Source of the DNA: Candidatus Omnitrophota bacterium | Lineage (GTDB): Bacteria; Omnitrophota; Gorgyraeia; Zapsychrales; Fredricksoniimonadaceae | Assembly (NCBI GenBank): GCA_044225175.1 | Contig: JBGAJA010000002.1 | Location: 600,991 to 664,990, forward strand | Direction: 5' to 3' | Length of the DNA: 64,000 nt | In this document: piece after piece, positions 1 through 64,000 of the stretch | Layout: every line of letters starts with the position of its first letter | How positions within the stretch are numbered: position 1 is the first letter of the stretch | Translations under genes and position numbers: made by a program | The notes under the pieces: model-generated | Told to the model about the DNA's origin: nothing | The model's input: only the letters and a program-made list of their open reading frames with translations | Databases searched by the model: none

Positions 1-1
1 C

Positions 2-2626
2 ATGGCCCAAAGCCAAATGTCGAAATTCAGCGGTGAGTTTGAGACTATTTCTAATGCATTGAATGAATTGCAAAACAAAGAATCGCAAGGTCTTGTGCGC
101 TTGCAAGAATTTACAGATTTAATTGAACATGAAACTGTCCTTATTGAAGAACTGGAAGGTCAGATCAACGAAATTAAGTCCCAGCAAATTCGTTTGGATA
201 ATGATATTGAAGTTAATGTGCGTCAAATTGGTTTCAATGAAGAACGTCTAGGCAATATTGATCAAACAGCTCTTCGTTTGGAAGCAGACAAAAAAGCAGC
301 TGTGGAGCGTTGTGGCCTCCATCAAAACAAAATTGAAGAGATTAAGACACAGTTGACACTAATTGCAGAATCAATAGCCTCTTTAACCAGTCAGTTAGAT
401 GAGAAGCGTCGTGGTTTAAATGGTCTAATGGTTCTCATTGAAGAGGCTAATGCTTTCTTAAAAGGTTCTTCTGAGCAAATTTTTGGTTTTAATTCGGCGC
501 AAGTACGGTTAAAGAATCAATTAACTGAAAATATGAAGCGTGGCATGGAACAAAATGCCCGCAAAAGCCGTTTGGAGCAGGAAAACAGTAAGGTCAGCCA
601 GGAAAAGACCCAAGTCAGTCAAAGGTTTGAAGCGATCACATATGCCATCAAAGATGTTCAAGGCCAGCTTGATTCACAGTGGGTAACCTTAAATGCTGCG
701 CGATCCAATGAAGCTCAGTTAAAAGATAGGCTTTCTCAAAGTGAAGCTAAGATAGATGAATTGGAGAAATCCAAGCTCTTTTTACTGTCCCAAAAGGATT
801 TTATTGCCAGAATGCAGCGCCAATATCAGGATAACCCTGATCCTATCATTGAAGGTCGTTTCATAGCTCCTGTCAAACCTACGGAGCTCCAGACTGGTAT
901 TATCGGTAAGGTTAAAAGCATTCAAGAAGTAGAAGGCGGTTTCGAGATTATTTATGAAACTAAGTATGTTGAGCTTGATTTAGTCCATATGGATGATCGC
1001 ATTACGGCGATTGATGCTTCCTTAGTTAATGAAAACACAGAAAAAAACGGCTTAATTCAGTCACTTGGTGAAATTAACTCAGCTATTGAAGTGGTTTTAA
1101 AGGATATTCAACAGCAAGAAAAGAAGATTTCTGTTTTGGAAGCCCAAAAGAATGATATTGAACTTGAGACAGGAAAGATCGTCGGGGAACTAGACTTGAT
1201 TAGCATGGAATTTGGGCAAATTGAATCGGCTTTAGCTCAGTTGCAAGTGGAAGAATCTCAATTATCTTTAGAGTTACAGGGAATTGATGGTCAGATTAAA
1301 CTCATTGAACAAGATATTCAAATCAAGCAAGAGGATGTTTCTCGCAAACAAAAAGAACGTGAAGACTGGAATTTGGCTATTGTTCAGTTGCAAGAACAGC
1401 TAAATGCCCTTCAAAGTCAGCAAAATAATTCTCAAGAAAATTTAAATCTTCATTCCCAGAACTTAGAACGGGATCTTTCTGATATCAGTCGTTTTGATCA
1501 AGAATATGAAGAATCCGTGGCAAAAAAGATTAAGATTAATGAAGACATTGCTAGCTTAGAAGTTGCTATTGAACATTTAAGATCTAAAAAGGAAGGTCTA
1601 AACACTTCTTTGGATCAAAATGTGGGTCAAAAAGCGGAAATGTCCCAGCGATTAAATGGTATTCGTTTAAATGCCAAAGCTATTGAAGATGAAATCATTG
1701 AATCCAAGAGCCAATTACACAATCTTCAAATGCGCCAACAGGAATTACAGTTTAGCCAGCGTTCCTTGAAAGAACGTTTATTACAAAGCTACAAAATTGA
1801 TTGGGAACAATGGCAAGCCAATGGTTCTCCTGAACCACAGCCTCAAACGATGGAAGTCTCTGAAAATGGAGATGTTTCCTCAATTGGTGTGACAGTGCCC
1901 CCACCAGCACTTAATGAAGAAGAGCTGGCTCTTGAAATCGAACGTTTAAAGAAACGTTGTGAGTCTTATGGGGCTGTGAATTTGGTTGCCATTGAAGAGT
2001 TTGAAGAACTCAAGAGTAGGTTTGAATTTCTAACCAAACAGCAAAGTGACCTTTTGACTGCCCGTGAACAATTGATGGGCACTATCCAGAAGATTAATCG
2101 TACGACCCGTCAAATGTTTACAGAAACTTTTGCTAAAGTCAACGATGAGTTTCGTGTGTATTTTAAGACGCTTTTTGGGGGTGGTGAAGCTGAGTTAGTG
2201 CTTTTGGATCCTGAAAATGCGTTAGAGAGCGGTATTGATATTGTGGCTCGTCCTCCGGGCAAAAAATTACAAAATATTAGTCTTCTTTCTGGTGGGGAAA
2301 AGACATTGACTGCAATAGCTCTAATTTTTGGGGTATTTAAGGTCAACCCATCTCCATTTTGTGTGCTGGATGAAATTGATGCGGCCTTGGATGAAAGCAA
2401 TGTCGGTCGTTATGCCAATCTTTTGAAGGAATTTGCCAAAATTGCCCAATTTGTGGTCATCACCCATAACAAAAAGACCATGGCCGTAGCCGATATTATG
2501 TATGGGGTGACCATGCAAGAACGCGGTGTATCTAGAATCGTATCAGTTAAATTTAACGAACTTAATCCTCACACAGTTCCCGCAGGCGCTCCCAGAGCCC
2601 TTGAAACCGCAACAGTCACAGTATAA
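2..2626 (+). CDS. smc: Chromosome segregation protein SMC, C-terminal roughly 870 aa; the 5' end is cut by the window edge
   Basis: Long coiled-coil region. The C-terminal ABC signature LSGGEKTLTAIALIF is followed by the Walker B / D-loop CVLDEIDAALDE. The first M is internal to the ORF. Confidence 0.85.
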   Translation: MAQSQMSKFSGEFETISNALNELQNKESQGLVRLQEFTDLIEHETVLIEELEGQINEIKSQQIRLDNDIEVNVRQIGFNEERLGNIDQTALRLEADKKAAVERCGLHQNKIEEIKTQLTLIAESIASLTSQLDEKRRGLNGLMVLIEEANAFLKGSSEQIFGFNSAQVRLKNQLTENMKRGMEQNARKSRLEQENSKVSQEKTQVSQRFEAITYAIKDVQGQLDSQWVTLNAARSNEAQLKDRLSQSEAKIDELEKSKLFLLSQKDFIARMQRQYQDNPDPIIEGRFIAPVKPTELQTGIIGKVKSIQEVEGGFEIIYETKYVELDLVHMDDRITAIDASLVNENTEKNGLIQSLGEINSAIEVVLKDIQQQEKKISVLEAQKNDIELETGKIVGELDLISMEFGQIESALAQLQVEESQLSLELQGIDGQIKLIEQDIQIKQEDVSRKQKEREDWNLAIVQLQEQLNALQSQQNNSQENLNLHSQNLERDLSDISRFDQEYEESVAKKIKINEDIASLEVAIEHLRSKKEGLNTSLDQNVGQKAEMSQRLNGIRLNAKAIEDEIIESKSQLHNLQMRQQELQFSQRSLKERLLQSYKIDWEQWQANGSPEPQPQTMEVSENGDVSSIGVTVPPPALNEEELALEIERLKKRCESYGAVNLVAIEEFEELKSRFEFLTKQQSDLLTAREQLMGTIQKINRTTRQMFTETFAKVNDEFRVYFKTLFGGGEAELVLLDPENALESGIDIVARPPGKKLQNISLLSGGEKTLTAIALIFGVFKVNPSPFCVLDEIDAALDESNVGRYANLLKEFAKIAQFVVITHNKKTMAVADIMYGVTMQERGVSRIVSVKFNELNPHTVPAGAPRALETATVTV

Positions 2627-2747
2627 TTTTAAATAATATTTTTATCCAAAGAAAATGCTTTTCTTTTAAAGCCCTCTATGCTATAACTCTTTAAGTTTGA
2701 ATGAGATAAACGTTTTTAAAAATATAAAGAAAGTAGGGAGCGCTTCC

Positions 2748-2777
2748 TTGACATTGGCAGTTTTGAAATGTTATACT
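2748..2777 (+). promoter_or_regulatory. Candidate sigma70 promoter upstream of the cvpA-like/dnaG/rpoD unit (TTGACA, 18-nt spacer, TATACT)
   Basis: TTGACA lies at 2748-2753 and TATACT at 2772-2777, about 20 nt ahead of the 2795 start codon. Confidence 0.35.
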
Positions 2778-2794
2778 TCCCTTAAGTCCAAGAA

Positions 2795-3394
2795 ATGAAC
2801 ACATTTACACACTTTTTACAGAGCATTAATTGGGTTGATGTAGCAATGCTGGTTTTGTTTATTCGTGTGGTTTTTATCGGAGTCAAAACTGGTTTCGTTA
2901 CAGAGCTTTTCAAGCTTTTAGGAATTTTATCTGCGATTTTTGTAGGAATGCATTACTATTCCTCACTGACAGATTTTTTGATCCAAAGGACCGGCTGGTC
3001 AGTTAACTGGTTAGCTTTTTTGATTTTTGTCATATTAGTTTCTATTGTTGTAGTAGCCATAACATTCTTTCGAGAAGGCTTCTTTATTCTTTTTAAATTT
3101 GAAACCACGCATGCTGGATTAAATCAATGGGGCGGTGGTGTACTTTCAGTGATCCGGGCAGTTTTTTTGGCAAGTTTAATTTTATATGGTATCCTTTTGA
3201 GTAATGTGCAGGTTCTACAGAAACAGACGTTCACATCCGTTTCTCACAAAATAGTTTTAAAAGTAGCTCCAAACACATATGCTTTTATTTTTAATAATTT
3301 TTTAGGAAAGATTTTTGCAAAAGAGAAATTTAATGATCAGGTTTTTATTGTCGTGTCTCAAAATGGCAGTGGTGTTGTAAAGCGTTTGAAGTAA
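2795..3394 (+). CDS. CvpA-family (colicin V production-like) integral membrane protein
   Basis: Four predicted TM helices. The N-terminus INWVDVAMLVLFIRVVFIGVKTGFVTELFKLLG matches the CvpA pattern. The gene sits immediately upstream of dnaG. Confidence 0.5.
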   Translation: MNTFTHFLQSINWVDVAMLVLFIRVVFIGVKTGFVTELFKLLGILSAIFVGMHYYSSLTDFLIQRTGWSVNWLAFLIFVILVSIVVVAITFFREGFFILFKFETTHAGLNQWGGGVLSVIRAVFLASLILYGILLSNVQVLQKQTFTSVSHKIVLKVAPNTYAFIFNNFLGKIFAKEKFNDQVFIVVSQNGSGVVKRLK

Positions 3395-3410
3395 TTTCGA
3401 GGAGCAGGTT

Positions 3411-5192
3411 GTGGGGTTGATTGCGCAAGATATTATTCGGCAAGTCATTGACCGAGCAGATATTGTAGAAGTAATTGGTCGCTATACAGCAGTTAAAAAA
3501 GCAGGAAGTAATTTTAAAGCTCTTTGTCCGTTTCATCACGAAAAAACACCTTCTTTTGTCGTTAATCCCGATAAACAGATTTTCCACTGTTTTGGATGCG
3601 GGGCAGGCGGAAATGTGGTGGCATTTATCATGCGCCAGGAACGTCTCGAATTTCCCCAGGCAATACGATTTTTAGCTGAGATGGTAGGAATTGAGATCAT
3701 CGAAGATGATCAAGGAAGTACAAATCCAGCTAAAAAGCTAAAAGAAGAGATTTATAAAGTCAATGCGCTGGCGTTAGAGTTTTTTCATCAAACGCTTTTA
3801 ACAAGCCGTGAAGATAATGCCAAGATAGCACGGGATTATTTAAAAGCTCGCGGCATTGACCTTGAAACGGTTAAAAAGTTTCAATTAGGATTTGCACCCG
3901 ATGAATGGGACAGTTTGATCGGGTTTTTGAAAAGTAAAGCAGTACCATTAGATGTGATGCAGCAAGCAGGGCTGATTATAGCCCGTGAGAAAGGCGGCTT
4001 TTACGATAGGTTTCGTGGCCGCATTATTTTTCCGATTTTTGACATTCACAGCCATCCCGTTGCATTTGGGGCTCGCGCTTTAAATGAGACAGATGGTGCG
4101 AAATACATTAACTCCCCGGAAACGCCGGTTTATACCAAAGGCCGTCATTTGTTTGGCCTTAATTTGACCAAGTCTTCCGTCGGAGATATTGATCACATCG
4201 TGATTGTTGAAGGGTATATGGATATGATTATGCCCTTTGTCCACGGAGTGAAGAATATAGCGGCTTCTCTTGGAACAGCGTTGACTGTTGACCAAATTAA
4301 ATTGATACGCCGCTATACTTCCAATGTGATTATGCTCTTTGATACAGATCCCGCAGGTCAGGCAGCGATCATTCGTTCCCTTGATTTGCTCATTGATGAA
4401 GATATCAATGTGAAGGTCGCAACACTAGCTCAAGGTGAAGATCCGGATTCATTTATCCGGCAATCTGGTCTGGAGGCCTTTCAGGAGCGTTTAAAGCAGT
4501 CTCAGAGCTTGTTTGAGTACAAATTTAACTGGCTATCTGGCCAGATAGATCCTCAAACAATTGAAGGAAAAGACAAAATCTGTAAAGAAATGCTTTTAAC
4601 GATTGGCCGTTTTAAGAGTGAAGTGACTAAGTTCGAATTGAAGCGTCTTTTGGCGCAGAAATTAAATGTGCCGGAAGAAGTTATTACTAAAGAGTCTCAA
4701 AGTACGAATATTTCTTCATTGAAGCCAAAGGTAAGTGTTCCTGAAGTTCAACAGAAACCAAAGGGCACCAACTTAGCTCCAAAGTCTTACGAAGAACTTC
4801 TCATTGCTCTTTTTATCGATGATCACGAATGGGTCCTTCAAGCTAAGGATCGAGTTACATCGGAGGATTTTACTCCAGGCGTAACGCGGGATATTGTAGA
4901 GAAAATTTGGCAGATGACTGAAAATAACAGCCAGTGGGATATGCCCCAATTAATGACTGAGCTTCCACAGGAAGCTACTCAAAGTCTGATCGCCAAGTTA
5001 GTTAGCAATACTCAAGCTCGTACCGGTGATGTGGCAAGAATTTTTGAAGATTGCCTGGAGCGTATTTACAAAGAACGATTAAAGAAACAAAAAGAAGACT
5101 TATTACAACAAATTAAAGACGCGGAAAGTAACGCGGATCATACAAAGCTCGATCAATTACGAGCGCAATTTCACGAACTTATAAAAAAATAG
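3411..5192 (+). CDS. dnaG: DNA primase DnaG
   Basis: Zinc-ribbon [11 protein letters not shown]...CFGCG, then the TOPRIM region ([20 protein letters not shown]). GTG start with GGAG upstream. Confidence 0.9.
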
Positions 5193-5217
5193 ATTTACCA
5201 ATCAATCGAGGGTTAAT

Positions 5218-6816
5218 ATGGCAGAACAAGTTAAAGACAGAGATATTCAAGGCGATTTGGATAAGTTGGTATCTTTAGGTAAAAAGAAGGGATTCTTGAC
5301 CTATGATGAGGTCAATGAAAGCCTTTCTGATACCGTTGACTCTTCTGAAAATATCGATCAAGTCTTCGATATCTTAGATGGTCAGGAAATCAAAGTTGTT
5401 GATTCTGACGAAGAAGCTGCAACTCCAGGTGAAGAAGCTGCTAATGAGGAAACTCGTGAACAGCAAGTTCGTCGTGTCAGAGAAGAAAACAAAGAAGAAG
5501 ACGTTTATTCTGACAAATTCATTCCTCTAGACGATCCTGTCAAAATGTATTTGAAACAAATGGGATCTATTCCTCTTTTAACACGCGAAGAAGAAATTGC
5601 TTTGGCTAAGCGTATTGAAGAAGCAGAAATGAAATTCGCTGAATCTCTTTTTAAGACATATTTTGCCCGCAAAGAAGCAATTGCTATGATCAATGCGGTT
5701 TTAAAAGAAGAGATGAACGCAGAAGATGTTATTAAGGATGAGTTGGAACGTCGTGGACGTTTAATTAAAGATTTAGGTAAGATTTTAGAGAAAGTACGTC
5801 ATACCCGTGTAGGATCCGACATCTCAGCAAAATCCATTGCTGAATTCAAATTGACATCTACTGTCAACGAAGACATCGTCGGAAAAATTACTGAAATCAT
5901 TGACAATATCGAGCGCATTGACCGTATTTTAAAGGCCAAGAAAAATGCTCTTAATGCTCCTGAATTTAAAAAGCAAAGAGAAGCTCTTTTAAAAGAATTA
6001 GGCGAACCTGTTGAACGTGTTAAAAATCAACTGCGCGAAATTAAAACACGTCAATCCCGTTTCAACAAAGCCAAGAAGCTTTTAGTTGAAGCTAACTTGC
6101 GTTTGGTTGTTTCGATCGCTAAGAAATACATCAATCGTGGATTGTCTTTCTTGGATTTGATTCAAGAAGGGAATATGGGTTTGATCCGCGCGGTTGAGAA
6201 GTTCGAATATAAGCGTGGTTACAAGTTCTCAACATATGCCACATGGTGGATTCGTCAGGCCATTACTCGTTCTATTGCTGATCAAGCCAGAACAATCCGT
6301 ATTCCTGTCCACATGACAGAAACAATCAATAAAATCATCCGTGTTTCTCGCGTGTTCGTTCAAGAATACGGCCGTGAGCCAACAGCTCAAGAAATTGGTA
6401 AAGAAATGAGATTACCAATCAGCAAGGTCAAAGAAATCTTAAAGATCTCTCAAGTTCCTATCTCTTTGCAAACACCTATTGGTGACGAAGGTGACACGCA
6501 CTTTGGGGATTTTATCGAAGATAAAAAAGCTGTATCTCCTGCAAACGCAACGCTTCATTCTATGCTTAAAGATGAAATTACATCTGTCCTACAGACATTG
6601 GATGAACGTGAACGTAAGATTTTGGAATTACGTTTTGGTATTCATGATGGCACAAGCCGTACGTTGGAAGAGGTTGGTGCTGAGTTTAGCGTCACCCGCG
6701 AACGTGTCCGTCAGATTGAATCCAAGGCCCTTCGCAAGCTTCGCCATCCCACACGAAGCCGTCGTATTAAGTCCTTCTTGGACATGGCTGCTAAAGATGG
6801 GGAAGTAATTATCTAG
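5218..6816 (+). CDS. rpoD: RNA polymerase sigma factor RpoD (sigma-70 / sigma-A)
   Basis: Region 2 ([73 protein letters not shown]), region 3 and the region 4 helix-turn-helix ([30 protein letters not shown]) are all present. It follows dnaG as in the macromolecular-synthesis operon. Confidence 0.95.
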
Positions 6817-6842
6817 TTTAGTTAGTGAGAAGATAATAAAAA

Positions 6843-6876
6843 AGCTACACTTGATCTAAAGTGTAGCTTTTTTATT
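6843..6876 (+). terminator. Rho-independent terminator after rpoD
   Basis: Stem AGCTACACT, loop TGATCTAA, stem AGTGTAGCT, followed by TTTTTTAT. Confidence 0.7.
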
Positions 6877-7059
6877 TGTTTATACAATTTTTCCTAAATT
6901 GAATAATATTTTCGAATTTTTAAATAAATATGTATAACTGTATTATTTCCAATAGATTACAATTATGGCAGAATATTTGTAAATTTGCTTTTTTATTGAT
7001 ATGTGCTATCCTTTCAAAGTAAACGCTTTCCCCACAATGCCATTTAGGAGAAGATTGTT

Positions 7060-10000
7060 ATGATTAAACAGTTAATTGCTTCTGTAATTATTTTTACTTT
7101 TAGCTGTACATCAATTACAGTTCCGCAAGTCAGAGCTGCCCTGCCATTACAATTACCAGTTCCAGGAACAATGGTTAATTTAAGCCCAGCTTATGAGCCA
7201 GCTATTATTAAAGGTTTGACTGTTCATAAAAATAATCCCTTCCTATTTGATTTTATCGTTGATGTCGGCCAGGACAAAATGTCTGGCGAACCTCTCAAAG
7301 CAGAAGGTGAGAAGCTCATTAAGTATTTTCTCGCCAGTTTAGCTATTCCTGAAAAAGATTTATGGGTCAACTTATCTCCCTATGAAAAAGATAAAACAGT
7401 ACCTGAAGCATTAGGGCAGACGGATATGGGTCGAGACCTTTTGGCCCAAGATTATGTTCTCAAACAGATGACCGCATCATTGATCTACCCTGAAAAAGAT
7501 TTAGGTAAGAAGTTTTGGGATAAAGTCTATTCTAAAGCCCAAGCCATGTATGGCTCAGCCCAAGTGCCTGTTAATACATTTAATAAAGTATGGATTATAG
7601 CCGATAAGGCAGAAGTGTTTGAACGCAATCAAACCGCGTTTGTGGTGGGATCTCATCTCAAGGTCATGTTGGAAGAAGACTATTTGGCTATGAACAAGAA
7701 CCTGATGCCAACCAGGGGACATGTGAAAGCAAGCCAAGGGAAAACGGCTAATGCCTTAGCAAGCCAAATCATCCGCGACATCATCCTTCCCGAACTGGAA
7801 AAAGAAGTCAATACGGGTAAAAATTTCGCTAATCTCCGTCAGATCTTTAACTCAATTATTCTTTCCAGCTGGTATAAGAAAAATCTTAAAAATGCCGTCC
7901 TTAATCAAGTGTATGCCAATAAAGCCAAAATCAAAGGCATAGATTTAAATGATCCTACAGTTACAGAACAGATTTATCAGCAATATTTAAAAGCCTATAA
8001 GAAAGGTGTATTTAATTATATTAAGGAAGCCCCTTCGACTAACACTCACGGTAAGCTAGATAGCCAAACAATTCCACGCAAATATTTTTCTGGTGGTCTA
8101 TCAATACAAGGCACAGCTGCCGCTAATCCTGCGGTGGTGAGTGATCCAGCAGTGTTGGCTAATTCTTTGTCTAAAGATAGAAGCTTGGTTAGTTTTGAAA
8201 CCGGTATTAATACGGGTTTAAAGAGCATGAACGCGGCAATGGTGGTCAATATTACTCCTAAAGCTGTTCTTGAATCAGGAGTTTTAGGGGAAGGAAAGGG
8301 TTTGGATGAGAAAATTGCTTCTTTAAGATCTATTGCAGAAGTTGCTTCTGTGACTGAAGGGCATAGTCCTTTCTCAGGAGCGCGGACAGGATCACGTGCT
8401 TTTAACTATGTTGAGTCAACTTTAGGAAAATTTGAAACGAGAATTAAATTAGATTTAGAATTAAATAAATCTTCTTTAGAAAAGTCTGAACAAGAACTAT
8501 TGCAACTTATATTGGACACTTACAATAAATTATATTTACAGCATCGAATTGGATATTTTCCAAGCATTGTAGATACCCAGAGCTATATTTCTGGGTTTGC
8601 CAAAAAAGGGTCAGATGATTCATTAAAGGATGCTTTAATTGGATTGTCCGATTTCTTTGGAGGGTTTGAGCCTCGTTCTCACATTGATGAACCAACTAAT
8701 TATTCTGATTCCAGTTATTGGATATTAGTCTTGGTAGGTTCTTTATTAGTTCAAACTGGAGAATCTAAAGCAGATGATATCCAAAATCTTCTGGCAAAGA
8801 TTCTTCCGGCATCAGCTGCTCGAGCGCATGACTTTCTATCTTCGCGAGTAACTGCAAAATCTTCGTCTAAAGGGTTATCTGCAAATGAGATTCTCGATTT
8901 CATTGACTCTGATAATAAAGATGGCATTAAAAGAATATTTCAAGAACTATTCTTTTGGTTTGCTAGTGAATGGTCGAGCGAACCTGTTCCAGAGATTGTA
9001 AAGGAAGCAGCTTCTTTAAGGCAAAAATATATTGGATTAATATTAAGCGGAAGGCTCACTCTGGAGGGTATTGAAAAATTAAAAGAATATGGGCTGCTTG
9101 AAAAGATTGTTGATGGTTTAACTTTGGATTTATTTATGATCCATTTATTAGACTTTACAAAATCCGAAAATATTATGGATTTTGAAAGATTGACCCAACT
9201 GTTATCGGGTGAGGCATTAATCAATATGGGCAAATATCTGACTAGAATAACAATAGAATCAAAAGATAAAGAAGAGCCATACGTTGCTGGCCTAGAGGAA
9301 ATGAAGGACGTCTTACGCGTTCTTGCTGAGAAGAGATTTGTTAATGATGCGGGTGTGCGTGAAATGATTTTAAGAGAACTTGATGAAGAAGCTTATCTTG
9401 AATCAAAACGACGTCTAGAAGAACGTATGAGACGTGTTTTAGCAAGTCCTCTCCCTACTCATATGACAATCTATGATGGAAAAGAGTCTCAACCTAAGGA
9501 AACACATAGCATTTTCCAACCTCAAGACTTTGATCAATATAGAGATATGATTTTAAAGGGACAAGTGGATGAAGTCGTTCGTTTACTTGCTGAGGAATAT
9601 GCCATTCATCATAAGCTTGCCTTATCTAGTTTTTTTGGGGCATTTAATGAATGGAGTTTTTCAAGAAAATACGAGATTTTTGAGAAAAACGAAATGTTTC
9701 TCTGGTTTCAATTGGCTGATAAGATTCAGCAATTTTATCAAAGTAAAGGTGAGCTTTTTTATTTTGACCCGATGCATGACTCTATGGGTATCAAGAGTAT
9801 GCTTTTATTAGGTTTTACGTCCAAGATCTATGATCCTAACTGGAGAAAATTAATCACGGAGTTTTTGAATAATAAAATTAGCCCATGGAATTATAGTCAA
9901 GATTTTCGCAGGCAGTTTGCTGAAGAATTTGCAACAAGAATAAAAGAGAATTATGGGGTGTTGATGGAATCTAGGTCTCATGACGTGCTAGTAGAGAAAG

Positions 10001-10812
10001 AGGGTCTTCCAGTATTTTCTATACGTACAGCCCCTGAGGATGCTAATAACATTGTAAATATATTGCGTAAAGTTAATGCCATTTATGGTTCGGATGAGCT
10101 GGGAACAAATTTTAATGGTCTTTTAGATGCTATAGCACCATTTTATTCCACAGGTGATTCTTCTAATTCATCAGGAGGTGCCGATGAGGCAATGGTGACG
10201 GCACGCGCGTCATCAACTAAGGCAGTCAAGCCTAATTTCTTAACGGCAACTCTTCGTTTAAACAGGACGGAATTGCGTTCTACTATTCTACAAGACTTCG
10301 GATTCTCCGTTTCAGAACTTTTTGAGTTGAATCCTAGAATCAACAAAGATGATGGGTTTCTTAGAGAAGGACACTTTGTTAATATTAGGGTTAATAAGAG
10401 GACTCTAAGGCGTCTTATTAAGGCGGGGGTTGGAACATGGCAACAGCTTCAGGAAGGATCATTTCATACAAGTAGAGGTGTTCTTACAGAATTTCATGAA
10501 AATGGTGTTGCGATATCTTCTTATGAGGACTTGGTTAAAGAATTAGAGTCTTCCGACGCAGCGATGACAAAGAAAGAAGACGTTACGCGTGGGGGTATCG
10601 ACTTAAATACGTCTAGTGGTATGCAGTGGAAGATTGGCAAGGTTGGCAAAGGTGTTGAAATGGATATTGATCCTGCTATGATTCAGAAGATTCAACGGGA
10701 AGGGATTGATTGGGCGGTGCCTGTCATTTTAAGGATGACTCCAGTTGCAAGCATTTGGCCTCTGGTAGGACTGCAGGCGCCTTTCAAAGAGAAACGTTTA
10801 GCTAGAATTTAA
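7060..10812 (+). CDS. Large secreted protein (1250 aa), paralog A of a giant-protein family. It has a signal peptide, a conserved N-terminal module and a conserved C-terminal GGIDL module.
   Basis: Signal peptide MIKQLIASVIIFTFSCTSITVPQVRA. Residues about 26-350 are highly similar to the N-terminus of the 2725-aa protein at 29458 (PGTM..LS.AY.P..IKGL.VH..NP.LFDF, KLIKYFLASL.IPEKDLWVNLSPYEKD, LIYPEKDLGKKFWDKVY, NALA.QIIRDIILPELE, KIYQQYL.AYKKGVFNYIKE, IPRKYFSGG). The last roughly 70 aa are also shared. RBS AGGAGAAG. Confidence 0.7.
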   Translation: MIKQLIASVIIFTFSCTSITVPQVRAALPLQLPVPGTMVNLSPAYEPAIIKGLTVHKNNPFLFDFIVDVGQDKMSGEPLKAEGEKLIKYFLASLAIPEKDLWVNLSPYEKDKTVPEALGQTDMGRDLLAQDYVLKQMTASLIYPEKDLGKKFWDKVYSKAQAMYGSAQVPVNTFNKVWIIADKAEVFERNQTAFVVGSHLKVMLEEDYLAMNKNLMPTRGHVKASQGKTANALASQIIRDIILPELEKEVNTGKNFANLRQIFNSIILSSWYKKNLKNAVLNQVYANKAKIKGIDLNDPTVTEQIYQQYLKAYKKGVFNYIKEAPSTNTHGKLDSQTIPRKYFSGGLSIQGTAAANPAVVSDPAVLANSLSKDRSLVSFETGINTGLKSMNAAMVVNITPKAVLESGVLGEGKGLDEKIASLRSIAEVASVTEGHSPFSGARTGSRAFNYVESTLGKFETRIKLDLELNKSSLEKSEQELLQLILDTYNKLYLQHRIGYFPSIVDTQSYISGFAKKGSDDSLKDALIGLSDFFGGFEPRSHIDEPTNYSDSSYWILVLVGSLLVQTGESKADDIQNLLAKILPASAARAHDFLSSRVTAKSSSKGLSANEILDFIDSDNKDGIKRIFQELFFWFASEWSSEPVPEIVKEAASLRQKYIGLILSGRLTLEGIEKLKEYGLLEKIVDGLTLDLFMIHLLDFTKSENIMDFERLTQLLSGEALINMGKYLTRITIESKDKEEPYVAGLEEMKDVLRVLAEKRFVNDAGVREMILRELDEEAYLESKRRLEERMRRVLASPLPTHMTIYDGKESQPKETHSIFQPQDFDQYRDMILKGQVDEVVRLLAEEYAIHHKLALSSFFGAFNEWSFSRKYEIFEKNEMFLWFQLADKIQQFYQSKGELFYFDPMHDSMGIKSMLLLGFTSKIYDPNWRKLITEFLNNKISPWNYSQDFRRQFAEEFATRIKENYGVLMESRSHDVLVEKEGLPVFSIRTAPEDANNIVNILRKVNAIYGSDELGTNFNGLLDAIAPFYSTGDSSNSSGGADEAMVTARASSTKAVKPNFLTATLRLNRTELRSTILQDFGFSVSELFELNPRINKDDGFLREGHFVNIRVNKRTLRRLIKAGVGTWQQLQEGSFHTSRGVLTEFHENGVAISSYEDLVKELESSDAAMTKKEDVTRGGIDLNTSSGMQWKIGKVGKGVEMDIDPAMIQKIQREGIDWAVPVILRMTPVASIWPLVGLQAPFKEKRLARI

Positions 10813-10837
10813 ATCTTCAAAAATGTATTGATGACAA

Positions 10838-10871
10838 AAGAGAGTAATCTTAAAAAAGGTTGCTCTCTTTT
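10838..10871. terminator. Possible bidirectional hairpin between the convergent 1250-aa gene and gspD
   Basis: AAAGAGAG, a 16-nt loop, CTCTCTTT, then a T-rich tract. It abuts the gspD stop. The loop is large, so this is weak. Confidence 0.3.
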
Positions 10872-12616
10872 TATTTATTGTTAATCGAATCTTGAGTGGG
10901 ATCGGGTTTGTAGTAGCGGGTTTTTACTTCTTGTGGGACGTCGCCGGTTATGATTTTGGGAGTTAAGAAGATAACAATTTCACTTTTGACCGGATGATCA
11001 TCGCTGTTTCTAAATGCTGCACCTAGAAGAGGAATGTCACCTAAGACAGGAATACGATTAGATGTTTTGACTGTCTGGTCTTTGATGAGACCTCCAATGA
11101 TGATTGTTACTCCATCTTTAATAGTCACATTTGTTTCAGCTTGGGAAGTGTCCACAATGGGGATTTTATTTCCATTACTGGTCGTTAAAGATGTCCCTGC
11201 AGAGCTGACTTCAGGACGAATTTTCATGGTGATGAATTTATCTTGATGGATGGTTGGAGTAACATACAGTTTAACCCCGACATCGATAAAATTAACGCTT
11301 TCGGCAGTGGTAGCAGGTCCAGATGAGGGGGTAGTTGTTGTGGAGGTGACATAAGGCTGGGTGGTTCCAACGAGTATTTTAGCTTCACGGTTATTTAAAG
11401 AGGTAATGCTCGGGCTTGAGAGAATTGTTGTGTGTTGCATGGTTTGCAAAGCTTCAAGTAAAACGGTGTATCTGTCATTATCAATGGTCCCTATATTTAA
11501 GGTCCCTGAATTATTAGAAGTTGCTGGTAAGACCTTAAAATTAGAATTGAAGTCGATGAATTTCTTGTTATTCTCAGCCCTATTAATAAGGCCTTGCCAA
11601 TCAATCCCTAATTGGGTTTCTTTGTCTAAAGTTACTTGAATAATCTTGGCTTCAATAAGAACTTGAGGCTCTTTAATATCAAATGCTTTGATCAGTTTTG
11701 AAATCTCTTTGATCTTAGTTGGGGTATCAGTAACAACTATCTTATTGGTTCTTTCATCGAAACGAATACGACCCGTGTCTTTATTGAGGACTTCCGATAA
11801 TTTCTCGTTGACTGTTTTAGCTTGGGCATAAATCAATTCAAAGACTTCTGTTTGTACGGGGACATCGATCTTTTTGATCAAATTACCCATGACAGTCAAT
11901 TTTTCTGAAGAATCAATCATGACTAAGACATTAGATTTGATGTCAGCTAATATTTTTCCAGATTGGCTCTTAATCTGCATAAGGACCGCAGTAATATCAT
12001 TAACATTGGCATAATTTAAATGGACAGCCATTGTTTTAACATTGCCTCCAAATTTATACCCATATCTATCTTCAAACTCTTTAGCAGGCATGACTCTCAC
12101 AATACCTTCTTCTACTTTGTAGGCGAGATTATTTGAATCCAAAATAATTGTTAAAGCATCTCTAAGTTTGACATCTTTGAGAAAAATGGTTGCCTTCCCA
12201 CGAACATTTTGATTGGCAATAATATTTAATCCACTTTTAGATGAGAGCAATTTAAGAACATCTGAAATTTCAACATCTTTGAGTTCAAGGACATCAATCG
12301 TTTCGTTTGCAGTGATATCATCTGGCTCTGTGGGAGTGTTTTGGTCAGATGCAACATCATTAGCAGTGCTGTTTTCAGTGACTATAGAGGTTGAGGATAA
12401 CTCTTGAGGAGCATAGGCTGTAGAATTTCTTAAAACACCCTCTAGATTGTCGGAAACTGTTTCTCGATACTCGTTTACAGGCGCATTGAATTCATCTAGA
12501 GCATCAGTGATGATAGCATTTCTTTGGGAAGACATTTTTTCTTGAGCAAGACAAAGAGAAACTGTAGTGCCAAAAAGAAAAATACTGGTCATAAATATTA
12601 ATGTTTTTTTTGTCAT
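10871..12616 (-). CDS. gspD: Secretin GspD/PilQ family (outer-membrane channel of the T2SS / type IV filament system)
   Basis: Signal peptide, N-domains, and the C-terminal secretin domain (IEAKIIQVTLDKETQLGIDWQGL, TIIIGGLIKDQTVKTSNRIPVLGDIPLLGAAFRNSD...VIFLTPKII). Confidence 0.9.
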   Translation of the reverse strand: MTKKTLIFMTSIFLFGTTVSLCLAQEKMSSQRNAIITDALDEFNAPVNEYRETVSDNLEGVLRNSTAYAPQELSSTSIVTENSTANDVASDQNTPTEPDDITANETIDVLELKDVEISDVLKLLSSKSGLNIIANQNVRGKATIFLKDVKLRDALTIILDSNNLAYKVEEGIVRVMPAKEFEDRYGYKFGGNVKTMAVHLNYANVNDITAVLMQIKSQSGKILADIKSNVLVMIDSSEKLTVMGNLIKKIDVPVQTEVFELIYAQAKTVNEKLSEVLNKDTGRIRFDERTNKIVVTDTPTKIKEISKLIKAFDIKEPQVLIEAKIIQVTLDKETQLGIDWQGLINRAENNKKFIDFNSNFKVLPATSNNSGTLNIGTIDNDRYTVLLEALQTMQHTTILSSPSITSLNNREAKILVGTTQPYVTSTTTTPSSGPATTAESVNFIDVGVKLYVTPTIHQDKFITMKIRPEVSSAGTSLTTSNGNKIPIVDTSQAETNVTIKDGVTIIIGGLIKDQTVKTSNRIPVLGDIPLLGAAFRNSDDHPVKSEIVIFLTPKIITGDVPQEVKTRYYKPDPTQDSINNK

Positions 12617-13122
12617 GATTTTTCTATAGGTAATTCGACTTTTTGACCTTCATGTTCAAAGATAATTTTATTTTTTTGGATTTCCATTAAATTCAAGTCG
12701 TTCAGCTTGTCTCCTATGGATAAGATTTGGGTATTGCCTGCGCTTACATTTTGAATAATGACAGTCGGACTCTTGGATAACATCACTCCAAGCACTTTGA
12801 AATTCTTTAAATCCATCTTGGCAGAATTGCTGGGCGTAGCATTGGGATCGATGGTTTTCTTTTCTTTAGGTAGCTGAAAAAGACTTTGTCCTCGCATTAT
12901 TTGAGAGTATTCAGAAAAATGGGTAGTCGTGGGCAGGAGCTTTTCTAGAGAGTAAGCATTCTTAGAATCCATAGATTCTTGATGAAGTACAGGAATTTCC
13001 TTTTGGATCAAAACAATCCTCACAAGTATGTATGCCGCAAGACATGCAGAGATAAGGGCAAAGAATTTGCTAAGAGTATTTAAAGTTTGATTATTTAAAA
13101 GATTAATTTTTCCTAAGATCAT
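12613..13122 (-). CDS. GspC / PilP-like protein (single TM plus an HR-type periplasmic domain, no PDZ)
   Basis: N-terminal TM helix. The C-terminal domain FKVLGVMLSKSPTVIIQNVSAGNTQILSIGDKLNDLNLMEIQKNKIIFEHEGQKVEL matches the PilP/GspC-HR fold pattern. It overlaps the secretin start, consistent with a shared operon. Confidence 0.5.
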   Translation of the reverse strand: MILGKINLLNNQTLNTLSKFFALISACLAAYILVRIVLIQKEIPVLHQESMDSKNAYSLEKLLPTTTHFSEYSQIMRGQSLFQLPKEKKTIDPNATPSNSAKMDLKNFKVLGVMLSKSPTVIIQNVSAGNTQILSIGDKLNDLNLMEIQKNKIIFEHEGQKVELPIEKS

Positions 13123-13215
13123 ATATATTCTCTTGAGTACAACCTAATCTGACACAAATAAAAAAAGGTGTCAATTGGATATTGAGGTTTCTTTATTCTT
13201 AATTTAAGAAAAATA

Positions 13216-13749
13216 CTATTTAATTAAAGATTTGGTCAAGATGAGCTTACTTAGTAAGTTTGAGTCGGAAGAAGGGGCTTTGGTGATTTGAAATTCATTG
13301 ACTGTATATAGATGAGGGCAGTTTTGTAATGTGGATAGAAAATCCATAATATTATTAAGGGTTCCTTGCACAGAAACCTCAATTGTAAAATCACTTCCAA
13401 CGGGAGTTGTTTTAGATTTTAATGGATCAGAAGCGGTGCTCTGTAGATGATTGTCTTTTGCAATTCCCTCAATCTCTTTTTTTATTAAGGTCAATTGTTC
13501 TTTGTCTGAAACAGACTGGTTAAAGCAGTCCATTGCTTCAGAATAATTTTGCTGGTAAGGCTGGCTTTTAGAAATAGTTTGGACTGCTTTGTTAAACTCT
13601 TTTTCAAGGGTCAGAATTTTGTCTTGAGTTGTTTCCTCGCTATCTTTTAAAGGTACATATATTCCACGATAGGCAGTGAAAATCAATAAGGCTATACAAC
13701 TTATAACAAAAATTCTTTTTTCGCGTTCTGTAGAAATTATTTTTCTCAT
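13216..13749 (-). CDS. GspM / PilO-like bitopic inner-membrane protein
   Basis: N-terminal TM (VISCIALLIFTAY), then a coiled coil, then a periplasmic domain of about 100 aa. It lies between the gspL-like gene and the gspC/pilP-like gene. Confidence 0.45.
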   Translation of the reverse strand: MRKIISTEREKRIFVISCIALLIFTAYRGIYVPLKDSEETTQDKILTLEKEFNKAVQTISKSQPYQQNYSEAMDCFNQSVSDKEQLTLIKKEIEGIAKDNHLQSTASDPLKSKTTPVGSDFTIEVSVQGTLNNIMDFLSTLQNCPHLYTVNEFQITKAPSSDSNLLSKLILTKSLIK

Positions 13750-15191
13750 TGTTTTGATGGATTCGTTTGAGCAAGAATTACAAAATCTAAGTATCCCTGA
13801 TTGTTATATTGTTGAGAATTCTTTTTTTGAAGAGTTACACTCTTTACCCATGTCAAATTCTGAATTCTTTTTTGAAATGAAGATAAAATATTCTGATTAC
13901 CAGCTATTCCATCTATGCGCAATGTGAGATCTTGATCAAAGCTTATTTGACGAAAATAAATTTCGGAAGGAGTAGCTTGATAGATGTCGCGCAGAATATC
14001 TGTCAAAGGAACCTGTGGATGGCTGATAGATTGAATCTTACGAATGTTATCCAGTTTTTTCTCTTCTTCTTTGGATTTCTCTTGGATTGCATCTATTCTT
14101 TTTTCAAGGCTTTGGAGATAAACATACTTTTGATAAGTTTCAAAACGGAGGGCAAAGACAATCAAAGCTAATAGAACACTTAGACTTAAAAGAAATTTGA
14201 GAAGATGGTTAATGGCAAATTGAGGTTCATTAGAGTTTTGTGCGACCCGTGGGACTAAATCAATTTGATGCTCTGTGCCTGCATTAACAAAGCCCCAAGC
14301 ACCTATCAAAGATACCATAGAATAATTTTTGATCAGAGAAAGAACTTGGAGTTCACATGGAATTTTTTCAGATGGTCTAATGATTTCAACGGGAATATTA
14401 AATCGCTCCACGATTCCTTTGCTCAAAGTTTCTATCTGAGTAAAATCAGTTGCTATGAAGATCTTTTCTATGTTGAGGGCTGGAAATTCGTTCTGATAGG
14501 CTTTGAGCGTCAATTCTACCTGATTGAGCATATCACTCAGATCGTCTTTTCTTAAATCACTCAATCCAGCGTTAAAATTACGTGAAAATAGAAATTTCCC
14601 TTCGTAATAGAAGCATAATTCCGCATCATCATAATCTAAGTTTAGAATTCCAAGAGGATTCTTCTCTTCTGTAAATTGACTAAACCATCCAGCAATTCCA
14701 AAGGAACTAATAAAAACATTAGAAACAGTTAATCCTGCTCCTTCTAAGGGTTTAAGGCATGCTGAAATTTGTTCGATAGGACTGATTGCTGAAAGGACTT
14801 TAGTGTAGCCGTCTGGTAATTTTTCAAGAATATAGTGATCGTAGACAATTTCTTCTTGCGTAAAGGGAACTTGTTGAAGAATTTTCAAAGAAAGCATCTT
14901 GTGTATTTCTTGTTCATCCTGCGAAGGCATTGAGAACTGCTTTAAAATTACATAGCGCTTTGGAATCACGACAATAGTGTTTTTAACTTTGATGCTAACT
15001 TGAGATAGAAGATTGATCACCTGCTGTTCGGTACGATTTGAAGTTTCAATAATATCAAGGTTGCTAAGAAAAGGTTTGCCCTTTTGCATTTTGATCTGCA
15101 GGACCTTTAGGTAGGTATTAGTTACTTCAATAATTGTTCGGTTTTCTTTGATCATCTTAATTTCTTTGCCAATGCAAAAGCGATAATTCAT
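13746..15191 (-). CDS. gspL: GspL-type assembly-platform protein: a cytoplasmic actin-like (PilM-like) domain fused through one TM helix to a PilN-like periplasmic domain
   Basis: A roughly 320-aa actin/FtsA-like N-domain, then the TM helix FLLSLSVLLALIVFAL, then a coiled coil and a periplasmic domain. It sits directly after gspK, as in canonical T2SS operons. Confidence 0.65.
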   Translation of the reverse strand: MNYRFCIGKEIKMIKENRTIIEVTNTYLKVLQIKMQKGKPFLSNLDIIETSNRTEQQVINLLSQVSIKVKNTIVVIPKRYVILKQFSMPSQDEQEIHKMLSLKILQQVPFTQEEIVYDHYILEKLPDGYTKVLSAISPIEQISACLKPLEGAGLTVSNVFISSFGIAGWFSQFTEEKNPLGILNLDYDDAELCFYYEGKFLFSRNFNAGLSDLRKDDLSDMLNQVELTLKAYQNEFPALNIEKIFIATDFTQIETLSKGIVERFNIPVEIIRPSEKIPCELQVLSLIKNYSMVSLIGAWGFVNAGTEHQIDLVPRVAQNSNEPQFAINHLLKFLLSLSVLLALIVFALRFETYQKYVYLQSLEKRIDAIQEKSKEEEKKLDNIRKIQSISHPQVPLTDILRDIYQATPSEIYFRQISFDQDLTLRIDGIAGNQNILSSFQKRIQNLTWVKSVTLQKKNSQQYNNQGYLDFVILAQTNPSKQ

Positions 15192-16146
15192 TACGTTTTA
15201 TAGTTACATGAAGATCAGTTGTGGCTTTTGTTATGTCGTCAATTCCCGTGACTTGGATATGAATGTATTGAGGTGTTTTTTGTCGTTGGGATTGCATCAT
15301 CTGAAAAATCGCACTTTCTTTTGAGTTAAGACTAATTTTATTAGATTCAAGTGCTCTTTCTTGAGCGGTTGAACTGGTTGAATTCAAAGTCTTTCGATAA
15401 TCCATAATTTTTTCAACTAAATTATCAGCATCCTCAATGGAAGTGTTTGTTTGAGGGCCACAAAAACTTCTAGCAAAAGCATGTAAGACCTCAACGGAAG
15501 CCATATCTAGATTAATCAAGAAAGGGCCTTGAGCTGGATCAATTGTAATAAAATCTTTTATCTTTTGGAAAATATTTTTGTTCATTCCTCGGATTAATAA
15601 GAGTTCTTGGATGCTTTCAAAGGGCTGATTTTTACTTTCATATCCTAACGGTTTATAAGTTTCATCTTCGCTGCCATAAGGAGCATTAAAAACAGTAGTA
15701 TCGCCATCAATCCAATCAAGTACCGAGGAAGAAATAGTTAATGCTGTTTGTTCATCTATACCAACGTGAGTTAGCAAGTTGCTTAGAATAAGATAATTTG
15801 TGGATGTTATTGCGTTGATATTGATTTTACTTTCTTCATCTTGAAGCTGAACGATACGAAATGACCCCGAACCTATCTTAACTGGTTTTGAGAAGATTTC
15901 AGGATTGAAAACGTCAGGTTTGATGAGATCTTTATTCAACGTGTCTTTCTTAAGCAGATCAATGGCGTAGATAAGGCCGGAGAAGGCCATATATTTAGAT
16001 TGGATTTTGCCATTAAAATGTTTTGCTAATGTCAATTCAACGTGAGTCTGACGTCCTAAACCAATGGCTAATAAAGACAAGATCACCATAATCCATAGGA
16101 CTGCGAAAAGTATTATACCAGATTTATTTTTGGTTCTTCGTATCAT
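15157..16146 (-). CDS. gspK: GspK minor pseudopilin
   Basis: N-terminus SGIILFAVLWIMVILSLLAIGLG; the size (329 aa) and position after gspJ fit GspK. Confidence 0.7.
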   Translation of the reverse strand: MIRRTKNKSGIILFAVLWIMVILSLLAIGLGRQTHVELTLAKHFNGKIQSKYMAFSGLIYAIDLLKKDTLNKDLIKPDVFNPEIFSKPVKIGSGSFRIVQLQDEESKININAITSTNYLILSNLLTHVGIDEQTALTISSSVLDWIDGDTTVFNAPYGSEDETYKPLGYESKNQPFESIQELLLIRGMNKNIFQKIKDFITIDPAQGPFLINLDMASVEVLHAFARSFCGPQTNTSIEDADNLVEKIMDYRKTLNSTSSTAQERALESNKISLNSKESAIFQMMQSQRQKTPQYIHIQVTGIDDITKATTDLHVTIKRNELSLLHWQRN

Positions 16147-16825
16147 TGGTAAATTTTCCCCATAACCCTGTCGGAATAATAACCGTTTTTTCTATAGGAA
16201 TTGAATGTTTAGGATTTTCAGGATCTAAAAAGGTAATCTGAAAGCGTACGCTCAGGGGAAAAAAATCGTCTTTCCATTCATTGGTCCAAGTCAGGACGTC
16301 CTTATCCATAAATCCATAAGAAATTTTTAAAGAATTTTTAATAATTTGTTTGTTGAGGACTTCATCTTGAACTTTTTGTCCCCAGCCATGTTCTTGTCTT
16401 ATTAAATAACTTGTTTGTTGTTGATCGGACACTTGATTAGTTGTTACTGCGACATTCTTGGAGGTATGTTGCCCAATTTGAACGGTGTGAATATGCGCGT
16501 TTTGAGGATCAACAAGAAAGTAATGGATTCTTTTGAGTCCGTTATCTGTGGGTACGACGAGGGAGAAGTCTTTGTTGCTTCCTGAAAAAGCCATATTGAA
16601 AGGATTTTGATCTTTGGAATGATAGGGAACCATGTTCTCTAAATCAAACTGTATGGTATCTAAGGTCCACCGGATGCTCCGAAATGATTTCTCAAAATTT
16701 TCTGACCGCTTACTGATTTGCAAGCCACTAAAAAAAGTCCCGTAGAGACAAAGAGCTATGATACCAAAAATGGCAAAGGCCAAAAGAAATTCAATGAGTG
16801 TTAATGCCCTATTTTTCTTTGTCAT
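16124..16825 (-). CDS. gspJ: GspJ-like minor pseudopilin (prepilin-type N-terminus)
   Basis: RALTLIEFLLAFAIFGIIAL class III signal / methylation motif; 233 aa; operon position. Confidence 0.6.
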   Translation of the reverse strand: MTKKNRALTLIEFLLAFAIFGIIALCLYGTFFSGLQISKRSENFEKSFRSIRWTLDTIQFDLENMVPYHSKDQNPFNMAFSGSNKDFSLVVPTDNGLKRIHYFLVDPQNAHIHTVQIGQHTSKNVAVTTNQVSDQQQTSYLIRQEHGWGQKVQDEVLNKQIIKNSLKISYGFMDKDVLTWTNEWKDDFFPLSVRFQITFLDPENPKHSIPIEKTVIIPTGLWGKFTNDTKNQK

Positions 16826-16833
16826 ACTTTGGA

Positions 16834-17235
16834 TTAATCCGGGTTAAATAAGAATAATGATGTATCAATGGACTGTTTATTTTTTCCTGAATTCCATGAA
16901 AGAGATAGATCCACTTGATTGACATCGCTGGCTGAGTGTTCATCTGGCCATGTCTTCGCATTTGAAGAAAGGGTGTATTTGTATTCGTTAAAAGGTGTTT
17001 CAAATTGACCGCTGTCATGGACGTTATCTTCAATTGTCTTATTTAAGAGGAGCTCAGAGAATTTTTGATCAATTAAGAAGGCTGCTTGAGAATAGTTACG
17101 ACTATAGTTTAAGGCCCGAAGACTTACTGAAAGAGACTGCACAATAAAAGTAAGTCCCACGGATAGGATAACGATCACAATGAGGACTTCTAATAATAGG
17201 GCCCCTTTTTGAGAGCGAAGGGAGTTAATTTGCAT
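16834..17235 (-). CDS. gspI: GspI-like minor pseudopilin
   Basis: KGALLLEVLIVIVILSVGLT prepilin N-terminus; 133 aa. Confidence 0.6.
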   Translation of the reverse strand: MQINSLRSQKGALLLEVLIVIVILSVGLTFIVQSLSVSLRALNYSRNYSQAAFLIDQKFSELLLNKTIEDNVHDSGQFETPFNEYKYTLSSNAKTWPDEHSASDVNQVDLSLSWNSGKNKQSIDTSLFLFNPD

Positions 17236-17680
17236 CTAGAACCTCAATTTGTCCGCGTTGTTGTTGGGTCGATATAATTAAACATTCTTTTCCATTACAT
17301 AACAGGATGTCAGTTTTTTCAATTTCTCCATTGGGAAAGAAGTCAATCGAAGGTTTTGAACTGTTAATAGTAAAATGTTCTGGTAGCACGCTAATGTTGC
17401 CCCATTGCCCGACGATAGGTTGAAATTCTTTTGATGGCAGCTTAGAGGATGGTTCCAGAAGTTGATATTTATTAAAGAGATCATTAAATGAAAGGCGAAT
17501 TATTTTATTTTGAGTAACAGCACGGCTTTGAGCGTAACGCATCATGTAAGAAAGATTATTAGCTGTATTTTGTGTTTGTATGCGCGTATATGATCGACTT
17601 AGATTCGGTAAAGAAAAGGCTGCAGCAACGGCAAGTAATACCATTACTAACAACATTTCGACTAACGTAAATGCTTTCAT
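17225..17680 (-). CDS. gspH: GspH-like minor pseudopilin
   Basis: MKAFTLVEMLLVMVLLAVAAA prepilin N-terminus; 151 aa. Confidence 0.6.
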   Translation of the reverse strand: MKAFTLVEMLLVMVLLAVAAAFSLPNLSRSYTRIQTQNTANNLSYMMRYAQSRAVTQNKIIRLSFNDLFNKYQLLEPSSKLPSKEFQPIVGQWGNISVLPEHFTINSSKPSIDFFPNGEIEKTDILLCNGKECLIISTQQQRGQIEVLDAN

Positions 17681-18129
17681 TGTTTTTTGCTTGAGGCAGA
17701 ACTATCTTCCCAGTTAACAATATCATCACTGCTTTCCACACCATCAGGTCCCAATGAAGAAAGATCATAGCTGTCGGTATTATGGACCCCTGGAGAAACA
17801 TATACATAATTTCTGCCCCAAGGATCAACTGGGATCTTTTTCTTTTTTAAATAGGGTCCTTTCCATCGTGTGGGCACAGGAGCAGCAGAAGGCTCGCTGA
17901 CAAGAGCTGTTAAATTTTGTTCAGTAGTGGGGTAACGTCCACTGTCAATTTCATACATATCCAAAGCAGAAGAAATGTTAGCCATAATATCAGCTTTGGC
18001 AGCAGCCCGTCTGGCTTCTTCACCACGCCCAGCTAGATTAGGTACAATCATTGCTGCTAATACACCAATGATAATGACAACGAGTAAGATTTCAACAAGA
18101 GTAAAGCCTTTACGAGATTGTTGTGACAT
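17677..18129 (-). CDS. gspG: Major pseudopilin GspG
   Basis: KGFTLVEILLVVIIIGVLAAMIVPNL...RRAAAKADIMANISSALDMYEIDSGRYPTTEQNLTALV...WKGPYL is the classical GspG/PulG signature. Confidence 0.9.
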   Translation of the reverse strand: MSQQSRKGFTLVEILLVVIIIGVLAAMIVPNLAGRGEEARRAAAKADIMANISSALDMYEIDSGRYPTTEQNLTALVSEPSAAPVPTRWKGPYLKKKKIPVDPWGRNYVYVSPGVHNTDSYDLSSLGPDGVESSDDIVNWEDSSASSKKQ

Positions 18130-18153
18130 TTCTGCCCCCTTAAGATGATATTT

Positions 18154-19362
18154 TTATTTAATTAACATATTCATTTGGAAAATTGGTAAAAGCATGGCCA
18201 TAACAACAGAACCTACGATGGTTCCCATGACAAGAATGAGTATAGGTTCAATTAAAGTTGTCATATTCTTGATAAAACGTTGAATCAAACGTTCGTAATA
18301 TTGCGCAAGTTTGTAAAGCCCTTTGGCTAAATGTCCTGTTTCCTCACCAATTGTAATCATTTGGGAAGCTGTCTCAGGGAATAAAGAGATTTTCTCAATG
18401 GCATGAGCTAAACTTTCTCCTTTATTCACATCAGTCTCAATTTGTGACAGGGCATTTTTGAAAACTTGATTCTCCATAACTAAAGCCACACTTTTTAAGG
18501 CGGCAACAATGGTGACTCCATTATCCAGCAGAGTAGCTAATGTACGACTAAAACGCTCTATTTCTACATTTCTAAGAAAATTTCCAAAAATTGGTAATTT
18601 TAATTTAAATGTGTCTATCTTCAGCCTTCCTTCTTCAGCCAAGCTCATTTGTCTTAAAGCAAATCCTAAGCCAAAGATAACCAACGCTATTAGCCACCAA
18701 AAATGAGAGAAGAAACTGCTCAGCCCAAGTAATATTTGTGTAGGCAAAGGTAAGGTTTGATTCAAATCATCGAAGATTGCGCTAAGACGGGGAATGACCC
18801 ATGTAAGTAATACAAAAATAGTGATGGCCCCAACAGTCATAATCAAAGAAGGATAGACTAAGCTTGCTTTAATTTGCATTTCAGTATCTTGCTGGCGTTC
18901 ACTGAATTCTGCTAGACGCTGCATGACTTGATTAAGATTGCCGCTAATTTCTCCTGATTTGATAAGATTGACATACACAGGCGCAAATGTTTCAGGAAAT
19001 TTTTCTAAAGATTCAGAAAGCATGGAACCGTCTTTGACAGAAGTGTGAATTTCTCCAAGCATTTCTTTTAAAACAGGATGGTTGGTTTGTTTGTGGATAT
19101 GATTGATGGATTTTAATAACGGCACATCCGCTTCAATCAAATCGCTTAATTGTCGAGTAAACAAGATAATCTCTCGGGCAGGGACTTTTTTAGAAAAAAC
19201 AAAATTAAGAGCACTGGAACGTTCTTCTTCTTTAGAAACATCGATCGGAGTATATCCCAATTCTATAATTTTTTTGATAGCGCTATCGAGATTGTCAGCT
19301 TCAATGCGTCCTTGAACTGTTTTTTGTGGGCCTTGTTTTGCTGTATAAGAAAAGAGAGCCAT
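18154..19362 (-). CDS. gspF: GspF/PilC-family inner-membrane platform protein
   Basis: 402 aa with two repeated GspF domains, three TM segments and the conserved GEETG-like motif (ITIGEETGHL). Confidence 0.9.
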   Translation of the reverse strand: MALFSYTAKQGPQKTVQGRIEADNLDSAIKKIIELGYTPIDVSKEEERSSALNFVFSKKVPAREIILFTRQLSDLIEADVPLLKSINHIHKQTNHPVLKEMLGEIHTSVKDGSMLSESLEKFPETFAPVYVNLIKSGEISGNLNQVMQRLAEFSERQQDTEMQIKASLVYPSLIMTVGAITIFVLLTWVIPRLSAIFDDLNQTLPLPTQILLGLSSFFSHFWWLIALVIFGLGFALRQMSLAEEGRLKIDTFKLKLPIFGNFLRNVEIERFSRTLATLLDNGVTIVAALKSVALVMENQVFKNALSQIETDVNKGESLAHAIEKISLFPETASQMITIGEETGHLAKGLYKLAQYYERLIQRFIKNMTTLIEPILILVMGTIVGSVVMAMLLPIFQMNMLIK

Positions 19363-21098
19363 TATTTATAATCTTCCTTTGTGACACGAATGACTTCACT
19401 GGGGGTAGTAGTTCCTTCTTTAATTCTTTGCCATCCCGATTGGAGTAGGGTTGTCATTCCTAAACTCACAGCTTTATTTCTAATCTGAGCAGAGGATGCT
19501 CTCTGCATAACAAGTTCTCGAATTTCATCCGTGAACATTAAAAACTCATAAATGCTGGTTCGTCCATGGTAGCCCGTAGAGTTACATGCTTTACAGCCAA
19601 CTGCTTCGTAAATAGTAAGTCCAGCTTCTGTGGCAGGATTTAAACCAAAACCTTTTAACATCTCTGGCGTTGTGGTTGTAGGTGTTTTACATTTGATGCA
19701 CAGAGTACGAATGAGACGTTGGGCAATGAAACATTCAACAGCGCTAGTGACTAAGTATGGGTCTATGCCCATGTCCATTAAACGTGTAACACCGCTTGCG
19801 GCATCATTCGTATGTAAAGTCGAGAAGATTAAATGACCTGTCATAGCAATTTGTACAGCGGTTCGTGCAGTTTCAACGTCGCGGACTTCACCCACCATCA
19901 TGACATCAGGATCATGGCGCAGCATGGAACGAAGACCCCGGGCAAATGTTAATCCAATTTCAGGATGAATTTGCATTTGCATGATTCCATTTAATTGATA
20001 TTCGATGGGATCTTCGATGGTAATAATTTTCTTATCCGTATGATTGATATGAGATAGGCAGGCATACAGAGTGGTCGTTTTTCCACTTCCTGTTGGGCCC
20101 GTTACAAAAATAATTCCATGGGGTTTGACCAGTAAGTGATCGAGCTTTGCAAGATCTTCCGCAGACAACCCTAGATTTTTTAAGCTGATCAAGGAGGATG
20201 ATCGTAAGATACGAATCACCACGCTTTCTCCAAATTGAGTAGGTAGGAATGAGACGCGTAAATCTAAATTAGAGTCGCCTATTTTGACTTTAAATCGGCC
20301 ATCTTGAGGAAGACGTTTCTCGGCAATGTTTAAGTTCGACATGATCTTAATGCGTGCATTGATAAAATCTCGGAAATGATAAATATTAGCAGGAAGTTTA
20401 GTGTCGGTCAGTACGCCATCGATGCGATATCGAATCTTTAGTTCGTTTTCATAAGGTTCAATGTGAATATCCGTCGAGCGATTCGTATAAGCCTCTAGAA
20501 GAACTTGGTTAAGAAATTTTGCAATGGTGGCTTCAGAATCAATTTCAGTTAAATCCTGATTTGTTTTCTCGGGACTTACTCTGATTTGAGCAGTTTCCAT
20601 CATTTGATCAATAGTTTCTGCTCCAACCCCGTAGTAAGTACGGATACTTTCAACTATTTCTTTTTCACTAGCTAAGACTGTTTTGATTTTTTCTCTGACT
20701 ACTAAGCTCACGCCATCCATAATATTAATATCCAGAGGATGGGCGCTAGCCAGCGTCAAAATTCCATTACTAAATTCGATGGGAATTAATTTATAGTAGG
20801 TCGCAATTTTTGCAGGGATTTTCTTAATGACGTCTTTAGGGATTTTGATTTGAGCTAAATTAACAAATTCAACGCCCATTTGGCTGGCCACAATGGGAAG
20901 GACATAGTTTTCTTCATCAACAAAGCCAAGCTTGAAAAGAGTGATCCCTAAAAGATCTCCGGTTTGTTTTTGCTTTTCTAAAGCAATAGCTAGTTGTTCG
21001 GCAGTGATAACTTTATTTTCAACTAAAACTTGTCCTAATAAGGCAGGTGGTCTTGATTTCATATTATCTCCAGCAACAATTTTATATACATTTGCCAA
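19362..21098 (-). CDS. gspE: GspE/PilB-family secretion ATPase
   Basis: Walker A VTGPTGSGKTTTLYA, Asp box, His box, and a tetracysteine zinc motif CIKCK...CKAC; an N1 domain is present. Confidence 0.95.
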   Translation of the reverse strand: MANVYKIVAGDNMKSRPPALLGQVLVENKVITAEQLAIALEKQKQTGDLLGITLFKLGFVDEENYVLPIVASQMGVEFVNLAQIKIPKDVIKKIPAKIATYYKLIPIEFSNGILTLASAHPLDINIMDGVSLVVREKIKTVLASEKEIVESIRTYYGVGAETIDQMMETAQIRVSPEKTNQDLTEIDSEATIAKFLNQVLLEAYTNRSTDIHIEPYENELKIRYRIDGVLTDTKLPANIYHFRDFINARIKIMSNLNIAEKRLPQDGRFKVKIGDSNLDLRVSFLPTQFGESVVIRILRSSSLISLKNLGLSAEDLAKLDHLLVKPHGIIFVTGPTGSGKTTTLYACLSHINHTDKKIITIEDPIEYQLNGIMQMQIHPEIGLTFARGLRSMLRHDPDVMMVGEVRDVETARTAVQIAMTGHLIFSTLHTNDAASGVTRLMDMGIDPYLVTSAVECFIAQRLIRTLCIKCKTPTTTTPEMLKGFGLNPATEAGLTIYEAVGCKACNSTGYHGRTSIYEFLMFTDEIRELVMQRASSAQIRNKAVSLGMTTLLQSGWQRIKEGTTTPSEVIRVTKEDYK

Positions 21099-21147
21099 AG
21101 AATAAAGGATTTTAATTTACAATTTTGTATAATGATTACTTGAATTC

Positions 21148-29457: not shown

Positions 29458-32400
29458 ATGAAAAAATCGGTATGTTTGATTATTCTTCTGTGCTTTTTAG
29501 TTACAGGCATTGCGGGGCCTCGCTCTACTTTTGCCAGTGACATTCCTCAATTACCTCTTCCAGGAACTATGATGTCTTTGAGCCAGGCCTATATGCCTGT
29601 CATGATCAAAGGCCTGAAAGTCCATCCAGAGAATCCTTTGTTATTTGATTTCGTCGTGGATACAGGGAATTCTGGATTGTCCGTAGGGGCAGGGCTCGCC
29701 CCTGCCCAAAAAGGGCGACCGCAAGGGTCACCCCTACAAGACGAATCAAACAAATTAATCAAATATTTCCTAGCCTCATTAACTATCCCCGAAAAAGACC
29801 TCTGGGTGAATTTATCCCCCTATGAGAAAGACAGAATAGTTCCTGAAGAACTAGGGAACACCGAGCTAGGCCGAGACATGCTGGCCCAAGATTACATCCT
29901 CAAACAATTAACCGCTTCTCTAATTTATCCTGAGAAAGACCTAGGCAAGAAATTCTGGGACAAGGTTTATGCGAAGGCCCAAGCACTTTATGGCAATACG
30001 CAAATACCTGTGAATACATTCAACAAGGTATGGATCGTAGCTGATAAAGCCAAGGTTCTTGAGAGGAACAATGTGGGGTATATCGTTGGAGCGCATTTGA
30101 AGGTGATGTTGGAGGAAGATTATCTAGCTAATGAAAAAAATCAAACGCCAACCAGGGGACATGTTCATTACAAAACCAATAAGAACGTGTCCCCAAGCAT
30201 GCTGCCAAGCGAGACAGCGCTGAATGCGAAAGCACCCCAGGGAAACACCCCCAACGCCTTAGCAAACCAAATCATCCGCGACATCATATTGCCCGAATTA
30301 GAAAACGAGGTCAACCAAGGCCAAAACTTCGCCCCCTTGCGCCAAATGTTCTATTCCATGATCCTAGCCACATGGTACAAACAAACCCTAAAGAATGCCT
30401 TATTAAATCAAGTGTATAGCAATAAAGCCAAGATAGAAGGCGTCAAGAATGATGATCCTATTATCAAAGAAAAGATCTATCAGCAATACCTTAGTGCTTA
30501 CAAAAAAGGCGTATTCAATTACATCAAGGAAGATCTAGATTCAACCCCAGGCCAGAGAATTCCCAGAAAGTATTTTTCAGGCGGAATGATAATGGGTATC
30601 GAGAAAGTCTTGGATCGCACGCAGACAGAAACACCTCATGAACTAACAAGTCTGAAGACTGGGGACATGGCTATGGTCCAAGTTCTTATCAATAAATCTT
30701 CGGATTCTAGCAAAACTCCTGAACCAGTCTTGGCAGAGAATCCAATCATAAAGAAGCTGCTCGATTTACAAGAACAAGGAAAAAAATGGGAATTGATTTC
30801 AAATCCGCAATATGACGGGTGGATTGTTTATAAAGCAGGAAGTTTTTTTATTCATGTTCCTTCTAAAGAGGGAGCGCTTGAATACAGTCAGCAACAGGTC
30901 ATTGAGAATGCAGATTTTGTTTTGGCAAATGCTGGTAATACATTTGTTCCTACAACAAAAATTAACTTGAAACAAATGTCATTTCAAACACAGGTAGGTG
31001 AATATATAAAACCTGGCATTGTCTATATACAAAATGGTGTAGAACCATTGTTTAGTTTAAAAGGACAAAAGATAGGGCAAAGAATCATTAATCGAGGACT
31101 TTTATTCAGATTGGCAAAACAAGAAAGGTGGAAAAAGATTGCCCAAATCCTACAGAGCGCTATGACAACTACGCAACATATGTGGTCAAGAGGAATATTT
31201 GTCGAGGATACGACCGTTCTTGTTAATATGGGCATACCTAAAGGCGATTCGAATGCCATCTATTTTGATTTGGGAAATTTTTCTTCCAAAGTTCCTCCGG
31301 ACAAGGTTTTATTAAAGGTTCTTCAGGATTTACGTGCCGAGATACGAGCTACCGTAAAATTGCTTGATTTGCCTTTATCGTCAAAAGAAGTTGTTCTTTC
31401 AAATCTTAAGAAACAATTTTCTATAAGTAATTTCAGAAACACTTGGCAAAGTAAGATGCACGAACGCTCCAGAGTTGCTGATGCAGCCATGAATACTTGG
31501 CCAGAATATTTATATGCTGAAGAAAGAGCCCGTGAGATAGCACAAGGCGTAAAACAATTGACTCCAAATGAAATGAGCAGTCTTTATCAAATTATCGTAA
31601 GCCTCAGAATGCTACCTGAAGAATTAATTTCACAAACATTTGAGGAAGGTAAAAGGGTCGTTTTTCTTGGGATTCCCACTGCAAAAGGAGAAACCTATCT
31701 TGCTCGCCTGTTTAAAGCATTAAAGAATGAAAAATTCAAACCGACTCATTTAGCTTTACCTTTTGCTGAGAGGGATCGTGACAAATTAAATCGATTTATT
31801 GAAGGTCAGATTTCGGCCAGTGAATGGGGAATTAATTTGAATGGTGTTCATGAAAAAGATCTCGAATCTTTGCGAGTTCTACTTCACGGGATTAAAGATG
31901 ATGTGAAATTTGTTTTGTATGCTGATGAGGGTAGTCATAGTGGAGAATTAAAAGCTGATCAAGAAGCAAAGAACATTCTCAATGTTATTAATCTGGATAA
32001 GTCAGCACGGCTGTTAGTTGTAGGTAATTATGATCGGGTGGCGAAAGAGAATGTAGGTGGATCTCAATTATCTATACGCCGTATTGTTTCACAAAATATG
32101 GGTAGTGATCATATTTCTTCTATTGTCACGTCACATGGAGAAGATATGGAATCTTACTCATTGATAGGGATAAATAATTTCTTTGATATTTTCGAAAGGC
32201 ATTCTATTCCTATTAGCTTTGCTTTTCCAATTGCCAAAACTCCTTTGGAAGGACTGTCTTTTGATCAAGATTATCCACAAAGTACTTACGGTTTATTTGA
32301 TGGTTTCATTTATTTCAAAGATTCTGATGAGGATGGAGAAGGTTTCTTTGATAAGAAACCTGATGAACCTATTTTAGCAGACCATCCTACAGGCAGTGGT

Positions 32401-35400
32401 GACAGAAGAAGAGCAACGGTTGCTGCTACGAGCCCCGCCATGACCTCCAAGCCTAATATAGCTATCACTGTTCCTGGTAATGATACCGTTCTAACTCAAG
32501 AATTTTATGAAGGTTTAGATGATGCTGTTACGCAGATGGAAGAGTTTATAAAATTACAACAACCTGCTCAAATTATTTGTTTAGGCGGATCCCCTGAATG
32601 GATTTTTAGAGCTCTTGAAGTTAAAACTCAATTTCAAAATCCGAATCAGTATGCAGATCTAAGACGAAAAATTAAATATGTCGCCTTTAGTAGACCTGAA
32701 GGTGGCGTTTTTTATTACTCACAAAAAGAAGTAGATGCGTACCGCACATATTTAAAGAAATTAGGTATTACTCCCAGGAAAATTATTAATAGGGATAAGC
32801 CAACTATAATTGTTGATAAAAGTGAGTCAGGTGAAAGTTTAAGGGTTTTTATAAGAATTTTAGAAAAGTGGGCAGAAGATGTAAATATTAGCTCTTCTGA
32901 ATTAGGATTGAAATTGGGACTGAGAATTTTGAGTGATCATAGACTAATATCTAAAAATGGAGTTATTAGACTTTTTAATCCTTGGAATGATATTCCAGAA
33001 ATATATCTCACAACTCTTGACTCCGGAGGGTTAGCTAGTGTTCAGATTATTGCTCGGCCAATCAATAATACGATAGACAGAAGTGAAACAAATGATCTGG
33101 GAAGATTTGTGCCCAGGTATTCGCGCGACCAATGGGTATCAAGTCGACCGATTCCTTTGGCAAAAGATATTGATAACGCTAAAAGAACGATTGAAAAGAT
33201 TGTTACGTATTACCAGGATAAATTATCATCAGCTCCAGTAGCGAACAATTCAGACCCTCGTAAGGAAGAAGGTCCTATTTCTGAGAATTTAAGACTTTTA
33301 GCAATTAACCGTCTTTTGCCAGCAGCTATTACGGATTTTGATGAACGGCTTAAAATTATTAAATACATCATTGCAACGTTTAAAGATCAATGGGAAGAGG
33401 CTATTTCTCTTTTAGGTCATCATTTAATGGATTCTAAAGAGTGGGAGATGATTGATCGAGCATTAAGACATGGATTGCCCTTAGTAACGATTGCGGAATG
33501 GGCCCATTATAGTTTGAATGATGGGAAGATCACCTTCAGATCTTTTCCAATTGAATTTCAAAATAAAATTTTTGAAGAAAGTAAATCTAGTCGTGGCATT
33601 ACTCGTCTTGAATTACAAGATTTGTGGATGATTTATAGTTGTTTGATGAAAGTAGTAAAAGCAAAAGAACAGGAAGGTCAAATTGAACAGAAGGCGGCAG
33701 AAGATTTTTATGCTCGTATGCCGGTCTTCAAATCCGTTCCTGAATTTGAGGCATATGCTTCCGCAGATTATCGAGCTCGTTATGAAAGAGCTGCAAAAGA
33801 TTTGTTGGCAGAGCAAGGGTTAAAACAAATCACATTTCATTCTTTAGTGCTGATGATCAAGGGGTTGTCTTTTAATAGGCATATGCCGCGTGGTAATTAC
33901 CTTTCAGTTGTGATTCATGACAATAACGGTTTTAAACCGGTTCAATTGAATGACTTCTTATGGGAAGGACCAATTGCTATTGATCAAGTGGGATTTTTTA
34001 CCAAAGATCTTGGGAAAGGAATTGAGGGTAAAAAGGAGAGCTTGAGCATTGAAGTTACTGGTGGAGATTTAAAGAAAGTATTAAAAGGACATCTTTTTGA
34101 CGATGAAGAAATTAGACCTTTGTTAGGATCAATTGAATTTCAACGAGATCCGCGAGATTTATCAAAAGCTAAAATTTATTGGATCCAAGCTTGGCTAAGA
34201 CAAAGTGATCGTCTAACTCCCGAGGTAAGAGCTAAATTAGGTTCTATTGAAGAAATGGTTTTAAAAGCCTTTCATGCCTACGCGAAACAAAATGGTATTA
34301 AGACTATTCAATATAGAACAGGAAGCAGGTTCTTTAGAGATGTTCCCTTGGTTGCACGTCAGACCGTCAACCGTGTGAATAAATTATTTCAAAATAATGG
34401 ATATCGTCTCGTTTTTGATGAGAAAAAGAAGGAATGGTTTTGGCAGATTGAAATTAATGCCGCTATGATCACCACGTCCACTGCTAAAAAGACGGTTTCG
34501 ACTATATCTGACCAGGAGTTTTTTGATAGGGCTTTAAAGATATTAGATCAAGGGATTGATAAAAGTCGTAAATTAGTAACAAAGATTACGGATGATTATC
34601 AATCAACTAAACAATCACCAACCAGGCGTCTTGAACAATTGACTTTATCGCTTAGTCTTTTGCGACACAACTTAGCAAATTATGAATTTTTTGATGTTTT
34701 CGGCAGCATATTAATGAAAGAGCTTTATGCGCGTAAAAAAAGTGATGGGTTTGAATATTCCATCGATCAAATTCATACTCCTATCGATGCAAATGGAAGA
34801 CATGAAGCGGCCCTTTCAAATTTATTTGATCTCAAGGAGAAGATGTCAGAGAAAGGAGCTGTCATCAACATCGATCATTTCAGACAACAACTTAATTTAA
34901 TTTTTCAATCTTATTTTATGACACTGTTGGCAGAACTATCTCTTAGGGCCTTAGATGGAGATGTCTCCTATAATCTTAATCAATTGCAGAGAGTTCTAAA
35001 CAAGATTCAAGAAGGTAGTGGAAGCGTATTTATCAAAGATGCCAGGACCTTATGGACAATTGCAACTTCGCCCGTTGTTGTTGAAGAAAGAGCTTCTCAG
35101 GCGTATGAAATTTTTAGTCGACGCATTTATAGCGATAAAGTCTCCCGCAATGATCGTATAGCTCATGCCATTATCAATGTGAAGGCCAATGGCATCCATC
35201 TTTTTCAAGTGATAGGCAGGCTTTCTCTAGCATCTGCGGATAAAGAAAAAGCTCAATCGCAAATTGATTTTAATAGTGTCGATTTTCAGTTGTTAGTTAA
35301 GGGTTTGGCGGTGTTGATGCCCCGTTACGAAGAAATTTTGAAGTTAGAAGAGAGAGGACCTTTATTGGAAGACATTAGAAAAGAAAAAGAAGACATAGTT

Positions 35401-37635
35401 GAGGCGCTGATATTTGCTTTGGGTGGTTTGAGGTTTTTTTGGGAATTTGGGGGCAATTTGGAGCTTATTCTTAACTCCTTACCAGCGAATTTAAAACAAT
35501 TGAAGGAGACTTTGTCTTACTTTGGCCGTTTGGCAGATCCTCTGATGAAAGATATAAAAAATTTGGATTTAAGTAAATCTATTTATTCACCTATCCAACA
35601 TACCAATATTTTACCGCACCGTACGTTGAACGCTTTATTTACTTCTGCTTTCAACCAGGTAGGAACAGAAAAGCCTCTGCGTTTGTTTAGCTATGAAGAG
35701 CTAATGCGTTCCTCCTCAGGGCTAGAAGGACAAGAAAAGCTTAATTTATATGAATTATTTAGAAGGAACGATGGTAAGGGTAGACTAGAAAATTTTCTAA
35801 CAATAACTAAGGGAATTTACCAAGAAGTTCAACATGATTTGGTAGTGTTAAGGGATCATGGAATGTTAGTTAAGCAAGATTCAAATTTTCCTTATATATT
35901 TAAACCTGAAGATATAGAAAAAGTCAGACAAGTACAGACAGGACTGTCAAAGTTGTTCGCAAGGAAGTCTTCTACAAATATTTTTACTGAGGGAAATTAT
36001 CGTTATGAATTGGTAAGCTTTGATGATCGTTTGGCGTTATCCAAGGATTCTGGAAAAGAATATCCTCCCTCAGTGAGCGTTCTTGTCTATGACAAAGACA
36101 GCAATGCGCCTATCTACACAGCTCATGTAATGTGGCAAAGACCCAAGCTGACGCAAGATCAATCGCTTGAGCCTGTTTGGATGGAGTATCATCCTAAGGG
36201 TGGCATCCCTGAAGGTATTGACACTAAAATGATTTATGGATCGTTCTCCCGTTTAAGCCAAAAACCTGAAATGTCTTTTTTCTTTGTGAATGGTCAACAA
36301 CGGGACAATATGAGTTTTCAACGATACTTTAGTCGTTTTAATACGTTGTATCTCTTCCAAAGGCATGTCAACAGTACGAGGCCGATTCTAGATGTGGTAT
36401 TGGATACGATGAATCAACTTCAAATTCCATATTCTCAAGAAACATTAGTCAAAGATATAAACTTCATTTCAAAAATCCTAGCAAGATATTTGGATTGGTC
36501 TGAATTAATGTACATTAATACAACGTTATCTGTGATTAAAGCTTATCAGATAAAGAAAGGTTTACGCAGTTTAGAGGAGGCAACTAATGTTCTAAGGGCG
36601 ATGATCAAGGATGAAGATTTGTTAGGATCTATAGAGGATATAAGCCTTGAGTTAAATAAGGGGAATAAAGATCCTTATAAGATATCGAGTCCCAAGAATC
36701 TCATTTATTATCTGACAGGAAAAGGACCTCTTTTCTTGGATAAAGCATTTCAATTACGTGAAGCTTTAAGAAAAGCATATCCAGATTTAAGTGTATTAAG
36801 AAGGGAAGTTGCTGGGAAAAATAGTTTAGAAGAGTCGGAAATATTAGGACAAAAGGTCACTGTCGATGGAAAGGTTGATGAAAGATACACGGCGCGAAGT
36901 GTTGAGAAATTATTTTATTATCTTGGGAAGGAATCCTATTTTCTTGAGAGGGCAGTTGAGCTACGTGAAGCTTTAAGAACAGCATATCCAGATCTAGAGT
37001 CATTGCGAGAGGCTTTGAGGGATAAAAGGGGTTTAGAAGCAGCTGAAATCCTAAGAGGGAAGCTGATCAAGGATAGAGTAGTCGATCATAGATATACACC
37101 TGTAGGTGTTGAACAATTACTGCATTATCTTTTTGGAAGAAATGTCCGTTTTTTAAATAGCGCCCTTGAACTGCGTGAAGCTTTAAGAAAGAAATATCCG
37201 ACATTAGAAGATCTTATCGGTTCTCTCATTGATGACCGAGGGCAAGAGTTTTCAAAAAGGGAAGTCCACTCATTATGGCTCCGTTCTATGCAAAAGGGAG
37301 TGTCTAAAGGAAATTTCAAAACCAATGCTGATGCTCTATGGGATGAACTGCGTAAATTATTCAATGCAAGAAAAAAAGCTGCAAGCGGCTCTACTCCTGC
37401 CATGATTTCCAACAAGCCCGATGAAACAATGCTTAGAAAAACTCCTGGTGGTATTGATTTAGACGCTAAGAATATGGGGTTAGATATTATGAAAGAAGGC
37501 AATGGTATTAAGATATCATTCGATCCTGTTTTAATTGCAGAATTCGAAAGGGGTGATTTTTCAGGGGTCATCCCAATTATTATTAATATTACCCCTCTTT
37601 CTAGTCCTTTGACTTTGTTAGGGTTGAGTCCATAA
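29458..37635 (+). CDS. Giant secreted protein (2725 aa), paralog B of the family. It has a signal peptide, the conserved N-terminal module, a long mostly alpha-helical unique core, three tandem repeats of about 72 aa, and the conserved C-terminal GGIDL module.
   Basis: Signal peptide MKKSVCLIILLCFLVTGIAGPRSTFA. The N-terminal roughly 380 aa are co-linear with the 7060 gene, with two insertions. The C-terminus TPGGIDLDAKNMGLDI...FDPVLIAEFERGDFSGVIPIIINITPLSSPLTLLGLSP parallels RGGIDLNTSSGMQWKI...IDPAMIQKIQREGIDWAVPVILRMTPVASIWPLVGL. Confidence 0.75.
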   Translation: MKKSVCLIILLCFLVTGIAGPRSTFASDIPQLPLPGTMMSLSQAYMPVMIKGLKVHPENPLLFDFVVDTGNSGLSVGAGLAPAQKGRPQGSPLQDESNKLIKYFLASLTIPEKDLWVNLSPYEKDRIVPEELGNTELGRDMLAQDYILKQLTASLIYPEKDLGKKFWDKVYAKAQALYGNTQIPVNTFNKVWIVADKAKVLERNNVGYIVGAHLKVMLEEDYLANEKNQTPTRGHVHYKTNKNVSPSMLPSETALNAKAPQGNTPNALANQIIRDIILPELENEVNQGQNFAPLRQMFYSMILATWYKQTLKNALLNQVYSNKAKIEGVKNDDPIIKEKIYQQYLSAYKKGVFNYIKEDLDSTPGQRIPRKYFSGGMIMGIEKVLDRTQTETPHELTSLKTGDMAMVQVLINKSSDSSKTPEPVLAENPIIKKLLDLQEQGKKWELISNPQYDGWIVYKAGSFFIHVPSKEGALEYSQQQVIENADFVLANAGNTFVPTTKINLKQMSFQTQVGEYIKPGIVYIQNGVEPLFSLKGQKIGQRIINRGLLFRLAKQERWKKIAQILQSAMTTTQHMWSRGIFVEDTTVLVNMGIPKGDSNAIYFDLGNFSSKVPPDKVLLKVLQDLRAEIRATVKLLDLPLSSKEVVLSNLKKQFSISNFRNTWQSKMHERSRVADAAMNTWPEYLYAEERAREIAQGVKQLTPNEMSSLYQIIVSLRMLPEELISQTFEEGKRVVFLGIPTAKGETYLARLFKALKNEKFKPTHLALPFAERDRDKLNRFIEGQISASEWGINLNGVHEKDLESLRVLLHGIKDDVKFVLYADEGSHSGELKADQEAKNILNVINLDKSARLLVVGNYDRVAKENVGGSQLSIRRIVSQNMGSDHISSIVTSHGEDMESYSLIGINNFFDIFERHSIPISFAFPIAKTPLEGLSFDQDYPQSTYGLFDGFIYFKDSDEDGEGFFDKKPDEPILADHPTGSGDRRRATVAATSPAMTSKPNIAITVPGNDTVLTQEFYEGLDDAVTQMEEFIKLQQPAQIICLGGSPEWIFRALEVKTQFQNPNQYADLRRKIKYVAFSRPEGGVFYYSQKEVDAYRTYLKKLGITPRKIINRDKPTIIVDKSESGESLRVFIRILEKWAEDVNISSSELGLKLGLRILSDHRLISKNGVIRLFNPWNDIPEIYLTTLDSGGLASVQIIARPINNTIDRSETNDLGRFVPRYSRDQWVSSRPIPLAKDIDNAKRTIEKIVTYYQDKLSSAPVANNSDPRKEEGPISENLRLLAINRLLPAAITDFDERLKIIKYIIATFKDQWEEAISLLGHHLMDSKEWEMIDRALRHGLPLVTIAEWAHYSLNDGKITFRSFPIEFQNKIFEESKSSRGITRLELQDLWMIYSCLMKVVKAKEQEGQIEQKAAEDFYARMPVFKSVPEFEAYASADYRARYERAAKDLLAEQGLKQITFHSLVLMIKGLSFNRHMPRGNYLSVVIHDNNGFKPVQLNDFLWEGPIAIDQVGFFTKDLGKGIEGKKESLSIEVTGGDLKKVLKGHLFDDEEIRPLLGSIEFQRDPRDLSKAKIYWIQAWLRQSDRLTPEVRAKLGSIEEMVLKAFHAYAKQNGIKTIQYRTGSRFFRDVPLVARQTVNRVNKLFQNNGYRLVFDEKKKEWFWQIEINAAMITTSTAKKTVSTISDQEFFDRALKILDQGIDKSRKLVTKITDDYQSTKQSPTRRLEQLTLSLSLLRHNLANYEFFDVFGSILMKELYARKKSDGFEYSIDQIHTPIDANGRHEAALSNLFDLKEKMSEKGAVINIDHFRQQLNLIFQSYFMTLLAELSLRALDGDVSYNLNQLQRVLNKIQEGSGSVFIKDARTLWTIATSPVVVEERASQAYEIFSRRIYSDKVSRNDRIAHAIINVKANGIHLFQVIGRLSLASADKEKAQSQIDFNSVDFQLLVKGLAVLMPRYEEILKLEERGPLLEDIRKEKEDIVEALIFALGGLRFFWEFGGNLELILNSLPANLKQLKETLSYFGRLADPLMKDIKNLDLSKSIYSPIQHTNILPHRTLNALFTSAFNQVGTEKPLRLFSYEELMRSSSGLEGQEKLNLYELFRRNDGKGRLENFLTITKGIYQEVQHDLVVLRDHGMLVKQDSNFPYIFKPEDIEKVRQVQTGLSKLFARKSSTNIFTEGNYRYELVSFDDRLALSKDSGKEYPPSVSVLVYDKDSNAPIYTAHVMWQRPKLTQDQSLEPVWMEYHPKGGIPEGIDTKMIYGSFSRLSQKPEMSFFFVNGQQRDNMSFQRYFSRFNTLYLFQRHVNSTRPILDVVLDTMNQLQIPYSQETLVKDINFISKILARYLDWSELMYINTTLSVIKAYQIKKGLRSLEEATNVLRAMIKDEDLLGSIEDISLELNKGNKDPYKISSPKNLIYYLTGKGPLFLDKAFQLREALRKAYPDLSVLRREVAGKNSLEESEILGQKVTVDGKVDERYTARSVEKLFYYLGKESYFLERAVELREALRTAYPDLESLREALRDKRGLEAAEILRGKLIKDRVVDHRYTPVGVEQLLHYLFGRNVRFLNSALELREALRKKYPTLEDLIGSLIDDRGQEFSKREVHSLWLRSMQKGVSKGNFKTNADALWDELRKLFNARKKAASGSTPAMISNKPDETMLRKTPGGIDLDAKNMGLDIMKEGNGIKISFDPVLIAEFERGDFSGVIPIIINITPLSSPLTLLGLSP
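36682..37275 (+). repeat. Three tandem in-frame repeats of about 215 nt (about 72 aa) inside the giant gene
   Basis: Repeated L.YYL.G...FL..A.ELREALR.AYPDL..LR.....G.E..EIL..K...D..VD.RYT units. The nucleotide cores CGTGAAGCTTTAAGAA(A/C)AGCATATCCAGAT are nearly identical. Confidence 0.6.
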
Positions 37636-37674
37636 TTTTTCTTTCCCTCTATATATAAACTATGCTAATATTGT

Positions 37675-37694
37675 GCCTTCTTTGAAGGCCTTTT
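37675..37694 (+). terminator. Weak hairpin plus T-tract after the giant gene
   Basis: GCCTTC-TTT-GAAGGC, then CTTTTG. Confidence 0.3.
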
Positions 37695-37704
37695 GAATTG
37701 CGAC

Positions 37705-37778
<74 letters not shown>

Positions 37779-37834
37779 TATATGAAAATTGAGATTAGAA
37801 AGTAGAATAATCTAATTTCCAATTTCAGAATTTT

Positions 37835-37911
37835 GGACTCATAGCTCAACTGGTTAGAGCATTCCCTTCACATGGGAAAGGCTGAAGGTTCGATTCCTTC
37901 TGAGTCCACCA
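37835..37911 (+). tRNA. tRNA-Val (anticodon CAC), CCA encoded
   Basis: Acceptor GGACTCA/TGAGTCC, D-arm GCTC-AACTGGTTA-GAGC, anticodon stem TTCCC/GGGAA with loop TTCACAT, T-arm GAAGG-TTCGATT-CCTTC, then ACCA. Confidence 0.8.
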
Positions 37912-37925
37912 GTAGTTCTTAACAA

Positions 37926-38660
37926 TTGGAGCATATGACAACAACATCCATTAAAGATCAAATCAAGAAGTTAATTGAACTACAAATCCTCGACTTAGAC
38001 GCTTATCATCTCAAAATGCATTTACGTGATAAGCCTGCAGAAATTGAATCTCTTAAGGCAGATTTTGAATCCAAAAAAGCCAAACTTAAAAGTCTCGAAG
38101 ATCAACTGAAAGCCATTATGCTCAAGCAAAAAGACTATGAAGGCGATCTGAAATCCAAAGACGAAGCCATCCTTAAAGCAGACGGTCAACTGCTATCCTT
38201 AAAGACCAATAAAGAGTACCAAGCAAAATTAATGGAAATTGAAAATATTAAAGCAGACAAGTCTTTGATTGAAGAAAAGATCTTGATGGGTTTTGATGAC
38301 ATTGATGCTGCTCGTAAAGCAGTGGAGGCTGAAAAGACTGTTGTAGCTAATTTTGAAAAAGAATTTCAAACTAAGCAAAAGCAATTGAATGATGAAATTG
38401 CCGTTGCGAACGACCAAATGAAGGTGAAAGAATCTCAGCGAAGCCGTATTGCCCCAGATGTGCGTCCTGATATTTTGAGCCGTTATGAAAGAATTTTGCA
38501 AAAGAAAGAAGGAGTTGGAATAGTTCCTGTGAAGAATCAAACTTGCAGTGGTTGTTATATGCATTTGACAGATCATTTGATTCATCAGATTAAAATGAAT
38601 GATCAGTTAGTCAGTTGTGATCAGTGTGCCAGAATACTTTATCTTGAAGATGAACTATGA
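37926..38660 (+). CDS. C4-type zinc-ribbon domain protein (COG1579/DUF164 family): a coiled coil plus a C-terminal zinc ribbon
   Basis: Long coiled-coil N-region. The C-terminus is CSGCYMHL...VSCDQCARILY. The position upstream of rnhA is a common conserved arrangement for this family. Confidence 0.75.
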   Translation: MEHMTTTSIKDQIKKLIELQILDLDAYHLKMHLRDKPAEIESLKADFESKKAKLKSLEDQLKAIMLKQKDYEGDLKSKDEAILKADGQLLSLKTNKEYQAKLMEIENIKADKSLIEEKILMGFDDIDAARKAVEAEKTVVANFEKEFQTKQKQLNDEIAVANDQMKVKESQRSRIAPDVRPDILSRYERILQKKEGVGIVPVKNQTCSGCYMHLTDHLIHQIKMNDQLVSCDQCARILYLEDEL

Positions 38661-39109
38661 GATTAGAAATATTTACCGACGGGGCATGTTCAGGTAATCC
38701 TGGGCCAGCAGCCATCGGAGTTGTTATTAAGAATCAAAATCAAACGATCAAAGAAATATCTCGCGGCATTGGTCAAGCAACGAATAATATTGCTGAATAC
38801 ACGGCATTGATTGAAGGATTAAAAGAGGCTGTTTCACTGAAAGCTGATGAAGTTCTAGTTACAACCGATAGTGAGCTAATGTATAAGCAAATTATGGGTA
38901 GCTACAAAGTAAAGCACGAAAATATTAAACCGCTCTTTGACCAGGTTAAAAATTTAATACAAAGTTTTAAACAAGTTGAGTTTAAGCATGTGCTTCGCGA
39001 TAAGAATCACGAAGCGGATAAACTCGCTTCTTTAGGTTTAAAAACAAGTCAGGATGGCTACCCCGATACTAAAGGTATGGGGGAGGAAAGTCCGAGCTCC
39101 AAAGGATAA
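38657..39109 (+). CDS. rnhA: Ribonuclease HI
   Basis: IFTDGACSGNPGPAAIGVV...NNIAEYTALIEGL...TDSELMYKQI...HEADKLA carries the RNase H catalytic DEDD residues. The 3' tail reads through into rnpB. Confidence 0.85.
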   Translation: MRLEIFTDGACSGNPGPAAIGVVIKNQNQTIKEISRGIGQATNNIAEYTALIEGLKEAVSLKADEVLVTTDSELMYKQIMGSYKVKHENIKPLFDQVKNLIQSFKQVEFKHVLRDKNHEADKLASLGLKTSQDGYPDTKGMGEESPSSKG

Positions 39110-39386
39110 TGCATCCCGATAATGCGGGACCGTTAGGGTTAAACCTAATGAGGATTTCCGCCGAAGGTGGACCAGCCTCTGGCTGGAGAGCTACAGTGAC
39201 GATGCCCTTAATTGGGAGTGAAACGAGCAATCTCTGCATGGAGCAATGCCAAATAGGAGAAGAGAGTCGATCCGGCTCGTTAATATTCTCGGGTAGGCTG
39301 CCAGAATTTCGGGCGTAAGCGCGAAAGTTAGTCAAATGGCCATCATCCCCTTAAAAGGATACAGAACTCGGCTTATATGACTTGTT
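39043..39386 (+). ncRNA. rnpB: RNase P RNA (rnpB), bacterial type A
   Basis: GGGGGAGGAAAGTCCGAGCTCC (the P4 5' strand consensus GGGAGGAAAGUCCGGGCUCC) and ACAGAACTCGGCTTAT (ACAGAAcCCGGCUUAU) near the 3' end. The terminal pairings ACAAGTCAGGATGGC...GCCATC...TGACTTGT close P1/P2. The P3 hairpin is CCCCGATACTAAAGGTATGGGG. Confidence 0.85.
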
Positions 39387-39437
39387 TAATTTATCAATCA
39401 ATGAAATAAACGTATCAATAGTGGAGGGTCAGAAAAC

Positions 39438-40196
39438 ATGTCAGGTCATTCAAAATGGGCAAAAATTAAACATAAAAAAGGCGCGGAAGATGCTAAACGC
39501 GGGATGGTATTTACTAAAGTAAGTAAAGAAGTCACAGCTGCAGCCAAAGAAGGCGGTGGTAATTCTGACACCAATTTTCGTTTAAGGGCTGCGATTGCTA
39601 AAGCTCGTGAATGCAATATGCCACAGGCTAATGTTGAAAATGCAATCAAAAAAGGTACTGGGGAATTGCCTGGTATCGTTTATGAAACAGTTATTTTTGA
39701 TGCGTACGGACCTGGTGGTGTTGCTATGTTAATCGAAGGGTTCACCGACAACAAGAATCGTACAACAGCAGAAATTAGAAACATGTTAGGCAAAAAAGGC
39801 GGATCATTAGCTGGCGCTGGTTCAACAGCATGGATGTTCACCAAGAAGGGTTATATTACAATTGATACAGCTAAAGCTTCTGAAGATGTGGTCATGGAAG
39901 CTGTTCTTGAAGCTGGTGCTGATGATATTAAGACAGAAGGCGATACGATTGAAGTTGTTTGTGATCCAACTGCCTTTGAAAAAGTTAAGGGCGCTTTGGA
40001 TGCTAAGAAGATTGAAACTGTTTCTGCAGAAGTTACCATGATTCCAAGCTCAACTGTGAAAGTTGAAGGCCCTGATGCAAAGAATGTGTTAGGTTTGATG
40101 GAAAACTTAGAAGAACATGAAGATATCACACACGTTCATGCTAACTTTGACATTTCAGATGAAGAAATGGCTAAATTGGCTGAGGAAGAAGAATAA
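39438..40196 (+). CDS. yebC: YebC/PmpR-family transcriptional regulator
   Basis: MSGHSKWAKIKHKKG...ANF is the YebC signature. It sits upstream of ruvC as usual. Confidence 0.9.
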   Translation: MSGHSKWAKIKHKKGAEDAKRGMVFTKVSKEVTAAAKEGGGNSDTNFRLRAAIAKARECNMPQANVENAIKKGTGELPGIVYETVIFDAYGPGGVAMLIEGFTDNKNRTTAEIRNMLGKKGGSLAGAGSTAWMFTKKGYITIDTAKASEDVVMEAVLEAGADDIKTEGDTIEVVCDPTAFEKVKGALDAKKIETVSAEVTMIPSSTVKVEGPDAKNVLGLMENLEEHEDITHVHANFDISDEEMAKLAEEEE

Positions 40197-40214
40197 AATT
40201 CCGAGGTACTTCTT

Positions 40215-40703
40215 GTGCGCATACTAGGCGTTGATCCTGGACTTCGTGCTACTGGGTTTGGACTGGTAGAAATAAAAGCAGGCAGCGGCATCAAGATTGT
40301 CGACGCGGGAAGCATTGAACCAAACGAAAAAGCTTTATTCGAACATCGTATTTCTAAAGTTTACGAATTATTATCAGGAATCATTAGTACACATAAACCT
40401 GATGTCCTTGTTCTTGAAAAGCTCTACGCACATTACAAACACCCCACCACAGCCTGCATTTTAGGCCATGTTCGTGGGGTGATTTGTTTATTGGCCCATC
40501 AGCACAAGGTTAAGCTTGAAGAGCAAAGTGTTAAACGTATTCGTCAGGCATTGGTGGGAAACGGAAATGCCACCAAAGTTCAAGTTCAGATGTTCGTCAA
40601 AAGGCTTCTTCATATTGAACAATCCGAGTTAACGTTAGACACCAGTGATGCTTTAGCACTTGCCTTAGGCCATGCACACATGCTGAAATTCAAATTGATA
40701 TGA
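40215..40703 (+). CDS. ruvC: Holliday junction resolvase RuvC
   Basis: RILGVDPGLRATGFG with catalytic acidic residues; 162 aa; GTG start. Confidence 0.9.
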   Translation: MRILGVDPGLRATGFGLVEIKAGSGIKIVDAGSIEPNEKALFEHRISKVYELLSGIISTHKPDVLVLEKLYAHYKHPTTACILGHVRGVICLLAHQHKVKLEEQSVKRIRQALVGNGNATKVQVQMFVKRLLHIEQSELTLDTSDALALALGHAHMLKFKLI

Positions 40704-41329
40704 TTGCATCCATTAAAGGTAAAATCGTTGAGTACTTAGAAAATACGGTCATATTAGAGGCCGGTGCTTTAAGTTATGAAGTTTTTGTGCCTGTTTCTGT
40801 TTTACAGCGTCTGCAAGAAAATCAAGATAGCGATGGCAATGTTCGTTTAATTACGTATCATTATTTACAGATATCCCCTGCAAGTGCTAATGAGATCTTA
40901 GTTGGTTTTTTAAACGAAGTTGAGCGTGATTTTTTCCTAGACTTTATCAAGGTTTCCGGAATTGGCCCAAGGGCTGCTGTCAAGGCTCTTAATAAATCGA
41001 TCGGTGAAATTGCACAGGCAATAGAGCGCTCCGATACTAAATACTTAAAGGGATTACCTGGCATTGGTGAGCAGAAAGCCAAAGAAATTGTTGCCAAGCT
41101 GCAAAGCAAAATGAGCAAATACACACTCATTCGCGATAAGGTGACAGAAGTAGCTCCAAAAAGAAACTCGTCAGATTTTGAGGAAGAAGCTCTTACGATT
41201 TTGTTACAATTACAGTATAAAAAGTCTGAAGCCGAAGACATGATTAAGAAAGCTTTAGATCGAAACAACAAGGTCACTACCTCAGAAGAACTTTTAAACG
41301 AAATCTATAACCAGAGGAAATCCAAGTAA
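40700..41329 (+). CDS. ruvA: Holliday junction branch-migration protein RuvA
   Basis: MIASIKGKI N-terminus, a helix-hairpin-helix region (VSGIGPRAAVKAL...LPGIGEQKAKEIV) and a C-terminal domain III. Confidence 0.85.
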   Translation: MIASIKGKIVEYLENTVILEAGALSYEVFVPVSVLQRLQENQDSDGNVRLITYHYLQISPASANEILVGFLNEVERDFFLDFIKVSGIGPRAAVKALNKSIGEIAQAIERSDTKYLKGLPGIGEQKAKEIVAKLQSKMSKYTLIRDKVTEVAPKRNSSDFEEEALTILLQLQYKKSEAEDMIKKALDRNNKVTTSEELLNEIYNQRKSK

Positions 41330-42036
41330 TGGACGAACAAATTCAACACTATAAAAGTCCTATCGAAGCTTTGTTATTTGTTAGCGACAAACCAATTGTT
41401 TTAGACCAATTTAAGACAGTCTTTCCTGAGCTTAAACCATCTCAAATCACTGAGATCGTTAAACAACTGCAAGAAGAATACGTGAGCCGCGACGCAGGAA
41501 TTGTTATTGTTGATATTGCAGGCGGATGGCAAATGCTCTCCAACAGCAATGCTGCAGGTGCTATCCGTGAATTCTATAAAACAAAGTCTAAAGAAAAGCT
41601 TTCTAGAGCATCCTTAGAATCTTTAGCCATCATCGCTTACAAACAGCCTGTCAGTCGTGGTGAGTTAGAGATTATCAGAGGTGTTAACTGTGATGGACCG
41701 GTGGCTCACCTATTAAATAAAGGTTTAATTGAGATTGTAGGGCGCAAGGAAGTTGCAGGTCGTCCGTTTATCTATGGAACGACCAAGGCTTTCATGGAAT
41801 ATTTTGGTTTAAAATCTTTAGAAGACCTGCCTAAATTAGAACAGTTATCTCAACTAGATCCAGAGCAGGGCGAAGTCATTGTTGCTGGAGGAAATGATAA
41901 AATTGATACAGCTTTAATGGAAGCTAGAAATGCCCAGCAAGAAGCTCAAGCGGTTGCTATCGAAGAAGCAGCTCAAGAAACAAGCGGACAATCAAGATTG
42001 GAAACTGTTCCAGAAGAACAAAACATATCGAGTTAA
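41329..42036 (+). CDS. scpB: Segregation and condensation protein B (ScpB)
   Basis: IEALLFVSDKPI...SRGELEIIRGVNCDGPVAHLLNKGLIEIVGRKEVAGRPFIYGTTKAFMEYFGL is the ScpB winged-helix pair. Confidence 0.8.
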   Translation: MDEQIQHYKSPIEALLFVSDKPIVLDQFKTVFPELKPSQITEIVKQLQEEYVSRDAGIVIVDIAGGWQMLSNSNAAGAIREFYKTKSKEKLSRASLESLAIIAYKQPVSRGELEIIRGVNCDGPVAHLLNKGLIEIVGRKEVAGRPFIYGTTKAFMEYFGLKSLEDLPKLEQLSQLDPEQGEVIVAGGNDKIDTALMEARNAQQEAQAVAIEEAAQETSGQSRLETVPEEQNISS

Positions 42037-42038
42037 TC

Positions 42039-43100
42039 ATGGATATTCAAGATCTAAGAAAAAAAATAGATGCTTTAGACTCTAAAATCGTAGAACTTCT
42101 TAATCAAAGAGCTCAAATTACCTTAGGCATTGGTCAGCAAAAGATTAAAAGCAAATCTTCGATCTATGCGCCTGCTCGTGAAAAACAAGTATTGGACCGT
42201 ATTAAGGCATTAAGCAAAGGCCCTTTAAACAAAGAAGCTCTTGAAGCCATTTATCGTGAGATTATGTCTGCTTCCTTAGCTCTTGAAAAACCCTTACGTA
42301 TTGCCTATTTAGGCCCTGAGGCAACATTTTCCCATTTAGCAGCTATTAAAAGATTTGGTTCTTCTGTTGAACACGTTTCTTGTGAAAATGTTTCAGAAAT
42401 TTTCAGTAAGGTCGAGCATGGGGATTGCGATTATGGCGTTGTTCCTATTGAAAATTCGATTGAAGGTGTTGTGACCCACACCATCGATTTGTTAGTTGAT
42501 TCAGAACTTAAGATTTGTTCTCAAATCCTTCTGGATGTTTCCCATAATCTTATGTCTAAAGGTGCTTTAACATCGATTAAGAAGATCTATTCTCATCCCC
42601 AAGTTTTCGGCCAATGCCGACAGTGGCTTCTAAAGAATATGCCTGGCGTTGCACTCATTGCCGTTGATTCAACAACCAAAGCAGCACAGATAGCTTCCAA
42701 AGAAAAGAATGCTGCATGTATTGCTTCTGAAATTGCAGCGTCATTGTATGGTCTTAATATTCTAAAGAAGAATATTCAAGACAGCGCACATAACATTACC
42801 CGTTTCTTAGTACTTTCTAATACAGACACACCAGCCACAGGTAAAGATCGTACCTCTTTGGTTTTTTCCATCAAAGATAAAGTGGGTGCTTTGCATGCCA
42901 TGTTAACCCCATTTTCTAAGAACAAGATTAATCTCACTAAGATTGAGTCTCGACCATCCAAGAAAAAGGCTTGGGATTATTACTTCTTTATTGACCTAGA
43001 AGGACATCAAGCCAGTCCTCACGTCAAGCGTGCTTTGAGCCAACTCGAAGGCATGTGCAAGTTCATGAAGATCCTTGGTTCTTATCCAATCGTTGAATAG
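42039..43100 (+). CDS. pheA: Bifunctional chorismate mutase / prephenate dehydratase (P-protein) with a C-terminal ACT domain
   Basis: CM region LRKKIDALDSKIVELLNQRAQI. PDT region LRIAYLGPEATFSHLAA...TRFLVLS. ACT region SLVFSIKDKVGALHAMLTPF. Confidence 0.85.
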   Translation: MDIQDLRKKIDALDSKIVELLNQRAQITLGIGQQKIKSKSSIYAPAREKQVLDRIKALSKGPLNKEALEAIYREIMSASLALEKPLRIAYLGPEATFSHLAAIKRFGSSVEHVSCENVSEIFSKVEHGDCDYGVVPIENSIEGVVTHTIDLLVDSELKICSQILLDVSHNLMSKGALTSIKKIYSHPQVFGQCRQWLLKNMPGVALIAVDSTTKAAQIASKEKNAACIASEIAASLYGLNILKKNIQDSAHNITRFLVLSNTDTPATGKDRTSLVFSIKDKVGALHAMLTPFSKNKINLTKIESRPSKKKAWDYYFFIDLEGHQASPHVKRALSQLEGMCKFMKILGSYPIVE

Positions 43101-43181
43101 TACTTTCAATATTTTTATTTGACAAACGCTAAGGCACCGGGTATAGTTGCGTCGTAGTAAATAAAGCGCAGAAGAGTCTTA

Positions 43182-43221
43182 AACCCGTAAAGTTAAGAAT
43201 CATGGCTTTACGGTTTTTTTG
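43182..43221 (+). terminator. Rho-independent terminator after pheA
   Basis: AACCCGTAAAG, a loop, CTTTACGGTT, then TTTTTTG. Confidence 0.6.
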
Positions 43222-43271
43222 TTTTGCCGTTATTTACTTACAATGTATAGGAAAAGGAGGTAGTAAATAAT

Positions 43272-43472
43272 ATGGCAAAAGGTACAGTAAAGTGGTTTTC
43301 CGATCAAAAAGGTTTCGGTTTCATTACTCCAGAGTCAGGTAAAGATGTATTTGTGCATCACAGTGCAATTCAAGGTGAGGGCTACAAATCATTAAGTGAA
43401 GGTCAAGCAGTTGAATTTGACATCACAACCGGTCCTAAAGGAGAACAAGCTCAAAACGTAGTAAAAGTTTAA
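43272..43472 (+). CDS. cspA: Cold-shock protein (CspA family)
   Basis: [30 protein letters not shown] covers RNP1 and RNP2. RBS AGGAGG. Confidence 0.9.
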
Positions 43473-43492
43473 GCTTTGAAAATCCAATCCAA

Positions 43493-43528
43493 AGGCCCAC
43501 GAAAGAAATTTCGTGGGCCTTTTCTTTT
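43493..43528 (+). terminator. Rho-independent terminator after cspA
   Basis: AGGCCCACGAAA, loop GAAA, TTTCGTGGGCCT, then TTTTCTTTT. Confidence 0.7.
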
Positions 43529-43621
43529 AATCATATCGCGATATCCTTCCGTTGACATCCAGGACATCTGCTCGTATAATGCCTCGTTTATAAATGGATA
43601 TATAAGAAGGATTTAAGTTAA

Positions 43622-44701
43622 GTGCAAGTAGCTAATAAGTTCATTTTTGACATCAACCCTTACATTCCGGGAAAGCCCATTGAAGAGGTTAAACGCGAGC
43701 TCAAGTTAAAGAGCGTGATTAAGCTTGCTTCCAATGAAAATCCCTATCCACCATCTCCTAAAGTCATATCTGCAATCCATAAAGCTGCTCGCGAAGTCAA
43801 TCGCTACCCTGATGGCGGTTGTTTTGTGCTTCGCCAAGCTTTAGCTAAACACCTCAAAGTTAATGAAAATCAGCTCATTTTTGGCAATGGTTCCGACGAG
43901 ATTATCGTATTGGCAGTCAAAGCTTTTGTGGCCAAAGGTGATGAGGTTGTGATTGCAAGACCATCATTTTTAATTTATGAAATAGCCTGTCGTTTGGCAG
44001 GGGCCAAGATCCATGAAGTCCCTTTAAAGAATTTCTGCTACGACCTAGAAGGGATTAAATCTAAGCTAAGTAAGAACACTAAGATTGTCTTTATTGGGAA
44101 CCCTGATAATCCAGCTGGAACATATATTAATGCCAAGCAAACGGAAGATTTTATGAAAGCTGTAAGTCCTGAAACTTTAGTCTTCTTTGATGAAGCTTAT
44201 TTTGAATATGTACATGCCAAAGATTATCCAGATACCTTAAAGTTTATGAAGAAGTATCCTAATATAATAACCACACGTACATTTTCTAAGATGTATGGCT
44301 TAGCTGGCCTTCGTGTTGGTTACGGGGTAGCGTCCCTTGAAATCATTGATATCCTCAACCGTTTACGTGAACCATTTAATGTTAATTCCTTAGCCCAGGT
44401 GGCTGCTGTGGCTGCGTTAGCTGATAAAAATTATTATCAGAAGATTGCTAAAGAAGTCGAAGTTCAGCGCAAATATATCTACAAGAGCCTTAAAACTCTT
44501 GGATTGAGGCATGAAGTTAGTCACACGAATTTTATTTTAATTAAAGTCGCACATGCTAGTGAGATTTCGAAAGGCCTTTTAAAAAAAGGTGTGATTATTC
44601 GAGATATGACCGTTTGGGGATTATCTGATTACATTCGAGTATCGATCGGCACAGCGAGTGAGAACAAACGATTGATCAAAACATTGGGGGATTTATTATG
44701 A
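43622..44701 (+). CDS. hisC: Histidinol-phosphate / aromatic aminotransferase (class II PLP enzyme, HisC family); in this context probably the Phe/Tyr aminotransferase
   Basis: LASNENPYPPSP, the FSKMYGLAGLRVGY PLP-lysine region, and NVNSLAQVAA. Confidence 0.75.
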   Translation: MQVANKFIFDINPYIPGKPIEEVKRELKLKSVIKLASNENPYPPSPKVISAIHKAAREVNRYPDGGCFVLRQALAKHLKVNENQLIFGNGSDEIIVLAVKAFVAKGDEVVIARPSFLIYEIACRLAGAKIHEVPLKNFCYDLEGIKSKLSKNTKIVFIGNPDNPAGTYINAKQTEDFMKAVSPETLVFFDEAYFEYVHAKDYPDTLKFMKKYPNIITTRTFSKMYGLAGLRVGYGVASLEIIDILNRLREPFNVNSLAQVAAVAALADKNYYQKIAKEVEVQRKYIYKSLKTLGLRHEVSHTNFILIKVAHASEISKGLLKKGVIIRDMTVWGLSDYIRVSIGTASENKRLIKTLGDLL

Positions 44702-45717
44702 TCGTGATTTTACGCCCGGATGCAACCGAGGCTCAAATTCAACACATTGTAGACAGAGCAACCAAGCTAGGACTTAAAAGTAATATTTCACGCGGTGTTG
44801 AACGCACTGTGATTGGTTTTATTGGGGCAGAAGATGCTCTTCGTGAAATTCCTTTAGAAGTCTTTCCTGGAGTAGATCAAGTTCTTCAAGTTCTAGCTCC
44901 TTACAAATTAGTTTCTCGCGAATTCAAAAAAGGCCAAGATACCATCATTAAATTACCATTTAATACAACGGTAGGCGGTAAGAAGATTGCTGTCATGGCA
45001 GGTCCTTGCTCGATTGAAAGCTATGAAGGAATGTTGTCTATTGCCAAGACGGTCAAGAAAATGGGAGGGAATATTCTTCGTGGAGGAGCATTCAAGCCTC
45101 GCACATCTCCTTATGATTTTCAAGGGCTTGGCGAAGAAGGTTTAAAAATTTTACAGCAAGTTGGAAAAGAAGTGGGGATTGTCACCATTTCAGAGGTTAT
45201 GGATACGCGCCAAGTGGAATTGGTTGCCAAGTATGTGGATGTTTTGCAAATTGGTGCGCGCAATATCCAGAACTTTTCTTTATTGAAAGAGGTAGGAGCT
45301 TGTAAGAAACCTGTTATGCTCAAACGAGGTATGTCCACATTTGTTAAAGAATGGCTGATGTCCGCTGAGTATTTATTGGCTCATGGTAATTTCGATGTCA
45401 TGCTTTGCGAACGTGGTATTCGTACATTTGAAACAGCTACTAGAAATACGTTAGATATTAATGCTGTTCCTGTTGCAAAGAAGCTGACTCATCTTCCAGT
45501 AATTGTAGATCCAAGTCATGGAACAGGAAGCTGGGAATATGTGGCTGCTGGTGCAAGAGCCGGAATTGCGGCTGGTTGTGATGGACTTATGATTGAAGTT
45601 CATGAAAATCCAGAAGAAGCTTTATCAGATGGCGCTCAATCGCTCATGCCAGATAAGTTCCAAGAATTAATGACCTCATGCAAACGTGTCGCTCAGGCTG
45701 TGGATCGAGATTTATAA
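44698..45717 (+). CDS. aroG: 3-deoxy-7-phosphoheptulonate (DAHP) synthase, type I-beta, with an N-terminal ferredoxin-like regulatory domain
   Basis: An N-terminal extension of about 75 aa, then AGPCSIESYEG...GGAFKPRTSPYDFQGLG...KRGMS...IVDPSHGTG (KDO8P/DAHP synthase fold). Confidence 0.8.
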   Translation: MIVILRPDATEAQIQHIVDRATKLGLKSNISRGVERTVIGFIGAEDALREIPLEVFPGVDQVLQVLAPYKLVSREFKKGQDTIIKLPFNTTVGGKKIAVMAGPCSIESYEGMLSIAKTVKKMGGNILRGGAFKPRTSPYDFQGLGEEGLKILQQVGKEVGIVTISEVMDTRQVELVAKYVDVLQIGARNIQNFSLLKEVGACKKPVMLKRGMSTFVKEWLMSAEYLLAHGNFDVMLCERGIRTFETATRNTLDINAVPVAKKLTHLPVIVDPSHGTGSWEYVAAGARAGIAAGCDGLMIEVHENPEEALSDGAQSLMPDKFQELMTSCKRVAQAVDRDL

Positions 45718-45731
45718 TCTAAGGAAAAAAC

Positions 45732-46604
45732 ATGTTCAATCGCAAACAATTGTTTCGTCGAGTAGCTATTGTAGGGCCAGGGTTGATGGGGGCATCATTA
45801 GGGCTTGCAATCAAAAAGAAAGGTTTGGCTGGCCAAGTTGTTGGTATTGGTCATCACGAAACTTCTTTAAGAGAAGCTGCGGATGTAGGAGCCATTGATG
45901 AGAGTTTTTTAGATTTCAAGAAAGGTATTATTGGAGCAGATCTCATTGTTTTGGCAACACCTGTCGGGGGAATCTTAGAGTCCTTAGAAACATTAAGTAA
46001 AGATCATCAACGTGGATGTATTATTACTGATATAGGAAGCACTAAATCAGCTATAGTTGAGAAAGCTGAAAAGATTTTGCCACATACTGCTCTTTTTGTT
46101 GGTTCTCATCCGTTAGTTGGTTCAGAAAAACAAGGGCCAACCTATGCTAATGCTGCTTTGTATGACAATGCTACATGCATTATGACTCCTACAGATAAAA
46201 CAAATCGTCTAGCTAAAGAGAAGATCAAGCATTTCTGGACTCAATTAGGAACACAGGTCAAAATGATGAGTCCTCAAGAACATGACGAGGCTTTAGGGTT
46301 CATTAGTCACTTGCCGCATGTGATTGCATTTAGTCTAATTAAAGCAATTCCAGATCAAATTTTAGAACTGGCACCTCAAGGATTAAGAGACACTACCCGC
46401 ATTGCATCCTCCGATGCCAAAGTATGGAGAGATATTACGTTATCCAATAGTAAAAATGTGCTTAAAGGTGTGGATGAAACAGTTAAAGTTCTAGCTGCCA
46501 TTCGCAAGGCAATTATTGCTTCAGACAAGCAGGGTTTAGAAGATATTTTTAAATCCGCTAAAACTAAACGTGAAAGTATTGAAGGTCGCCATGGAAAAAG
46601 TTAA
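45732..46604 (+). CDS. tyrA: Prephenate/arogenate dehydrogenase
   Basis: Rossmann motif VAIVGPGLMGASLGLAIKKKG, catalytic HPLVGSE, and a C-terminal dimerisation domain. Confidence 0.8.
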   Translation: MFNRKQLFRRVAIVGPGLMGASLGLAIKKKGLAGQVVGIGHHETSLREAADVGAIDESFLDFKKGIIGADLIVLATPVGGILESLETLSKDHQRGCIITDIGSTKSAIVEKAEKILPHTALFVGSHPLVGSEKQGPTYANAALYDNATCIMTPTDKTNRLAKEKIKHFWTQLGTQVKMMSPQEHDEALGFISHLPHVIAFSLIKAIPDQILELAPQGLRDTTRIASSDAKVWRDITLSNSKNVLKGVDETVKVLAAIRKAIIASDKQGLEDIFKSAKTKRESIEGRHGKS

Positions 46605-47262
46605 TCATTTAATCATCACTTTAGATGGGCCAGCGGGAGCTGGAAAAAGCACGGTAGCTAAAAGTTTATCTAAACGTCTGGGAATTACGTATTTAGATAC
46701 TGGGGCTATGTATCGAGCGCTCACGCTTAAAGCTCTTCGTCAGAAGATCAATCTTGAAGATGAAGAAGCTTTAACTAATTTGGCTCAACATACCGTGATT
46801 GATTATAAAGAAATGCCTGATGGTTCTCTTAATGTCACCTTGGATGGTCAGGATGTTTCTAAAGAGATTCGAAGCTTAGATGTGACAAACAATACTTTTT
46901 ATGCAGCAAAGACCGCGGGTGTTAGAGAAATTATGGTCAAATGGCAAAGAGAAATTGGTTACAAACGTTCTTTGGTGACAGATGGCCGGGATCAAGGAAC
47001 TATTGTCTTTCCAGATGCAAATTATAAATTTTACATCGATGCGAATATTGAGGAGAGAGCCAGACGTAGATTGAAAGAACTCCAAGAAGCAGGTAAGCAA
47101 ATGGATATTGCTCAGATGAAGAAAGAAATTCAAGAGCGAGATAACAAAGATTTAACTAGAAGTGTGGGTCCCTTAAAGAAAGCAGATGATGCGATTGTGA
47201 TTGATTCAACAGGCATGACCATTGAAGATAATGTTGATGCAATCATGAAGCATATTAAGTAA
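46570..47262 (+). CDS. cmk: Cytidylate kinase
   Basis: ITLDGPAGAGKSTVAK...YLDTGAMYRA. Confidence 0.9.
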   Translation: MKVLKVAMEKVNHLIITLDGPAGAGKSTVAKSLSKRLGITYLDTGAMYRALTLKALRQKINLEDEEALTNLAQHTVIDYKEMPDGSLNVTLDGQDVSKEIRSLDVTNNTFYAAKTAGVREIMVKWQREIGYKRSLVTDGRDQGTIVFPDANYKFYIDANIEERARRRLKELQEAGKQMDIAQMKKEIQERDNKDLTRSVGPLKKADDAIVIDSTGMTIEDNVDAIMKHIK

Positions 47263-49053
47263 ATGAATACCTCAAACATTCGAAATTTCTCTATCATAGC
47301 TCATATTGACCATGGAAAAAGCACCTTAGCTGACAGGCTTATGTTGCATGCAGGTGCCATTGAAGAGCGTAAATTCAAGAATCAAATGCTAGATGATATG
47401 GACCTCGAGCGTGAACGAGGAATTACCATCAAAGCTTCCGCAGTACGTTTGAACTACAAGGCCAAAGACGGAAAAGATTACATATTAAATTTGATCGACA
47501 CTCCAGGCCACGTGGATTTTTCCTATGAAGTTGAGAAGTCATTACGTGCATGCGAAGGAGCCTTGCTTTTAATTGATGTCACTCAAGGTGTTGAGTCTCA
47601 GACGATTGCTAATTATTATTTAGCTATCGACAGTAATCTTGAAATCTTACCTGTTATTAACAAAATTGATATTGCAAATGCCGATATTGATGAAGCCAAA
47701 CGCCAATTCAGAGAAGTTCTCAAGTTTAAAGAAGAAGACATCCAACTTGTCTCTGCCAAAGAAGGTATTAATATTGACGGGTTGCTTGAGAAAATAGTGG
47801 CTTTTATTCCGCCTCCTGAGATTACGACCAATGCTCCTTTAAAAGCACTGATCTTTGATATGAAATATGACATTTATAAAGGAATCATTATTTATATCCG
47901 TCTTTTTGATGGCATGATCAAGCCGGATATGAAGATTCGTTTCATGAATGTGAATAAAGATTTTGTTGTTCAAGAGGTTGGAATTTTTGCTCCTGATATT
48001 CAAAAAATGAAGACTCTTTCTGCAGGCGAAGTAGGCTACATCACATGTAATTTGCACGATCCTAAGGAGGTTCGTGTGGGTGACACAATTACTGAGGTTG
48101 CAAATCCAACTGCACAGCCTTTAGAAGGTTATCGACAATTAAAACCATTTGTGTTTTGTGGTGTTTATCCAGTGAATGCTGGAGATTATGCTTCTATGAG
48201 AGAGGCTATGGATAAGCTGCATTTATCTGATCCTAGCTTTGTGTATGAACATGAAACATCTCAATCGTTTGGCCATGGATTTCGCTGCGGATTCTTAGGA
48301 CTTTTGCATATGGAAATTGTCCAAGAACGCTTAGAGCGTGAGTATGATTTGAATCTAATCTTAACGACACCCAACGTCGGTTATAAAGTTGTCATGCGAA
48401 GTGGAGATGTAATTGAATTAGAAAATCCTTCTGAGCTTCCAACAGGTGCAGATGTATTACGTATTGAAGAGCCAATTCTTGCTGTTTCTATTTTTACACC
48501 AGTCACCTTTATGGATCAAGTGATGGAGCTTTCCAAACGCAAGCGTGGGATTTATCAGAAGAGTGAATTTATTGGGGATCGCATGAAGATTATTTTTGAC
48601 ATCCCTCTTTCTGAAGTAATTGTAGATTTCAATGATCAAATTAAATCAGCTACTCGTGGTTATGGTTCAATTGACTACGACTTTAAGGAATACTCACCCG
48701 CTCAAATTACTAAGATGGATATTCTAATCAATGATGATCCGTGCGATGCGTTTTCTTGTATGGTCCATAAAGACCGCGCTTATGACAAAGGTCTAGCGTT
48801 GGTCAGTAAGCTCAAAGATTTAATTCCTCAGCAGCTTTTTGAGATTCGTATTCAAGCAACCGCAGATGGCAGAATCATTTCTTCTGCACGTATTAAATCA
48901 ACTGGAAAGAATGTCACAGCCAAATGCTATGGTGGGGATATTTCACGTAAAAGAAAACTGTGGGAGAAGCAAAAGGAAGGTAAAAAGAAGCTCAAACAAA
49001 TCGGGAGAGTGGAGGTCCCACAAGAGGCATTCTTAGCTGCTCTTAAAATTTAA
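47263..49053 (+). CDS. lepA: Elongation factor 4 (LepA)
   Basis: IRNFSIIAHIDHGKSTLADRL G-domain, DTPGHVDF, the LepA-specific C-terminal domain. Confidence 0.95.
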   Translation: MNTSNIRNFSIIAHIDHGKSTLADRLMLHAGAIEERKFKNQMLDDMDLERERGITIKASAVRLNYKAKDGKDYILNLIDTPGHVDFSYEVEKSLRACEGALLLIDVTQGVESQTIANYYLAIDSNLEILPVINKIDIANADIDEAKRQFREVLKFKEEDIQLVSAKEGINIDGLLEKIVAFIPPPEITTNAPLKALIFDMKYDIYKGIIIYIRLFDGMIKPDMKIRFMNVNKDFVVQEVGIFAPDIQKMKTLSAGEVGYITCNLHDPKEVRVGDTITEVANPTAQPLEGYRQLKPFVFCGVYPVNAGDYASMREAMDKLHLSDPSFVYEHETSQSFGHGFRCGFLGLLHMEIVQERLEREYDLNLILTTPNVGYKVVMRSGDVIELENPSELPTGADVLRIEEPILAVSIFTPVTFMDQVMELSKRKRGIYQKSEFIGDRMKIIFDIPLSEVIVDFNDQIKSATRGYGSIDYDFKEYSPAQITKMDILINDDPCDAFSCMVHKDRAYDKGLALVSKLKDLIPQQLFEIRIQATADGRIISSARIKSTGKNVTAKCYGGDISRKRKLWEKQKEGKKKLKQIGRVEVPQEAFLAALKI

Positions 49054-49055
49054 AT

Positions 49056-49715
49056 ATGACAAAAAGACAAAATAAGTCCCAATTACGAGAATGGATTGAA
49101 TCCATTGTCATAGCTTTAGTATTAGCTGTTTTTATTCGCACTTATTTCGTTCAGCCCTTTAAGATTCCTAGTGGTTCTATGCGTATGACCCTTGTAGAAG
49201 GGGATCATTTATTTGTCAATAAACTGCGCTATGGGCCTATTCTCCTGCCAGAATTACATGCGCCGGATTTTTTAAGACAATGGATGGGGCCAAATTTTGA
49301 TATTCAATGGCCGGATGCTTTGAAGCCATTTGCCAATGTTCGTCTTCCTGGATTTGGTCATCCCAAAAGAGGAGATATTGTCGTGTTTGTTTTTCCTCAA
49401 GACCGTACTAAAGATTTCATTAAACGTTTAATCGGATTGCCTGGCGATCAAATTCAAATTAAAGATGGAACTATATTCATTAATGGAGAAGCTTTCTCGG
49501 ATCCTAAGATTAAAAATATTTATTATTATAATCGAGGAGATTATGGGCAAGAAGGTGCAACCATAACGGTTCCTCCAGGACATTATTTTATGATGGGAGA
49601 CAATAGCGGATCAAGTTATGATAGCCGTTATTGGGGCTTTGTAAAAGAAAGCGACATTATAGGTAAAGCTGATCTGTTATTTTTTCCATTGGATCGTATT
49701 CGTTTAATTAAATGA
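49056..49715 (+). CDS. lepB: Signal peptidase I (S26 family)
   Basis: IPSGSM (catalytic Ser), KRLIGLPGD (Lys), GDNSGSSYDSRYWGFV. Confidence 0.85.
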   Translation: MTKRQNKSQLREWIESIVIALVLAVFIRTYFVQPFKIPSGSMRMTLVEGDHLFVNKLRYGPILLPELHAPDFLRQWMGPNFDIQWPDALKPFANVRLPGFGHPKRGDIVVFVFPQDRTKDFIKRLIGLPGDQIQIKDGTIFINGEAFSDPKIKNIYYYNRGDYGQEGATITVPPGHYFMMGDNSGSSYDSRYWGFVKESDIIGKADLLFFPLDRIRLIK

Positions 49716-50062
49716 TGAAAATTTCAACTTTAATTTTGTGTATAGCCTTAAGCATGCTTTTAGGCTGTCAAACCAATCGTCCTAAACCAGCTTCGCAAAC
49801 TGAAACAACTTCACAAATTGTTTCTGCTCTTGGAACAGTAACCGAGGGGCTGACAAATCAAAATATAGACCAAAAGGATTTGAGAAATTTAGCAGTTCAA
49901 GTTCAGAAGGACCCTAATACTAAATCTGCTGTTGAATCTATTAATCAAGCTTTGAGTGCTCAGCAAAAAGGGGTGAAATATTGTCCAGTCGATGGACAGC
50001 GTTTTAGTTCGTCTGTTGATATCTGTCCTATTCATAAGGTGAAATTAAAATTGGTTGAGTAG
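49712..50062 (+). CDS. Small lipoprotein, function unknown
   Basis: Lipobox LLGC. C-terminal CPVDG...CPIHK Cys pairs. Confidence 0.45.
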   Translation: MMKISTLILCIALSMLLGCQTNRPKPASQTETTSQIVSALGTVTEGLTNQNIDQKDLRNLAVQVQKDPNTKSAVESINQALSAQQKGVKYCPVDGQRFSSSVDICPIHKVKLKLVE

Positions 50063-50669
50063 AGACGCATTGCAATGCGTCTCTACAATTAATAAAGATA
50101 TGTCCCTAACCTTTGCCAACAAAGTCACCATCGGTCGCATTTTACTTGTGCCATTTTTTATTGCCACCGTCTTGTCCTTTTCTCCTGAACGATCATATTT
50201 ACGCTGGATAGCTTTAGGTCTTTTTTTAATCGCTGTTATCTCAGATATCATTGATGGATATATCGCACGTACTTTTCATCAAAAAACTAAGGCTGGGGCC
50301 ATTCTTGATCCATTGGCAGATAAAGTACTTTTGATCAGTGCTTTCATTTGTCTATATATTCGTCGAGGAAGCTTTGAAGAATTTGTTTTTCCTTTGTGGT
50401 TTGTGGTTGCTATTATCAGCCGGGATATGATTCTTATTTTGGGGGCTAGTATTGTTCAGTTAATGACAGGCAGATTAGACATTGCAGCCAATCGATCAGG
50501 CAAAATTACTGCCTTTTTACAAATTGTTTGTATTCTAGGAATGCTTTTACAGTGGAAGATTACTGAAGTATTTTGGTATTTAGCTCTTATAGCAACCATT
50601 GTTTCGGGAATCATCTATATTAAGAAAGGGATCCAAGCTATCAATGGACATAGTTCTATTTCTCGTTAG
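50055..50669 (+). CDS. pgsA: CDP-diacylglycerol--glycerol-3-phosphate 3-phosphatidyltransferase (CDP-alcohol phosphatidyltransferase family)
   Basis: DIIDGYIARTFHQKTKAGAILDPLADKV is the CDP-OH phosphotransferase motif; multiple TM helices. Confidence 0.8.
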   Translation: MSRDALQCVSTINKDMSLTFANKVTIGRILLVPFFIATVLSFSPERSYLRWIALGLFLIAVISDIIDGYIARTFHQKTKAGAILDPLADKVLLISAFICLYIRRGSFEEFVFPLWFVVAIISRDMILILGASIVQLMTGRLDIAANRSGKITAFLQIVCILGMLLQWKITEVFWYLALIATIVSGIIYIKKGIQAINGHSSISR

Positions 50670-51273
50670 TTTAGTTGTGACCTATTTAATTGGGGCAATT
50701 CCTACGGCCTATATTTTTGGGCGCATTTTGAAGAAAATTGACATTCGTCAGCACGGTTCTGGAAATGTGGGAGCCACCAATGCCTTTCGTGTCTTAGGGA
50801 AAGTCCCTGGAACAGCAGTGCTATTAATTGACATCGTTAAGGGAATTATTCCAACAACAATTATTGCTAATTTAACTGGCTTTAATAGTCCTTGGATGTT
50901 GGTTATTTATGGAATGGTAGCTGTTGCTGCTCATAATTGGACCGTATTTTTGAATTTTAAAGGCGGCAAGGGAATTGCAACGAGCCTGGGAGTGCTTATT
51001 GGTTTGGCCATTCAAATCCCTGGTTTGCGTATTGTTCTTTTGGTAGTTTTGGGTGTTTGGTTGGCTGTTTTCTTAGCTTCGGGCTATGTTTCTTTGGCCT
51101 CTATCTTTGCGGCCTTGGCTTTACCGATTTGCATGGTCATGATTGATGCCCCCTTTGTATTTAAAATCATGTCTATCATTCTGTGTGTTTTTATAGTTTT
51201 TCGTCATTATGCCAATATCAAACGTCTATTCCAGGGCAAAGAAAACCGCGTCAAGCTTCCGTATTTAAAGTAA
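50644..51273 (+). CDS. plsY: Glycerol-3-phosphate acyltransferase PlsY
   Basis: GSGNVGATNAFRVLGK and NFKGGKGIAT. The ORF track start at 50599 overlaps pgsA by 71 nt. The ATG at 50644 (MDIVLFLVS...) gives the typical PlsY N-terminus. Confidence 0.85.
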   Translation: MDIVLFLVSLVVTYLIGAIPTAYIFGRILKKIDIRQHGSGNVGATNAFRVLGKVPGTAVLLIDIVKGIIPTTIIANLTGFNSPWMLVIYGMVAVAAHNWTVFLNFKGGKGIATSLGVLIGLAIQIPGLRIVLLVVLGVWLAVFLASGYVSLASIFAALALPICMVMIDAPFVFKIMSIILCVFIVFRHYANIKRLFQGKENRVKLPYLK

Positions 51274-51461
51274 CGAATCCCCTCTTCTTTTTAGGTCGAT
51301 TTAATAATAATTTTTTTATTATTTGGTGTCTTTTAAGCTATTTTATATATGGGAAACGCTTTCTCATAATAGGGTAGATTGCCTGGTTTTCGACTTGACA
51401 GGTGGTATACTTCAAGTAAGAGGGAAAAACAGAAATCAATACACAGCTATGGAAAGGTCCC

Positions 51462-51812
51462 ATGAAAGACATACTGCATAAAACGAACGAAATATTAAAG
51501 GGTAAGGGCAAAAGAATATTGATTGAAGAACATTCTCAAGATAAAGAGTGTGTTTCAAATATACGTAAAAACTTCTTATACCTTGCTAAAGAGGTAGATT
51601 TTCAAGAAGACCCATGTGTGCCGGAGGTGCGTGTACGTAAGTCTTATGATAGTTTAAATCGCAATGAGAAGTTTTGCATGAGGGTTAAAGGGTTCTTCTA
51701 TATTAATCGCAATCGACGCCTCATTAAGGTGGGGTATCATCATACGTTGAAGATCTTGTTGCACTGGAAGTCAGCTATTGTTTCTCCAAGTAAATCGGTG
51801 TCATTGGCCTAG
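51462..51812 (+). CDS. Hypothetical small basic protein (116 aa); coding status uncertain
   Basis: An open frame downstream of plsY with no recognisable motif. Confidence 0.25.
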   Translation: MKDILHKTNEILKGKGKRILIEEHSQDKECVSNIRKNFLYLAKEVDFQEDPCVPEVRVRKSYDSLNRNEKFCMRVKGFFYINRNRRLIKVGYHHTLKILLHWKSAIVSPSKSVSLA

Positions 51813-51837
51813 GAAACCATCCCGATGTATATGGGCA

Positions 51838-51873
51838 AAAAGCTTCATTCTAAAAAGGAATGAGGCTTTTTTG
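51838..51873. terminator. Bidirectional hairpin terminator between the convergent small ORF and the GT2 gene
   Basis: AGCTTCATTC, loop TAAAAAG, GAATGAGGCT (one mismatch), then TTTTTTG. T-runs follow on both strands. Confidence 0.45.
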
Positions 51874-51877
51874 TTGA

Positions 51878-53548
51878 TCACTTCTTTTTGCGGTTTCTTT
51901 TGCCTTTATCGCTCACCCAGAATTCCAGATATTTTCCAAACATTAATCGAGTCTGAGCGTCTAAAGCGGGGAGGGCGCTTAAGAAAACCAAGATAAAAGG
52001 AATGAGTAACCATTCTAAGGCATGGCCAATTTTGACTAGGAAAGGGTATCGTACATCAGCTTTAGGAAGAAGGGCAATGCTTAGAATCACAGAGGTAATT
52101 AAGCACAAGGATGCAAGATTAAAGATGATACTTGAGATTTGAGGGATATTGTAATAAACCACGGAAGAAGCAAATTCATGGCGTGCAAAGACAATCGTCA
52201 GCCAGCCTTCAAAAGTCAGAATAAACCCCCATGTAGCCCAAGACCAATGGCCTTCCAGCAATTTAAACGCATGTCGAATTTTATCCCAGACAGGGATTCT
52301 TTTGTTGTAGATAAATGCTCGTAGAACTAATGGAATATTTTCGACCCCCCAAGCCCAGCGGCGTTTTTGTTTATAGACGCTTTTAACTGTCTCCCACCAA
52401 TTCTTGGCGCTCACAATGTCCATAGAAAGTGTGACATACATAGGGATAACTTGATATTTTCCGTCATAGTGAATGTAACATTTCCAAAAAATGGCAGAAT
52501 CATCTGAAATCATGTCCACAGGCCAATAATCTACATCAACGAGGGCTTTAAAACTCATGCTATGGGAAGAAAATGTCACAAGTTTCTCAGGATTCGTTGC
52601 TTCAATCAATTGAAAGAAGGATGATCCACTTTCGATGACTCGGGCGAACCCTGGGACATGCCAAATATTATTATGATACACAGGAATTGGTTGGAAACTG
52701 CAGCGCTGGCGTTCTGGGGTAATCATAAAGTGGTAGGTTAGACAAGCAAAGTAGTTTTTATCCACAACCGTATCTGCATCAAAGCAGGAGACTATGACAT
52801 TCTCAAAGAGAATATTTCGTTGGTTCAGGTACTCGGTGGCTTTTTTAGCTGCGTATGTCACATTGGCGCCCTTGACTCTGGCCTCTCCAGGAATATCGCT
52901 TGGATGAAGAACGCTCATACAATCATAAAAGAAAGATTTATATTTGTTTTCGATTTCAAAGACTCCATCTTTGATGTTTTGAGCGGCACGTTCTTCTAGG
53001 GCAAACACAATAATAATTTGTTTAGAAGAAAATTGTTGGTCCTTGATGGCCCGAATGGCGGGTTCAATAACCTCATGAGATTCTTTGATAATGGGGAAAA
53101 TGACCAGATGATAAATATCATTGGATAAGGCAGATAAATTCTTACTATCTTTAAGTTTTTTTAGTGATTGGTAGTGGACCCAAAGAGGATAAGACTTTTT
53201 TGAGGCAGGAACTTTATGAGGTTTTCCTAGAATAATATCATCGACTTCCTGGACTCTTTTTATCCATTTTGTTTCATTTTCCATATGTAAACGCATATAG
53301 GAAAGGACCAGAAATAACGTCAAATAAAGAAGTCTAAGAAGCCAGCAAAGATAAAAGGAAATGGTGATGATCGCTGCAGTAAATGGAAAAAATATTGCAA
53401 GAAAAGCCATAGCTAACAATGTCATCCAGCTAAGAAATCCAGGAAGTATTTCCAATCTTCTTTGCCAGATAGCATCTTTGGGTTTTAGATTCTCTTTTGA
53501 ATAATTAAAACGCATGATTAACTTCCTTGAGTCTAAGTTTATCCGCAA
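51878..53548 (-). CDS. Processive family-2 glycosyltransferase (cellulose/chitin/hyaluronan-synthase-like), integral membrane
   Basis: N-terminal and C-terminal TM bundles flank a GT-A domain with the DAD motif (VIVSCFDADTVVD), ED motifs and QKRRWAWG (the QxxRW processivity motif). Start-codon choice (53548 or 53515) is ambiguous. Confidence 0.8.
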   Translation of the reverse strand: MRINLDSRKLIMRFNYSKENLKPKDAIWQRRLEILPGFLSWMTLLAMAFLAIFFPFTAAIITISFYLCWLLRLLYLTLFLVLSYMRLHMENETKWIKRVQEVDDIILGKPHKVPASKKSYPLWVHYQSLKKLKDSKNLSALSNDIYHLVIFPIIKESHEVIEPAIRAIKDQQFSSKQIIIVFALEERAAQNIKDGVFEIENKYKSFFYDCMSVLHPSDIPGEARVKGANVTYAAKKATEYLNQRNILFENVIVSCFDADTVVDKNYFACLTYHFMITPERQRCSFQPIPVYHNNIWHVPGFARVIESGSSFFQLIEATNPEKLVTFSSHSMSFKALVDVDYWPVDMISDDSAIFWKCYIHYDGKYQVIPMYVTLSMDIVSAKNWWETVKSVYKQKRRWAWGVENIPLVLRAFIYNKRIPVWDKIRHAFKLLEGHWSWATWGFILTFEGWLTIVFARHEFASSVVYYNIPQISSIIFNLASLCLITSVILSIALLPKADVRYPFLVKIGHALEWLLIPFILVFLSALPALDAQTRLMFGKYLEFWVSDKGKRNRKKK

Positions 53549-54773
53549 TCACTTGTGGGGTTAAAGGAATTTGTCTCAGAATTTGGACGCTAGCAAGTAA
53601 GCTTTCTTGTGGCTCAATAAAATAAATTCTTCCTGTCTTCTCATTGTAGAAGAACGAAGTGTCAGATCGAATATTGGTGATTTTTTGTATTCGATTGGTA
53701 CCAAACATTTCTTTATCCAATAGAAAGACCTCATTGTTGTCTTTAAACAATACATTGGAGGCATTATTGGCCCAGAAAGCTTGAGAAATGTTATGTCCTT
53801 TTTGGAAAAGCCAACGCAAAGACTTTTGACTATTGTCCCACATGCCGATTTTGGTAGGGGTGAAAATGAGAAGAGAGTTTTTATTCTCGTCACCAATAGT
53901 TCCTTTAAAGTTCATTAATTTAAATGAGGATTTCTTGGAAAGAGGAATCTCTTTGGCGGCAATATCCGGAAAGATTGCTTTGGCTTTAATATCAATACGG
54001 TTGGTTTGAGTTGGGTAGTATACATAAATGATTTTCTCTTCATTAGCCTCCCACCAGAGTTTAGCAGGCTCCATGGGGATTAAATCGCTAATATCTTCAA
54101 CATGGATTTGTTTGTCCCTGGCATCAATCCATAAATATTTATCCTTTGTCTCCATAAGAATATGGATGATAAAAAATGGACTCTTAGGTACAGTAAAGAA
54201 ATTGATAATCTGTCCTTCGCTATAAATGAATTCTTCGGGTAAGAGTTTGGATACCAATGAGGAGTCAATCTGAACGCTGTTATCTTCTGATGAAGCTTTG
54301 TTGAGTCGAAGAAGGTAAAGGTCTTTGATCGTTTGTTTGTTCCACATTAAAAGGGCGCTTTCATCTCCAACGGCTTGGATATGTTCAAAATGAATAGGGC
54401 TAAGTGGTCTAATTAGCCATTGGGGAGGTGTTAAAAGAATGTTTTCAAGGACAGTTGCTTTACGAGCAACAACGGGAATTATATTGTCCCAGTTTTGATA
54501 ACCTTTGAGTTTCAAGATCACCTTATAATCATTGGGAGTCAGATCGCGAATCATGGTTGGGGTTGTTTCATTGGCTAAGTTCTCATTAATGAAGACTTGA
54601 GCTCCAGGAGGGTTAGTTGAGACGTAAATAATGCCTGTCTTGACGAATTGATGTCTTTGGGGATTATAGACGAATCCCATGAGTCGAAGGATGAGTAAGG
54701 GGCAGACAACCAAATAAATAGCTGCAAAAATGTAGAAGAATATTTTTCTTAGAGTGGGCATAAACGTCGTCAA
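53505..54773 (-). CDS. Membrane-anchored PEGA-domain protein, co-operonic with the GT2 synthase
   Basis: N-terminal TM IFFYIFAAIYLVVCPLLILRLMGF, then a PEGA-like beta domain (GIIYVSTNPPGAQVFINENLANETTP...DYKVILKLKGYQNW), then a large periplasmic domain of unknown fold. It overlaps the GT2 start. Confidence 0.55.
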   Translation of the reverse strand: MTTFMPTLRKIFFYIFAAIYLVVCPLLILRLMGFVYNPQRHQFVKTGIIYVSTNPPGAQVFINENLANETTPTMIRDLTPNDYKVILKLKGYQNWDNIIPVVARKATVLENILLTPPQWLIRPLSPIHFEHIQAVGDESALLMWNKQTIKDLYLLRLNKASSEDNSVQIDSSLVSKLLPEEFIYSEGQIINFFTVPKSPFFIIHILMETKDKYLWIDARDKQIHVEDISDLIPMEPAKLWWEANEEKIIYVYYPTQTNRIDIKAKAIFPDIAAKEIPLSKKSSFKLMNFKGTIGDENKNSLLIFTPTKIGMWDNSQKSLRWLFQKGHNISQAFWANNASNVLFKDNNEVFLLDKEMFGTNRIQKITNIRSDTSFFYNEKTGRIYFIEPQESLLASVQILRQIPLTPQVIADKLRLKEVNHAF

Positions 54774-54868
54774 TCTTAAATCAACATATCGAATAAGTCA
54801 ATTAAAGGAATTAGAGGCTGCTTGACATATTACTTAGCTTATGCTAATTTTTAGCGGGGGTTAACTAT

Positions 54869-55309
54869 ATGTCTACTGTTAAACGTCAACAAACAGCTAA
54901 AGCAATTTCGGTCCTCATTCCTCATATTGTCCAAGGGGCGCATTTAGGTGTGTTTGTCAGCCGCTCAATCACACAAACTCAATTCTTGATCCTTGTATGC
55001 CTGCATTCCAAGGGGATCTGTACTATGGGAGATATTGCTTCCCATTTGAAGGTCAGTATGCCGACCGTAACGGGCTTGATTAATCGCTTGGTTGAAGCTA
55101 AATACATTAAACGAATTCCAGATCCTAAAGACCGCCGTCAAGTTATGATTGGCCTCACACCGAAAGCACATACATTTCTAAAACAATTTCAGACAATTAT
55201 TGCTCAGCGCTGGATGGAGGTTCTAAGTATCTTAGATACAAAAGAGCTAGACCATTTTCATTCGATAATTCATAAACTAAATGATTCATTGGAGAAGCAA
55301 AGAACATGA
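54869..55309 (+). CDS. MarR-family transcriptional regulator
   Basis: Winged helix-turn-helix: TQFLILVCLHSKGICTMGDIASHLKVSMPTVTGLINRLVEAKYIKR...DRRQVMIGLT. Confidence 0.8.
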   Translation: MSTVKRQQTAKAISVLIPHIVQGAHLGVFVSRSITQTQFLILVCLHSKGICTMGDIASHLKVSMPTVTGLINRLVEAKYIKRIPDPKDRRQVMIGLTPKAHTFLKQFQTIIAQRWMEVLSILDTKELDHFHSIIHKLNDSLEKQRT

Positions 55310-56601
55310 GAGTTTTTTTGTCTGTTTTAATTTTTGTCTGGAGTGTGTCCAGTCTTAAGGCCCAAGAGCCGCTTCATTTAAGTCTACATGATGCAGTTGA
55401 TTTAGCTGCAAAGCAAAATCTTCAAGTACTAGCTGCCAACAAACGTGTTCTTCAATCGATGGCTAATATCTCAATTAATAAAGCTGCACTCATGCCGCAA
55501 GTGACAGGTGTGTTTGGAGGAAAAAGACAAACGATTGACACAAGATCATCTGGTATTCAATTTTCAGGCGATCCTCATATAGGACCATTTAATAGTTTTG
55601 ATGCAAGAGGAGAGTTGACCCTCGCTATTTTTGATCCAGAAGCACTCGCTCGTTTGCGGTCAGCAAGAGCAGCAGGGAGACTTTCAAAAGCCCAGACGGT
55701 GAAGGTGAAACAAGATTTATTGGCCCTCGTTGGAGCCATGTATCTGGAAGCCAAAAGGGCAAAAGAGAATATTGATGTAAACAAGATTACTCTTCAAGAA
55801 GCACAGATGCAGTTTCGAGTTTTCGAAACACGTTTTAAGCAAGGATTAGCTTCTGAGTCTGAACTTCAAAAAGCAAAAGTTGACTTGTCTCGTGCAGAGT
55901 ATTCTTATGAGTCTTCTCTCATTAGATCTAAAGAAAAGAATTTGGATTTGGCATCTGCTTTGAATCTTCCTTTGGATCAACAAATAGTTTTTGATGAGGA
56001 TTACAGTGAGCTCACCAAAGAATTGCAAGAGGCAACGCTTTCAGCGGATGTTCTAGTTGCCCAAGGTCAATTAGAGCAAACTCGAGCAGAAGCCCTTCAA
56101 ACTCAAAGACAGTTATTTCCTAAGGTTATAGCTGCTGGTGATTATGGACGAGAGGGAGAGTCCTTTGAACGTTCAAGCAATACATATAGCCTTGGAGTAA
56201 TGATGAAGGTCCCTATTTGGCAAGGTGGAGAAACTCAGGCTCAGATCAAGCAAGCTCAATTGAAGACCCAAGAAGACGAGATTCTGCTTCAAGATGCCAA
56301 GAGTCAAAGTGAAGTCACTTTGAGAAAGGCTAAAGAGCATTTAGTCCAAGCCAAACTCTTTGTTAAATCAACCAATGAGGAGATGCTGTATAACAAATAT
56401 CAGTTGAACATCATTCAAGGTCTTCTGAAATCTGGGCAAGCCAATGAATTGGATGTTGTTCGTTATGAATCCATCTATGCAGCATCTTTAGATCAAAATC
56501 TTGAGGCTCAAGCGTTCTTTTGGACTGCAAAAATCAATTTGGCACATGCCTTAGGAAAGATTGAAGAGATTTTTTCCGCCAATCAGGAGAAACAAAAATG
56601 A
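55306..56601 (+). CDS. TolC-like outer-membrane efflux protein (OEP family)
   Basis: Signal peptide, two repeated coiled-coil/beta OEP halves, 431 aa; translationally coupled to the downstream HlyD and ABC genes. Confidence 0.75.
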   Translation: MRVFLSVLIFVWSVSSLKAQEPLHLSLHDAVDLAAKQNLQVLAANKRVLQSMANISINKAALMPQVTGVFGGKRQTIDTRSSGIQFSGDPHIGPFNSFDARGELTLAIFDPEALARLRSARAAGRLSKAQTVKVKQDLLALVGAMYLEAKRAKENIDVNKITLQEAQMQFRVFETRFKQGLASESELQKAKVDLSRAEYSYESSLIRSKEKNLDLASALNLPLDQQIVFDEDYSELTKELQEATLSADVLVAQGQLEQTRAEALQTQRQLFPKVIAAGDYGREGESFERSSNTYSLGVMMKVPIWQGGETQAQIKQAQLKTQEDEILLQDAKSQSEVTLRKAKEHLVQAKLFVKSTNEEMLYNKYQLNIIQGLLKSGQANELDVVRYESIYAASLDQNLEAQAFFWTAKINLAHALGKIEEIFSANQEKQK

Positions 56602-57275
56602 AGACATTATTTGTGATTACGTTAAGTTTATTTTTGATGACGGGTTGTTCAAAGAAGAATGATGTTTATAGTACCAATTATTCAGGCACATTGGAATTAA
56701 CAGAGCATGTCTTAGGAGCCAAGCTTCCTGGAAGGCTTACAACTTTAACTGTCAAAGAAGGTGACTTAGTTAAGGCTTCTCAACTTTTAGCAACCTTAGA
56801 TCATTATGAACAAGCCAAGAAAGATTTAGAGCGTACTCAAGAGTTATTTAAGAGTGGTGGCGCTACAGCCCAGGCTGTTGAATATGCTCAGCTGACTCTA
56901 CAAGATCAACAAATTGTTTCTCCTATTGATGGGGTTGTTTTAGTAAAAGCTGCTGATATTGGTGAAATGCTGCAGGCAGGAGCTGGGGTGCTTGTCATTG
57001 GGAACCCTCAAGAGCAATGGATCAAGGTTTTCTTGCCTGAAGGTTTGATGGGACAAGTCAAATTAGGACAAAAAACATCCATTCGTGTGGATGGTATTGA
57101 TAAAGCTTATGAAGGGCATGTGAGTTTCATTGGGACCAAAGGAGAATTCACCCCCCGCAATTTGCAATCCAAAGAAGATCGTATGACTCAGGTCTTTGCT
57201 CTAAAGGTTGTTGTGGATCATCCCGATGAAAGTATTCATCCTGGAGTTTCAGCCCAAGTGGAGTTTAAGAAATGA
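56598..57275 (+). CDS. HlyD-family periplasmic adaptor (membrane fusion protein), lipoprotein
   Basis: Lipobox LMTGC. Biotinyl/lipoyl-like hairpin ATLDHYE...IVSPIDGVV. A short 225-aa adaptor. Confidence 0.7.
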   Translation: MKTLFVITLSLFLMTGCSKKNDVYSTNYSGTLELTEHVLGAKLPGRLTTLTVKEGDLVKASQLLATLDHYEQAKKDLERTQELFKSGGATAQAVEYAQLTLQDQQIVSPIDGVVLVKAADIGEMLQAGAGVLVIGNPQEQWIKVFLPEGLMGQVKLGQKTSIRVDGIDKAYEGHVSFIGTKGEFTPRNLQSKEDRMTQVFALKVVVDHPDESIHPGVSAQVEFKK

Positions 57276-58006
57276 GTAATGTAGCAATTGAAGCCAAGGA
57301 ATTGACGCGAAAGTTTGGCAAATATACTGTTGTAGATAAGGTCTCATTCACATTACCATATGGGTGTATTTTCGGGTTTCTTGGTGCCAATGGGGCGGGA
57401 AAAAGCACCACCATTCGTATGCTCTGTGGAATTCTAGCTCCTACAAGCGGCTCTGGTAGCGTCGGGGGATTCGATATTAATACCCAGCCAGAGGAAATTA
57501 AAACAGTCATTGGCTATGTGTCCCAGCGTTTTAGCTTGTATTCTGATTTGACAGTTATTGAGAATCTGATGTTTTATGGGCGCGTGTATGGTCTGACGAA
57601 TGATGATTTAAAGAATCGTATCGAAGAGGTCCTTCAAATGACTGGTTTGCATGAATATCGGGAGCGCCTTGCAGGAGAGCTATCTGGAGGTTGGAAACAA
57701 AAGTTAGCTATTGCAAATGGCATCTTGCACAAGCCTCACATTCTTTTTCTTGATGAACCAACTGCAGGGATTGATCCATTATCTCGAAGGTCTATTTGGG
57801 CCTTATTATTTCAATTGGCTAAAGAAGGCACGGCCTTATTTATAACCACCCACTATATGGAAGAAGCAGAGCGCTGCGACACGATTGCTTTTATCAGCCA
57901 GGGTAAACTTTTAAAAGTGGGGCCGCCTTCAGATTTTAAGAAGATCGCCCCAACATTAGATGAGGCCTTTGCGATCCTAGAATCCCAAGGAGCTTACATT
58001 GCGTAA
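57272..58006 (+). CDS. ABC transporter ATP-binding protein (ABC-2 type exporter)
   Basis: Walker A GANGAGKST, Q-loop, signature LSGGWKQKLAIA, Walker B ILFLDEPTAGID, H-loop. Confidence 0.9.
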   Translation: MSNVAIEAKELTRKFGKYTVVDKVSFTLPYGCIFGFLGANGAGKSTTIRMLCGILAPTSGSGSVGGFDINTQPEEIKTVIGYVSQRFSLYSDLTVIENLMFYGRVYGLTNDDLKNRIEEVLQMTGLHEYRERLAGELSGGWKQKLAIANGILHKPHILFLDEPTAGIDPLSRRSIWALLFQLAKEGTALFITTHYMEEAERCDTIAFISQGKLLKVGPPSDFKKIAPTLDEAFAILESQGAYIA

Positions 58007-59102
58007 TATCAAAGCCATTATTGCTAAAGAAATCATTCATATTCTACGTGATCGTAAGACGCTGTTTATGGTCATTTTGATGCCTGTAATGCAGGTGTTG
58101 ATCTATGGGTTTGGGGTCAATACGGATGTGCGTCATTTACGAACCTATGTTTATGATCAAGATCGAACATACTTGAGTCGAAGTTTGGTGGATGCTTTTG
58201 TTCAATCAGAATATTTTAAAATCAGTAAAGATGTCACTTCACTCAAAGATGTTGAAGAGGGAATGAATAAAGGCAAGGCACAGGTAGCAATCATTATTCC
58301 ACCAAATTTCACAGCTGATATTTTAAAGAAAAAAGGTACTCAATTGCAACTATTGATTGATGGCACGGACTCAAACCCGGCGAACGTGGCGTTAAATTCT
58401 AGTCAGTCGATTGTAACAAGCTTCATGCAGACTCAAGGATTCATTCAAGTGCCTGTTATGCCAATCGATTTTCGTCCAAGGCTTTGGTATAACCCAGAAC
58501 TGAAGAGCACCTTTTTTATGCTTCCAGGGTTGATTGCACTCGTGTTACAACTCATTGTTCCTATGATTACGGCAAGTGCCATTGTCCGCGAAAAAGAACG
58601 GGGCAATATTGAACAGCTTTTAGTGACCCCTATTAAACCCTATGAGTTAATTCTAGGTAAGATTATTCCTTACATTGCCATTGGAGTTATAATTGCCAGT
58701 AGTATTGTTATGTCCATGCATTTTATGTTTCAAGTTCCAATCCGTGGCAGCATACTGACTTTATTTACATTAACGCTGTTGTATTTGATTGTCTGTTTAG
58801 GGATAGGATTATGGGCTTCAACGATTTCAGAAAATCAACAGCAAGCTTCTCAAGTTGTCATGTTTTTTGCCATGCCATCCATTTTGCTCTCAGGTTTTAT
58901 ATTCCCAAGAGAAACCATGCCGCTGTGGGTCCATCACATTGGCTATTTTCTTCCTATGACATACTTTTTAACGATTGTTAGGGGAATTATTCTGAAAGGT
59001 ATGAGTTTTCTGGATTTAATCGAACAAATTTGGCCTTTAGTTGTGATGGCTACAGTCGTCATTATTTTGAGTATTAAACGTTTTGGTAAAAGGATTGCTT
59101 AA
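57999..59102 (+). CDS. ABC-2 family transporter permease
   Basis: One N-terminal TM, a periplasmic domain of about 150 aa, then five C-terminal TM helices (ABC-2 architecture). Confidence 0.8.
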   Translation: MRNIKAIIAKEIIHILRDRKTLFMVILMPVMQVLIYGFGVNTDVRHLRTYVYDQDRTYLSRSLVDAFVQSEYFKISKDVTSLKDVEEGMNKGKAQVAIIIPPNFTADILKKKGTQLQLLIDGTDSNPANVALNSSQSIVTSFMQTQGFIQVPVMPIDFRPRLWYNPELKSTFFMLPGLIALVLQLIVPMITASAIVREKERGNIEQLLVTPIKPYELILGKIIPYIAIGVIIASSIVMSMHFMFQVPIRGSILTLFTLTLLYLIVCLGIGLWASTISENQQQASQVVMFFAMPSILLSGFIFPRETMPLWVHHIGYFLPMTYFLTIVRGIILKGMSFLDLIEQIWPLVVMATVVIILSIKRFGKRIA

Positions 59103-59696
59103 TTGAGAAGAATAATCGGTCTGATATTAGTGTGTTGTTTAATTCCGGGCTTAAGTTTGGCGGGATGGAAATTAAAAGGAAATGAATTTCCAGCCAGTTA
59201 TCAAGCCCAACATCGAGAATCATTAGCATTAAGAGGCGTTGGAGTGAAGACCCTATTTATGATGAAAGTCTTCTTAGCTGGTTTGTATTTACCTGCGGCC
59301 AGCCAATCTGCAGATGCTTTAAATCCAGCAGTTTCAAAATATCTCTCTGTGATCTTTTATGCTAAGTTTGCATCCAAAGACTTCGTTGATTTTACGATCA
59401 ACACAATGAAACACAATATTTCAAAAGAAGAATTTCGATCATTGCAGACAGAGTTGAAAGAAATCTCTCGAGTGTTTCCTAATATTAAGTCGGGAGACCA
59501 ATTTTCTATGTCATATGAGGCAGGAATTGGCACGACATTTATTCATAATGGCTATGTGACAGGCTTTATTCCAGGAGAAGTTTTTTCCAAAGCTTTGTTC
59601 TCAACCTGGATGGGTCAAAAGCCTTTCGACTACAAGATTAAAAACCAAATTCTAGGCCTTCCAAGTCATCCGAACCTACGAGGTTCGGGAGGTTAG
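59103..59696 (+). CDS. Chalcone-isomerase-like (CHI-like) secreted/periplasmic protein
   Basis: Signal peptide. LRGVGVKTLFMMKVFLAGLYLP is the CHI-like family hallmark. It belongs to the cfa-like cluster. Confidence 0.7.
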   Translation: MRRIIGLILVCCLIPGLSLAGWKLKGNEFPASYQAQHRESLALRGVGVKTLFMMKVFLAGLYLPAASQSADALNPAVSKYLSVIFYAKFASKDFVDFTINTMKHNISKEEFRSLQTELKEISRVFPNIKSGDQFSMSYEAGIGTTFIHNGYVTGFIPGEVFSKALFSTWMGQKPFDYKIKNQILGLPSHPNLRGSGG

Positions 59697-59720
59697 GTTC
59701 GTAAGCTCAAAGGAGAATAC

Positions 59721-64000: not shown

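Follow-up and report, generated by a model that had tools for sequence, protein, structure and literature searches.

Two large Omnitrophota proteins with Sec signal peptides share head and tail modules around unrelated cores punctuated by a short motif

Why should two large proteins, encoded on either side of a complete type II secretion system (T2SS)-like operon, have the same two ends and nothing in common between them? The question is raised by a 64,000-nucleotide stretch of DNA, here called the window, from a member of the Omnitrophota, a widespread group of ultra-small bacteria that are uncultured and probably depend on hosts. A sequence-only reading of the window had described two such ORFs as modular exoproteins tied to the secretion operon, had suggested for their conserved ends a role in targeting, anchoring or recognition for secretion, and had named a recent local duplication followed by deletion of the middle as a case that would speak against a family.

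Two ORFs with common ends and unrelated cores

Both ORFs are present exactly where that reading had placed them. ORF A (7060..10812, on the plus strand, like all features of A and B given below) encodes a protein of 1250 amino acids, identical to database protein P0121, and ORF B (29458..37635) encodes one of 2725 amino acids, identical to P0152. Reading of the two sequences revealed a Sec-type signal peptide at each N-terminus, as had been claimed, in which a positively charged n-region precedes a hydrophobic h-region and a site of the AxA type. The peptide comprises residues 1–26 in both proteins, with cleavage predicted at VRA|A in A (7060..7137) and at TFA|S in B (29458..29535). After the signal peptide, no transmembrane (TM) helix or other hydrophobic segment was seen in either protein.

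When A was compared with B by BLASTP, two regions aligned. In the first, residues 2–347 of A and 1–377 of B were identical at 236 of 385 positions (61%, E 5e-143). This region contains the head module, which spans residues 27–346 in A (7138..8097), with an invariant RKYFSGG at its end, and residues 27–376 in B (29536..30585), where it has two insertions relative to A. The second alignment, between residues 1166–1238 of A and 2655–2723 of B (36% identity, E 9e-9), corresponds to the tail module, residues 1178–1250 in A (10591..10809; GGIDLN … DPAM … PVILRMTPVASIWPLVGL …) and 2664–2725 in B (37447..37632). The tail of A is of type 1 (…SIWPLVGL…) and that of B of type 2 (…SPLTLLGL). Nothing significant aligned beyond the head and tail, and the cores between them, 829 aa in A and 2287 aa in B, are unrelated in sequence, so that the earlier description of common ends around unrelated middles held.

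It had also been suggested that neither module is a described domain, and searches of Pfam, NCBIfam and the PDB agreed. ORFs A and B had no match in Pfam (E ≤ 0.1), NCBIfam (E ≤ 1) or PHROGs. A head profile run against PDB sequences (E ≤ 10) returned Huntingtin alone, at an E-value of 0.067 that we treated as chance; on this profile comparison, the head fold resembles no solved structure. The core of A, compared with PDB sequences at E ≤ 1, matched only ASA4 (E 0.045, likewise treated as chance), and that of B matched nothing. Among 5.8e9 proteins, the two cores found no homologue but themselves.

Extent of the family and its genomic neighbourhood

The head was found in 1322 proteins (E ≤ 0.001), and there are at least 589 head loci in Omnitrophota genomes, several per genome and frequently in tandem. 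The tail was present in 4334 cluster representatives (50% identity), invariably at the extreme C-terminus. Of the 69 ORFs that carry a head and whose end falls inside a locus, 62 have the tail at most 49 aa from the stop codon, and four of the seven without a tail look frameshifted. A short natural member, the 565-aa P0004, has just a 140-aa linker between head and tail. Some metagenome-assembled genomes hold about ten family genes of 1–4 kaa, a sizeable part of a small genome. Within the window, neither module occurs in any ORF other than A and B. These numbers bear on the duplication scenario, in which a recent local copying event, followed by loss or replacement of the middle, would have produced A and B with no wider family. 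Two copies within 30 kb of one window would fit such an event, but the heads are just 61% and the tails 36% identical, the head of A is nearer to proteins of other genomes (75–79% identity) than to the head of B, and the thousands of relatives already refute this scenario, to which we assign practically no probability. Sequence comparison instead identifies A and B as paralogues, one per tail subtype, within a large Omnitrophota-specific family of Sec-exported proteins.

The head (≈320–350 aa) is highly conserved, is predicted to be mainly helical and carries invariant Ser and Lys residues, among them Ser81, Lys110, Lys151, Lys248 and Ser319 as numbered in alignment A2. The tail (≈65 aa) is hydrophobic and strand-like, containing prolines and charged residues and no TM helix; an AF2 model of it, whose low confidence (pLDDT 64, pTM 0.29) makes it unsuitable as a structure-search query, shows a hairpin and a helix. 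There are two tail subtypes, which the head subtypes track, and the identity between heads is correlated with that between tails (r = 0.73). In the 106 ordered pairs of proteins with 80–90% identical heads, on the other hand, the cores could hardly be aligned (mean coverage 0.003). Judged by these comparisons, the two end modules are passed on together as a matched pair, and the core is swapped wholesale. The constant ends and exchangeable core that had been proposed from A and B are thus a trait shared by a large number of further members. The proposed Sec export also extends to the family, since a Sec-type signal peptide pattern, with Lys or Arg in the n-region, an h-region of ≈12–15 residues and an AxA site, was found at 131 of 133 complete N-termini.

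The link to the secretion operon fared less well. The operon (10871..21098, minus strand) is complete according to its Pfam matches, with genes of T2SS/type IV pilus (T4P) type for a secretin, a GspB-like protein, PilO, a PilM–PilN fusion, GspK, pseudopilins, GspH, GspG, GspF and GspE. If A and B were substrates of this adjacent Gsp machine, with the head, the tail or both being recognised, they would work outside the cell as intact exoproteins. Consistent with this possibility, A and B flank the operon and have the Sec signal peptides that are obligatory for such substrates, T2SS-like loci have been reported upstream of Omnitrophota giant genes (West-Roberts et al. 2023), and pseudopilin genes adjoin family genes at two related loci, L071 and L078. 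However, in a survey of 80 related loci, of which 38 were 15 kb or longer, proteins homologous to GspD, GspE, GspF or GspG of the window were encoded within 10 kb at only about four, although GspE and GspF are conserved well enough to be detected where present. Clustering of the flanking ORFs of all 80 loci yielded no conserved partner gene, and the clusters were generic (histidine kinases, response regulators, ABC-F, GGDEF, TPR and ROK proteins). In the window itself, A and the operon are convergently oriented, and three unrelated genes lie between the operon and B; a 1616-aa protein with Ig/PKD/Flg_new repeats (Pfam) is encoded at 21373–26223. The substrate model also leaves unexplained the motif and the cytoplasm-type enzymes described below. 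From these gene arrangements, the T2SS adjacency in the window looks incidental, and we regard it as unlikely that the proteins are dedicated substrates of this machine.

A headless tail protein (L078:7441-9036) has a pilin-like hydrophobic N-terminus, which led us to consider a link between tail and pilins; this protein did not match Pfam N_methyl, and the link was rejected.

The [DN]xAM motif and the contents of the cores

Within the family cores, AM was the most over-represented dipeptide (268 against 122 expected, z = 13), and the four-residue pattern [DN]xAM occurred 423 times, compared with 26.6 ± 4.9 in shuffled sequences. M is enriched about 40-fold and D about 13-fold. An extended form can be written as [small]-[D/N]-x-A-M-[T/A/V]-[S/T/A]. 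Flanking conservation is absent. The idea that the motif is a general proteome feature was rejected, as it occurs about 3.3 times per 1000 aa in the cores of the family, compared with 0.06–0.16 times per 1000 aa in the non-family ORFs of the window and related loci. The motif occurs just past the head, just ahead of the tail and between enzymes, and as DPAM within the tail itself. The first motif falls no more than 50 aa from the end of the head in about 75 of 110 proteins, and the last one no more than 40 aa from the tail in about 58 of 110; with a relaxed pattern, 119 of 135 tails are preceded by a motif within 40 aa. The strict motif is absent from 14 of the 110 members, and very long members carry few.

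ORF A has three motifs in its core, compared with 0.11 expected (P 5e-4). NAAM (aa 391–394, 8230..8241) follows the head end by 45 aa, a spacing typical of the family; DEAM (aa 1042–1045) is at 10183..10194; and DAAM (aa 1166–1169, 10555..10566) lies 8 aa upstream of the tail. Between them are two cargo units, both orphans: unit 1 (aa 395–1041, 8242..10182), which had no match in Pfam or the PDB and matched only itself among the 5.8e9 proteins, and unit 2 (aa 1046–1165, 10195..10554), for which these searches were equally negative. In ORF B, five motifs fit the relaxed pattern, compared with 0.64 expected: DMAM (aa 403–406, 30664..30675), 27 aa past the head end; DAAM (aa 675–678, 31480..31491); the relaxed SPAM (aa 992–995, 32431..32442); NAAM (aa 1667–1670, 34456..34467); and the relaxed TPAM (aa 2646–2649, 37393..37404), 14 aa upstream of the tail. 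The last cargo unit of B contains three tandem repeats of ≈70 aa (aa 2412–2610, 36691..37287), with mutual identities of 53% and 51% (E 1e-18 and 5e-10).

A cause at the DNA level, either a recombination site or an internal ribosome-binding site with a start codon, was considered and rejected. Because synonymous codons vary freely within the motif and no Shine–Dalgarno or other purine-rich signal lies upstream of it, selection acts at the protein level.

In the family as a whole, the core consists of one to more than 15 self-contained units. A Pfam survey of 33 relatives identified PGI, PGM, transaldolase, hexokinase, GHMP kinase, adenylate kinase, aldehyde dehydrogenase, isocitrate lyase and malate synthase, as well as HEAT and HTH domains; the cargo often consists of complete metabolic enzymes of cytoplasmic type. 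The motifs bracket these enzymes: a hexokinase unit (Pfam 826–1241) lies between motifs at 811 and 1252, an aldose epimerase (2572–2884) between motifs at 2514 and 2887, and a galactokinase (1610–2036) between motifs at 1587 and 2080. DKAM separates PGI from PGM in two proteins, and DAAM separates malate synthase from isocitrate lyase. Motifs are sparse in long members that have WD40 or AAA domains.

The motif could, from the tail model, be a helix N-cap, a linker or a docking site. The proteins might be uncleaved envelope scaffolds, anchored at both chain ends by head and tail (in the outer membrane, the peptidoglycan or a surface coat), with [DN]xAM a mere linker or helix cap between surface domains. 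Giant surface "coat" proteins have been reported for Omnitrophota; a hydrophobic, strand-like tail with no confident fold of its own would suit docking to a partner; a helix starts at DPAM in the low-confidence tail model; and the scarcity of motifs in the long WD40 or AAA members also fits. A linker would be unlikely, however, to be so sequence-specific, with the M and D enrichments given above and nothing conserved around them, or to fall exactly between complete enzymes of unrelated folds, and it is not obvious what substrates kinases, PGI/PGM and the enzymes of the glyoxylate shunt would find at the cell surface. We consider such scaffolds improbable, to about the same degree as dedicated T2SS substrates.

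Candidate polyprotein processing and comparison with known systems

The explanation that we favor, although at no better than even chances, is that the proteins are Sec-exported carriers, in which head and tail frame a replaceable cargo whose units are released at [DN]xA|M. From the placement of the motif, the units are probably freed at these sites: [DN]xAM would be a proteolytic processing site, cut most simply between A and M. By analogy, an Ala at P1 with a fixed P3 residue would be the type of site used by Ser–Lys-dyad peptidases. With a single export signal and one pair of end modules, several independent proteins could in this way be placed outside the cytoplasm, an arrangement that might be likened to an operon in polyprotein form. 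The head and the tail would be putative common handling modules for routing after Sec, docking or processing, and the neighboring T2SS may or may not serve as the outer-membrane step. Because relatives carry enzymes that depend on ATP or sugar phosphates, the likeliest endpoint for at least some of the cargo would be the cytoplasm of another cell, either host or prey. Exported ATP-dependent kinases are hard to rationalize without a delivery step, which is here hypothetical. A more specific version of the carrier model, in which operon-like polyproteins are cut by an unrecognized protease, possibly a Ser–Lys enzyme residing in the head, and the enzymes rewire host or prey metabolism, is a tentative extension that we think considerably less likely to be right than wrong. 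The head had no detectable similarity to peptidase families S26, S41 and S50, and no protease domain was recognizable in the head, the tail or conserved neighbors by Pfam, NCBIfam or neighbor clustering.

The same cargo could also be taken to argue for membrane-tethered enzyme arrays in the cytoplasm, with an uncleaved N-terminal anchor and enzymes serving the cell's own metabolism. The cargo includes enzymes of central metabolism that require ATP and phosphorylated sugars, and a 2026 preprint interprets many of the long proteins of Omnitrophota as anchored in the membrane, with their domains in the cytoplasm. This reading, however, is at odds with the canonical signal peptides of nearly all N-termini, with the positive n-region, which predicts that most of the chain is outside the cytoplasm, and with the occurrence of one cargo type as a separate protein that has a signal peptide of its own. 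We think it very unlikely.

The carrier model invites comparison with several known systems. In MARTX toxins, such as RtxA of Vibrio, conserved N- and C-terminal regions surround variable effector domains, whose set varies among close relatives and which are released at short processing sites to act in another cell. The family resembles MARTX in having a variable assortment between constant ends, but this is an analogy of architecture only, with no relationship in sequence or fold. No glycine-rich RTX repeats were found in A or B (Pfam, NCBIfam), and Peptidase_C80 is absent from A and B (Pfam) and from the families found in the 33 relatives. Whereas MARTX toxins use type I secretion, A, B and 131 of 133 relatives have Sec signal peptides; cleavage and delivery are proposed here on indirect grounds, and the cargo of relatives consists of metabolic enzymes rather than recognized toxins. 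Polymorphic toxins likewise have a constant delivery part and a payload exchanged like a cassette, with a short motif at the boundary (VENN before CdiA-CT, PxxxxDPxGL in Rhs) and many paralogues per genome, features that the present family shares. Unlike in CdiA and Rhs, the variable part here is internal and both ends, including the C-terminus, are conserved; there are no TPS, FHA or YD repeats (Pfam) and no conserved small immunity-like gene downstream, and the payloads are not recognizable toxins.

Cargo proteins of the type IX secretion system (T9SS) combine an N-terminal Sec signal with a conserved C-terminal module (CTD) of ≈70–100 aa on otherwise unrelated proteins, much as seen here. 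However, the tail matched none of the CTD models (Por_Secre_tail and TIGR CTD; Pfam, NCBIfam), no confident β-sandwich was predicted for it, and the family has an additional 330-aa head and belongs to another phylum. Autotransporters differ in having a β-barrel of at least 250 aa at the C-terminus or, in the inverse type, at the N-terminus, compared with a tail of ≈65 aa and a head predicted to be mainly helical, with no Pfam match. Exosortase or rhombosortase signals, in which a short motif precedes a C-terminal TM helix and a basic cluster, differ in that the family has no C-terminal TM helix and no match to NCBIfam sorting signals. Processing by a Ser–Lys dyad is known from birnavirus VP4 (S50) and from CtpA (S41) acting on pre-D1. 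The proposed sites resemble those of such polyproteins in having Ala at P1 and a fixed P3 (…D-x-A|…) between functional proteins, but no such peptidase was found in the family proteins or their neighborhoods.

The giant Omnitrophota proteins termed Archaeovorins are encoded by genes of at least 25 kb and have many TM helices, SecA-like and C39/S8 peptidase domains, and cores with HEAT repeats, PGM/PMM, methyltransferase and other metabolic domains; it has been suggested that proteolysis subdivides them, and T2SS-like genes are sometimes adjacent (10.1101/2023.11.21.568195; 10.64898/2026.06.07.730766). The present family shares with them the phylum, the long chains with signal peptides and, in some relatives, the HEAT and PGM content. 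A and B differ, with genes of 3.75 and 8.2 kb, no Pfam domains and no later TM helices. Neither of these two papers describes the head, the tail or [DN]xAM, and literature searches on Omnitrophota polyproteins, signal-peptide hexokinase, protein families and the Velamenicoccus proteome yielded no description of the family.

The two domains and their punctuation motif are thus undescribed in the databases and literature searched, and even without cleavage, each of the two modules is a good candidate for defining a new domain family. If the motif is cleaved, the family would offer a rare bacterial example of entire metabolic enzymes being expressed, as polyproteins, outside the cytoplasm, and the rule signal peptide + head + [DN]xAM + tail would list the exported cargo of the phylum. 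Concrete predictions for metaproteomics follow, and such processing would also bear on how the larger giant proteins of the phylum are organized. If polyprotein delivery is correct as well, the family would represent a new bacterial system for delivering and processing proteins, without homology to any known family of secretion substrates.

A further observation in favor of the carrier model concerns a 508-aa protein with its own signal peptide, encoded at 26626..28152 (plus strand). Searches of Pfam and the PDB gave no match to it, and its residues 17–508 align with residues 421–895 of a family protein in another genome (L041:3617-7513; 30% identity, E 7e-63), where the homologous sequence is a cargo unit. 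One cargo type thus also exists as a separate secreted protein, inside the window.

Two giant genes and the family to which they belong

ORF A (7060–10812, 1250 aa) and ORF B (29458–37635, 2725 aa) had been picked out by a sequence-only reading as two giant secreted proteins with shared ends and unrelated middles. BLASTP confirmed this description. The heads (A residues 2–347, B residues 1–377) aligned with 61% identity (236/385, E 5e-143) and the tails (A 1166–1238, B 2655–2723) with 36% identity (E 9e-9). No alignment was found between A and B beyond head and tail, showing that the cores, of 829 aa in A and 2287 aa in B, are unrelated. The signal peptides claimed for both proteins were also borne out as typical Sec-type patterns, each with a Lys-containing n-region, then a hydrophobic h-region and a predicted cut between VRA and A or between TFA and S.

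Searches of Pfam, NCBIfam and PHROGs gave no match for either protein, and no other ORF of the window contained a head or tail. At the sensitivity of a word-indexed search, each core matched only itself among 5.8 billion proteins. Against the PDB, the A core gave a single non-significant match (ASA4, E 0.045), which was not credible, and the B core gave none. The last unit of B contains, just ahead of the tail, three tandem repeats of ≈70 aa (36691–37287, plus strand; residues 2412–2610) that are 51–53% mutually identical, with the pattern …L.YL.G…FL..A.ELREALR..YP.L..L…; a weak, sub-threshold match to Pfam EAD1 fell in this region.

An alignment of 40 diverse members showed fifty invariant columns in the head, including WVNLSP.E, …F(N/D)KVWI… and a closing …Y.SGG, which in most members reads PRKYFSGG. 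The AlphaFold2 model of the head was alpha/beta and mostly confident (pLDDT 72, pTM 0.70) and comprised two beta-hairpins plus at least seven long helices. The only PDB match to the head profile was Huntingtin (E 0.067, not significant), leaving no credible relative, and the best Foldseek E-value for the model was 0.31. By these two tests the predicted fold is not a known one; neither module matched Pfam, NCBIfam or PHROGs, in keeping with the earlier failure to recognize either as a described domain.

The tail follows the consensus GGIDLN-x(18-20)-(F/I)DPAM(I/V)-x(14)-PVI-x-(R/N)I(T/V)P-x-x-S-x-x-P(L/I)(L/V)GL and occurs in at least two subtypes, type 1 (…SIWPLVGLQAP…, as in A) and type 2 (…SPLPLLGL…, as in B). 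When the tail was modelled by itself, no more than a hairpin and a helix formed, and confidence was low (pLDDT 64, pTM 0.29), as expected if it needs a partner in order to fold. Head likeness was 62.6% within a tail type, compared with 55.6% between types, and head identity correlated with tail identity (r = 0.73), indicating that head and tail travel together.

With the A head as query, 1322 proteins were found at E ≤ 0.001. The best 120 were 53–81% identical, and the named ones among them were listed as "hypothetical protein" from Candidatus Omnitrophota or Omnitrophica, bar two evident mislabels. When one genome was scanned for each GTDB species, at least 589 head loci were found, the best 80 of which were all in Omnitrophota-type MAGs, several per genome and many in tandem. 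An exhaustive HMMER search with a tail profile built from five sequences matched 4334 cluster representatives (E ≤ 0.001), of which 794 reached E ≤ 1e-10; in all 150 of the best listed matches, A and B included, the tail was the extreme C-terminus. These numbers exclude a recent local duplication as the source of the likeness between A and B. Members ranged from ≈680 to more than 3700 aa, and 131 of 133 complete N-termini showed the n/h/c pattern of a signal peptide with an AxA-like site. Head-to-tail arrays of two or three family genes were frequent (related loci L071:2211-13024, L019, L023, L041, L044, L051 and L076), each gene having its own signal peptide, head and tail and an unrelated core.

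In 62 of the 69 head-bearing ORFs that ended inside one of the 80 loci, a tail lay no more than 49 aa from the stop codon. Of the other seven, four had a tail-bearing ORF shortly downstream in a different frame, which suggests frameshifts. Tails were also found on head-less proteins, so the tail can evidently do without the head. One of these, L078:7441-9036 (plus strand), has a pilin-like hydrophobic N-terminus (AFTIIELVIVISVLA), a likeness that Pfam N_methyl did not confirm, and the genes beside it encode two true pseudopilins and an OprB porin. In the other, the database protein P0237, a plain signal or TM segment is followed directly by DRAM.

The exchange of cores was examined in 102 full-length members. 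In 106 ordered pairs with heads 80–90% identical there was almost no alignable core (mean coverage 0.003), and core matches appeared only where heads were ≥90% identical; judged from these alignments, the core is swapped wholesale. Together with the thousands of relatives, this comparison strongly supports an undescribed family in which head and tail stay constant and the core is exchanged. No description of it was found in the literature searched; both modules and the punctuation described below appear to be new, as does the family itself.

The [DN]xAM punctuation and the cargo

The sequence-only reading missed one feature of the cores. By far the most over-represented dipeptide in them was AM (268 observed, 122 expected, z = 13), in the context [A/S/P/T]-[D/N]-x-A-M-[T/A/V]-[S/T/A], beyond which no flanking conservation was seen. 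The motif [DN]xAM occurred 423 times in 110 cores, compared with 26.6 ± 4.9 in shuffles. Its density was ≈3.3 per 1000 aa in cores; outside the family it was 0.06 for the remaining ORFs of the window and 0.16 for those of the 80 loci. The A core has three copies (NAAM391, DEAM1042 and DAAM1166; 0.11 expected, P 5e-4). The B core has three where 0.24 were expected, or five against 0.64 with a relaxed pattern (DMAM403, DAAM675, SPAM992, NAAM1667 and TPAM2646). Third-codon positions within the motif vary freely and there is no purine-rich stretch upstream, so the constraint acts at the protein level, ruling out a DNA-level signal or an internal translation start.

The motif lies at unit boundaries. 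The first copy fell within 50 aa past the head in ≈75 of 110 members and was often doubled or tripled in tandem; the last fell within 40 aa ahead of the tail in ≈58 of 110, or in 119 of 135 with the fourth position relaxed. The tail carries its own copy, DPAM (in A at 10669–10680, residues 1204–1207), which starts the only helix of the low-confidence AlphaFold2 model; the B tail reads DPVL at this position. The 45 aa past the head of A (…AAANPAVVSDPAVLANSL.KDRSLV…; 8101–8229, residues 348–390) align to NPAM…DPAM…DRAM of relatives, and A thus appears to have lost the Met of three tandem copies, keeping NAAM391 alone.

In the cargo of 33 relatives surveyed with Pfam, complete enzymes were common and included PGI, PGM/PMM, aldehyde dehydrogenase, isocitrate lyase, malate synthase, adenylate kinase, transaldolase, hexokinase and GHMP kinase; HEAT and HTH domains were also present. 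In every mapped case, whole enzymes were bracketed by motifs. In P0241, hexokinase (826–1241) lies between motifs at 811 and 1252, and aldose 1-epimerase (2572–2884) between 2514 and 2887; in P0185, galactokinase (1610–2036) lies between 1587 and 2080. DKAM1136 separates PGI (617–1097) from PGM (from 1161) in P0197, DKAM479 separates PGI from PGM in P0264, and DAAM1061 separates malate synthase from isocitrate lyase in P0149. In several such strings the joined enzymes are functionally linked, much as in an operon. Some long members, truncated by the locus end at more than 3.7 kaa, carried WD40 propellers or AAA_5 and few motifs.

The window also contains a free-standing cargo homologue: ORF 26626–28152 (plus strand), which encodes 508 aa and begins with a signal peptide of its own. 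Over its whole mature length it is 30% identical to core residues 421–895 of L041:3617-7513, a head-and-tail member of the family from another genome (E 7e-63). It had no match in Pfam, PHROG or the PDB, and sequence motifs including GENAW and STENN point to a putative (alpha/alpha)-barrel glycosidase-like enzyme.

Possible processing and comparison with known systems

We consider the architecture by itself, a Sec-type signal and matched head and tail around a cassette-like core, highly probable, and give the combined reading of the family as exported carrier polyproteins about even chances. The mechanism is inferential. The motif would be a processing site, most simply cut between A and M, and each unit would then begin with Met; in the hexokinase, the motif Met coincides with the start of the Pfam model. 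Ala at P1 with a fixed P3 is typical of peptidases with a Ser–Lys dyad, such as signal peptidase I, S41 CtpA acting on pre-D1, and birnavirus VP4. The invariant residues of the head in the 40 diverse members include Ser and Lys and no His or Cys, and on this basis the head itself could, speculatively, be the processing enzyme. Head and tail would act as shared handling modules in post-Sec routing, docking or processing.

Two rival readings are uncleaved envelope scaffolds and cytoplasmic arrays tethered to the membrane. Under the carrier reading, the most economical destination of the cargo would be inside another cell, because it includes ATP- and sugar-phosphate-dependent enzymes; such a destination would agree with proposals that members of the phylum depend on hosts or live as predators.

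The known systems that come closest in working logic are MARTX toxins, which have constant ends, variable effector cassettes and processing between effectors, and polymorphic toxins, which combine a constant delivery part with a short motif marking the variable part. Unlike the former, the family lacks RTX repeats and Peptidase_C80 and, unlike the latter, TPS or YD repeats (Pfam and NCBIfam) and any immunity-like neighbor among the flanking ORFs of the 80 loci. The likeness to T9SS cargo is limited to a Sec signal and a C-terminal module, and the tail matched no CTD models in Pfam or NCBIfam. Neither a beta-barrel nor a sortase-type TM helix with basic tail was present in the family. Similar mixtures of metabolic domains, with proteolysis suggested, have been reported for giant proteins of Omnitrophota, but the head, tail and [DN]xAM were not described there (10.1101/2023.11.21.568195; 10.64898/2026.06.07.730766).

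Genomic neighborhood and type II secretion

Between A and B lies a complete T2SS/T4P-like operon (10871–21098, minus strand) encoding a secretin, GspB-like, PilO, a PilM–PilN fusion, GspK, pseudopilins, GspH, GspG, GspF and GspE. The 481-aa PilM–PilN fusion (13746–15191, minus strand) occupies the GspL position and the PilO-like gene (13216–13749, minus strand) that of GspM, making the machine a T2SS/T4P hybrid in gene content. This arrangement had raised the possibility that the modules are a recognition family for T2SS substrates. The bracketing is real in the window but is not a family trait, and the suggested tie to the gsp operon is not supported: in a search reaching 10 kb from the 80 related loci, 38 of which span 15 kb or more, the GspD, GspE, GspF and GspG of the window had homologues at 1, 1, 0 and 2 loci, respectively. 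Clustering of all flanking ORFs gave no conserved partner gene, and the commonest neighbors were generic signaling, ABC-F, GGDEF, TPR and ROK proteins, at no more than 11 loci each.

ORF A is convergent with the operon end, and three unrelated genes separate the operon start from ORF B: those for a 1616-aa protein, the 508-aa protein and a type I dehydroquinase. The 1616-aa protein (21373–26223, plus strand), divergent to the operon, has Ig, PKD and Flg_new (InlB B-repeat) domains and looks like an adhesin; it lacks head, tail and [DN]xAM. The remaining window is ordinary chromosome, with SMC, CvpA, DnaG and RpoD upstream and RNase H, YebC, RuvC/RuvA, ScpB, aromatic amino-acid biosynthesis, LepA and a TolC-like/ABC-2 exporter downstream. 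The dehydroquinase gene (28701–29387, plus strand) is directly upstream of ORF B, and genes for chorismate mutase/prephenate dehydratase, an aminotransferase, DAHP synthase and prephenate dehydrogenase (42039–46604, plus strand) follow ≈4.4 kb past its end. Since the aromatic amino-acid genes are split around it, ORF B may lie inside an older housekeeping block.

Follow-up and report, generated by a model that had tools for sequence, protein, structure and literature searches.

What kind of machine is encoded when the gene for a family 2 glycosyltransferase (GT) overlaps, in an Omnitrophota genome, the gene for a membrane-anchored PEGA-domain protein (the partner), and what would such a machine make? 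We addressed this question in a window of 64,000 nucleotides, the whole stretch of DNA analysed here, for which a sequence-only reading had proposed a minimal exopolysaccharide synthase and export module. The two overlapping minus-strand open reading frames on which that proposal was built are indeed present, and their features are collected in Table 1. In their maximal forms, both frames begin at TTG codons (GT, 51878-53548, 556 aa, TTG at 53548; partner, 53505-54773, 422 aa, TTG at 54773). The ATG at 53515 is most likely the GT start rather than this TTG, because homologues align from MRFNYSKENL and a Shine-Dalgarno sequence, AAGGAAG, lies 6 nt upstream. For the partner, the ATG at 54761 is likewise the most likely start, because the NCBI-called homologue P0121, which is 100% identical to it, has the same 418-aa length. 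These ATG starts give an overlap of 11 nt (ATGCGTTTTAA) between the genes. Downstream, an inverted repeat with arms that are 93% complementary (AAAAAGCTTCATTC / GAATGAGGCTTTTT) sits between the GT gene and a convergent gene of 116 aa; judged by its sequence, this hairpin is likely a bidirectional terminator that ends the operon, and a simple terminator scan, whose matches are no commoner than in shuffled sequence, left it unflagged. Upstream, the divergent intergenic region presumably holds the promoter of the pair. A TTGACT-17-TAAGAT match on the minus strand (54801-54773) was rejected as a sigma-70 promoter call, such matches being no commoner here than in shuffled sequence.

Table 1. Features of the GT/partner locus, in window coordinates
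Feature	Position	Strand	Details and basis
GT2 synthase gene	51878..53515	minus	545 aa from ATG 53515; Pfam PF13632
C-terminal F532-W-V-S-D-K537, FxVTxK-like	51905..51922	minus	sequence reading; alignments
QxxRW motif Q383-K-R-R-W387	52355..52369	minus	sequence reading; alignments
Catalytic-base motif D338-D339 (ISDDSA)	52499..52504	minus	sequence reading; alignments
DxD motif D246-A-D248	52772..52780	minus	sequence reading; alignments
PEGA partner gene	53505..54761	minus	418 aa from ATG 54761; ORF list, translation, Pfam PEGA
Periplasmic beta-propeller (predicted)	53577..54425	minus	partner residues ~113-395, 24 predicted strands; AF2, Foldseek
PEGA beta-sandwich	54453..54635	minus	partner residues ~43-103; Pfam PF08308, E = 1e-9
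N-terminal signal-anchor TM helix	54675..54746	minus	partner residues ~6-29, MPTLRK before; hydropathy, AF2
Inverted repeat	51837..51871		14-nt arms, A and T runs on both sides; repeat search
Divergent intergenic region common to the pair and a MarR gene	54774..54868		ORF map

The GT is a member of glycosyltransferase family 2 (GT-A fold), since its score against Pfam Glyco_trans_2_3 (34.6 bits) exceeds the cut-off of 27 and its D246-A-D248 motif is invariant in 18 Omnitrophota GT sequences. The same motif is at least 90% conserved in 122 representatives of the family, clustered at 50% identity, and aligns with DCD of BcsA and DGD of PgaC. QKRRWAWG occupies residues 383-390, its QKRRW aligning with QRIRW of BcsA and QRLRW of PgaC. 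These two motifs had been recognized from the sequence at the outset, but the ED listed with them is in fact D338-D339 in the window GT; most members of the wider family have ED, and the position aligns with TED of both BcsA and PgaC (YWSDDMITEDIDISWK). A further synthase motif, KGAN, is present, and E145/E174 are conserved in the 122 representatives and have counterparts in the BcsA and PgaC alignments. The GT thus carries the processive-synthase motif set D, DxD, (E/T)D, and Q(Q/R)xRW, and the alignments of the 18 Omnitrophota sequences and of the 122 representatives bear out the expected conservation of its catalytic residues. At its extreme C terminus, FWVSDK matches the FxVTxK gating-loop signature and is followed by only 8 residues; most homologues read FxVT[DE]K, VT.K is conserved in the 122 representatives, and the Patescibacteria-type consensus is F.VTEK. 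The role of the FxVTxK motif has been described (PMC10374906, PMC11658790). Hydrophobic helices flank the catalytic domain on both sides, as first supposed, with two TM helices on the N-terminal side and three hydrophobic helices on the C-terminal side by hydropathy and in the AF2 model. Conserved aromatic residues lie within them, and a loop at about residues 446-459 is predicted to be periplasmic.

Fold and profile comparisons point in the same direction. The best PDB matches of the GT in Foldseek are BcsA (5ej1/4hg6), Chlorella virus HAS, and Chs1 at E ~2e-5, with TM-scores of only 0.3-0.37 that come from a model with a pLDDT of 63.5. This value is 50-65 in the TM part and below 50 over most of residues 276-370, the region of most conserved sequence. 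Using hhalign, the GT family profile matched E. coli BcsA with 97.4% probability (E = 1e-11) over the GT core and PgaC with 97.1% (E = 7e-11) in an alignment that runs through the C-terminal helices. At 97% each, BcsA and PgaC are equally distant from the GT by sequence profile, and the GT belongs with neither. The only NCBIfam match, TIGR03937 (PgaC/IcaA), scored 32.9 bits against a cut-off of 422.3. Sequence and profile searches against PDB chains gave no match to the GT even at E <= 10, Pfam gave none to PilZ or Cellulose_synt at the same threshold, and tblastn against plasmids gave none. The motifs, the fold matches, and the profile matches to BcsA and PgaC together support placing the GT in the class of membrane-embedded, QxxRW-type processive synthases.

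The partner had been described as a protein with one TM helix, a PEGA domain, and a large periplasmic domain. The first two elements stand, and the third can now be described as a beta-propeller. The TM anchor shows a hydropathy peak of 2.73 at residues 7-25 and an AF2 helix at residues 2-27, and the score against Pfam PEGA is 38.6 bits (gathering score, 20.8); PEGA is matched in 68 of 69 upstream partners from related loci. The AF2 model, built on an alignment of 37 sequences, has a pLDDT of 84.5 and places 24 strands after the PEGA domain, which would form six or seven blades. More than 1,200 Foldseek matches at E <= 0.001 were obtained, and the best 50 are mostly WD40-type or other propellers, which identifies the modelled periplasmic domain as a beta-propeller. 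The three parts of the protein differ in conservation, with median identities to the window partner of 55% for the TM anchor, 47% for PEGA, and 25% for the propeller, its fastest-evolving part; R, F, Y, P, and G residues in and around the TM helix are at least 90% conserved in the 69 partners.

Placing the locus in a broader, evolutionary context, we found the GT at 52-80% identity across at least 279 Omnitrophota species, so that it is conserved to much the same extent as PlsY, LepB, and PgsA, which are encoded nearby in the same loci. The PEGA gene accompanies it throughout the phylum, and the cultured member Velamenicoccus archaeovorus LiM encodes the pair as well (locus L084, 5520-8653). 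It lies upstream of the GT gene in 76 of 81 nonredundant related loci, and four of the five exceptions end at a contig edge, so the pairing is not due to chance; in the fifth exception, a 473-aa ORF occupies the position. The co-conservation on which the sequence-only reading depended is therefore real. Among 68 pairs, the genes overlap in 39 and are 0-30 nt apart in 27 more; partner and GT are usually translationally coupled. Literature searches on PEGA with glycosyltransferase, or on Omnitrophota with polysaccharide synthase, returned no description of the GT/PEGA pair. Outside Omnitrophota, Patescibacteria homologues of the GT have a small 3-TM protein encoded upstream and overlapping in five of the seven loci examined, and the presence of such a protein in the same position indicates that a membrane partner is a trait of the family. 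In pairwise BLAST, these small partners showed no similarity to one another. A Brevibacterium homologue exists without an adjacent partner, indicating that a partner is not always required, and cultivable Brevibacterium species with homologues, such as B. casei and B. epidermidis, open the GT family to experiment.

Based on these observations, we consider it reasonably probable that the locus encodes a two-gene, translationally coupled, synthase-dependent polysaccharide module, in which a synthase and its periplasmic partner produce an envelope polymer. The GT would sit in the inner membrane with its GT-A domain in the cytoplasm, polymerise sugar from a nucleotide-sugar donor by means of KGAN, DxD, DD, and QxxRW, and thread a beta-linked chain through a channel made of its own TM helices, like BcsA, HAS, chitin synthase, and PgaC. 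Its FxVTxK-like tail would probably close over the active site in the manner of the BcsA gating loop. This role presupposes a cytoplasmic C-terminal tail, a placement for which we rely on analogy with IF3 of BcsA and on the positive-inside rule, the tail reading KGKRNRKKK; if all three C-terminal helices cross the membrane, the motif would be periplasmic and for that reason unable to gate. Control by c-di-GMP is not expected, since the GT has no PilZ domain. On the partner side, we infer that the single N-terminal TM helix packs against the synthase; the PEGA beta-sandwich would then lie where the channel opens into the periplasm, and the propeller would bind, guide, or modify the emerging polymer. 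The PEGA protein is homologous to neither BcsB nor AlgK; that it may take the place of such a protein, as first proposed, has indirect support from its position, its topology, and the conservation of its TM anchor and PEGA domain.

The neighbouring genes bear on what the product may be and where it goes. Pfam searches of the 39 window ORFs, which covered most, not all, of the large ones, found no BcsB, PgaB, PgaD, BcsC, or AlgK-like gene, in agreement with the early remark that no known partner protein is encoded nearby, and BcsB is absent also from related loci. No outer-membrane exporter is linked to the GT/PEGA pair either, which leaves the "export" part of the original proposal without a component to perform it and suggests that the polymer may stay in the periplasm. 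In 15 of the 81 loci, a hydrolase of clan GH-A with a signal peptide and invariant catalytic glutamates is encoded downstream of the GT (at 8640-9794 of locus L036, for example), supporting the view that in part of the phylum the operon is completed by a secreted glycoside hydrolase, as is typical of synthase-dependent exopolysaccharide loci. Since conservation at housekeeping level across the phylum fits a constitutive component of the envelope better than an accessory polymer, the product is probably a homopolymer made constitutively for the envelope or periplasm and not the matrix of a biofilm. Tentatively, we suggest a beta-glucan on the grounds of motif resemblance and of the genes that adjoin the pair in a minority of the loci. 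The divergent MarR/OEP/HlyD/ABC/ABC-2 efflux operon was considered as a functional associate and rejected; it adjoins the pair in only 16 of the 81 loci, every one from the clade of the window, and therefore looks like local synteny.

A product of another kind would be oligosaccharides like the osmoregulated periplasmic glucans (OPGs), kept in the periplasm, with the partner acting like OpgG of the opgGH operon, and the gene order invites this comparison: in both systems the gene for a periplasmic beta-rich protein comes first and is followed by an overlapping gene for a membrane GT2, and both lack a dedicated outer-membrane exporter. Housekeeping-level conservation would suit a role in envelope homeostasis, and in seven of the 81 loci the operon runs into genes for OtsA-OtsB-TreT (trehalose, linked to osmoadaptation; five loci) or a GH13 protein (two loci). 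The trehalose link, however, is limited to few, probably related, loci. Homology of the GT to OpgH was rejected, with hhalign probabilities of 0.5% for a narrow profile and 8% for a broad one, compared to the 97% reached with BcsA and PgaC, and the partner is a membrane-anchored PEGA-propeller protein, whereas OpgG is a soluble two-beta-sandwich protein. We therefore regard OPG-like synthesis as improbable. It would be a special case of the polysaccharide module, differing in the destination and role of the product.

QxxRW-type motifs occur in processive glycolipid glycosyltransferases too, and the GT might accordingly add one or a few sugars to a diacylglycerol or polyprenol carrier, with no channel involved and with the PEGA protein serving a separate envelope role. 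Lipid-related neighbours are in keeping with this: the gene that overlaps the GT stop codes for an MMPL lipid transporter in one locus (L001) and for a WecA/MraY-family protein in one patescibacterial locus, an MMPL gene lies nearby in four loci, and the window pair adjoins the phospholipid genes PgsA and PlsY, albeit in a convergent neighbourhood restricted to one clade. Against it stand the five hydrophobic helices flanking the catalytic domain, their conserved aromatics, and the FxVTxK-like motif, multiple TM helices being the feature by which synthases are told apart from glycolipid GT2s (PMC11658790). The best fold matches are moreover channel-forming synthases, and the secreted glycoside hydrolase of the operon implies a polymeric substrate, so that glycolipid synthesis, too, receives little credence from us. 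An enzyme-substrate relationship, in which the GT would glycosylate its PEGA-propeller partner or other proteins of the envelope, would also fit the strict co-conservation and translational coupling but is very improbable, given a catalytic domain in the cytoplasm and a partner with its bulk in the periplasm, the motif set and fold of polymer synthases, and patescibacterial 3-TM partners so tiny that they expose almost nothing to glycosylate.

A synthase-dependent module of this type would matter beyond the window. Little is understood of the envelopes and host-contact surfaces of Omnitrophota and Patescibacteria, which are abundant nanobacteria, most of them uncultured, and a synthase conserved as highly as PlsY and LepB makes a strong candidate for the producer of a core envelope polymer. 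We speculate, as a rather doubtful extension, that in ultra-small, host-associated members of both phyla the GT family is responsible for a glycopolymer of the envelope, made constitutively and perhaps essential, and that its variable co-translated partners are a class of synthase subunits not recognised before. If so, the subunit, TM-PEGA-propeller in Omnitrophota and small 3-TM in Patescibacteria, would adapt one conserved polymerase to different envelopes, and the polymer could belong to the cell coat or the host-attachment surface of episymbionts.

How, then, does the pair compare with systems already described? Its closest structural match on the partner side is the leptospiral antigen Lp49 (3bws; E = 1.6e-11), which consists of an Ig-like domain followed by a beta-propeller, but the low TM-score of 0.28 indicates a different domain arrangement, the 12% identity reflects no sequence relationship, and Lp49 has no known link to polysaccharide synthesis. 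Minimal, stand-alone synthase-dependent systems are also found in reduced genomes among the capsular homopolysaccharide synthases of Mycoplasma, which are described as likewise being GT2 proteins with TM helices and without PilZ motifs. The passages describing them mention no partner protein, whereas the Omnitrophota GT has a co-translated membrane partner, and its host, unlike Mycoplasma, is a diderm. PgaC and IcaA are comparable to the GT in size and in having the GT domain set between TM helices, and the need of PgaC-PgaD and IcaA-IcaD for a small membrane partner resembles the situation with the patescibacterial 3-TM proteins. The PNAG system differs in that PgaA, PgaB, and PgaD have no counterparts beside the Omnitrophota pair, whose partner gene lies upstream and encodes PEGA plus propeller, and E. 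coli PgaC has no FxVTxK-type motif.

Like BcsA of the cellulose machinery, the GT is a GT2 embedded in the membrane that bears KAG-like, DxD, (E/D)D, QxxRW, and FxVTxK-type motifs; as in BcsA-BcsB, a single-TM-anchored, beta-rich periplasmic partner is encoded beside the synthase; and the periplasmic glycoside hydrolase of some Omnitrophota operons recalls BcsZ. On the other hand, the GT differs from BcsA in lacking a PilZ domain and a Pfam Cellulose_synt match, in having, where BcsA has eight TM helices, two before the GT domain and three hydrophobic helices after it, and in carrying its FxVTxK-like motif at the extreme C terminus, whereas that of BcsA lies in an internal loop (FNVTAK at 617 in E. 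coli). The PEGA partner is unrelated to BcsB, is anchored by its N terminus rather than, as BcsB is, by its C terminus, and is encoded upstream of the synthase, and the Omnitrophota pair lacks a BcsC-type porin. Most likely, therefore, the pair is an uncharacterised synthase-dependent polysaccharide module whose periplasmic partner is of a new type, a variant of the cellulose-like polymer machines that would add to the known range of polysaccharide secretion both a synthase clade outside BcsA and PgaC and this partner.

The family-2 glycosyltransferase (GT) and the PEGA-plus-propeller protein encoded upstream of it (the partner) probably form a synthase-dependent polysaccharide module, in which the GT would polymerise and translocate the chain and the partner, as periplasmic subunit, would dock by its transmembrane (TM) helix and PEGA domain and handle the chain with its propeller. 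The pair is a self-contained two-gene operon, bounded by an inverted repeat downstream and, upstream, by a 95-nt gap before a divergent MarR gene. The likeliest start of the GT is ATG 53515, for a product of 545 aa, because all its homologues align from this methionine and a Shine-Dalgarno sequence, AAGGAAG, lies 6 nt 5' of it. The same evidence favours this start over TTG 53548, used in the source-genome call (P0001, 556 aa), which would be 11 codons too long (53516-53548, minus strand). For the partner, ATG 54761 is the most likely start, since the resulting 418 aa agrees with the source-genome call; given these starts, the two genes overlap by 11 nt.

Features of the window and sequence motifs of the GT (nucleotide positions unless residues are given)
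Feature	Position	Strand	Remarks
Partner ORF, maximal	53505-54773	minus	ORF map
GT ORF, maximal	51878-53548	minus	ORF map; same orientation, downstream of partner
Inverted repeat, 14-nt arms	51837-51871		A and T runs on flanks; between GT and convergent 116-aa gene
GT motif	K215-G-A-N		KAG-like
GT motif	D246-A-D248
GT motif FQP	residues 274-276
GT motif FSSHS	residues 315-319		occupies position of FFCGS in BcsA
GT motif	D338-D339		ED in most of wider family
GT motif	Q383-K-R-R-W387
116-aa ORF	51462-51812	plus	convergent on GT
MarR regulator heading OEP-HlyD-ABC-ABC2 efflux operon	54869-59102	plus	divergent from PEGA-GT pair over 95 nt
DUF1295/steroid-reductase-like membrane protein, cyclopropane-fatty-acid-synthase-like methyltransferase, flavin amine oxidoreductase	60050-63220	plus	consecutive
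Type II secretion/type IV pilus-like cluster	10871-21098	minus	Pfam domains
1250-aa protein	7060-10812	plus	no Pfam match; beside secretion cluster
1616-aa protein	21373-26223	plus	Ig, PKD, InlB B-repeat domains; beside secretion cluster
2725-aa protein	29458-37635	plus	no Pfam match; near secretion cluster

The membrane-synthase motif set is complete in the GT, being invariant in 18 Omnitrophota sequences and conserved in 122 family representatives (clustered at 50% identity), and it aligns with its counterparts in E. coli BcsA (cellulose synthase) and PgaC (PNAG synthase). Database assignments are sparse: the sole Pfam match, Glyco_trans_2_3, is slightly over the cut-off, the sole NCBIfam match, PgaC/IcaA, is far below threshold (33 bits vs a cut-off of 422), and searches of PDB chains by sequence and by profile gave no match. 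As to whether the GT lies nearer BcsA or PgaC, a point raised by the sequence-only reading, the profile of the 122 GTs matches BcsA over the catalytic core (97.4% probability, E = 1e-11) and PgaC with an alignment reaching through the C-terminal helices (97.1%, E = 7e-11), so that the GT is about equidistant from both families and a member of neither. AF2 modelled it with mediocre confidence (pLDDT 63.5), well in the GT-A core and poorly at residues 276-370; in the PDB, the model is closest to BcsA, Chlorella virus hyaluronan synthase and yeast Chs1, all at low TM-scores.

The C-terminal end of the GT carries F-W-V-S-D-K, a motif absent from the sequence-only reading, where most homologues have FxVT[DE]K. 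This tail fits the FxVTxK gating-loop signature of BcsA (FNVTAK at residue 617 in E. coli BcsA), which is counted among the UDP-sugar-interacting motifs (PMC11658790, PMC10374906). It is located in a lysine-/arginine-rich tail behind the third C-terminal hydrophobic helix and, from the positive-inside rule, we infer that the tail is cytoplasmic and that the last helix may be an interface helix like IF3 of BcsA.

The AF2 model of the partner is good (pLDDT 84.5): behind an N-terminal TM helix lies a PEGA beta-sandwich, and 24 further strands make up a beta-propeller. Its best structural matches are WD40-type propellers and the leptospiral antigen Lp49. The PEGA domain and propeller are predicted to be periplasmic, since a short basic N-terminus (MPTLRK) precedes the single TM helix. 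Across 69 orthologous partners, median identity to the window partner falls from 55% in the TM helix to 47% in the PEGA domain and 25% in the propeller, and particular residues of this helix and its flanks are almost invariant. Such a gradient would be expected if the anchor and PEGA domain touched a highly conserved synthase and the propeller faced more variable surroundings or substrate.

The window is of Omnitrophota origin: its nearest relatives are all MAGs from this phylum, and Candidatus Velamenicoccus archaeovorus has the same locus. When one genome per species was scanned with two strict peptide patterns, at least 279 species proved to have the GT; this minimum corresponds to roughly 40% of the Omnitrophota species in GTDB, which number somewhat more than 700 (bioRxiv 10.64898/2026.06.07.730766). 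Of 81 non-redundant loci, 76 have the PEGA gene; four of the five exceptions end at a contig edge, and the remaining one carries a 473-aa ORF at the same position. Nearly all partners (68/69) have a PEGA match. Among 68 partner-GT gene pairs, 39 overlap (28 by 4 nt) and 27 more are spaced by 0-30 nt. GT identity across the phylum is 52-80%, about equal to that of PlsY, LepB and PgsA from the same loci; conservation is thus at housekeeping level, which is unusual for a biofilm exopolysaccharide synthase. MAGs with an Omnitrophota-type locus are often titled "uncultured Planctomycetales/Planctomycetia bacterium" (L010, L015-L017, L019 and others); these titles look like submission labelling artefacts, because the GT, partner and neighbour genes group with Omnitrophota.

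An exhaustive representative search with the GT gave 2147 clusters with E <= 1e-3, among them 440 with E <= 1e-30; named members include Patescibacteria (Berkelbacteria, Saccharibacteria) and Actinomycetota (Brevibacterium casei, B. epidermidis, B. litoralis, Leucobacter, Pseudoclavibacter). The B. litoralis protein aligns over 527 residues (28% identity, E = 9e-85), covering the FAVTEK tail as well as the N-terminal helices. A co-translated membrane partner upstream is a family trait, with the PEGA-propeller protein as its Omnitrophota version, because five of the seven loci examined from Patescibacteria have a small membrane protein (97-176 aa) that overlaps or abuts the GT directly upstream; each of the four whose sequences could be read has about three TM helices. 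The Brevibacterium GT neighbourhood examined had no upstream membrane partner. The GTs of Brevibacterium, Leucobacter and Pseudoclavibacter (P0258, P0331-P0449; loci L094, L096) share 46-48% identity with their homologues in Candidatus Saccharibacteria. As cultured Saccharibacteria live as episymbionts on Actinomycetota, the gene may have been transferred between the lineages of symbiont and host.

Neighbouring genes bear on the product. In 15 of 81 loci, the gene immediately after the GT encodes a clan GH-A hydrolase of ~370 aa that has a signal peptide and in which the motifs WQVENE and E-x-QAEPW are invariant. These loci form a separate Omnitrophota clade with the order PEGA partner, GT, hydrolase (e.g., L036 8640-13516, L037, L044, L059, L070, L080). 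A periplasmic hydrolase is the usual third component of synthase-dependent systems, and a secreted GH-A enzyme in the operon would imply a beta-linked polymeric product. A glycolipid product, which we consider improbable, is disfavoured by this linked hydrolase and by the TM architecture and fold matches of the GT. In one patescibacterial locus (L092), a WecA/MraY-family (Glycos_transf_4) gene at 6773-7774 has a 4-nt overlap with the GT stop, a hint of a polyprenol-phosphate-linked primer in that lineage.

For the polysaccharide module that we prefer, UDP-glucose as donor and a beta-glucan as product are weakly indicated by trehalose and GH13 neighbours and by the KAG-like and FxVTxK-like motifs, which Mycoplasma glucan synthases and BcsA have in common (PMC11658790). 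OtsA (trehalose-6-phosphate synthase), OtsB (trehalose phosphatase) and TreT lie behind the hydrolase in 5 of the 15 hydrolase loci, and in two other loci (L047 5558-7021, L054 8654-10141) the gene immediately after the GT belongs to GH13, the alpha-amylase family. That the glucan might resemble osmoregulated periplasmic glucans is unlikely in our view; the GT profile matched OpgH, the periplasmic glucan synthase, with 8% probability only. An MMPL gene adjoins the pair in four loci, and no outer-membrane porin of BcsC, PgaA or AlgE type was linked to it in any locus examined.

The efflux operon was rejected as a functional link in favour of local synteny, as it lies beside the pair in 16 of 81 loci, in the window's own clade only. 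The 116-aa ORF had no match in Pfam or NCBIfam; BLAST found it in 17 related loci (50-84% identity), and in 11 of these it lies no more than ~100 nt from the GT stop. The genes at 60050-63220 are a possible lipid-modification cluster. The secretion cluster encodes a 581-aa secretin, a 481-aa PilM-PilN fusion, a GspK-like protein, the platform protein GspF and a GspE ATPase that has an MshEN domain. Three very large proteins (1250, 1616 and 2725 aa) are encoded beside it; large surface proteins are a described trait of Omnitrophota.

We found no description of the PEGA-GT pair or GT clade in the literature searched, and existing names are only "glycosyltransferase family 2 protein", "hypothetical protein" and "cellulose synthase/PNAG synthase-like". 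Interest in the pair would be higher if the polymer were a core envelope component of nanobacteria. The proposal of the sequence-only reading that the PEGA protein replaces BcsB in a minimal exopolysaccharide module is reasonable as an analogy for the partner's possible mode of action, but not as homology. The class of mechanism is known; the synthase clade and the architecture of its partner are new.
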